Source: Geosiphon pyriformis uo1
Lineage: Eukaryota > Fungi > Glomeromycota
Reading direction: 5' to 3'
Assembly: GCA_016748015.1 (NCBI GenBank)
Contig: JAAOMT010000039.1
Location: 87,904 to 141,665, forward strand
Length of the DNA: 53,762 nt
Part shown: in pieces, positions 1-53,762 of the stretch
Position numbering within the stretch: the first letter of the stretch is position 1
Layout: every line of letters starts with the position of its first letter
Position numbers and translations under genes: made by a program
Notes under the pieces: generated by a model
Database searches by the model: none
Told to the model about the DNA's origin: nothing
What the model saw: only the letters and a program-made list of their open reading frames with translations

Positions 1-390
1 TTATCTTTCATCTTTGAGTACATATTATTAGTTAATATGAAAGAATTTGTCAATGGTGTTTGCCTTGTTTATCTTGACTTCGCTTCTCAAACACTTGCAT
101 TTCTTTTTAACTTATACTTGAGTTTAAATTTAAAATATTATGCCCTCTAAATCATTGATATAATAAAGATAAATTATTAAAAAATTAAATAAATAAATAT
201 CAATATTAATCAAAAAAAGGAGTGAAACAATATTTAATATCAAATATTTTTATGAATAAAGTAAACAAGAGGAAATCTTTTTAATTTTTTGTTTGATTTC
301 ATTTTCTATTTTTACATTTATTTATATACTAACTATTTAGTTTTATCAAAAGTAAATAAAACATAAAGCTTTATAAAAGGAAGTTAAGCA
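1..390. repeat. Inverted non-coding repeat, copy 1 (partner 9728..10117); probably extends left of the window
   Basis: 1..390 is the near-exact reverse complement of 9728..10117 (e.g. TTATCTTTCATCTTTGAGTACAT at 1 vs ATGTACTCAAAGATGAAAGATAA ending 10117), with only a few substitutions. Confidence 0.92.
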
Positions 391-2360
391 CTGGGCAAAA
401 AGCCTAAAAGTGATATTCAAACCGTCTATAATAATTAATACTAGTTCATCATTAATAGTTTATCATTCTGAATAGAATGAATTTAAAATTTATTTAAACG
501 ATTGAGATCATAGAAAATAGCTGAATAGATCATTATAGCCATTCATTAAAGCAGTAAAAAAATGATAAAGATTTTTATTTCTTTGAAATTGTGTGATGAA
601 TTGAGCTAAACAAAGGGGGGTAATACTAGAAATCGAACACTATAAATATAATATGTTAATGAACATATGAAAATAAAGAATCCTTAAATTTTACGTGCCT
701 TATCATGGATTGTTACCTTGTACATGTATAACCATTTTAATACAATTTGTGTCATTATACCATGCAATTTGGTTGTCAATTCAGGCTCAATTATAGTATT
801 AAATAAAATTTGACCGAGAAACCGAATAATTTATTATATATGAAAATTTTAAATAATAACTTTAAAATGGAATAAATTTACCTTAAAAAGAAGATATGCA
901 TTTTTAAGAAATATCAACTTAAAAAAAAATGATTGATTCTTAAACAACAATTTCTTTCAATAGTTTATTGTTCAAATGAAATAAACATGATATCTTTTTT
1001 AAGTGGTCTATCAGTAACAAGATATTTTTGAATCACAAAAGCCCTTAGGTTTCATAATAAAAATTATTAACTCATTGAAAGTTTTGCGACGCGACTTTTG
1101 TGTTCCAAATTAATTATTTCATTTTGAAAACTCTGAATGGTCGGATAAACTTTTGAAACGTTCAATTTCAACGAGATCGCTTTGGTTTTCCTATCATATA
1201 CCTTTTTGAGTAATTTCTCTAATTTTTACCCCATTTGCTAATTTAGAATACTGAATTAATTTTTAGTAATTATAAAATAAAATATTAATTATTATATGCA
1301 CAAAGATTTTTGAGAACTACAACTTTCTAAATTGATTTAAAATTATGAATTTGATTTATTCATAAAATTAGCAAAGTACCGTTTTTGCTTGTTTGAATGC
1401 TTTATTATAAAATAAGCTCATCATTATTGAGTATATTTTTGATCTAAAATTTTTAAACTGAAAAACACATTTATTTCATATATAAACCTGAAATAAATCT
1501 AAGTTTAATCTTTAAAATTGACATATATTTTCAAGTTTCTTGTAATATCTAATAATTCATTGAAATTTAAAAAGTAAAGAATTTAATGGATTCTTCTAAA
1601 ATAATTGTTCAATAAACTTATTATACTCTGGTTATTAAAAACAATTGTAAAGATTAAAATCAAAAATATTAGCGATCATTTCTTCCTAGTCCATGTACAT
1701 GCAAAAGAAAAACCTTTTTTTATTGCAAAGATTTTAATAAAATATTTAATAAATTTTATTTAAAGAACTTTTTAGCAGAATCACCTATTAAGCTTTTTAA
1801 TCACGGTTCTCGATTGACTTATTAAAAATAATTATACAGCTATATAAAATATATAGTCAAGATAGCTTGATTCTATTTTTGAGTTTTCTTTTTGTAATTT
1901 ATTCAGATTCACTCTTTTCCACCGCCATTTCCCAGTGACTACTAAATATCGTCGCCACTCATTTGTCTTCAATCTAAAATTACGAGTGTGTAAAACTGGT
2001 TTTTCCAAGGCCATTTAGCTAATTGCATAACAATAAAAAAAAATATTTAAGCGTTTTATGCTTTTAGCTTGTAATAAAATACCTAAATACCTGACTTTTG
2101 AAAGGTGAAGTCTATAAGAAAGAGTTTTAAAGAGCAATGGTCATAACTTCTAAGCTTTTTTTTAAAAAAAAGACTTCATAAAGTCATACCTATTCAGGAT
2201 ACGAAATAATATTCAATATATAATTCAGAGTCTTTATTGTAGAGATTGGAGCAATAGGCTATTCAGACTCTCTTGTTATAAATTTCCAAAATAGGGAGCC
2301 CTATTTGATATAAACTTTAGAAAATATAAAGATTCAATTGACTGATAATATAAACTAAGT

Positions 2361-3854
2361 TTAAAGTCTTCTGATTTGAAAAACTTCATACTCTTCGACT
2401 AAGAAGTCTACTTTTCCATTTCCTGAATTAGGCATTATCGCGTGCTCATATGATGATTCCTCTCGACAAGAACATCCAGGGTTATTTTGAAAATCATCAC
2501 TTCTCATTACAATACTATGCTCACCAAAATGAGGTCCACGCATTGGGCTATTAAAAGGTCCCTTTTCGTTAACAGATTTGCTAAGTTTAGCATTTTCAGC
2601 TTTGCCATCTCCAAGAGAAAATATAAAACTTCCTGTTCCATCTAAACATTTTATGCAAGAAGACCAAGATTGTGGGTTATACCCGCCGATCAGTTGACCA
2701 GTTTCTTTCACTTTGATAACACTAACTGTTGCTCCTTTATCATCACATAATCGATGAAAATCGGCTGGGGTAAATCCGTCTCGACTGCCTCGAAGTAACA
2801 AATCAAAGTTATTTCCAAGTTGGCTTTCAAAAGGAGTATTTTTATCTTTGCCCTGGATCCAGTGGTCAAGCTGCCTCACATTATGCAACTGAAGAAGCTT
2901 TGAACCAGTTGATCGGAATGGCCGAGCCTCAACAGACTTTTCATGACTCCCCGGTACTAGATAATGATGTAAAAGATCTTCATATAAAGTTCCGGGTAAA
3001 ATTCTCGCAAATGGTTTTACTTTGTGATAGAAGTCAACAGAAGATATGTGAAAGAACCGGATTAAAGGTAGAAGCTCCTCAATGGATTCCTTAAAGGCGT
3101 TAAAATTCTCATCTGTCCAGTTAAGAATCTCTTCTACCTTAATATTGTTACCCAATTTAGCAACTCCCCATTCCACAATCTTTTTCCATATTTCTATTTC
3201 TTCCATAATAAAGTCATCGTGGGACAAAATTGAGGAAAGAAAATTCTTACTTAAGGAGGTGAAATCTTGGGATCTGAAGATTATAGCTGGACTTTTAGCT
3301 GCTATTTGTGTGCAGAATTCTTGCAGCTTTTTGAACGAATCATGCATAAATGATATTTCATACAAAGAGGCAAAGTTTTCCTCTAGCTCTTTGGCATGAT
3401 TTTCAATTAGATAGCTTTCCAGGTGGTCAATAAGATTTTTCAAAGTGAGCTCGCCAGCAGCAACAAGCAATTCCAGGATTGTAAGTATTCCATGTTCTTC
3501 AAGAGAAATTTCGCCATTATAAATGTATCTATACAGAAAAGTAAAACAGGTGAATCAATTATATTAAATACTTTTAAAGGAAGCTAAATACACTTGCCTA
3601 AGAATCACCACAAAAATTCTGGGTGATATATTAGGTTTAGTTATGACAATGGTGTTATTATCTTTTTTAACCAAACCATTAGAGAATGCAGCAGCAAAAT
3701 ATTGTGATCTTGCTGCTAAAATTTGTGAATGAGCATGAAAGGTTTCAGCATTAGGCGTCTTGCCGATAATAATTCTAACATCAGACAAATTCTGACTATT
3801 GAATAAGCACCCAAAATCCTGAGATAAAGCTTGAAAGAGCTGTTGGGGTGCCAT
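2361..3854 (-). CDS. BTB/POZ-BACK-TLDc protein, copy 1 (474 aa); exons 3854-3598 and 3528-2361; GC-AG intron
   Basis: BTB motifs SDVRIIIG...FHAHSQILAARSQYF...KPNISP; splicing gives ILR/YIYNGEI. BACK motif EEIEIWKKIVEWG...LIRFF. TLDc motifs LLLRGSRDGF...FHRLCD...GGYNP...FIFS...GPHFG...VEEYEVF. Confidence 0.92.
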
Positions 3855-4229
3855 TTGTAAAATATACGAGCTTTCAAAGGATTGATAATTGTATATATTT
3901 AGATTAAGATATTTTTTGAGAATAAAATTACAGAGTTTTAGTATATATTTGTTTCAATATTTGATTTATTCAATAAACTACCATAAATTAATCATAAGTA
4001 TATATATGTATTATTTATTATTTATAAAAAGAATTTTTAGCTATTGTCAGAAACATTTAGGTTTCGTACGACAACAATAACTAAAATCTGTGAATTGGAT
4101 TTCATCATCATTAGGCGATTGATATACTAGTGTGATTCGTCAGTAGACAAAAGTTTATTAAACAAGTTAAAATTGTATTTTTATAATTTAAAAACCCCGT
4201 AATCTACACCTTTCATTCCAACTCTAATT

Positions 4230-4679
4230 ATGACCACTTCAAATAGCAAATTCGAATTTAAGGAAGTTCAAGGTGACCTTTTTGTTGACCCACTACTAAA
4301 TGATTCACTTGCGCATTGTGTTTCAGCTGATCTCGAAATGGGCAAAGGGATTGCCGCTACTTTCAAAGAAAAATTTCAAGGGATTCCCGAACTAAAATCT
4401 CAGGGCAAAAAGGTTGGGGAAGTGGCATATCTTAAACAAGATGGCCGATATATATTTTATATTATAACCAAAGAAAGGTATTACCATAAACCCACACGAG
4501 AAAATTTTGAGATAGCGTTAACGGACTTGAGACGCTTATGCGAAAAACTTGGGGTGAAAAGGTTAAGTATTCCTAGAATAGGGGCTGGTTTGGATAAGTT
4601 GCCCTTGGAATTTGTTCATGAAGTTATAGCAAAAGTATTTGAGGGGTGTGATTTGAAAATGACTATGTATTATTTGTGA
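4230..4679 (+). CDS. OARD1: Macrodomain ADP-ribose glycohydrolase, TARG1/OARD1 (Poa1p-like) family, 149 aa, intronless
   Basis: Motifs GDLF...SLAHCVSADLEMGKGIA, YIFYIITKERYYHKPT and LSIPRIGAGLDKL match TARG1, including the catalytic Lys (ITK) and Asp (GLD). Confidence 0.9.
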   Translation: MTTSNSKFEFKEVQGDLFVDPLLNDSLAHCVSADLEMGKGIAATFKEKFQGIPELKSQGKKVGEVAYLKQDGRYIFYIITKERYYHKPTRENFEIALTDLRRLCEKLGVKRLSIPRIGAGLDKLPLEFVHEVIAKVFEGCDLKMTMYYL

Positions 4680-5076
4680 ACAAACTTGAATCTAGTATGG
4701 TCAGAATATTGAATGGGAAAATTCAAAAACCATCTATATATTAATCGGAAGGAGTATTTTCATTCTGAATAATATAATAGAAATGCCTTGGATATAATAT
4801 CATGATCAAGGTCAAACAAGACGAAATTATTTTTAAAAATGAAACAATGTTTTTGTTTGTTAAAATATTCTAACCGTTTATTATCGAAAGGAAGTTTAAA
4901 GGACTTGAAAAAAATAAAATAATGTGGTCAAAAATTGTTTATAATCACCATATCTTTTTCGCTATTAAAATATACAATAAGCTCTCTAATTCAATTGGAT
5001 CAATATTTTTTGTTAGATTTTGTATGCTCAACATACTTTTGGCAAAAATTTGTCAATTCTATAAACCCCTAAAACC

Positions 5077-5367
5077 TCATGCCCATCCAGCACATTTTCG
5101 AGCAATATTAGACCCAAAGACTGTCACAGTTTCCCAAAATAGTATTAATTGAAAAATTGGTTTTTTTGCATTCCATTGAAACGTAGGATCCACAACTGTT
5201 CGCTTTCCAGGAAACGAAAATTTTTTTGGATTAACATTTTGATCTGTTAAACTTTCATTTGGAATCAGAAATTCAGACGGTATTCCAGGACGAGTTCGCA
5301 TACGGGCTCGGTTCCTTAGTCTGATTGCCAAAGCCATTGCTTTGATATCGGTGTGGAATTTTGTCAT
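5077..5367 (-). CDS. Hypothetical small protein (96 aa)
   Basis: ATG-initiated ORF with higher GC than its flanks; no recognisable domain. Confidence 0.35.
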   Translation of the reverse strand: MTKFHTDIKAMALAIRLRNRARMRTRPGIPSEFLIPNESLTDQNVNPKKFSFPGKRTVVDPTFQWNAKKPIFQLILFWETVTVFGSNIARKCAGWA

Positions 5368-8300
5368 TTTTTTGCTAAAGTTTAGGATGTCGTTATTAAT
5401 TTAACAGTTTCGTTTATTCTATCGACTGTTGTGAAGATTCTGAAAAGATGAAAGAACGGCAGCGGCGGCGACGGCTGGGGATTGATAAAAGAGTGTTTAA
5501 AAATTTTGAAATCTAAATCCGAAATAAAGATTAGGATATCTTGAGTTAATAATGGATTTGTTAGAAAAAAAAAAGAGCCGCTTAAAATTATGCAAAACAA
5601 TCAATGAATTTATAATAAAATCCCCCATAATTGTTAGCTGCTTTTAAGCAATGTATCACGTATGGTTAGGCTTTTGTCCATTACTAATAAAAAAAATTGG
5701 ATCAGAAAAACAATCACAGCCAATCATGAATAGTTAATGTTTGTCAGCAGTGAGTGTGTTACCGTTCGCATTTTGTACGTTAAAAGCGAGTTTAGTGCCT
5801 AAGGTGATGTGCCACCACAGAAAACCCGCCCAAACTCTTAATTACCAAGTTCAGCAAATTACTCTTGAGATACAATTGTTGTAAGACAATGCAAACAACC
5901 AATAAGAGTTGGATTATCGTACAATTTGAGGAAATCTTTAACGTGAAATGCAAAAATCGATCTAGAAGGTGATTAAGAAATGATACCAAATAAATACTTC
6001 AACAAGAATTATCAACTTGCGCAACATTAGGTTTAAATGCATCGTTTGAACCCTGAATTATATGATAAAATTTTTAGATTTATTTATTTTCATTTTCATT
6101 TTCAAACCTGATTTTAAAACACATACGAAATTATCGTCGAAATCTTTATGATCTAATGATTTGAGGTTTTACTTTTAAAAATCTTTTTCTGTAACACAGA
6201 ACTTTTCTCTGTTATTCACATGCTATTTTTAAAGAAACTAAGAATCAAAGGCATGGTCCAGTTAAAAAATTAACAATGACGTTATGAAAAGTCTTTTGTG
6301 GAATTCTTCGATAGACATCTTATGATTTTAGAAAATCAAACTCTACTCTGTCATCAAAACGATTTAAACAATTTATTATGCTTATCAAAATTGATTTTAC
6401 AGATCATTAAAATTCCCACAATGCTTGATGATGTTGAGGGACAATTTTTGTTAAGTTAAACACTATTGTAGATAGAGATAGAAATCTAGATTCCATATTT
6501 TTTTTGTGTCAATATTTCCTTTATTTTTAGCATTACCAAAAATAGAAAATGATGCTTTATATTGTTTGGAAGTTTAATGGCTCCCAAGAAATCATGAACA
6601 CTCTTTGTTTTTGTCGATTCGATTATCAATTTAAAGTAAACCAAGTTTTTTGCTTTAAAAATATTTTAAAATACATAAAAATAGAATAGATCGAAATTCT
6701 AAAATATCTGTTCATTTAGAAATTGCACAAGAATGTTTTATAAAATATTTATATCATTCATTCAAATTTTTGATCAATAAGAAAATTTATTTGAGAATTT
6801 ATCTCAATTAATTTTTATTTAAAGTTTAACTTTACACACTAATTATTTGGTGTTAACAACAATTCATTATCATTAGTATAAAATTTTTAATTATCAGTAA
6901 TTTAATATATGAACATAGCTTTCTTTGTTGCTGCTATTATCTAATATAAAAAAGTGATTTTTTAATAATTTTATAAAAGAATTTATCACAAATTTTTATC
7001 CTTCTTTCTAATTTAATAGTGTAACAGAGAGTAATTTTTGTAAAACTATCAAGTTAAAATTTTGTCCCCCGCTTTTTTGCTTATCAAAATGTCGATCATG
7101 TTATGAATTTTTTACCTGTTTCACAAAAATTGTTGTTTCAGGAACATGAGACAATGCCAGCATGATTTTATTTGTTGATTTCTCATTTAATTTATTACTT
7201 TTCCTTAATAAACTAATAAGATAATTTGTTTAGAGTATTCTCAGTTTGTTAATTGAAATATAGATAATTGCTTAGGAAATTTAAGAAATTCAAAAATGGT
7301 TAAAAACAAGATAAATGATTATTATATTAAATTATTATCTGTGTTGTAATAATATTTATGGTAAAAATTTTCTAATGATAATAAATTTAAAAATCAATTT
7401 TATATGTATAATTAACTTAACCAAATTTATTTATTTAAACATATATAATTTCATTTCTTATTTTTTTTGATAAATCTTTTCAAATTTTATTAAACAAAAA
7501 AATTATTTTAAATCCTTTTTAGGGGAATATGCAAAGTGATAAACACTTTTTAGTGCTTGATAACACAAGAATAGTTTGGGAAACAGAATATAAACCTAAT
7601 TAATTAGAACTCATTCAGTACTAATGAAAAATTCAAGCTTCAGTTATTTTAAATGAAACTTATGTAAATTCTTCATTTTTACAAACATCATCTAAATCTT
7701 TATCAGTTAACATCGTAATTATAATAGCAGGTATTATATTAACTAATATTTTAATGGTATTTGTAATTTAGTCAGTTTTATATACTTTATTAAGAAAGAT
7801 AAGACAACCTAATCATTAATTTAATAATTTATTTTTGCAAAAAAAGTTTAAACTTTATCTTGGTTTTATTGAAAATAGTATTTAACTCATGTATTTTAGG
7901 TTAAAATATATTATTTTATATAATGTCAAATCAATGATTCTTGCCTTAAGCCAAATAGTTCACTAGTTTAATCCTTATCTTTGCTATAATGATCAAGTCT
8001 CAGGGATATTAGATCATATCTTTAATTTTGAAATATAGTTAATATTTTAAACTAAATCACTCATCTGCTACTTGTTAAAGAATTTTTTTTGTACCTCTAA
8101 GGTTTAGACAAACTTATCGTTGTGTGCGAAAAGTTTTAGCCTAATTTCTTTTATCCTGAAAAAATACACTGAGAAGACTAAATTAATCATGTCATTAAAT
8201 TCCATGTAGTAAAACTCTTATCGAGAATAACAGTAAAAAAAATTGAATTGATTAATTGACACTATTTAATAAGAATTTATAATCAAAGTACTAAAAACTT

Positions 8301-8939
8301 AGCATTATTAGTAATATAATCAAATCAATTATTATATCATATAATATTAAATGTTTAAGAATGAAATTCTTTGATAATTTTTTAAATTATAGGCTAATAA
8401 AAATAGTGTTTATAATAAAAATAATGTTATTATTAAATATTATTAAAATAATCTGAGGTCTTTAAATATACATTTTTACCACTGATAATTTTTTTTATTT
8501 GGCCAATATTTAGTAAATCGGTTTAAAAAAAATTCTATTTTAATGAGAAAAATATAAATCTTATTAAATTATTATTTTGAACTAGAATTTTATTGATGAA
8601 AATAAGTTAGTTGTATTAAAAATACTGAAATCCTATCAAGATAATGGCTTTGCTTCAAACTTAAATTCATGAAAATTATTTTGATTTGTAAACATCAATT
8701 ATTTAAATAGTACACTGGAAAATAAAAGTTACCAGACTCTTTACATTTTTATCATTTTATATCACAAAAAATGATATACTTTCTTATTAATAATATTTAA
8801 CATCTACTTAGAAGTGAAAGATCTTAATAAAAAATAATTCCAAATGTCCAACTTCAGAAATTTAAGAAGAATTGGTCTTAAAACATCAAATAAAACAATC
8901 GAACTTTTTTATTTAGAATTGGTCTTCATTCTCAAGTGC

Positions 8940-9650
8940 TGCAAGAAAACCTTTATTACCTCAATATATCTAATTGAAACATCATACAAAAGAGCCAGAT
9001 GAAAACTTTGCCCCTTGGAATGAAACATTATTTATGCATGATTCGTTCAAAGACTACAAGAATTCTAGGCTCAAATAGTGACTGACAATCCAGCTTTAAT
9101 CTTAAATCCGAAGATTTTGTCTCCCTAAATAAAAGTTCTCTTTCTTCGATTTTATCCCGGGATAACCTTATCATGGAAGAAAAATGTGGGTGAAAATGGG
9201 GAGTTGCTAGATTGGATAAAAATATTAAGGTCTTAACTGGTCAGATAGAAATTTTGACGCCTTGAAGGTTAGTGTTATCAAAGTGAAAGAAACTGGTCAA
9301 CTGATTGGCGGGTATAACCCACAATATTGGCCTTCTTGCAATAAATTTTTAGATGGTAAATGAAGGTTTATTTTTGTCCTTGGACATAGTAAAGTTGAAA
9401 ATGATAAATTTGGGATATTTGTTAGCGGAAAGGGACTTTGTGATGGATTAAATTGTGGACTCGAATTTGGCCAGGATAGTATTAGAATAGAAATGATTAA
9501 TTTTCAAAATAGGGCCTGGATACCATTATCGAAGAATGCAACCTATGAGCACCTTGAAATGCCTAGATCAGAGAATCAAAAAGTAAACTTCTTGTCAAGG
9601 AGTCAAAAGTTTTTCAAGTTAGAAGCACAAAACTTAGTTTATATAATTCA
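8940..9650 (+). pseudogene. Degraded BACK-TLDc pseudogene with internal deletion
   Basis: Recognisable blocks GAAAACTTTGCC, TTTATGCATGATTCGTTCAA and GTTAGTGTTATCAAAGTGAAAGAAACTGGTCAACTGATTGGCGGGTATAACCCACAA. Multiple frameshifts and stops. BACK is fused directly to mid-TLDc at ~9268. Confidence 0.88.
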
Positions 9651-9727
9651 TTCAATTAAGTTTTTATATTTTCTAAAGTTTATATCCGTATTTTGGCAAT
9701 TTATACACTTGTAAGCTTTTCACTAAA

Positions 9728-10117
9728 TGCTTAACTTCTATTTAAAAAGCTTTATGTTTTATTTACTTTTGATAAAACTAAATATTTAGTATATAAATAA
9801 ATGTAAAAATAGAAAATGAAATCAAACAAAAAATTAAAAAGATTTCCTCTTGTTTACTTTATTCATAAAAATATTTGATATTAAATATTGTTTCGCTCCT
9901 TTTTTTGATTAATATTGATATTTATTTATTTAATTTTTTAATAATTTATCTTTATTATATCAATGATTTAGAGGGCATAATATTTTAAATTTAAACTCAA
10001 ATATAAGTTAAAAAGAAATGTAAGTGTTTGAGAAGCGAAGTCAAGATAAACAAGGCAAACACCATTGACAAATTCTTTCATATTAACTAATAATATGTAC
10101 TCAAAGATGAAAGATAA
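9728..10117. repeat. Inverted non-coding repeat, copy 2 (partner 1..390)
   Basis: Reverse-complement match to the window start. Confidence 0.92.
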
Positions 10118-10565
10118 ACATCAAAATATCTTTATCATACAGAGTTACACAATATAATGTATTATTCTTAAAGTGCATAATTGCAATAGATATTTAACGA
10201 ATGAATCATAATTTCCTATTTAACTTTTTCTATTGAAAATATTAGATATAATAAAATATAACAAGCTTAATTATATTTAATCTCATTGACAATAAATTAG
10301 TTACCCAAAAACCCGCATAATCGAATCTCATCTTTAGTAATAATCATAGTAAAAATATTATTACTTTGAAACTTCTTTTTTATCCTAATTTCAATGATTA
10401 AACTTGAGTAATAGAAAGAAAAGAGATCTAAAGATAGTAGACCATTTTTAAAATAGAAAGGATTGATTAGGTTAAATCTTGACAATATATTTATAAAATG
10501 TTATTATTTATAAATTATAACTTCAAATGAAAAATAAGTGAAGTCAAATATATTCTAATTTAAAA

Positions 10566-11062
10566 ATTAATTCAAGTTTCAGAAAAAGTCGAATTATCCT
10601 AAAAATTTAAGAAAAGCTTGGAACCCTTACAAATCATATTTTCAATTTAAAAATTTCATTAAAAAAGATGCTTTTGATCTAGAACTAAAGTTCTAGCTTC
10701 TAAAAGCAAGTTTGTGCTTAAATTTTTACACTTATAAAAATTTATTTTTCAGTTTTTAGTTATCATCATGATTTTGAATATTTTAAATGTCGCCTGATTC
10801 AAAGTACGATTATTTAAAATTTAGAAATTTATTTTATAACCAGAAAAAATAAGTAGAAAATTTCAGTATATTTTTCATAGTATAAATTTTTTTGTTCAAT
10901 TGTATGTCCACTAAGAATTTGAAAATATTATATATTTTCATTTTAAAAATCAATATTTCCTAAAATTCTTTAGAAGCATGGAAATAAAATTTAAAATTTA
11001 TAAAAGCCTTCTTAAGTGCTCTTTAATTTCAAAAAAAGCCGGAGAAACTTAATAAAAAATGC
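10566..11062. repeat. ~490 bp direct repeat, copy 1 (partner 11882..12375, across the N gap)
   Basis: ATTAATTCAAGTTTCAGAAAAAGTCG... recurs at 11882 with only a few SNPs. Confidence 0.92.
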
Positions 11063-11064
11063 TA

Positions 11065-11861
11065 TATATTGTAATACCATTACCAATTTAAGCCATAATT
11101 TTTTTTATAATTACTTATAGTTATAATCTACAAATCAACATAAATCGCGTCCTTGTAAAACACAACAGTGGATTATACGCGTATATATAAAATATCAAAC
11201 ATTCTTGTCATGAAAAAATTTACCGCATCAAATGTGTCTTGGAAAAGAACTTTCTGAATACCAAAAAGGAGGGATTATTTCAGCAAAAAAATTAGGACAT
11301 ACAAACAGTGAGATTTCCACGACTATTGAATGTTCACGTTCTTCTGTAATACATGTATGAAGTCATACGAGCTAAAAAAACTTCCTAAAAAACGAACAGA
11401 CTGACCACAAATTCTTGACAAATGTGCACGTGAACAACTCAAATATTCAATAATGGAGAATAAAAAAACCCACCGCCAAACTCTTTCTCAAATACGATTG
11501 AATTTTATTAAAGATACCAACAAATCTATTTCTATACAAACTATTTGAAATGGATTAGCTTAAGAAGGACTTCACTCGTGCATTCCTCGTCTCAAGCCAT
11601 TAATTTCCAAATCAAATAAAGAAAAACGTTTACAATGGGCTCGTACTTATGAAAATTGGACAGTAGAAGATTTTAAACGAGTTGTTTGGTCAGATGAATC
11701 TACATATACACAATTAAGAACTACAGGATTTGGACGTGTATGGCGTAAACCTTCCAAAGAGTTTCATAAGGATTGTATTGCAGCCACAGTTAGAAAAAGC
11801 TTTGGTCGCATGTTTTGGGGATGTTTTTCATGGGTTGGTTTGGGTCTTTTAGTTCCTTTGG
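11065..11861 (+). mobile_element. Decayed Tc1/mariner DNA transposon, 5' part, truncated by the assembly gap
   Basis: Translation KPLISKSNKEKRLQWARTYENWTVEDFKRVVWSDESTY...VWRKP...MFWGCFSWVGLG includes the first catalytic D (WSDES). In-frame stops at 11402, 11546 and 11561. Begins after the TA at 11063-64. Confidence 0.9.
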
Positions 11862-11881
11862 NNNNNNNNNNNNNNNNNNNN
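11862..11881. other. Assembly gap (20 N)
   Basis: Run of n characters. Confidence 1.
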
Positions 11882-13510
11882 ATTAATTCAAGTTTCAGAA
11901 AAAGTCGAATTATCCTAAAAATTTAAGAAAAGCTTGGAACCCTTACAAATCATATTTTCAATTTAAAAATTTCATTAAAAAAGATGCTTTTGATCTAGAA
12001 CTAAAGTTCTAGCTTCTAAAAGCAAGTTTGTGCTTAAATTTTTACACTTATAAAAATTTATTTTTCAGTTTTTAGTTATCATCATGATTTTGAATATTTT
12101 AAATGTCGCCTGATTCGAAGTATGATTATTTAAAATTTAGAAATTTATTTTATAACCAGAAAAAATAAGTAGAAAATTTCAGTATATTTTTCATATTATA
12201 AATTTTTTTGTTCAATTGTATGTCCACTAAGAATTTGAAAATATTATATATTTTCCTTTTAAAAATCAATATTTCCTAAAAGTCTTTAGAAGCATGGAAA
12301 TAAAATTTAAAATTTATAAAAGCCTTCTTAAGTGCTCTTTAATTTCAAAAAAACCGGAGAATTTTAATAAAAAGCTAATTACTTGTCAATATAAGTAGCT
12401 TTGAAATATTAAATCTTTAACGACATTAAATATTTAGTCAATGAAATTTGTATTAATTGCTTTGGTAAATATATAATTATTTGGATCATGTTTCTCAATT
12501 TGAAGAAAAAGTAATTTTATTTTGTTTTCGAGGTAAATAATTTGGTTTTGCTTTCGAGATAAATAAGTTGAAATTGAAGAAATTACTCTTTTGTTTTAAT
12601 TTATACTGCCTAAATATTTTGCAATTAAAAAATGAATTTTTTTTTAATTAAACTTATCAATTTCAAGGACGAGAGAAAGAAACATGTATTATCTGTTCGT
12701 GTATCCAGGATGCCAGCGAAATTCTTGTAAAAACTGGGAGTTATCGAACTTACATGCTATGATTGTGGGAAACCATTTATTTACCTAAAAGTAAGTTTAT
12801 CTTATTTAATTGCTGTAGTTTTAAATGAAATAAATTTTTATTTCTCCAAATATTTTCTGCTTGTGTTAACAATAGAATGTCCATTCTAAACGATTTAATG
12901 ATATAATTTCCAGTGATAATGAAATTTGCGACTTTGGATTTGGACTTGAAAAGCTAAAGGCAATATTTCAATCATAAATTTAGTTATTCTACAGCTATCA
13001 GAATTATAATTATAACAAATTTTAGTTTCAAATATTTTGTTATTTTGCTTTACCATTTAACTCTCTAAATCAAAGATTTTAATTTTAATTAAGAATAAAA
13101 AACTTCCATTTAGAACCCAATCATAAAGCGTATTATATATTAATCTTTAATAGTTTTTCACTGTAATTTTTTTAAAATATATATATTCATAAAATTATTA
13201 ATTTTAAATAAATTTGATTTCTTTTTGATTTTAATATTATTAGTATTTGATAGAGAAAGATTTTAACTTTAAGTTATTAGAGTAAACCCATTTAATTTTT
13301 TAATAGCACATTACATATTTTTAAATTAAAATAATTTTAAAGTGAGCAAAAGATTTTTGCATTCAACTCAATTGGAATTGGGTGCACAATTTTACATTAG
13401 ACATGAAATAATACTTCTGTAAAGCATAAAGCAATAAGCTATAGAAGACTCTTTTCATTTAAACCTTAGAAAATATAAAACTTCAATTGATTGAATTATA
13501 TAAACTAAGT
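11882..13510. repeat. Duplicated intergenic block: direct-repeat partner of 10566..11062, paralogous to ~16200..17711, ~34440..35040 and ~37440..38100
   Basis: Shared blocks such as AGTGATAATGAAATTTGCGACTT (at ~12912, ~17130, ~38016) and ACTCAATTGGAATTGGGTGCAC (at ~13366, ~17555). Confidence 0.85.
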
Positions 13511-15004
13511 TTAATTTTTTCTGATTTGAAAAACTTCATACTCCTCGACAAAGAAGTCTACTAGTTTATTTTCTGAATCAGCCATTATCGCGCACTTATA
13601 TGATGAATCCTTTCCACAAGAGCATCCAGGGTTATTTTGAAAATCCTCACCTGTCATTACAATACTATACTCGCCAAATTCGGGTCCACGCGTTGGACTA
13701 TCAAAAGGTCCCTTTTCTTTAACAGATTTGCTAAGTTTAGCATTTTCAGCTTTGCCATCTCCAAGGGAAAATATAAAACTTCCTGTTCCATCTAAACATT
13801 TTATGCAAGAAGACCAAGATTGTGGGTTATACCCGCCGATCAGTTGACCAGTTTCTTTCACTTTGATAACACTAACTGTTGCTCCTTTATCATCACATAA
13901 TCGATGAAAATCGGCTGGGGTAAATCCGTCTCGACTGCCTCGAAGTAACAAATCAAAGTTATTTCCAAGTTGGCTTTCAAAAGGAGTATTTTTATCTTTG
14001 CCCTGGATCCAGTGGTCAAGCTGCCTCACATTACGCACCTGAAGAAGCTTTGAATCAGTTGATCGGAATGGCCGAGCCTCAACAGACTTTTCATGACTCC
14101 CCGGTACTAGATAATGATGTAAAAGATCTTCATATAAAGTTCCGGGTAAAATTCTCGCAAATGGTTTTACTTTGTGATTGAAGTCAACAGAAGATATGTG
14201 AAAGAACCGGATTAAAGGTAGAAATCCTTCAATTATTTCCTTTAAGGCGTCAAAATTCTCATCTGTCCAGTTAAGAATCTCTTCTACCTTAATATTGTTA
14301 CCCAATTTAGCAACTCCCCATTCCACAATCTTTTTCCATATTTCTATTTCTTCCATAATAAAGTCATCGTGGGACAAAATTGAGGAAAGAAAATTCTTAC
14401 TTAAGGAGGTGAAATCTTGAGATCTGAAGATTATAGCTGGACTTTTAGCTGCTATTTGTGTGCAGAATTCTTGCAGCTTTTTGAACGAATCATGCATAAA
14501 TGATATTTCATACAAAGAGGCAAAGTTTTCCTCTAGCTCTTTGGCATGATTTTCAATTAGATAGCTTTCCAGGTGGTCAAAAAGATTTTTCAAAAGGAGC
14601 TCATCAGCGATAATAAGCAATTCTAATATTATAGGTACTCCGTATTCCTTAAGAGATATTTCACCACTATACAAATATCTAGATAAAACAATAATCAAAT
14701 GTATGAATAAAATATTAGCAAGTATATTTTAAGCAAACTAAACTTACCGAAGTATCACTTCAAACATTTGTGGTGAAATATTAGGCTTAGAGAAGATAAT
14801 GGTGTTATTTTCTTTTTTAACCCAATTACTAGAGAGTGCTACAGCAAAATAGGAGGATCTTGCTGCTAAAATCGGCGAATGACCGTGAAAAGTTTTATTA
14901 TTAAGACCATCACCAACGATAATCTTAACATCAGAGAATATTTCATTATTCAATAAGGTCCCGAAATCGTGAGATAAAGCGTGGGAGAGTTGTTGAGACG
15001 TCAT
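13511..15004 (-). CDS. BTB/POZ-BACK-TLDc protein, copy 2 (474 aa); exons 15004-14748 and 14678-13511
   Basis: Same domain motifs; 69-nt GT-AG intron gives ILR/YLYSGEI; the frame is open to the stop. Confidence 0.92.
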
Positions 15005-17240
15005 GAATATCTAAGAAGCAAAATTCTTGGGTTTTTATAATTCAGCAGCTAAAAGGTAGTTACGTTACGCCCATTTGTTTATGTTTACCTTGTGAAAAGA
15101 TCTGTGAGTTACTAGTAGTGGAATTTATGATCTGAATTAATCATTATAGCAGTTAACTCATTTTCTTGCTGACAGAAAAAACATGATTGCTAAATATGCA
15201 ATCACATAATACGTGACTGGTTATAGAAATTTATTGTAGGGGTGTATATAAAATGCAAACAAGAATCCGATTTACCTAAAAAATCGGTAGCTGTGTTATC
15301 TAATAAAATTTTTTAACTTGTTAAAGCTCTAACGTGACCTAAATTATTTTAAAAAATTTAATTAGACTAGTTCAATTGCTTAGAATTTGAAAAGCTAAAT
15401 TTTAAAATCCCTTTTCCTTCATTTTTTGCAAATTTAACATAAAGAAATTTATAAATTATCGATTTTAAAAAATAATATAACGTTTAATTAAATTTTAATT
15501 TAATACAATAGATTTTTTAAAGCTTTAATATTTGAAACAATTCAAAAAAAAAAGATTGTATTTTCTACTTTCTACTTTCTAAATAAAAAAAATTATATTT
15601 TTTTGTTAAGAATTTTGAAAATTAAATATCTGAGCTTCTTTTGCGATAAATTAGAGATTTTTTAAGATATAAAAAATCAGATAAAGTAAAATCTCGAGTG
15701 AATATTAATTCTTGTTATTTAATTAAGGATTGCAATAATATTTCATCATCCTATTTTCAAATGTGTACTTGCATCTTTCTCTGGCTCAACAGATATTCCG
15801 CAATAAACATTAATTTCAACTTTAGTTTCTTAAATAAATGACACCTGATCTTTTTATAGCTTAAACTATATTATTTTAATCCAGTGATTGGGGAAATTTC
15901 ATTTCTTAATAGTGCAATGAGTTTATAATAGCTACCCCTTTACTAATATAACAGATAATAAATCAAAATTCATGAATTTCTTGATTTAAGAAAAGTTTCA
16001 AAAATTGCGCTGAAATAATAGCATATAATTTTCGTTTGTTCACCTGTGGAAAATTGGTATGCATACATATAGCCATACTAATTCAATCTTAAATCTTAAA
16101 ATCCCAAAATAGAAATCTTTTTATACTGGAAAGAATAGTGATATTTCAATAAATGGTTTTTTTAAAGCAAAACCGATAGTAATTGTTTTTAATTGGAAAA
16201 TATAAGAGTCGATATCATTAGCTTCTAAAATGAAGTTTATATTTAAATTAAATTTTTTATTTTTTGGTCTTAGATATCATCATGATGTTGAATCTTTTAA
16301 ATCTCGCCTGATTCAAAGTATTATTATTTCAAATTTAAAAAATTATATTCCAACTAGAAAACTTTGGTACATTTTCGTAGTACAATTTTTCTTATTTAAT
16401 TTATATCTGACTAAGAATTCCAGAATATTATGTATCTTCTTTAAAAGAAATGCCTATTTAAAAGCTAAAGATAAATATTGCTATCGGATGGACCTAAAAT
16501 TCTTTAGAAACATCGAAATAAAAATTTTAATTTATAAAAGCATTCTGGGGTACTCTTTGATTTCAGAAAAGGCCGAAACTCAATAAAAAGCTGACTGCTT
16601 ATCGATGTGAGAAGTTTTAAAATATTAAATCTTTAAGATATTCTTTTCCCACCACATTAAATATTCAGTCAATGATATTTGTCTTAATTGCTTCGGTAAT
16701 TATATAATTATGTAGTTTATTTTTCTTAACTAAAGAAATTTTATTTTATTTTTTAGGTGAATATGTTGGATTGAAGAATTTACTCCTTTGTTTTACTTTA
16801 TACTGCTTTTTGCAATTAAAAAAATGAAGTTTTTTTCTAATTATTTTATTTAAACTTATCAATTTCAAGGACAAGAGAAAAAACATGTATTATGTGTTTC
16901 GCGTATCCTAGATGCCAGCTAAATTCTTGTAAAAATGAAATTATGTAGAGTTATCGAGGCTAATCGTTATGATTATGGAAAAACTATTTGTTTATCTAAA
17001 AGCGAGTCATCCTATTTAAAGGCTGCAGTTTCAAATGAAATAAAATTTTTATTTCTCTAAATCCTTTTTGTTTGTGATAATAGTACAATGTCCGCTCTGA
17101 TCGGTTTAATGATGATTCATATAATTACTAGTGATAATGAAATTTGCGACTTGGGATTTGGGACTAGAAAAACTAAAGGCTGGGAACATTTCAATCATAA
17201 ATTTGGTTATCCTACAGCCATCAGAATTATAAATATAATT
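15005..17240. repeat. Upstream intergenic block paralogous to 36501..38105
   Basis: Long collinear similarity, e.g. GATAAAGTAAAATCTCGAGTGAATATTAATTCTTG at ~15680 and ~36951. Confidence 0.85.
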
Positions 17241-17711
17241 ATAAACCAATTTTCAATATCAAACATATTTGTCAATTCTTATTTTAGACACTTGATTTTG
17301 AGCATGCTCACTTTACCATTTAACTCTCGAATTCAAAATTTTTTACCTTAATAAAGAATGAAAAAATTTCCATTTAAAACCCATGCATGTTTGATCTTCA
17401 ATAGTTTTTCAAAATAAACTGTTCTTATTTAAAATAAACATTTGAAAAGCTTAATCTTTTTATTAAGTTATCGATTGAGAAAAGTCTTAGCATTAAGTTA
17501 TTAGTAAAACAATCTTGCTAATATCTTGTGAAACTGATCAATATTTAGGACTCGACTCAATTGGAATTGGGTGCACCCATTTTACATTAGACATGAAATA
17601 ATACTTAAGTGTTTTTGCTGTAAAGCATAAAGCAATAAGCTATAGAAGACTCTTTTCATATAAACCTTAAAAAATATAAAAACTCAATTGATTGAATTAT
17701 ATAAACTAAGT

Positions 17712-19205
17712 TTAATTTTTTCTGATTTGAAAAACTTCATATTCCTCGACAAAGAAATCTACTTGTTTATTTTCTGAATCAGCCATTATCGCGCACTTAT
17801 ATGATGAATCCTTTCCACAAGAGCATCCAGGGTTATTTTGAAAATCTTCACCTGTCATTACAATACTATACTCACCAAATTCGGGTCCACGCATTGGGCT
17901 ATCATAAGGTCCCTTTTCGTTAACAGATTTGCTAAGTTTAGCATTTTCAGCTTTGCCATCTCCAAGGGAAAATATAAAACTTCCCTTTCCATCTAAACAT
18001 TTTTCGCAAGAAGACCAAGATTGTGGGTTATACCCACCGATCAATTGACCAGTTTCTTTCACTTTGATAACACTAACTGTTGCTCCTTTATCATCACATA
18101 ATCGATGAAAATCGTATGGGGTAAATCCGTCTCGACTGCCTCGAAGTAACAAATCAAAGTTATTTCCAAATTGGCTTTCAAAAGGAGCATTTTTATCTTT
18201 GCCCTGGATCCAGTGGTCAAGCTGCCTCACATTATGCAACTGTAGAAGCTTTGAACCAGTTGATCGGAATGGCCGAGCCTCAACACACTTTTCATGACTC
18301 CCCGGTACTAGATAATGATGTAAAAGATCTTCATATAAAGTTCCGGGTAAAATTCTCGCAAATGGTTTTACTTTGTGATAGAAGTCAACAGAAGATATGT
18401 GAAAGAACCGGATTAAAGGTAGAAATCCTTCAATTATTTCCTTAAAGGCGTTAAAATTCTCATCTGTCCAGTTAAGAATCTCTTCTACCTTAATATTGTT
18501 ACCCAATTTAGCAACTCCCCATTCCACAATCTTTTTCCATATTTCTATTTCTTCCATAATAAAGTCATCGTGGGACAAAATTGAGGAAAGAAAATTCTTA
18601 CTTAAGGAGGTGAAATCTTGGGATCTGAAGATTATAGCTGGACTTTTAGCTGCTATTTGTGTGCAGAATTCTTGCAGCTTTTTGAACGAATCATGCATAA
18701 ATGATATTTCATACAAAGAGGCAAAGTTTTCCTCTAGCTCTTTGGCATGATTTTCAATTAGATAGCTTTCCAGGTGGTCAATAAGATTTTTCAAAGTGAG
18801 CTCGCCAGCAGCAACAAGCAATTCCAGGATTGTAAGTATTCCATGTTCTTCAAGAGAAATTTCGCCATTATAAATGTATCTATACAGAAAAGTAAAACAG
18901 GTGAATCAATTATATTAAATACTTTTAAAGGAAACTAAATACACTTGCCTAAGAATCACCTCAAAAATTCTGGGTAATATATTAGGCTTAGTTATGACAA
19001 TGGTGTTATTATCTTTTTTAACCAAACCATTAGAGAGTGCAGCAGCAAAATATTGTGATCTTGCTGCTAAAATTTGTGAATGGGCATGAAAGGTTCTAGC
19101 ATTAGGCGCCTTGCCGATGATAATTCTAACATCAGACAAATTCCGACTATTCAATAAGCTCCCGAAATCATGAGATAAAGCTTGAAAGAGCTGTTGGGGT
19201 GCCAT
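17712..19205 (-). CDS. BTB/POZ-BACK-TLDc protein, copy 3 (474 aa); exons 19205-18949 and 18879-17712; GC-AG intron
   Basis: ATG at 19205 (MAPQQLFQ); donor AG|GCAAGT; full TLDc motifs; intact frame. Confidence 0.92.
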
Positions 19206-19795
19206 TGGTAGGATATACAAAGTTTCAAACTACTAAGCTCAAAAAAACTAGAGTTTTATACTGTGGATTTTTTAATAAACTAGAGTTTAAATATATATGA
19301 CGACTTATAATTAACCTTTTTTTTCTTTTTAACTCTACTACTTTGATATATTATGATCTATGCCCACTTGATTATCACCATGTTTTTCAAACTACCTTTT
19401 TCAAATTCTTTATATTCTTCAAAAAATTATTAAGGATATAAAATATAGAAAAAATAGTCGATAATTATTCTTTTTTTTTAAGAAAAATCAAAAATAATAA
19501 CCTTCGTTTATATGCTCCCAGTCCATTTCAAAATTCTTTTATTTAATGCGTAAGTCAGCAATAACATTTGTGATTTGATTTTTAGGAAGATGAACTATAA
19601 TTAAGTAATATCACTCATTAATATTGCTATATACTTGAATCGACTTCTTAAGGTAAATAAATTCTTCACCCAAGAATTTTTGTTAATATAAATAGCCAGA
19701 TCTATTAAATAAATGTTTCACCAGAAATTGTATGATTTTTAAGTGTTCTAAAATTCCAACTTTCTTTTGTGAAGGTAGAATCAACACAAAGGAGG

Positions 19796-20604
19796 TCACA
19801 GAGATGATTTATGAAGAAGTGCCTCAATATCTTTGGCAATATCTTTGGGCTTTGTAGAAAATATCAATATTAGTCACACAGTTTATTTTTAAGAAGAGAT
19901 AATAACAACTTTCTTTCAAAAATATACCTCTGTTGTACTTGCATATCGATTTACCACTTGACCATTCTGATCAACTAAAAACTTTTCAAAATTCCATTTG
20001 ATTCTTGCCATGCCAAGTATTCCGGCCTTCTGACTCTTTAAGTAATTATATACAGGAGATGCATTATCACCGTTGACATCAATTTTAGCCATTATTTTAA
20101 AGGTGACGCCATAATTAACTTTACAAAATTCCTCGATTGCTAAAAAATTGTGCAAAAATAATGTTGAAATTAACACATCATTAAGCGATTTGAACATATC
20201 CATTCCATACCGTTCTGGTCATCGAATTCCTGATTTTTAAATTGTCCGCATGGGAACCCCAACACTATCAATCCTTGGTCTTCATATTTTTTATGCAGCT
20301 GTTCTAGACCGGCAAATTGTGGGGTAAACCCGCACTTGGATGCTGTATTAACAATCAAAGAAACTTTTCCTTTTAATTGAGAAAAAGGGTAAGGTTTTTG
20401 GTTACCATCCATTGCTTCCAAATCGTAGAAAGATTTGGCGAAAGCCGCCGTATCTGTCATGTTTTCTACTTGATTATTATGAGTGAAATAATCAAACGAA
20501 AAAATATCTGTAACTTTAATTAAATTGAATAAATTTGAAAGTTTGTAAAAAATTGAAAGCAAAAGAACAATAATTCCAATTTTAAGGAGGGTTTGATTTG
20601 TCAT
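19796..20604 (-). CDS. GPX: Cys-type (thioredoxin-dependent, Gpx3/Hyr1-like) glutathione peroxidase; exons 20604 (or 20460)-20211, 20139-19928, 19849-19796
   Basis: VNTASKCGFTPQ, GFPCGQFKNQE, EEFCKVNYG (resolving Cys) and IKWNFEKFLVD; spliced C-terminus PKDIAKDIEALLHKSSL*. Confidence 0.93.
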
Positions 20605-20949
20605 TTGGCCCTTTGAGAAAGTAAGATTTTATAGATTTATAAACTTTAGAAACTGATTAAATGAAAAACCCAGTAAATGGAGGATTTGTAAGACAGTTCC
20701 CGATTTGGAGTTACTGCAAACAAGGCAATTACCTATCATCATTCTTATCAACGATCTCGATCTGTAATTCTTACGGCATCCAGAGTGTAACAGTCATGGG
20801 ACACTGAGACATCAAATGCCGCTGTTGTAATTTGGATCATTATCGGCTTATTCACATTTCCTCAAAAACATAAAAATTAAAGGCTTAAAACGCTCCTGAT
20901 TCAATCAGAAGGGATAAAAAATTTCAATAAATAGTTTTAATTTGAAGGT

Positions 20950-21966
20950 ATGGACCCAGAAGCACCAGAATCTTATCATGATGAGGAGGAAAATCTGATT
21001 TACCTTTTGGAAGATGAATATCTCTCGGATTTGGATGAGTTTGACTTCAACCCTACCGAAAAGGAGGAAATATGGGACTTTCAAAATTTAAAAAATCAAA
21101 TCGGGACAATGATTGCTGAAAAAGAAGAAAGAAAAATTTATGAACATGATGTTGATGAACAAATTATTGTCGTGAGCAGTTTTAAATATATTTGGAGTTT
21201 CTTTAATATATATTTTCCTTTCTCATGAAGCTGGAAATACTTATTATTCACATTGCAAAAATTGCAGGATCAACAAGCATGCATTTCTCAAAGCCAACCA
21301 ATATGTTTTAAGATTTCTGAAAAAAACCGTTCCCAAATCTCAGACCTACTTCAAGTATTCTATACCGAAACATATCTAACGGGTGACGACGAAGCAATCG
21401 TGGCTGTAATCAGAAGCTGGTGTGAGTCCAACTACTTGACATGTGAAGAGCTTTTTTCCCTTCTCGATGATACCATTCACAATCCCAAGTGGGCTTGCTT
21501 AAAAGCTTTTTGTCATCATTATGCGTTCGGCACAAAAGGTAATTTCAAATATGCCTTACGATGGTATCGAATTGCAGCAGCGGGTGGTGACGCTTTTGCA
21601 GCCAACCAAGCTGGATGGATGTCAATTAACGGGCATGGAAGTCGTGTTAATACCAAATTTGGATTTGCTTTATTTGAAAAATCGGCTAATGGTGGCCATC
21701 CACAGGGATACTCAAATATGGCGCATGAATTGAAATGGGGATGGCATGTGGACCAGCATCGACGGGGAAATCTTGCAGTGTTTTATTATTATCTCAAAGC
21801 GGTAGAAACTGGTTATCCGAATGCCTATGGATATTTAGCTGATTGTTATCGATTAGGGATCGGAGTCAATCGTGACAATCATGCCAGGTTCATGTGGATG
21901 TTCCGAGAATTAAAGAGGAGGCTAGAAGTAAGAAAACAAAAGTTGGGCAAGAAATCAACAAAATAA
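20950..21966 (+). CDS. Sel1-like repeat protein with acidic N-terminus (~306 aa); exons 20950-21171 and 21268-21966
   Basis: Sel1 motifs ALRWYRIAAAGG, FALFEKSANGGH and YYLKAVETGYPNAYGYLADCYRLGIGV; phase-0 GT-AG intron. Confidence 0.85.
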
Positions 21967-22782
21967 AACGAAACACTCTTCAATCAAAGAATCAAGATCT
22001 GACTTATTCAGTGAAAAACATGTTTTAGAGTAAAAAAAACTTAGACCCAAAATCCTGGGAAGTAATAGATTTTAACTTGATATTTATTTCATCTATTTTG
22101 AGTATTCGACCCACTATACTGGTGGAAAGTATTATAGCAACTAATATTGAGGTTTAATCCGCCGAAATTCATAATTTCATACATCTTTGACTTTTGAACC
22201 CAAAACAAGTATTTAATAAATCTATGAATTTTTTAAGTAGTGAAAAGGGCTTTCATAATGACTAAATCTCTCAAGTTTGTTGTGATAATTTACAGAATGA
22301 TCTTTTCCTTCGAATGGGTATAAAAGAATATTCGAATAAAGAATGTGTTCCAGGCAATGTTTTTTGTAAAAATTTTTTTGTCATCGAATAGTTTTTGTTA
22401 ATCGTATATTAGGATAATATTTAATAGAAATAAAAATTTCAAGAATGTTAACAATGGCAAAAATAAAATATAAAATTTTGGTTTAATATTTTTATAAATT
22501 TAAATATAATATTATTATTAAAGAATTATTATATTAAAATTTGTTTATTTTCACATTTTCGATGAATAAAATTCACACACTAAATTACATAAGTTAGATT
22601 GTTGCTATTAAAAAAAACTATTATTCATTAATATTAGTTAAATAATACTACATGCTATGTACTAAAAAATCGCAAACCAGAAATGATAATCTCTAACCAG
22701 CTTTATCTGGTGATTTTTTATAAATTTACCAAAAGAAAAACTAAAGCCCTTTTGCTTGAACAACCAACGACACAAAAATGCT

Positions 22783-23296
22783 TTATAATTCATGATTTGT
22801 TGTTGTATAAACGTAGGGTTCTGGAGTGGCAATTAAGTCACGTTTACTAGGGTTTTTGCCTTTGCTTTTTCCTTTACATATTGGTTGTTGACCGAAATCG
22901 ACCTAATTATCCAGCGGGTAATTTCAAAGGAAATCAAAATATTTATCTAATCAAAATAAGTTCGAAATATACTTCAAATACCTCTGCACTGCTGTTAGAT
23001 TCCCCAGAAATAGGCTGAGCTTTTGCACCTCTTTCGCCTTTTCATTTGCCTCGAGTCGGCCTCTTTCTAACAGAGGACCCATTAGGAGAATTATGATTAA
23101 CGATTACTCGAAAGTCTGGATCTTTGTCAAAGGGGCGAATGGCACCAAAAAGTTGTGAACGGCGTTTTTGTAAACCTTCATGGTGATGATTATTATCAAG
23201 ATTGAACGAGCTAGGGTGTCTCGCAAGCACCACAAAAGCAAATACAATTGATAATATGGGTAAGATCAAAAAGTGGATATTTGAGTTTTGAAACAT
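22783..23296 (-). CDS. Small secreted protein / putative Kex2-processed precursor; clear ORF 23296-23042, possible extension to 22783
   Basis: Hydrophobic N-terminal signal (FLILPILSIVFAFVVLA) and KR dibasic sites; 3' structure ambiguous. Confidence 0.5.
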
Positions 23297-23702
23297 TTTG
23301 GCTGGCTCGCTAAAGGAATATTTTTTAAAATTGACACCTTGAATTGTGAAAAATGCTTGAAAATTAGCAAAGAAAGTGTTAACCTGCCCTGCTTTTCTTC
23401 ATTTTATTTCGAAAGCGTGCATAGTCCGAAACTTTATGATATTTAAGTAAAAAATCAATCATGTAAATCTCGAATTCTGGGCATCATAATTCGCGAATTC
23501 CAAAGTACATATTTGCCTTTTAGGTCTCAATAAAGAGTTGAGAAATTGCTATTGATTACCCTACAAGTTTACAGGCTCAGCCACTGATACGTGATAGGCT
23601 CAAAAGTCTCCGACGCTTGGCTTTAAGTTTTGGAAATCATAAATTTCAGGGTGACTCTTTGTCGGATTAATTTACTTGTCTCATCCTCAATAAATTCAAT
23701 AT

Positions 23703-25610
<1,908 letters not shown>

Positions 25611-25872
25611 TTAAAAGAGGAAATAGCTATTTGAGTCAATTCTTACGTATCAGTTGTGATAAAGATTTGAGTTTTTAGAATAGCTGTTATATTTTTGGGC
25701 TATTAATTGTTTAAGTTGAAATCCATTATTTGAAGAATCACGTTTGGAAACTGACTAGAATCTTTAAATTTAGTTTTAAAACTAAAAATTTTTACTGTTA
25801 AATATATGTAAGTACAATAACAATTATTATTGTTGGGCTAATTATTTAACGATTTCTAATAAAAATTGTCAT

Positions 25873-25898
25873 TTAATCCGAAGATCACTTCGGATTAA
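25873..25898. repeat. Perfect 11-bp hairpin TTAATCCGAAG-ATCA-CTTCGGATTAA
   Basis: Read directly; an additional half-site CTTCGGTTTAA follows at ~25903. Confidence 0.7.
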
Positions 25899-26833
25899 CC
25901 ATCTTCGGTTTAACGAGAGTCAAAAATTCTCGTTAAGGGTGTACCAATAATTTGATCAAGAATTTAAAAAAAACTTTTTTCAAAGGTAGACGCTAATCAA
26001 CAAATGCTAATTCTCGCACCAGATGGTTTAGAATATTCATATCCAAGTATGTCATAACGCAAAAAGTTTACTTTCATAGTGAGTTTTTACGCAATAAAAG
26101 AAATTCCTCAACTGAACCAAAAAACTCGTCTTCAAAAATGAAATTAATGATTTTTACATAAATTGTGATGTGTGTCTCACATAATGACAATTTTTATATA
26201 AATTTAAAGCCATTTTAGCAAAATCTAAAATTTACTCTTGTTTATATCACTGAAGATTTTGCAATATTTGAAAAGTGCAAGAATTTAAAGAGATAATTGT
26301 TAAACTATATCTAGAAATCTTGTTTTTAAATTCTTAAATTAAAACAAGTTAAAATGAAATTTACAAGACAATTCCCGAATGTTGATGTTGAAGTTGAAAA
26401 CGTTGAAAAAAATCACCCTCTTTGATCCTATGAAACGATGAGATTATAAGCACACATATAATGAAAAGAAATAAAGATGTGGATTTTAAAAGATTTCGTA
26501 TTAATATTCAAAGAGCTTCAACGAATTTGATAAACTGAGGATTGACAAATAAATATCATGTTAATGTCAAAGATCCTTGTTTGAGATTAAATTTAAAGAA
26601 AAAAAAGTAAATCATAAAAAGATCTCATTATATGAGTTGAAATTCGTCAATTTTTAAGTTTTTGAGCTTGTGATTTAGCTACGGCTTATATATTTTAAAG
26701 GTATGCAAAGTTTTTGGTTAAATAAAATAATTCTAATTCTAAAAAATCTAAAAAATGAAGAAATCTCTGATTTCTGATTGTTAACAATTTTTGACTAAAA
26801 ATTATGGATTTCTGGTATGTTTGAAATTTTTTA

Positions 26834-28337
26834 TTAATTTTCAACAACTTTGAAAACTTCATAGTCCTGAACGGCAAAATACACCTTACTGCCATCAATT
26901 GAATTCATCAAGCTATATTGATAAAAATTCGATTTCGCACAATAAGACGAAGCTTGTTTATGAAAATCTTTTCCATAAAGCGTAAGGTCTTTTCCACAGC
27001 CAAAAGTGGGCCCGAAAACACCACTACACAATCTCCCCAACTTTCCATGCACATCTTGAAACCGGCTTAATTTTATATTTTCCCCATTAATTCGATCTCC
27101 CAGTGAAAAGATAAAAGTTCCACTCCCAGATTCAAGTTGATTACCAGAATGCCATGGGCTAGGTGAATAGCCACCAATGAGTTGTTTGGTATCTTTAACC
27201 TTGATTATGGTCAAGGTCGCACCTTTATTGTCACACAATCGGTGAAAATCTGCCGGGGTAAACCCATCTCGGCTGCCTCGAAGTAACAATTCAAATTCTT
27301 GTGATGCAAGTTTGTCAGTCGATAATTCATCATCACCTTTGATCCACGCTCCAATAAGATCAAAATGTTTTGGTTGTAAAAGATTTGAGGCAAATTTTCT
27401 TTTAGGATGACGTTTCACTTTAGACGATTGCAATTTTTTATGACTTGCTGGGCCAAGATAATGACGTAAAAGATCTTTGTATAGATTTCCGGGTAAGCTC
27501 TCAGCGTATGGTGTCACCTTGGTGTAAAAATCAACTGATGTTATATCATAAAATCGAACGAATTGAAAGCATCGTTGCAAAGACATTTTTAGCGCTTGAA
27601 AATCTTTCATAGTCCATTCCTCGTTGTCCTCCTTAGCATTGATTTTTGCTTTACCCCATTTCAATAAATAATCCCAGATGACAGATTCTTCCATTTCAAG
27701 ATCATCGCGACGAATTAACGAAATCAACAGATCTTCTTCAATTGATGTGAAATTGTCCGATTTGAAAAGAGAATCTGGATTCGATGCGGCAAAGCTTATA
27801 CAAAAGTCTTGAAGCTTCTTGAATGAAGAGTATTTGAAAGTTGTTGGGTAGAATATGGAGAATTTTTGTTTTTGTGATTCCTGAAAATCTTCGATAAGAA
27901 TTTCTTGTAAATGCTCAACGAATTCTTCAAGGACAAGTTCATCAGCTGCAATCAATAACTCTAGCATTAATGATATCTCAATATTTGTCAATGTGATTTC
28001 ACCGCTATATATATACCTGAAAAGCAATTATGGTTCAATAATTTACGAAAGATGTTGAGTAATTTTCACATTTCTTAACTTACTTGAGAATTAAATCGAA
28101 TACCTTTGGTGAGATATTTGGCTTTTTAAAGTGAATCACATTTTCTTCCCGCTTAACCCAATCTGATGATAATGCCAAGGCGAAGTAAGGTGATCTTGCT
28201 ATCAAAATGGCTGAATGAGCTTCAAAGATTTGGGTGTCGGATCCTTCACCAACTTCTATTGATATATCGAAAAATGTCCTGCTTTCCAAGAGCTTTGCCA
28301 AATTGTTAGATAAACTGATTAAGTGTTGAGGAGCCAT
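26834..28337 (-). CDS. BTB/POZ-BACK-TLDc protein, divergent copy 4 (478 aa); exons 28337-28084 and 28016-26834
   Basis: FEAHSAILIARSPYF...KPNISP; ILK/YIYSGEI; LLLRGSRDGF; GPTFG; VQDYEVF. Same intron position as the paralogs. Confidence 0.92.
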
Positions 28338-29256
28338 CGCTTTGCTGAAATAGTGTTTCCCAAATTTTGATCTTCCATTCTGGAAATTAAATATGAAACC
28401 ATTTTATAATGTCTAATCAATTCAAAAACCGGAGGATAAATTCCTTTTGTGACCACTGATAAGAATCGAAATACTAAACAGATAAGCATTCGATCATCAA
28501 GTTGATTTAATAATTTGTAAGACTATATTGATGTAAAAGCTCAAGCAACCCAATTTAAAGGTTAAAATTAAGGAGTAAATTTGTTTCGAAAAAAATCAAG
28601 TCTCTGAATCAAAGAGCAAGAGGTTAAAAATTTCGTATCTAGTCTTATGAAGGCATCTCTTTGCAAATAGAATTTTTTTTCATTTTAACGCTGTCAATTT
28701 AGCTATTGTAAAGTGAAAAATGTGTCGAAAAGATTTGAAACAAAATAAAAATTTACAACCAAGTAAAATAAATATCCTTTGCATAAGATTACCTCTTTCC
28801 TTTTGCGCTCACCGATATTCCGTGAATTTAAATTCTCATTAAAAGTTATGTTCAGGATCTCATCGTGATTTCGGAATAATCATATTTACAAGAATTTTGA
28901 AACACTTCTAAAACCCTCGAAATGATAAGGAATTGTATGACATTAAAAGTTTTTATTAAATCTGTGATCTTTAGGTCGCAAAAATTTGTCAGATGAATAC
29001 AGTAACAATCTGAGAAGTGTGGAACAATCAAAACATTTTAGAGGAAAATATTATAAAAATTTAGCAGTGAACTTGATTTTATCCTTCCTCGAACCGAAAA
29101 TTTTATTAGACCAAACAATAAATTATCGAAACAAATTGTATTTTTAAACGTTGCACATCTATTTTGAATCATTGGATCTATATTTAGTGTCTTGTTGATT
29201 CATTTGGGTTTCGTCCAAAAGAGAAAAGAAAGACATTTGAAAAAATTTAAATATCA

Positions 29257-30939
29257 ATGGAAATTTCAAGAGGGATAAGTATCCTATGGAAAATTGGTAT
29301 AATATTAGGTTCTATCGATTTAGTATGTATATTGGTCATAGTGTACCGTATTATTAAAACGTGGAATCGCAAAGGCAGAAAACCATTATCAATGGCGTTG
29401 AGAGTTCCTTTATATCTTGCAGTTAACGGTAAATCTCTAAACGATAAAGTTGTCTTAATAACAATAAATATATATTAATATTTGTCCATTTCTTTAAAAA
29501 CAAAGATTTAATATCATTAATTGAAATTTCGTTTAATTTGGTAAGAGCATGTTTGTTTGTTTGTCGCGAATGTCTTTTTTTAACTTAGATAGAAATTTTG
29601 CAGTGGTATGGCCAAGAACAAGGTCATCCAATGCCAGAATTATGGTGCCGATGGATAGCTGCGTTTTCTCTTCAAAATATATCGATGAGTGCCACGCTTG
29701 TTTGTACAGTTGCAGTCATGACATATTTTCGAGGTAAAGTTTGTGAATCAGTGATTTAAATATTTTTAGAATAGAATCCTGATCATTGAAATCAATAACA
29801 GTTTGCAGAAGAGTGGTAATAAATTTGGGAAGATACGACTACAAATTCTTTCTTTTCCAATTTTCTATTTCTATTGCATTGTCATCAATTGCTTTCCCAA
29901 GCTTGGGCGCAAGTAAATATTGGTAGGCCAGTTTTTGAAAATTTGAAATTTTCCCCCGAATATGCGAGAACTTTGTTAAATTTTTGTTGTTTCTAGGTGT
30001 ATTTTGGCTTTTAATGGAAACCATGAAATGCAATATGTATGGTTAGCGATAAATTTCTTCGCTATTGGATCAACAATATTTTGCTACGTTCAAACGTTGC
30101 GTGCGGTATACCGAGTCAAAAGAATGCAACTGATCTCACCACGGTTTCCTTCTATAACAACACGTCGACTAACCCAAGTTGAAAAGATTATTACAAGGAA
30201 AATTGTCAGCTATATACTTGTCTGGCTTTTGCAATTTGTGAGTTTCTTTTTGGAAAGATATACATCTAGTTTATCTATCTACCTTTAATCGTTTTTAACG
30301 TTGAAATTTCTTCTAGGTACCTATCATGATATGGGTGATTGGTTCGATAGCGGAAGTGAGTCATAATCTGGGAAGCTGATTTTTTTTAAAAGTTTGGCCT
30401 AATTTTTTTTTCGTTCATTAAACAGTATGATACATTAGGGACGACCATGCTTGTAGTGATTGGTGGACTTTTCGGAGGGTAAGTATTCTAAAGACTTAAT
30501 CTCTACCAATTCTTATATATTATCATTACTATATTAATGAGGACATAATTTCCATTTTTCAAGAATCGGAAATGCAATTCAATTCATTTTGAACGAAGGC
30601 TGGGATGATTCACTACGCCATTCAAGTATTCAAAATAGCAGCAAAACAAAAATTAATCAAAATAGTCGATCACGTAGCAATGCAAGATCTTTAAAAGACA
30701 AAAGATCAATCATAAATACACCCTCATTGAAGAATTTGAATATCCCTAATAACTCCAGGGCACTGAATCATACAAGCTCAATGACAATAGATATTGTCCC
30801 TGAAACATTTGAACCAGTTGTAAAAGAAAATAATAATAGGCAGAATGAACAATTTCAAGATTGGTGGTATGGTGACCCAAGTGAGTATATTGAAGATGAT
30901 GAAGAAAATTTGGAACTTGAATCACTTGGAAAGATTTAA
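29257..30939 (+). CDS. 7-transmembrane GPCR-like protein (Git3/cAMP-receptor-like); exons 29257-29428, 29506-29540, 29604-29733, 29802-29922, 29997-30237, 30317-30355, 30426-30478, 30564-30939
   Basis: The spliced product has successive hydrophobic helices with LRVPLYLA, WC, NLGRYDYK, KYWC, KIVSYILVWLLQF and GGIGNAIQFILNEGW, then a hydrophilic tail; all introns GT-AG and in phase. Confidence 0.8.
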
Positions 30940-31699
30940 AAACTTGAAGGACTTTTTCAAAAACCCTTAATATCAAATTTTTTTGGCTAGATACTGAGAT
31001 TTTAATATTTGAGATCCTCATCCTGAGTCATTTCTTCAGTCTCAGGATAACCCAAAATCGAGGAAATCATCAAGAAATAATTTCAAGATCTCATATTATT
31101 TTGTAAATAGCACAAGAATTTTCAATATCATTAGAGAATATAGTAATAAAATAGAAATTAGTTTGTGTTGCGAAATTTTTACTCCATGTATTCAAAATTC
31201 CTGTTGTCTTGCCAACATGTTTTCTCTTGCTGCACTATGTTCATCATCAAACGGTTGCAAAACCAAAGCTTAGTTTTCGAAAACTTCAATTTATTTTGTG
31301 GCGCTGAATTTTACTCACATGAGTGAATGTGGTCGAGCCTGGATTAAGGATGTTTGTGCAAAGTCCATTAAATTCATACCTATTGAGGAGTTTAAAAATT
31401 TGGCTTGGGAATCTTTGAGTGAAATTACGAGATAAAGTAGCCGTCAAACAACTCATACCTATGGAGATGAAAAAAGGCTGTTTGAAAATTTTAGCCATGA
31501 GGTTTGAGTTAACTTAAACTCAAAGTGTCCGCTGCTTTTTAATTTTGGTTGCGAGCTGGATTAACCTACTTTGTTTTAAACTTCAAGCTTCAAATGCAGC
31601 TACCATTAGGTTGTAATGATCGAATTTTTCGAATTCTAGGTCTGAGTCAAGGTAAAAAAGATTGTAACTTCAAACTTCAAATTCTCAAAAAATAAACAG

Positions 31700-32050
31700 A
31701 CTTGACAACTTTTCACTATCTGTTCGTCATCCTATATTTTAGTGAAGGAAATTTGGGTCAATATTTAAGGAGAAATTTGGAAAAACTTACTGGGCAAAAT
31801 AAATTCAATTTTGCCCTTGGAATCCCTGAGGGTATACGATGTCTTTATTTGGAAAATATCTTACATCACGATCTAGTAAATATTAGCCTCAACTCCCTCA
31901 TAATAGCGTTTTAAAAATAATTATATTTGGAATTTTGCAACAGCATCAAAGAATATAGTAATTCACAATGATTGACACTAAAGAAAGCATACAGTTTCCA
32001 CTTATTGGTATGATTCTATATATGGGGCTTGCTGCAATAAACAAAAAGCT
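31700..32050 (+). pseudogene. Tyrosine-kinase-like protein kinase fragment
   Basis: SEGNLGQYLRRN...FALGIPEGIRCLYLENILHHDL corresponds to subdomains V-VIb (HRD changed to HHD); the flanking parts are disrupted. Confidence 0.65.
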
Positions 32051-33074
32051 GCCTTCGCCCGATGTTGGCTTAATATGTTTTTTTCTTAGCACCCAGAATA
32101 TCATCTCTGTTGCTCCCAAGATTGCTGGGATTGATCAAATAGGGAACATTCGACTTGGATTGCTTTTTTCTCTAATTGTTGATTAATTCAGTTTTTAATT
32201 CTTCAGTTTTATCCTTTTACCTCAGATTTTAGGGGTCGGGAAGTTTGAAGACCAAAAGTTCATTTCCATGGACCTGCACGCTTATTATCCACAATTTGCT
32301 TGCCTTCATCGGGCAATCATCACCATTTTATAACAAGGACAATTATTATAATAAGTAAAGGGAGCTCCTATTTCTTCTTTTCATATTTTTGTGACATCTT
32401 TGTCTAATTCACATCTGATATCAAGCATCCTTGACTTTGATCTTTGTCATCAACTCCTGTAACCTTTTCCCAATCTCCGCTCAAGTAGCTTCATCAATAC
32501 ATTAATTTCATTGGGTAAATGAGCCTTGGGGCATGTTGGCAAAAAATTTAAATTGTTAGGAAATCTAGCAATTGTCTTTGGGTAAAAACTTCGTGAAGTA
32601 ATTGGATTCATAAATAAATGTGAGACCTTGTTTATTAGCTCATTGATAGTATTTTTCAATTTTTGTTTATTCTTGACTAGTTATGCATAACTTTAATTTT
32701 TTGGGATAAATTATATTATTTCTTTTTATATTTTTTGCATTATTTATTTAAAACTTTTTTCATTATATATTTTGAGCTTTATTCAAGCTTATTACACCAT
32801 ATAATTTATGAAATTTATTGGTATTTTCCAATAAAACCTTTGATTAAATCATAATATAATTCCAACGAATAAATTTAATTCAATATATTGTAATAGTATA
32901 GAATAATAGATCAAATAGTTTTTTATTTTTATTTTAATCGTTGGAATTTATTTATATAAATTATTAAACTAATTTGAACTCAACTCAAAAGTATCAAATT
33001 CTCAATATGATTTAACTTATTTAAAATTTTTACATTATTTTTAAAAAAAATAATATTTTAAACAATTAATAGCT

Positions 33075-33111
33075 GGTCACACGTAGCAAACGCGTGGGCT
33101 GATTCTACTAT
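33075..33111 (+). mobile_element. Possible decayed Helitron 3' terminus
   Basis: GC-rich imperfect hairpin GGTCACACGT-AGCAA-ACGCGTGGGC followed 8 nt later by CTAT (cf. CTRR), in very AT-rich DNA. Confidence 0.4.
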
Positions 33112-35041
33112 GTGTCATTCTCCTGCCACGTTCGTAGGTCATATTTAGATCACATTTGTAAGCACTTAATAAGCAATTTAATTTAATTTTATTCAATAAA
33201 TTGCTTTTGAAATTATTATATTAAATATATTTGTCTGTTAATTTATTAACATTTTTTTTCAGAAAATAATTCAAATAATAAAAATATAAAAAAACAAAAA
33301 TACAACACTACTAATTTTTATATTGCTGAATTAGAATATAAATGTTAATGAGAAATATTTTTTTATAATTTTATAATATTATTAAAAAATGTTATAATCA
33401 AAAACAAATAATAATCAACCACAATATTGATAAAATAATAATAAAATCTCTTTTGAATTATGTAAAAATATTTAAATTATCAAAACATCAAATAAAATCA
33501 TTTAACTTTTGATTTTTTAATAATTCAAATAGAAACAAATTAAATTATATATAAATAAAATTAAAAAATATATAGTTTTTAAAAAAAAAAATTTCGAAAA
33601 TTACAAAATTACAAAAATATATATAATTAAATAATAATTTCTAAATTTTAGTAAAAGTTGGAATTATTTTATCTTGTTAACAATAATAATATTATAAATT
33701 AAAATACTGTCGTATTTTTCTATACTATAACTATTAACTAAAAACTTCTACTACCTGTTAAAAATTTTTAAATGAATAATTTGTATTAGTGTTTAAAGCT
33801 TTCTCAAAAATTTTTTAATTACTATTATTAAGCTTTTTAAATTATTATATTTTATTATATTTAAACTTACTTAGTTTGTTGTAGCTTTAAAATCAATTTT
33901 TTTTGCTGCTATTGTACTTTTTCATTAATTTTCAAACAAAATCAAAAACACTTTTGAAATATTTAACAAAATTGTGGTTATTAAATTAAATTTATTGATT
34001 TGTAATAATATGTTATAATCTATTTGAAAATTTGCCTTAGTTAATTAAACTCTTAATGACTAGTTAATTTTTATAAAAAACAGGTTTAAAACCAAATTGG
34101 TCAATTTTTTGGTTATGAAGCTTATTAATTAGCAATATAATTGTTAAAATTTATAATTAACTTCTTTTACTTTCTGCTTACTTAATTTTTATTATTTTCA
34201 AAACTAGTATTTAAAAAAAATAGCTTTAATAAAAATCTCAAATTATTGGCATTATAACAAGTATTAAAATTTAATTACTCGGTTTTTGCTTATAAAGCTG
34301 TTTTTAATAGTCAATTTTGCTGAATTAATATAAAAATAAAAAAAAGACTTGCTTTATAGGAAATACAAAGGTAAAATTTAATGCTAATAATAGCTAAATT
34401 CACCAATTTTATGACACAATTGTCAGCAGAATTATACCTATAATTTTAAACTAATTTTCAATAGATATGTATATCAAACATCGCGGAAAAGTTTCTTTAA
34501 TTCTTATTCTAGATATTTTATTTTATCGAGTTTTTTGGCATTCTTGCTTTACTTTTTAACTTTCTAATTCAATAAATTTAGATTTTTTAAAATGCAATTT
34601 TTTAATATAATTAAAAATAAAAACTTTTCATTTAGAAGCCAATCATTAACTAAATTATATATTAATCTTTAATTGTTTTCAAATTAATCTTTTTTAACTA
34701 AATATATCTAAAAAGCTCATAATCTTTTTGATTTTAAATTTGATCTTTGGTTTTATATTATTAAGTTATTAGAGTAAAACCATCTTGTTTATATCTTATG
34801 AAAGCTAAGAATATGTTTTAAAAATACATGACATGTTTTAAATTGAAATAATCTTAAAAGCGACAAAATATTTTAGCACTCAACTCAATTGAAATTAGGG
34901 GCATTAATTTTTAAATTATACATAAAATAATATTTCAAATTCAATTTTGTGTCTTTATTGTAAAGCCTAAAGCAATAGGCTATAGAAGAATTTTTTCTAA
35001 AATAAGGGACCTATTGATATAAATTTAGAAAATGTAAAAAC

Positions 35042-36500
35042 TCAATTGATTGAATCATATAAACTAAGTCTGATTTGAAAAACTTCATACTCCTCGACAA
35101 AGAAGTCTACTTTTTCAGTTTCTGAATTAGGCATTATCGCGTGCTCATATGATGAATCCTTTCGACAGGAGCATCCAGGGCTATTTTGAAAATCTTCACT
35201 GTTCATTACAATACTATGCTCACCAAATTCGGGTCCACGCATTGGGTCATTATAAGGTCCCTTTTCACTAACAAACTTGCTAAGTTTAGTATTTTCAGCT
35301 TTGCCATCTCCAAGGGAAAATATAAAACTTCCCTTTCCATTTAACCACATTCCACGAGAAGACCAAGATTGTGGGTTATACCCGCCGATCAGTTGACCAG
35401 TTTCTTTCACTTTGATAACACTAACTGTTGCTCCTTTATCATCACATAATCGATGAAAATCGGCTGGGGTAAATCCGTCTCGACTGCCTCGAAGTAACAA
35501 ATCAAAGTTATTTCCAAGTTGGCTTTCAAAAGGAGCATTTTTATCTTTGCCCTGGATCCAGTGGTCAAGCTGCCTCACATTATGCAACTGAAGAAGCTTT
35601 GAACCAGTTGATCGGAATGGCCGAGCCTCAACAGACTTTTCATGACTCCCCGGTACTAGATAATGATGTAAAAGATCTTCATATAAAGTTCCGGGTAAAA
35701 TTCTCGCAAATGGTTTTACTTTGTGATAGAAGTCAACAGAAGATATGTGAAAGAACCGGATTAAAGGTAGAAGCTCCTCAATGGATTCCTTAAAGGCGTT
35801 AAAATTCTCATCTGTCCAGTTAAGAATCTCTTCTACCTTAATATTGTTACCCAATTTAGCAACTCCCCATTCCACAATCTTTTTCCATATTTCTATTTCA
35901 TCCATAATAAAGTCATCGTGGGACAAAATTGAGGAAAGAAAATTCTTACTTAAGGAGGTGAAATCTTGGGATCTGAAGATTATAGCTGGACTTTTAGCTG
36001 CTATTTGTGTGCAGAATTCTTGCAGCTTTTTGAACGAATTATGCATAAATGATATTTCATGCAAAGAGGCAAAGTTTTCCTCTAGCTCTTTGTGATTTTT
36101 AATTAGATAGCTTTCCAGGTGGTTAATTAGGTACTCCGTATTCCTTAAGAGATATTTCACCACTATACAAATATCTAGATAAAACAATAATAAAATGTAT
36201 GAATAAAATATTAGCAAGTATATTTTAAGCAAACTAAACTTACTGAAGTATCACCTCAAACATTTGTGGTGAAATATTAGGCTTAGAGAAGATAATGGTT
36301 TTATTTTCTCTTTTAACCCAATTACTAGAGAGTGCTACAGCAAAATAGAAGGATCTTGCTGCTAAAATCGGCGAATGACCGTGAAAAGTTTTATTATTAA
36401 GACCATCACCAACGATAATCTTAACATCAGAGAATATTTCATTATTCAATAAGCTCGTTAAATCGTGAGATAAAGCGTGGGAGAGTTGTTGAGACGCCAT
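35042..36500 (-). pseudogene. BTB-BACK-TLDc copy 5, frameshifted; exons 36500-36244 and 36174-35042
   Basis: After correct splicing it reads YLYSGEISLKEYGVPN* (TAA at 36125-36123) because of a net 50-nt deletion relative to copy 2. The downstream BACK-TLDc frame is open. A 10-nt deletion removes the normal stop. Confidence 0.85.
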
Positions 36501-39500
36501 GAATATCTAAGAAACAAAATTCTTAGATTTTTATAATTCAGCAGCTTAAAGCTAGTTACGTTGCGCCCACTTGTTTATGTTTACCTTGTGAAAAGATCTG
36601 TGAGTCATTAGTAGTGGAATTTTTGGCGGAATCTTTTATCTGATCTGAACTGAATTAATTATTATAGTAGTTAACTCATTTTCTTGCTGACAGAAAAAAA
36701 ACATAATACGTGACTGGTTATAGAAATTTATTGTAAGGTTGTAGATAAAATGCAATCAAGAATCCGGTTTACCTGAAAAATTAGTAGCTGTGTTATCCAA
36801 TAAAATTTAATCTTTAAATAGCTCTTTTTAGATAATTTTCTAACTTTCTAAAGCTTTAACGTGACCTAAAGATTTTCAATAGACTAATTCAATTGCTTTG
36901 AATTAGGAGAGCTAAATTTCAAAATCCCTTTTATAAGATATAAAAAATCAGATAAAGTAAAATCTCGAGTGAATATTAATTCTTGATATTAAATTTAAGG
37001 AGAGCAATAATATTTATCTCATCACCCTATTTTCAAATTTGTACTTGTATTTTTTTTTGGGTCAACAGATATTCCACAATAAACATTAATTTCAACTTTA
37101 GTTTCTTAAATAAATGACACCAGATCTTTTTTTAGCTTAAACAATATTATTTAAATCCAGTGATTTTGGAAATTTTATGAGTTTATAATAGCTACCCCCT
37201 TTGACTAATAAAACAGATAATAAATCAAAATTCTTGAAAATTCTTGATTTAAGAAAAGTTAAATAATCACACCGAAATAATAGCATAGCAAATGAAGATA
37301 TTTTTCTGTTATCTACCTGTGGAAAAAGGATATGCATATATATAGTCATATTAATGCAATCTTTTAATTTTAAAAGCCCAAGATTGAATTCTTTTCATAC
37401 TGGAAAGAATAGTGATATTTCAATAAAGGTTTTTTTTTAAATTAAAAAGGATAGTAATTATTTAAAATTTAAAATTTCATTGAAAAATATACTTTTAAGT
37501 TTGAAATTTAAATTATCAATATCCTTTAGCTTCTAAAATTAAAATCTTGACTTTTTATAAAATTTTTGCAAATTTTAAATGTCGCCTAATTCAAAGTATG
37601 ATTAAAAATTTATATTATAGACAGAAAATAAGTATAAAAATTTAGTCCATTCTTTATAATAAAAATTTTATTGTTTAATTTATATGTCTCTAAGAATTTA
37701 TGAAAATATTATGTATCTTTTTTTTAAAAAATCAATTTATCCTAATCTAAAAACTAAAGGTAAAAATTGCTATCGGATGAATACTTAAAATTTTTTAGAA
37801 AGATAGAAATAAAAGTTCTTAATGTATAGAAGCTTGCTTGAGTACTCTTTGATTTAGAAAAGGCTAAAGAAACTCAATAAAAAACTAACTACTTATCGTT
37901 ATGAGAAGTTTTAAAATATTAATATTCTTTTCCTAAATATTTTTATTTCTACAAATATATTCTGCTTCTGTAACAATAGAATGTCCACTCTAATTGATTT
38001 AAAGATATAATTACCAGTGATAATGAAATTTGCGACTTGGAATTTGGTACTTGAAAAGTTAAAGGCCGGCAACATTTCAAACATAAATTTAGTTATTCAA
38101 CAGCTGAAAAAATTAAATTATTCATTGAATAATTTTTTAAAAAAAGTATTTAAACAAAAGACATTGAATACATAAGCAATTCAATTAATGTAATTAGTTT
38201 TATAACTACGGTGACTAATTATTTTAGAAAAAATTTAAATTTTTTATAGTAGTTATTTTTGTTTATATTAATTATGTATTAGCTATAAATATTATACACC
38301 TAATTAACTTATTTTTAAAAATTACTCTTTAACTTAATTATTGACTGATTATTTGTTTTTTTATTAAATATATAAGTAAAAGTTTCCAAAGCTGTAAAAA
38401 GTATTGATTTGAAAATTATCTAACTATAAAATCACTTTTCTTTTAAATCAAAGACAACTTTTTTTCTCTTTTTTGAATTATATTGTTAAATTAGCTTAAA
38501 ACTATACCTTGATTTTATAATTTTTTGAATTAAAACGATTTATTGAAAACTTATAAAATTTCAATGTTTTAAAATTAAAAAATACAACTTATATAAATAT
38601 AAATTATTTATTTTTAATATAAAGAATTCTAATATTATTGAAACAAAAAGTTAAAGCAGTTCAAATCTGAACAAAATTTAGAAACTTTGAGAGATTCGAA
38701 AAGAGTAAAAGTTTTTAAACAAAATATAATCTCTGGTTTAAAGTAGTAACTTTTTAATAAGACAAATTTTTATTAATAATTCGATCATTTTCCACTTAGA
38801 TATTTAAAAATTGTAAAATTTTGTTTTTTTTTATCGACTTTAATTGGAATTTAAATTATTTAAAAGAAATTAAATTTGAAAATACTTTTCAAACTATTAG
38901 TAGCATTATATTTTTTAATTTCAATCTCATTTTTGTATTTTTAAAATATAAATTTCTTGATTCAAATTTAACTTTTGAAAGTCGTTAATGTGATATTAAC
39001 TATGATATCGATTAGAATCAATGTATAAAAAATACAAATTTAAAACTATTACCTTTAATAAATAAAAGTCATTAAATATTAAATTTATTTAAAACTATAA
39101 ATAATAATTATCCACAAAAATAAATACCTTTGGATTTTTTACTTTTCTTATAAAAATATAGCTCTAATATTGTTGGAATTATAGTAATTTCTTCTTAAAA
39201 ATTTCCTGAAAAAATCATTCATTAAAAAAAATATTATATGACATACAATTTATTAGAGATTAAATGTTGATGATTAATTCATGGTTATTCACTTTTAACT
39301 TGAATCCTGAAAGCCTCATATAAAAAACTCGTATTTGAATGAATGCTAATGGGAGTGAACCATTTATTTTTTAAAAAAAAATGTGAAGTTATAAAAATTC
39401 TTGGCCTGATAAAGTTCCCTTTCAACTGGAATGATTAAATTAATTGATCTTTAAGTGTCTCAAAAAAATTACTTTTCAGTAAAATCCAAGGTTCAATTTT

Positions 39501-39759
39501 TGATTCAGATTAAAAAGTACAATCAGTGTGGCTTAAAATTAATAGTCATTATGTATTTTAGTTAGCGGCATTCTAATAGAAAATAAAAAAATAAAACTTT
39601 TTACTTTAATGTTTGTTTACTCATTGTTATAATTCTAAAGGAATCAAACAAAATAAATAAATAAATAAATAAATGAATAATCTTTAAATAAATTTCCCAG
39701 CAATTTCCTAATGGGTTCATTATACTGTGCATCCATCACAAATTATTATCAACGATAAT

Positions 39760-40560
39760 CTTTATCTGGTAATAGATAAAAGATATGAAACAAGCGTTGA
39801 AGAAAACTGAATATGGAATAGGATTCCAAGCAATAAAGACTAACTCCTTCAAGTCATCATCTTTTCGTAGCTTTCGGTTTTGATGAAACCAATTTTAATC
39901 TCCCTCCACATATTTTTTTATTGGACTAAAATCTTGCAACTGTGGAGGCCATTCCAAAGTCATAATTCCAAGATTATCTTGGAGTTCTTTCACAAGCTTG
40001 CGTTTGCAGAATATTGTTTCTTTGAGGGTCATAATCATTGGATAAACTATATTCCATATATTTTTCACTAGTTATATGTGAGGGAGCACGAATCAAATTT
40101 TTATGACGTCATACTCAAAATTTCATATGAATTGGTGCTTATAGAGACTTTATCTCTCCAAGAAATATGTCGCCAATTCTCACTAGTCCAGTGCTTGTAA
40201 ATTTTTAGCTCAATTTACCCGTTAAATTCGCTTTACTTTATTAATCATTGATTACTTACACAATATATATTGTTTTTTTTAGAGTTCTAATTAAAGTTCT
40301 AGTGAACATATGAGTCTGAACTTTAGATATTTTGACATCTTTCTTATAGCTCGATTTTTTAATTTTACGGGAAAATTTAGCTTCAAAATGTTCTATCAAT
40401 AATAGAGTTTCGACAATATTATTTTTTTAAAGAGATTACAATTTTTTCTATTTCTAATTCTTTATTACAATTTATAATACAAGTAGTAATCCCGTCCAAT
40501 AATGGGCATAACTCTTGAGGCGGACATATTCTCTTTCTTGAGCATTTTTCACCGTATAAA
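39760..40560 (-). mobile_element. Heavily decayed Tc1/mariner transposase remnant
   Basis: The minus strand gives ...YKHWTSENWRHISWRD (~40200-40155) and GIMTLEWPPQLQDFSPIK..W (~39970-39905), matching the WSDE and WPPQSPDLNPIENLW motifs. Boundaries approximate. Confidence 0.75.
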
Positions 40561-41603
40561 AATCGTTTTATTATGATCTTTTTGACGACATATTTGTGCA
40601 TACATTTCGATTTTTCAAGTAACTCTTTAATTAAACAATAAAAATTAACCAAAGATGAATGTCTTGTTATTAAAAAAAATAACTATGGAGGTTCAGGTTT
40701 AAAGGTTATTCGTATTACTGTAATCTTCAAAATTCTCTACAATCATCACACTTAATAAAAATAAAAATATAGGAATTTGAAGAGAATTGATAGAAAAAAC
40801 CAAAAAATAAAATTATTTTTAAACTATTGTTGTCTATTAACATCTAAAAGATCTAAGGTAAAAATCTTGTCTTTAAATCAAAATTATTTATTCAATGAAT
40901 TTAATTCTATAATGATAACCCATTAACATAATTTAGATCCTTTTAAACCCTTTGGTCATTTATAACTTAAATTTATATATATGCAAATACAACTAAAATT
41001 AAAATAGATACTCTTTATGGCATCTCCCAAAAAAATATTTCTATTGATTCTTAATTTCAAATTAAACTTTACCCCGGAAAAATTTCGTTCCTTTGATTTT
41101 CCACAAAATGGAAGTACTGCTTAAATTTCCCAAGATGGTTCTGATCCAGGATAAATTTTCTTATATAGAAATATATATACTTTAAAATAATTTAGCCGTA
41201 TATTGTCTGCAAAAATATTATGCCGTTTTTTATTTTTTACAAGATCTACTTTCGGCATTTTTAACCTAAACTTTTAATCTTTTAAAAACCTATTGTTTGA
41301 AATTTGATTTAAGAACCTGTTTTAATTTAAGCACAATTCTCGGGCCGTGATTCATCCTCACACCCTATCCAATCATCGTTAAAAGTAAGAATCACCAAAT
41401 TTTCCAAATTTGGCAAATATCATCACCTATTAATTTTGACTTGTAAATAAAGGATTTTACTTGACAGTCGTCAAGACAAGAATTATATATAAGGAAAGGT
41501 ATAAAAGTCTTGAACCAAATATTCCTCCCTTTTAAATTCTAATAATTGTAATAGTTTTATCATTTTTTATTAAATTTAAAAAATAAACTATAGTCCTAAC
41601 ATC

Positions 41604-42794
41604 ATGCTTCGACGAAAAATTTCAACAATATATACCGTCAAGAAAAGAACACGTCCTGAAATACCAACCATGACGAATGGAGTTATACTACCCCCAAACA
41701 ATTTTGAATTACACGACCCTTTTTTGATTTGCTGTGAGGATTGGTTTCATTATCCAGGTGGTTTTGATTTTCATCCACATTGCGGTTTCGAGGTAAATAT
41801 ATACTTGAATTTTTTATGGATTTTTCTCGATAAAATATACTTTTGCAGCATTTTTATCTTTTTGATGTTTTTTTTCTTTTTCAGACTATCACATTAGTAT
41901 TTGACGGATTATTGAATCATCAAGATTCTAAAGGAAATATAACTATTATTGGGCAAAGTAAGTTATAAGACTTTCTTTTTAATAATAATATTAAAAAACT
42001 TGATTTTCGAAAATTTATTCAAATCATTATCAAACATTTTCTCTTGCAAATTTCTTATTGATATTTTAAAGAGTAAGTAAAACTTTTCATTTCTTAAAAT
42101 TACCATTAACTCTAAAAATTAATTAAAACTGACCAATTATTTTTTAATCAATCTCAGTGAAGCTCAATGGATTAAAACGGGACGAGGTCTCCTTCACAAA
42201 GAAATTCCAAATAATAAAGAAACTAAAGTCCATCTAATGCAACTATGGCTTAACTTACCCCGTTCGAACAAAGGCGACGAAGCAACCTATCAAAATTTAC
42301 CTTCCTCAAAGATTCCAATACGTAATATCCCTTCCTTGAAACCACAAAACAGGGAAAAAAACGAAAATTCAGCAACGATACGAATCATATCAGGAAAATC
42401 AGGTGATTTTGTTGGACCAGCAAAGAATGTAGTGCCTGTTAAAGCACTTGATATCACAATTTTTGAACCAGATTACACATTGGAAGAAGATATTCCTGCA
42501 AACTATAACATGTTTATCTTTGTACTTGAAGGAAAAGGTATTTTTGGAGATGAAGAAATAAACTTAGAAGCTGGTAAGGTTTTGATTAGTGCTCCAGTTT
42601 CAGAGAGTGAGGAATTGAGCTCAGTGTTAACAATTAGAAATAATTCAAAAGACTCCCAATTGAGAGTTATTTTGTTTGCCGGGAAACCGATCAAAGAGCC
42701 AGTAGTGCAACATGGACCGTTTATTGGAAACAATTGGGTAGATATTTTAAAGGCTAAGCAAAATTTTATGTTGGGTAAATTTGCAGGACTATAA
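41604..42794 (+). CDS. Pirin (cupin bicupin) ~299 aa; exons 41604-41792, 41885-41957, putative 1-nt exon 42072, 42158-42794
   Basis: DPFL...GGFDFHPHCGFE/TIT...HQDSKGN, EAQWIKTGRGLLHKE, MQLWLNLP and GKPIKEPVVQHGPF; the metal ligands H, H, H and E are present. Confidence 0.9.
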
Positions 42795-43140
42795 GAAAAA
42801 AATTTTATTCTTAGTAAATCTCTTCTATTAATAATACATATAAATTACATTTTTAACATATCTATCTTTGACTTTCCCAAAGATGGCATTTTCGAGACAA
42901 ATAATCTCAACTTAGGCGAGATTAGCGTTCTTTAGCTTAGAAATTTTGACATGTAAATAAAAAATTATAATTGAGAAATTTTTTGTATATCCAAATAATT
43001 TATATAATTTGTCTATTCATAATTTATATAAGGGCTTTGGCTACAATATTGAATCGGAATACTTTATAAATAAAATCCATAGCTAATTTCAGATTGAGAT
43101 TTAATTATTTGTGATAATCAAATAAGAGATTATGTCATAA

Positions 43141-43209
43141 ATTCCACTAATGGTGACTCACGAATCCTACCCAAAGTAAACACAAAAAAGTTGGCGCTGA
43201 ATTATAAAA
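43141..43209 (+). promoter_or_regulatory. Putative promoter module shared by type-B BTB-TLDc genes: TGACTCA (43154), GTAAACA (43176), TATAAAA (43203)
   Basis: The same ordered motifs, some as variants, occur upstream of the copies starting at 15004, 36500 and 52991. Confidence 0.45.
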
Positions 43210-43237
43210 ACTCAAGAATTGTGATTTTTGGAGATTC

Positions 43238-44744
43238 ATGGCGCCCCAACGACTCACCAACGCTTTATCTCGCGACTTCGGGACCTTATTAAATAATGAA
43301 ATATTTTCTGATGTTAAGATTATCGTTGGTGATGGTCTTAATACTAAAACTTTTCATGCTCACTCGCAGATTTTAGCAGCAAGATCCTCCTATTTTGCTG
43401 TAGCACTCTCTAGTAATTGGGTTAAAAGAGAAAATAACACCATTATCTTCTCTAAGCCTAATATTTCACCACAAATGTTTGAGGTGATACTTCGGTAAGT
43501 TTAGTTTGCTTAAAATATACTTGCTAATATTTTATTTATATTTGTTTATTGGTTTATCTAGATACATATATAGTGGTGAAATATTGCTTGACGAATATGA
43601 AGTACCTATAATTGTAGAATTGCTTGTTGCCGCCGATGTGCTTATTATGGAAGATCTAATCAGCCACCTTGAAGACTATCTAATTAAACAACATGAAGAA
43701 GAGTTGAAAGAAAACTTTTTCACTTTACGTGAAACATCCAATAGGCATGGATCTTTTAAAAAGCTCCAAGATTTTTTTACCGACATACCTGCTAGAAATC
43801 CAGCTGCAATTTTTAATTCAAAAGAGTTCACTACCCTCAACAAAATTGCTTTAGCTTCAATTCTATGCAGAGATGACCTTAATTTAGAAGAATCTCAAAT
43901 ATGGGAAAAGATTATAGAATGGGGAGTTGCCAAATCGGGTAGCAATATTAAAGCAGAGGAACTTCTAAATTGGACAAATGAAAACTTTGAGGCCTTTAAG
44001 GGATCAATTGAAGAGCTTCTACCTTTAATACGGTTCTTTCATATATCCTCAGCTGTATTCTATCATAAAGTAAAGCCATTTGGAAGAATTTTACCTAGAA
44101 CTTTATATGAAGATCTTTTACATCACTATCTAGTACCGGGGAGTCAGCAAAAATCTGTAGACGCCCAGCCATTTCGCCTTCAACTAGATATAGAATCGAA
44201 GCTTCTTTATTTGCATAATGTGAGGCAGCTTGATCACTGGGTTCAGGACAAAGATAACAATACTCCTTTTCAAAACCAACTTGGAAATAGTTTTGACTTG
44301 TTACTTCGAGGCAGTCGAGATGGATTTACCCCAGACGATTTTCATCGATTATGCGATTATGAATATGCAACAATTATTGTTATCAAAGTGAAAGAAACTG
44401 GTCAACTGATTGGTGGATATAGTCAAGATTCTTGGACTTCTTGCAATGGTTGGATATATGATACAAAAAGTTTTATTTTTTCTCTCGGAGATGGCAAAGC
44501 TGAAAATGCTAAACTTAGCAAATCAATTAACGGACTGGGACCTTTTGATAGCTCAGAATTTGGACCCTATTTCGGTATGCGTAATATTGTAATAGGCGGT
44601 AGTGATTTTCAAAATAGTCCTGGATGCTCTTGTCAAAAGGATTCATCATATGAGCATGCAATAATGCCTGGTTCTGAAAATGAACGAGTGTGCTTCTTTG
44701 TTGAGGAGTATGAAGTTTTTAAAATCAGCAAAATAGGTTATTGA
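43238..44744 (+). CDS. BTB/POZ-BACK-TLDc protein, copy 6 (479 aa); exons 43238-43494 and 43562-44744
   Basis: Intact BTB, BACK and TLDc motifs; 67-nt GT-AG intron. Confidence 0.92.
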
Positions 44745-46104
44745 GTTTTATACGATTTATTTTGCATTTACTAAGCTTTATATTAAATGGGGCTCCCTAT
44801 TTTAGAAATTTGTACCAGTAGAATCATTCATAGCCTACTGCTTTAAACCCCATAATAAAGACATATAATTGAATATGAAATATTATTTTACTTATTTTAA
44901 TAATAAGTTATTGCCAAAATTGAAAGTTTACCAAAAACAATAAAAAATAAATCTTTAAATAAAATTAAAAAAACTATTCAAGCAAACAATTGAAAGAATA
45001 TATACCCATTCCAAGCTATTTTTAAAAAAAAATGAAACTGCAAATATATAATATAAAACTTTAAATAACAAATTTGAAATCTTTAAAATTGCCAATAAAT
45101 GCAATAATTTGATAAAAACTATTATAATAATTAATAATTTTAATCAACTAAAAAAAACCGATTATATTAACTAGAACTTTAATAATCAACAATAAACACT
45201 CCTAGAATTTATCAATTATTTAATCCTAAATCAAAAATATATCAAAATATTGAGTTAAAAAACAAAGGAAATTTAATCTAAATTTTAAGTTAAATATAAA
45301 AATATAATTTTTTTGATTTACCTTTTATGACTTTATAAAATGGCAAATGTAATGACATGTGTAAAGAATCAAATTCTTGTGACTTCCAATGTGCATAAGT
45401 TTGAGAAAGAACATATATTATCGAAATTAGAGTTGCTATTAGGGCTAGCAAAAATGCAATCCTTATGATATAGTAATCTATATCCTTAGTCCCATTATAA
45501 GGTCTGAAGTGAGGCCAGTAAATATTCGAAAGAGCATAAAGATTAAAAGAATTATCATATGTAGGTGTTTCAGGAATGGCATTATTACTAAATGAGAAAA
45601 TTAACAGAATAAAAATGATTTGAATTATAGGTTCCCAACGTAGATAAAGTTTATGGATAATTTCTATTGACTTTTAAATTTCACAATTTAAGTGAATGAC
45701 TTTTGGTTTTTTATTTTGATTAGAAATCAAAAAAGTTGATTATGAATCAGTTCTTATATATATAATTCAATGTTGTTTTTAACATGATTAAAGATTTTGG
45801 TCATGATTGAATGCGAGATAAGAAATTGAAGATTCTACAATGACACCCTGATGATTCTAATTTTCTTAATTGCTGAACCTCGTAAATTTTAGGCAAATAT
45901 TCTTTGTAACTTTGTGAACGAAGATGTGCTAATCATTTTTCCATAGGAAAGGTAATTTGGAAAATTAGAGAAACTTTAAGAAGTGACAAAGAAAAAACCT
46001 AGTTTTAAATTTTGTTGTACAATTCTAAAAAACGTTATTGAAAATTTTCTTTAAAGTTAACAAGATTTTATCATATTGTATAAATTAAAAAAAATTTGTT
46101 TTAC

Positions 46105-46126
46105 TAATAATAATAATAATAATATA

Positions 46127-46165
<39 letters not shown>
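46105..46165. repeat. (TAA)n microsatellite, interrupted
   Basis: Read directly. Confidence 0.9.
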
Positions 46166-47196
46166 GTTTTAAACGTAGAAAGTTGAATTTTTTCGCGAGA
46201 ATAAATTTTTATCAAAAAGTTCACGGTCTCACTCTATAATAATATTAGCATATAGTGAGAAATTAGTTTAAACGGCATATTCTGTAATGATAGCGCATGC
46301 TTTCTAAACTTTTAAAATTACTAGAAACAATAGCATTATCTCTAATTTTAGGATATACTATTCTAACCTAACCAGTCTTTGGATCTCCTCAAAAAAGTCC
46401 GAAACGATAGGCCTTGTATTACTTTCCCAGTTGAATCTCATCGACATAAAAATTGCCAATCACCCACTCAAAGAGTCATACGGTCTGTCATCTTTACCTC
46501 ATAAACAAAAACTTTGATTACCCGTACATCGTTTCTTTAACCTGTTACAAATCATTCCATTCCAGAATAACCTGGCGACATTCAAAGAAATATTTTGAAC
46601 AAAAAAGAATCAATAATGGCATCCTTAAAATTGAAATATAACTGAAATTACCAATTGTAGACATTTTACATTCTGATTACGTATTGTTTGGACAAATCAC
46701 GTGGTGGTATAAACAAGCACCGATGTCTCATTGGCGAAATAACAACTAAAAACATTTATATTATCTCAAGGGATGACATGATCTTGACTATATAAAAGCT
46801 ATTTCTTAAATGTAATTATCTCACATTAAAATAAAAAATCCCATAATTTTGTCAACTACCCCAATTCACTCGTCCATAAATCATATAACTACAGGTGCAT
46901 CCAAGGGCCCCACTTCAGAAAGTACCTTCACCAAAAATACGCGTTTTAGTTAAAGCTCCTTCTACTGCCTTTTAATAGCGGAAGAAATTTTGTTGATTCT
47001 TTTACGCTTCTGTTACCAACAGACAACGATAAAAAAAATTCTTTCAGGTCGGTTTATAATACCTCCCCCAAGTCCCTGTTTTCACGTCTCCACATTCTCG
47101 CCTTACGACTCCCCATAAGCCCTTTTATTCGTGATTTGTATTAAAAGTAAACAACTTGGTCTCATGATTTTTTTTTATAGATTTTTTCATTACAAT

Positions 47197-47958
47197 ATGC
47201 CACCAATTTCGAAATCTTCCAGATCAATAAAGCCACCAACGCCAAATACGGGCAACACATATCGTGATCGATGTAAATTTTACATTTTGTGACTCGCATT
47301 CAGATAATAATGTATCCTAAAATTTTCAATTTGTGTATTCTTTTAGGTATTACATTGATTTACAATGCTTTAAATCGTGGTCAGATAACAAAAACTCAAG
47401 GTATTTCCACATAAATGTTATTGTACCCCAATTTCCCAATTTACTTCAATATCTCATCTCAATCTCCTTTTGTTTAAAGGAGCAATAAATCATCCTCACA
47501 AATTAGCTGTAAATGTAGAGCGCTATATTTACCAACTTCACAACTTCACCGTCTCTAAAGGTTACAAGGACTGCATACGAAGTAAAATCTGGAATCTGAA
47601 TGACAAGAAGAATCCTGCACTCCGCGAGAATTTGATCAATAATATATTTAGTGCAGAAGAATTCGCAAGGATGAGTTCTGAGGTAACCTATCCCGTTCTT
47701 TATGTCTTTCCTCAAATAATTTTGAGGAATCAAACAATTTATCCATTTCTCAAATAGGAAATGGCCTCACGCGAACGTCAACTTCAAAATATATTATCAA
47801 GACAAAGTTCTTTAAAAGCATCAATAGGGGTTGTTGACCTGAAGCCGATGAAATGGGAGGATGGTGACCTTGGAGAACCTACGACATGCTTGACCTTAGG
47901 CCAAAGTTTTGACCTCCCCATCTGGGACCCAACTGGTATTTCATATATGCCACGATGA
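47197..47958 (+). CDS. TFIIS central-domain (TFIIS_M)-only protein, ~177 aa; exons 47197-47272, 47347-47400, 47480-47682, 47758-47958
   Basis: RDRCITLIYNAL...LAVNVERYIY...YKDCIRSKIWNLNDKKNPALRENLI...FARMSSEEMAS matches TFIIS domain II; introns in phase; probable 5'UTR intron at 47048-47180. Confidence 0.85.
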
Positions 47959-48512
47959 TTCTCTTAAGGAAATATCTGACTTCTTAAAGCCATTTTTTCA
48001 CTTTGTACAGTCAATAATACCCTGTGCACAGCTTACTCATATCTTCTCTTGTACAGTTAAATAATTTTCGCATAAGCTTTGAGCTTACCCTTCAACCTTT
48101 TTTGGAAAACTACTGAAATAGAATGTTTTCTAAAAAATAATTGCATAATAAAGACTTTCATTGTCAAAATTTAGAGAGTTAAATTGAATACAAGTTTATT
48201 GTCAAATGTGCCTTAAAATAAATCCCAATATCCAGAAATTTACTTTCTTTTAATACTTTATCTTGAAGCAATGCTGATTAATGGAAGTTTTTCTTAGTAA
48301 AAGAGATCAAAGTATCTTTTGGAATTAATTTACAAGAATATAGATCATGTGCTAAAAAGTATTCATGTTTTCTCAAACTTTACAGCAATTATTTGAATGA
48401 GTTGAGATCGCCTAATTCTTTATCCCTGTTCCCTGTGGGAATTATTGATCCGAATTCAGAAGGTGCACTGTAAGCAATGGCTTGCCAAATAATTTATCAC
48501 ATCTTACTGAAT

Positions 48513-49776
48513 TCATTCTTGCATAGGCTCAATAATTTCTTCAGTTTTTGAAGCTTGCTCCATCGACTCCTGTCCATCTTGTTCCTGTTGCTTCAAATCC
48601 ACAATTGGTATGTCCTCATCTTGAGAGGCCATTTCAGGTTGATTTTGTATGGGTATCTGTTTCAATGCCCCAATCTGGGTTTTCATGGGAGTGGGGCTTT
48701 GCGCTTCCACAGTAGATTGCAAAGATACTGCTCCATGCACAAATATTGCTGTAAGCATGAATCCAAAAGCGATTCATCAGATGAGTTATTTGAATAATAG
48801 TTTAAATGACATTTGAATATTTTAAACCTGAAAGCCCAGATCCTGATTCCGCCTTCTTGACGCTTTCAATTTGAGGTGTCGTAGTTGCGGAAGTCGGAAA
48901 GATCCTCTCGGGTGTCTTGATCGGTGTAGCGAGAACCGGTTTGGGAGTTTTCATGATTTGTTGTTCTTGTGGTGGTGGTGTTGATGCTCGTGCTAATTGT
49001 TGTCTAGTCACCACTTCGCTGACTTTCTGGCTTCTTGATTGAATGATCGCTTCAATTTTGGTAAGATTGGACCTCATTTGATCCATTGATTTTTTGGCAC
49101 CTTCGCATTCAGCCGGAAAAAGTACATCACAATAGTAAGCGTATTGATCGATTCTAACATCATAATATTCACGAGCTTCTTCGGATTTTGTGATTAAAAG
49201 TCTGGAATAAATTTAATTTAGGATAATTCCAACTTTTGATGCTTTAAAAAGGCATTGAATTGCTGCTGTAAAATTAGCGAAGGCCTGAACCTTGGAACCA
49301 TGGACTTCATATTTTCTTCGGCATGGTCGATAAACTTTTTAGCGTTTGAGAGCGACCAACCCACATCTTTTAGCGTTTCAATAACCATCAAAACTACAAG
49401 GATTATCAAAATTCATTACAGTGACAGTTAATTGTACCAAAATTGAAATAAATTTTGAATGCCTACCACTCGCATTTAGAACACTGTCACTGACTTGTTC
49501 TATGATTAAATTTCCACGTTCATTTAACTGCTTCTGCGTTTCAAATAAGGGATCAAGTTTCAATTTTGATTCGGTGATCTTCTTTGAAACCTCAGATGGT
49601 GATGCTTTTGCCAAAATTAATCATGTTTCGAATGGATGATTGATGACAGTTAATTTGCAAAATTTGATGCTATAGAAGATTTTGCCCTTACTTGTTTGCT
49701 TGTTAAAGGTTAAAATGACAGGTGCAATATTAATTTCTGATGTCGAAAGATCATTTGTTCGTTCGGTGGTTGTCAT
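48513..49776 (-). CDS. Hypothetical multi-exon (about 5 exons) coiled-coil protein with Pro/Thr/Gln-rich C-terminus
   Basis: ATG at 49776. In-phase GT-AG introns join the ORF pieces at 49604, ~49395, ~49202 and ~48751 into MTTTERT...SPSEVSKK...VLMVIETLK...RLLITKSEEAREYYD...PMQE*. Confidence 0.7.
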
Positions 49777-50419
49777 TTTTTTCAAAAGAAAATTAAAAGT
49801 GAAAAAAAGAATCTCGTGCTGAAATGATTGCAGATCTATACCTTGAAAATTTTTTGCCTATCAATAAAAAACACATATTGAACGTGTTTCGGATTAATGC
49901 ACGTGATAATTTGGTTCGCATTTTTGATAAAAAATTATAATTATCTCTGTTCAATATAAATAAAGCATAACATCTAAACCAGAAAGTTGGGTGATTTTTG
50001 GGTGGCATGATTTAAATCATGAGCACATTAATCAGAAGCTGACTATTACATGTAATATTGTGTATTCCTTTGTCATCAGATTCTGATAAATCTGCTCATT
50101 CATTTAATTGGCGATAGGTCAACAGGAAGGTCATCTGAGATTTCTGTTGCCATTCGAAGTGGCCATAATTAGAGACAATGATTTTTTGACCATTGTAAAT
50201 CGAAAAGGGTTTAATTTGCAAAACTGACCCTGGGAGTTTCTTAGTCACCGACTGACGTATCACACTAACGCATCAATCATCTGATGACAATAGAGTTCAT
50301 AAGACTCAAAACAAGTTTTAGGCTGGAACCAATTCTAAGGCATAATCTAAAAATTGTAATTTATTTACATTAAGAAGTCAAATGGAGCGATATTGTCGAA
50401 TTAGTTAACTTTAATGAAT

Positions 50420-51403
50420 GAGATTACTATCTAATTGAAAATAGTGCAAAAAATCTAGAGGACAACTTTGTCTCTTTGGATGAAGCATCATTTATACATG
50501 ATACATTTAAAAAGTTACAAGAGTTCTGCACCCAAAAAGTAACTATAAATCCATCCAATCCCAAGTTTGCTTTCCTCGATTTTAACCTTGTTATGGAAGA
50601 AATAGAAATATGGGAAAAAATTGTGGAATAGGGAGTTGTTGAATTAGATAAAAATATTAAGTTTGAAGAAATTGTTAAATGGAAAGATGAAAATTTTGAT
50701 GCCTTTAAGGAATCAATTGAACAGCTTTTACTTATCTTCTGTTGACTTCTATCACAAAGTAAAACACTTTGCAAGAATTTTACCTGAAACTTTATATGAA
50801 GATCTTTTACTTCATTATCTAGTAGCAAAAAGTTATGAAAAATCTGTTGACGCTCAGCCGTTCCGATCATTGGTTCAAAGCTTTATCAATTGCAAAACAT
50901 GAGGCAGCTTGATCACTGGATTCACGACAAATATAAAAATGCTCCTTTTGAAAGCCAACTGGGAAACAACTTTGATTTGTTACTTCGAGGCAGTCAAGAC
51001 AGATTTACTCCAGCAGATTTTCATCGATTATGCGATTAAAGAGGAGCCATAATTAATGTTATCAAAGTGAAAGAAACTGGTGGGTATAGCCCAGATCGTT
51101 TGTATTCTTGCGGTGAATGGTTAGTAAAAAAGGAAGTTTTATTTTTTCCCTTGGAGATGGTGAAGCTGAAAATTCTAAACTTGGCAAATTTGTTAGTGGA
51201 GACCTTGTGATATCCCAAAGCATAGACCTGAATTTGGCAACCATATAATAATGAGCAGTAGTGATTTTTAAAATAGTCCTGGATGCTCTTGTCAAAAGGA
51301 TTCATCATATGAGCATGCAATAATGCCTGGTTTTGAAAATGAACGAGTGTCCTTCTTTGTTGAGAAGTATGAAATTTTTAGAATCAGATAAATAGACTAT
51401 TGA
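50420..51403 (+). pseudogene. BACK-TLDc pseudogene lacking the BTB exon
   Basis: Recognisable blocks (YLIENSAKNLEDNF, MEEIEIWEKIVE*, LLLRGSQD, CSCQKDSSYEHAIMPG) with stops and frameshifts; the 3' end and flank resemble copy 6. Confidence 0.9.
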
Positions 51404-52029
51404 GTTTTATACAATTCATTTAGCATTTTATAAGCTATATATTAAATGGGGCTCCTTATTATTGTAATTTGCATTAGTAGAGTCATCTATAGCTTATTGA
51501 TTTAAATCCCAAAATAAAGATATACAATTGAATATAAAATATTATTTCACTTATCTTTATTTTACTTTGTGAAGTCTGCTATTAAAAACCTATCTTAAAA
51601 CTTATATATAATCTTTAAATTTCATAAATTTATACAATTGGCTCAATAATATTAAAAAAGTTCCTACTTCTGTAAAATATAGTTTTAAATCACTATAAAG
51701 AATGAGAGTTATTATTCGAGTTTTTACTCAGTAATGAGTGATTCTCAAGCCAAATGTAACTCGAAATTTCAATTTGTTCATTCTTCTCCTTTGAATTTAA
51801 ATTGACTAAGAATCAGAATATTTTTCTATTGAGCTTGCTCATATTCATCAGAAAATACAAATCAAAATAGTTTTCTGACATTCGTGATATGATATTTGTT
51901 ATTCTATTCCTCCAAAACTTTTTTGATATCATGAATTACAATTTAATGAACCAAATTCAAGGATGCTTTAAATAAAACATCTTTTTATCATTTATATTAA
52001 TATTCTACTCAAAAAGAAGAAATTTATTT

Positions 52030-52991
52030 CTGAATCCAGTGGTCAAGCTAGCCTCATGTTATGCAATTCAAGAAGCTTTGAATCAATTGGACGGAATGGC
52101 TGAGCGTCAACAGACTTATGATGACTTCCGGAACTATATAATGATGTAAAAGATCTTCATAAAAAGTTCTAGGTAGAACTCTCCCAAATGGCTTTACTTA
52201 ATGAGAGAATACAGCTGACAATATATGAAAGAACCGAATTAATGGTAGAAGCTCTTCAATTGTCCAATTTAGTATTTCCTCTGCTTTAATATTGCTACCC
52301 GATTTGGCAACTCCCCATTCTATAATCTTTTCCCATATTTGAAATTCTTCTAAATTAAGGTCATCTCTGCATAGAATTGAAGCTAAAGCACTTTAGTTGC
52401 AGGAGGTGAACTCTTTTGAATTAAAGATTACAGCTAGATTTCTAGCAGCTAGTCGGTAAAAAATGTTGGAACTTTTTAAAAGATTCATGTCTATTGGATG
52501 TTTCACGTAAAGTAAAAAAGTTTTCTTTCAACTCTTCTTCATGTTGTTTAATTAGATAGTCTTCAAGGTGGCTAATTAGATCTTCCATAATAAGCTCATC
52601 GGCGGCAACAAGCAATTCTACAACTATAGGTACTTCATATTCGTCAAGCAATATTTCACCACTATATATGTATCTAGATAAACCAATAAACAAATATAAA
52701 TAAAATGTTAAAAATAGATTAAAGCAAACTAAACTCACCGAATTATCACCTCAAAAATTTGGGGTGAAATATTGGGCTTAGAGAAGATGATGGTGTTATT
52801 TTCTCTTTTAGCCCAATTACTAGAGAGCGCTACAGCAAAATACGAGGATCTTGCTAAAATTGGCGAATGACTGTGAAAAGTTTTAGTATTAGAACCATCA
52901 CCGACGATAATCCTAACATCTACGAATATTCGTTATTCAATAAGGTCCCGAAGTCTCGAGATAAAGCGTGGATGAATTGTTGGGACGCCAT
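52030..52991 (-). pseudogene. BTB-BACK pseudogene, close paralog of copy 6, truncated before TLDc
   Basis: ATG at 52991. Exon 2 is near-identical to 43562 onward (YIYSGEILLDEYEVP). Frameshifts and a deletion near 52260; similarity ends at DHWIQ (~52030). Confidence 0.9.
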
Positions 52992-53762
52992 GAATCTTCA
53001 GAAATCACAATTCTTTGTCTTTATAACTCAGCTCACATTTTTGTTTACCTTGAACAAGATCAGTTAGTCACTAATAGCGCAGTTTATGGCGTAGTCTTTA
53101 ATTTGTTAATCTTTAATTGATTATCACAGATAAAAGCCTTTTTATTAAAAAGTTATTATTGTGTTAGTTTTATTGAAGAACAAACCAATTTTCATAAATA
53201 ATTTGTTGCAAAACGTTTTTTTAGTCTGAAAGGAGGGCTGACCAAAATATTGTTTTTTGTTATTTGAGTTAAGCTGAGATTGATACCATCAAGTTAGTTA
53301 ATTTCCTTGATTAAGCAAAATATGAATGAGTACTTTGACATGATAGAAGATATTTTTTATAGAAAAATATATGCAATATAATAATAATATAAGCTTTAAA
53401 TATTAAGACTTCATGCTTTTATAACTTCTTTGCTAAGATAAAAATTACTTTGTACCGAAAAGAATGATGATATTTTAACAAGGTTTTTTCAATAATGTAG
53501 ATTAAAAGTTTTTAATGAAATTTAATCAAAGTCTAATTAAAGAAAATATGGAATATTACATCCTATAATTTATTAAAAATTTCTAGGAAATTTTAAATGT
53601 TTTTTCAATTAGATATAATAAAGCAAAAAGAATTTTATTTACTAGTCTTTTTCTATAATGCATATTTTATTAAAGTATTATAATCAACCTTTTTATATAA
53701 ATGATATTTCTAAAAATAAAATCACTTACCAAAGCATAAAATCTTTATGGAAAAGAATCACT

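Follow-up and report, generated by a model that had tools for sequence, protein, structure and literature searches.

The mosaic pairings among the four closest BTB-BACK-TLDc copies (c1, c2, c3 and c5) of Geosiphon pyriformis are confirmed, and they are very probably the result of ordinary non-allelic recombination in a birth-and-death tandem array of probable Cul3 adaptors. Tandem gene families normally give rise to patchwork copies of this kind.

Organization of the array

The window, that is, the whole stretch of DNA analysed (53,762 nt; C483:87904-141665 of G. pyriformis, G000), contains nine homologous BTB-BACK-TLDc places. The first-pass annotation had counted them as nine genes; five (c1, c2, c3, c4 and c6) are intact, each with two exons, c5 is disabled and psi, c7 and c8 are decayed (Table 1). 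In c5 the BTB is damaged by a frameshifting 50-nt deletion between 36128 and 36127, exon 2 carries a further 3-nt deletion (53 nt lost in total, so that the frame shifts), and the stop codon is lost to a 10-nt deletion. The public c5 model (452 aa) bypasses the damage through a longer intron and retains only BTB positions 3-69 of 110. A search for RNA runs gave none, and the splice structures of the copies are predicted models. The psi fragment is 76-77% identical to the intact copies (tblastn, blastn), and c8 best matches c10 (87%) and c6 (85%). Two further family copies that enter the comparisons, c0 and c10, lie outside the window, and another, L007, lies on contig C436.

Table 1. Positions of gene copies and associated features in the window
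Feature	Position	Strand	Description
c1, intact	2361..3854	-	G9A89_003553, 476 aa; a-type 5' module, x-type TLDc end
c1 exons	exon 1 3854-3592, intron 3591-3529, exon 2 3528-2361	-	spliced translation identical to database protein P0001
psi, decayed fragment	8967..9685	+	BACK piece and TLDc end; many stops and frameshifts (tblastn, blastn)
493-nt repeat copy	10566..11058	.	recurs at 11882-12373, right of the gap (blastn, 98.4%)
Tc1/mariner-type transposase remnant	11214..11860	+	final open frame reaches the gap
Assembly gap (N run)	11862..11881	.	outside every gene copy
c2 downstream flank	12010..13452	-	homologous to c3 downstream flank 16219-17653
c2, intact	13511..15004	-	474 aa by GT-AG model; b-type 5' module, y-type TLDc end
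c2 exons	exon 1 15004-14748, intron 14747-14679, exon 2 14678-13511	-	exon 2 matches Pfam BACK and TLD
Third-position-conserved island	13715..13771 (c2 coordinates, codons 389-407)	-	third-position pairwise identity
Main junction in c2	14581..14632	-	alignments, segment identities
c3, intact	17712..19205	-	476 aa by c1-type model; clearest mosaic
c4, intact, distant member	26834..28337	-	G9A89_003561, 478 aa, 44% identical to c2
c5, disabled copy	35042..36500	-	G9A89_003563; b-type 5' module, x-type TLDc end
c6, intact	43238..44744	+	G9A89_003565, 479 aa; b-type 5' module
c6 exons	exon 1 43238-43494, intron 43495-43561, exon 2 43562-44744	+	spliced translation identical to P0026
c7, decayed	50410..51418	+	without exon 1, many stops; best match c10 at 80%
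c8, decayed and truncated	52030..53032	-	exon 1, intron, BACK region; stops in every frame

The family is strongly expanded, as the first-pass annotation had held: the 220-kb contig carries at least 14 copies, and the whole G. pyriformis genome gives 123 family matches, with at least 90 exon-2 loci. The best database matches are G. pyriformis G9A89_0035xx proteins with PF00651, PF07707 and PF07534; the top ~70 all belong to this species (54-88% identity) and other Glomeromycotina reach at most 44%. The same architecture is present in proteins of Rhizophagus, Gigaspora, Acaulospora and Ambispora.

Putative Cul3 adaptors

Pfam domains and fold matches agree that the copies encode BTB, BACK and TLDc domains. 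In c1, Pfam detects BTB (2.4e-17), BACK (9.7e-8) and TLD (2.9e-12), and across copies the C-terminal domain matches TLD with E values of 1e-11 to 6e-15. PDB profile matches over BTB and 3-box/BACK include KBTBD2, gigaxonin, KLHL3, KLHL11 and KEAP1 (query positions 4-212, E 6e-14 to 1e-9), as well as SPOP. The AF2 model (pLDDT 84) resembles the KLHL11 BTB-BACK in Foldseek (TM 0.63), which also returned KBTBD2-CUL3 complexes, and the TLDc domains of NCOA7, OXR2 and TBC1D24 (TM 0.65-0.79); mEAK7 is a further TLDc match. On this basis the proteins are probably substrate adaptors of Cullin-3 that act as dimers and bind their targets through TLDc instead of Kelch or MATH.

In the adaptor loop motif, these proteins have a lysine (GLVK in c1) where KBTBD2 (GLSE) and BTBD6 (DLAE) have a glutamate, a residue that may contact Cul3. 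If so, the lysine could weaken or alter Cul3 binding. KLHL11 contacts Cul3 through its 3-box groove and its alpha3-beta4 loop (PMC3597819). What is shown is the mosaic itself; Cul3 binding, the targets, any benefit of the reshuffling and any immune-like role are inferences.

Mosaic structure of c1, c2, c3 and c5

Pairings were read from the DNA alignment and the translations, and quartet-informative sites were counted over alignment columns. Each pairing that the first-pass annotation had described was recovered. Exon 1 and the intron group c1 with c3 and c2 with c5, at 108 of 109 informative sites in columns 137-611 (covering 5' flank, exon 1 and intron, plus 47 nt at the start of exon 2); exon 1 identity is 94.6% for c1-c3 and 96.1% for c2-c5, against 74-76% across the two types. 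The following 400 nt or so (columns 612-1008) hold no informative site for this quartet, all four copies being 97.6-100% identical over columns 664-1000. The grouping then becomes c1+c5 versus c2+c3 at seven sites (columns 1009-1021, ESIEELLP/EIIEGFLP), c1+c2 versus c3+c5 at five (columns 1267-1550, NTPF/NAPF and GTGS/GKGS), and again c1+c5 versus c2+c3 at 11 (columns 1552-1690, SSYEHAIMPNS/SSYKCAIMADS). Along c3, the 5' part is c1-like down to about 18438, a 13-nt block (18437-18425) is c2-like, sites at 18188-17905 are held in common with c5, and 17903-17765 together with the downstream flank is again c2-like. Both variants of the 13-nt block are also found in copies on other contigs, and therefore old variants moved between copies. 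Since the non-coding parts (5' flank, intron and 3' flank) obey the same partitions as the coding parts, protein-level selection is not the cause.

Recombination tests and separate-region trees, both proposed by the first-pass annotation, make the exchange between paralogues statistically strong. PHI permutation was significant both over the gene as a whole (p=2e-4) and beyond the main breakpoint (p=1.6e-3); a Sawyer-type test of the 3' part gave p=2e-4 (SSCF), with tracts for c1-c2, c1-c5 and c2-c5 (each p<=8e-4), the one common to c5 and c1 being about 300 nt long (p=2e-4). In the 5' tree of 30 family copies, (c1,c3) falls with C436/C453 copies (UFboot 100) and (c2,c5,c0) with (c6,c10) (UFboot 99). 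The 3' tree of the same number of copies conflicts with it at 99-100% support: (c0,c1,c2,c3,c5) forms a group (support 100), and (c6,c10), also at 100, is placed in a distant clade. AU tests reject the swapped groupings of the two trees (p=1e-86, 7e-6 and 1e-42). L007 is likewise a 5'/3' hybrid, and c4 lies outside the exchanges.

That independently diverging duplicates reached this pattern through parallel mutation or convergent selection is extremely improbable. Recurrent mutation could yield the switch at columns 1550/1552, where all four combinations occur within 3 nt. However, 108 concordant sites stand in succession, intron and flanks included, the 7-site and 11-site blocks are contiguous, synonymous divergence is stepwise along one gene, and permutation and AU tests agree, so that this reading is already contradicted.

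Gap, repeats and assembly

The sequence is not continuous across the assembly gap, and the join between c1/psi and c2 to c8 is scaffolding only, because the transposase frame runs into the Ns and the repeat at 10566-11058 recurs on the other side. The frame left of the gap (11564-11860) is open into the Ns and matches Pfam HTH_Tnp_Tc3_2 (1.2e-8), with a weak HTH_Tnp_Tc3_1 match (0.0067) at 11214-11357. The c2 stop codon lies 1.6 kb from the gap. We considered a chimeric assembly, in which reads would have been mis-threaded through near-identical paralogues and the mosaics would be absent from the genome. The public runs yield only short unitigs inside genes: the Logan unitigs, from one sample that is probably the source of the assembly, measure 100-300 nt there, too short to link across the identical runs of 496 nt (c1-c3) and 363 nt (c1-c5). 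The scaffold gap also lies in repeated DNA, with the 98.4% repeat adjoining, and separates c1 from c2-c8.

Nevertheless, such a chimera is very unlikely. A 3' swap of c1/c3 or c1/c5 keeps a- and b-type 5' ends on both TLDc-end types. Only a c3/c5 or c1/c2 swap would clear the conflict; the c3-c5 identical run is just 139 nt, and the c1-c2 run (267 nt) comes after the first conflicting block, so the mosaic persists after that swap. The conflict would thus survive any one mis-threading at the longest identical runs, and one partition switch falls between sites 2 nt apart, inside one k-mer. The c2-like 3' end of c3 extends into a c2-like flank, and this flank is covered by a 1524-nt single-copy unitig that comes within 65 nt of the stop codon. 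The depth of copy-specific unitigs is that of single-copy sequence (86-101; 91-94 for c2), and c0, c10 (both outside the window) and L007 show a 5'/3' conflict of the same kind.

Junctions and homogenised core

In c2, the sequence upstream of the main junction is b-type (c5/c0/c10-like) and downstream of it is a core 97-100% identical to c1, c3 and c5. The main breakpoint falls within exon 2, where the last BTB helices are encoded, and not at an exon or domain border. The exchanged 5' unit runs from the flank across exon 1 and the intron into exon 2, of which it takes in about 50-100 nt, and the junction position differs among c0, c2 and c5. These features fit homology-driven crossover or conversion and not the shuffling of a clean 'BTB exon'. 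As the first-pass annotation had noted, c6 joins a c2-type BTB exon (exon 1 92-93% identical to c2/c5) to another BACK (71%), and its BACK-TLDc part belongs to a different lineage (71-84%). Judged by the outgroups, c6 and c10 look like the unrecombined lineage, with c2, c5 and c0 as hybrids, or else c1 and c3 look like copies that gained their 5' end.

The near-identical centre, earlier given as ~700 nt, measures about 600 nt (columns 664-1260, 97-100% without the 13-nt block), and identity stays at 94-100% up to about column 1550. Synonymous divergence along one gene passes from about 0.63 to 0-0.07 and then to 0.10-0.19. The tandem duplication unit of c2 and c3 includes genes and downstream flanks (blastn 14995-12010 versus 19196-16219); the 3' part of the gene body is 95-99% identical, and the flanks are 62-88% identical per 150-nt window (mostly 75-88%), with indels. 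Much of the exchange is homogenising, that is, concerted evolution rather than diversification, because identity is 97-100% in the core but only 75-88% in the flank that was duplicated with it. The interpretation given by the first-pass annotation is supported in part. The role of pseudogenes as sequence donors was not borne out for the decayed copies: psi, c7 and c8 have no high-identity tracts with intact copies, and among non-intact copies only the disabled c5 shares such tracts.

On the most probable reading, paralogues exchange sequence by gene conversion and/or unequal crossover, and three layers can be seen. In the first, a 5' module has been swapped between two diverged lineages, with junctions inside coding sequence; it spans the proximal flank, exon 1 and the intron as well as ~50-100 nt at the start of exon 2, and corresponds roughly to BTB residues 1-110. 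In the second, the BACK/N-terminal TLDc core of c0, c1, c2, c3 and c5 has been homogenised (synonymous divergence 0-0.07). In the third, older variants within the C-terminal TLDc half have been reassorted by short tracts of 13 to ~300 nt.

Variability of TLDc and selection

The TLDc tip is shuffled and hypervariable. Family-wide, pN peaks in a window of about 30 codons (391-420), the only one where pN/pS reaches 1.0-1.7, and codons 371-385 have a pN/pS of 0.94. Both patches map to predicted TLDc loops, to which hypervariability is limited in the AF2 model. Between them lies an island, ultra-conserved at third codon positions family-wide, with a third-position pairwise identity of 0.92 against a mean of 0.73 (pS 0.10-0.15). 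It is conceivable, if doubtful, that recombination is favoured because it brings BTB types and TLDc tips together in new ways. Equally tentative are the ideas that the array is a surveillance or non-self repertoire of Cul3 receptors, directed for example at viruses, endobacteria, foreign nuclei or the Nostoc partner, and that the conserved island serves as a homology anchor. This extends the explanation by ordinary recombination rather than excluding it. The lineage-specific expansion, the many pseudogenes, which indicate birth-and-death turnover, the island flanked by variable patches and the reassortment of variants in precisely the C-terminal TLDc half that holds the pN peak would all suit it. 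Also, F-box and MATH-BTB families have been proposed, on indirect evidence, to act in pathogen defence (PMC1866355). On the other hand, dN/dS is clearly above 1 in no region among the five close copies, and the 0.27-1.10 of their last 100 TLDc codons is compatible with relaxed constraint; the pN/pS peak owes partly to an unusually low pS, and most exchange homogenises.

Comparison with known systems

MATH-BTB families of nematodes and grasses, reportedly described by Thomas (2006) and Gingerich (2007), are lineage-specific expansions of Cul3 adaptors whose substrate domain evolves fast, and they resemble the Geosiphon array in having a BTB scaffold under purifying selection with a variable C-terminal binding domain, and tandem arrays with many pseudogenes and birth-and-death turnover. 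Here, however, the variable domain is a TLDc behind BACK and not a MATH before BTB, the host lineage is Glomeromycotina, and 5' module swap and core homogenisation are documented at the nucleotide level. In globin, MHC/KIR and plant NLR clusters, too, homogenised cores adjoin divergent flanks, hybrid genes occur, and the variable part contains short conversion tracts. They share with this array hybrid junctions in homologous coding sequence, and the mechanism is the same; what is new here is limited to the gene family and the organism.

In arbuscular mycorrhizal fungi, BTB/POZ, Sel1, kinase and Kelch families are high-copy, often tandem and strain-variable (PMC8647823; PMC9453076), and our literature search found no publication naming a TLDc subfamily in these fungi or describing exchange between copies. 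The BTB and 3-box/BACK are homologous by profile and fold to those of BTB-BACK-Kelch/KBTBD adaptors (KLHL11, KLHL3, KBTBD2, KEAP1, gigaxonin), but the Geosiphon proteins have no Kelch propeller and their loop reads GLVK or NWVK, unlike the GLSE of KBTBD2. The C-terminal domain matches Pfam TLD and solved folds of the TLDc proteins, a group that includes OXR1/OXR2, NCOA7, TBC1D24 and mEAK7. The known members of this group are conserved and occur in small numbers per genome, and for several there are structures in complex with V-ATPase (entry titles 7une, 7u8o and 7uzg), whereas the Geosiphon TLDc is joined to BTB-BACK, has been multiplied about 100-fold and contains two hypervariable loop regions.

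Gene copies in the array

With the exon-2 frame of copy 2 as query, tblastn found nine homologous places in this AT-rich window (GC 21-36%), which we call c1 to c8 and psi. Their best protein matches are Geosiphon pyriformis G9A89_0035xx proteins, encoded on a contig of 220,616 bp (C483), of which the window is 87904-141665. Beyond the window this contig carries two further close copies, c0 (003546) lying some 31 kb upstream and c10 (003571) some 24 kb downstream. Searched in six frames, the genome gave 123 matches, which include at least 90 exon-2 loci. The models of c1 and c6 are the database proteins G9A89_003553 (P0001) and G9A89_003565 (P0026), with GT-AG introns of 63-67 nt. Full-length searches were made with database proteins (P0001, P0002 etc.), while the spliced models of c2 and c3 entered the codon counts and not the searches; the joined coding sequences were used for these counts and for checking the models against P0001 and P0026.

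Copies of the BTB-BACK-TLDc family and other genes in the window
Feature	Position	Strand	Evidence and state
c1	2361-3854	minus	tblastn with copy-2 exon-2 frame; open two-exon model
psi	8967-9685	plus	tblastn; stops in every frame
c2	13511-15004	minus	tblastn; open two-exon model
c3	17712-19205	minus	tblastn; open two-exon model
c4	26834-28337	minus	tblastn; open two-exon model; G9A89_003561
c5	35042-36500	minus	tblastn; disabled; G9A89_003563
c6	43238-44744	plus	tblastn; open two-exon model
c7	50410-51418	plus	tblastn; stops in every frame
c8	52030-53032	minus	tblastn; stops in every frame
Macro	4230-4679		Pfam
Glutathione peroxidase	20170-20604		Pfam
Sel1 repeat	21253-21966		Pfam
FGGY kinase C-terminal	24837-25610		Pfam
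Pirin C-terminal	42237-42794		Pfam

Unrelated genes lie between the copies, so the array is not a pure tandem block. Pfam gave no match in the other open frames (16230-16586, 30589-30939, 50427-50870 and 11405-11545). The degraded places psi, c7 and c8 are 76-87% identical to their best relatives. In c5, the early part of exon 2 carries deletions of 50 nt and 3 nt, and the 53 nt lost in all shift the frame; a further 10-nt deletion removed the stop codon. The public model of this copy (452 aa) gets round the damage through an extended intron, and of the 110 positions of Pfam BTB it retains only 3-69. Since its product would be without the last BTB helices, c5 is probably a pseudogene carrying a gene annotation, being the enlarged intron what hides the 50-nt frameshifting deletion. 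At the site homologous to the GT donor of the c2 type, c1 (3591-3597) and c3 (18942-18948) have GC (GCAAGT). The public model uses a GT six bases downstream of this GC (3591 in c1, 18942 in c3), which gives two extra residues (RQV vs R) at the exon junction within the BTB domain.

Mosaic structure of the close copies

We aligned c1, c2, c3, c5 and c6 and tallied the sites that split the close copies c1, c2, c3 and c5 two against two. From column 137 to column 611, a stretch that runs from the 5' flank through exon 1 and the intron to nucleotide 47 of exon 2, 108 of 109 such sites pair c1 with c3 and c2 with c5. Columns 612-1008 hold none. The pairing then becomes c1+c5 vs c2+c3 at 7 sites in columns 1009-1021, c1+c2 vs c3+c5 at 5 sites in columns 1267-1550, and c1+c5 vs c2+c3 once more at 11 sites in columns 1552-1690. 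These partitions match exactly the changing motif pairings that the first-pass annotation had read among the four copies.

The identities follow two diverged 5' modules (a-type and b-type) joined to a common core. In exon 1, c1 and c3 are 94.6% and c2 and c5 96.1% identical, vs 74-76% between the two types; all four are 97.6-100% identical over columns 664-1000. Along one gene, synonymous divergence falls from about 0.63 between BTB types to 0-0.07 in BACK (dS of 0.009-0.036 between c1, c2 and c3), and it is 0.10-0.19 over the last 100 codons. Copy c6, described earlier as a c2-type 5' exon joined to a different BACK, is indeed so composed, with 92-93% identity to c2 and c5 in exon 1 vs 71% in the BACK region.

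Recombination tests and trees

A PHI-type permutation was significant for the whole gene (p=2e-4) and past the main breakpoint (p=1.6e-3), as was a Sawyer-type test of c0, c1, c2, c3 and c5 over their 3' part (p=2e-4). The latter identified over-long common tracts between c1 and c2 (about 215 nt), c1 and c5 (about 300 nt) and c2 and c5, each with p<=8e-4. Maximum-likelihood trees were built separately for the 5' module and the remainder with 24 further family members taken from the genome, and they conflict at UFboot values of 99-100. In the 5' tree, c1 and c3 group with copies from contigs C436 and C453 (UFboot 100) and c2, c5 and c0 with c6 and c10 (UFboot 99); in the 3' tree, c0, c1, c2, c3 and c5 form a single clade (UFboot 100) and c6 and c10 are distant (UFboot 100). 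AU tests rejected either data set forced onto the grouping of the other (p=1e-86, 7e-6 and 1e-42). Convergent protein evolution cannot account for this, since the intron and both flanks show the same partitions as the coding sequence. Thus the permutation, tract, tree and AU results support the earlier reading of the array as a product of gene conversion or unequal crossover.

Assembly and the sequence gap

Mosaics of this kind could also arise if the assembly had passed wrongly through near-identical copies. The longest exact common runs reach 496 nt for c1-c3, 363 nt for c1-c5 and 267 nt for c1-c2 (the others are below 180 nt), and the Logan unitigs, from the only public runs with this DNA (three, of one sample) and compared over 13400-19300, measure 100-300 nt inside the genes, with one of 1524 nt in the spacer, so they inform depth and not linkage across identical stretches. 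However, a 3' swap through the c1-c3 or c1-c5 runs would still leave both 5' types joined to both types of TLDc end (c1+c5 vs c2+c3). The conflict is removable only by a swap between c3 and c5, whose common run is just 139 nt, or between c1 and c2, whose run falls past the first conflicting block. One partition switch lies between sites 2 nt apart, and conflicts of the same kind recur in copies beyond the window, also on another contig. We therefore consider an assembly artefact highly improbable as the origin of the mosaics. The depth of copy-specific unitigs (86-101) equals that of the single-copy spacer (91.5), which indicates that the copies are not collapsed. That c1 to c5 are alleles or haplotigs taken for paralogues was likewise rejected, as they have different flanks, a flank identity of 75-88% with indels, and copy-specific unitigs of single-copy depth.

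A run of Ns at 11862-11881 lies 1.6 kb from c2, the nearest copy. To the left, the frame of a Tc1/mariner-type transposase (11564-11860; HTH_Tnp_Tc3_2, E 1.2e-8) is still open where the Ns begin; to the right, 11882-12373 repeats 10566-11058 with 98.4% identity (493 nt). The two sides are thus no continuous sequence, no reading frame crosses the gap, and what is missing probably exceeds 20 nt. The join may represent a pair of overlapping contigs that a transposon insertion sets apart, perhaps as a difference between nuclei, or else a local duplication of recent date. The 98.4% repeat may reflect alleles or haplotigs instead of paralogues. Only scaffolding ties c1 and psi to c2-c8, and the recombination tests are independent of this link.

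History of the exchanges

One tandem duplication unit (14995-12010 vs 19196-16219) includes both c2 and c3. Across its downstream flank the identity is 75-88%, with many indels, vs 95-99% for the 3' gene body, so the gene was homogenised after the duplication. The 5' part of c3 is c1-like and its 3' end and flank are c2-like; c2 and c5 have about 1.7 kb of upstream flank in common. When outgroups are included, the a-type 5' module pairs with the c1-core lineage on other contigs and the b-type with the c6/c10 core. Another hybrid was found in the family copy L007 (G000:C436:187100-188950), which like c2 combines a b-type 5' module, grouping with the c2/c6 type, with a c1-like core; its 3' part is sister of the c0-c5 clade. 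The exchange of modules thus extends beyond this array, and at least two exchanges are needed.

The junctions fall within exon 2, about 50-100 nt from its start, where the last BTB helices are encoded; their positions differ among c0, c2 and c5, and the intron moves together with exon 1. These junctions are compatible with homology-driven exchange and not with exon shuffling at the intron, which we rejected. Both versions of the 13-nt block (columns 1009-1021) are also present in copies on other contigs, so it is an old variant moved between copies and no fresh multi-base mutation. The suggestion that pseudogenes act as sequence donors found no support in the decayed copies: psi, c7 and c8 are at most 77-87% identical to any copy and have no high-identity tract. 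The disabled c5 has tracts in common with c1 and with c2, of which it may have been donor or recipient.

Considering these data together, the array records gene duplication, swapping of the 5' module among lineages, a scaffold made uniform and a reshuffled hypervariable TLDc end. Mosaic paralogues and concerted evolution are standard in tandem arrays, and the array resembles paralogues shaped by gene conversion or unequal crossover in its tree conflict, its clustered sites and the higher identity of the gene body than of the flanks. The mechanism is ordinary for tandem gene families and the surprise is limited. This lineage has long been discussed as asexual, and the array constitutes evidence of active non-allelic recombination within it.

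Protein architecture and the putative link to Cul3

Exon 2 encodes Pfam BACK and TLDc, and the full-length database proteins have BTB, BACK and TLDc. The BTB assignment comes from PF00651 (E 2e-17 to 2e-20 in c1, c0, c6 and c4) and from Foldseek matches to BTB structures, and BACK is above the Pfam cutoff. A profile of 51 family members matches KBTBD2, gigaxonin, KLHL3, KLHL11, KEAP1 and SPOP over BTB and 3-box/BACK (E 6e-14 to 1e-9), the alignment spanning query positions 4-212 for KBTBD2, gigaxonin, KLHL3 and KLHL11. The AlphaFold2 model of c1 (mean pLDDT 84) has helices over residues 118-278, and Foldseek matched it to the BTB-BACK of KLHL11 (TM 0.63) and also to KBTBD2-CUL3 complexes. TLDc is recognized by PF07534 (E 1e-11 to 6e-15) and by Foldseek matches to NCOA7, OXR2 and TBC1D24 (TM 0.65-0.79), so that the array proteins resemble TLDc domain proteins in both fold and sequence signature. 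Among these proteins, mEAK7 and NCOA7B are V-ATPase binders; with mEAK7 chains solved on the V-ATPase, the c1 model reached a TM of 0.33-0.37 in Foldseek.

To judge from sequence profiles and the predicted fold, the array proteins resemble Cul3 BTB-BACK adaptors in their N-terminal BTB and the 3-box/BACK right after it, and binding to Cul3 is likely by homology. The Cul3 contacts of KLHL11 are the alpha3-beta4 loop and the groove of the 3-box, defined as a two-helix element after BTB (PMC3597819). In the loop alignment, GLVK of c1 (P0001 residues 59-63) is placed opposite GLSE of KBTBD2 and DLAE of BTBD6, and the family consensus is NWxK (alignment A1), where the hydrophobic L/W is kept and Lys stands where KBTBD2 and BTBD6 have Glu. 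We take the hydrophobic position to be that of KLHL11 Phe-130 and SPOP Met-233, and the conserved Glu two residues on presumably matters for Cul3. The charge reversal at this putative Cul3-facing position might alter cullin binding.

The BTB-BACK-TLDc architecture is mainly found in Mucoromycota clusters, with one cnidarian cluster. Rhizophagus, Gigaspora, Acaulospora and Ambispora also have it, with 37-44% identity, and the copies of Geosiphon represent a lineage-specific burst. BTB/POZ expansions in AM fungal genomes have been noted for long and are unexplained. Both these expansions and their tandem arrays have been published (PMC8647823; PMC9453076), and our literature search yielded no paper that treats the TLDc subfamily of these fungi or an exchange between its copies. 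The array provides a nucleotide-resolution view of how one BTB subfamily evolves, and a testable family for whether AM fungi use Cul3 adaptors to recognise variable targets. To our knowledge, the TLDc proteins studied to date are conserved V-ATPase partners, which raises the question of whether TLDc can also be a variable recognition domain.

Variable and constant parts of the protein

Across 25 intact copies, pN/pS calculated by window along the protein is 0.1-0.7 for most of its length, 0.94 at codons 371-385, 1.0-1.7 at codons 391-420 and 0.6-0.8 onward to codon 445. In the c1 model the stretches with high values form loops of the C-terminal TLDc half. The two variable patches are separated by an island at codons 389-407 (13715-13771 in c2, about 57 nt, with a homologous place in every copy), where third codon positions are 0.92 identical across the 25 paralogues vs a mean of 0.73, and pS is 0.10-0.15. 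The low pS of the island inflates the ratio at codons 391-420. For the five close copies, dN/dS by region does not exceed about 1.1 and is nowhere clearly above 1. The pattern of variability fits a variable recognition tip, with positive selection not proven.

MATH-BTB and F-box adaptor families evolve fast, and the evidence for their proposed role in pathogen defence is indirect (PMC1866355). In a comparison with diversifying receptor repertoires, the window pN/pS of 1.0-1.7, due in part to low pS, may reflect localised positive selection, and the decayed pseudogenes showed no donor tract; a combinatorial, immune-like reading fed by pseudogenes is not shown. A broader and rather unlikely reading is that the family, perhaps Glomeromycotina-wide, is a germline-encoded and recombination-reshuffled repertoire of putative Cul3 receptors, whose two hypervariable TLDc loop patches would serve to recognise non-self proteins that keep changing (of endobacteria, the cyanobiont, viruses or foreign nuclei), while the island and the homogenised core would be the homology anchors that keep the variable cassettes exchangeable. 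If true, this would give fungi an equivalent of the diversified F-box/MATH-BTB or NLR arrays, and TLDc would be a new variable recognition domain. The island itself could serve as an anchor or hotspot for conversion, or as an element that acts at the RNA or DNA level. A further, weaker island was observed at codons 198-210.
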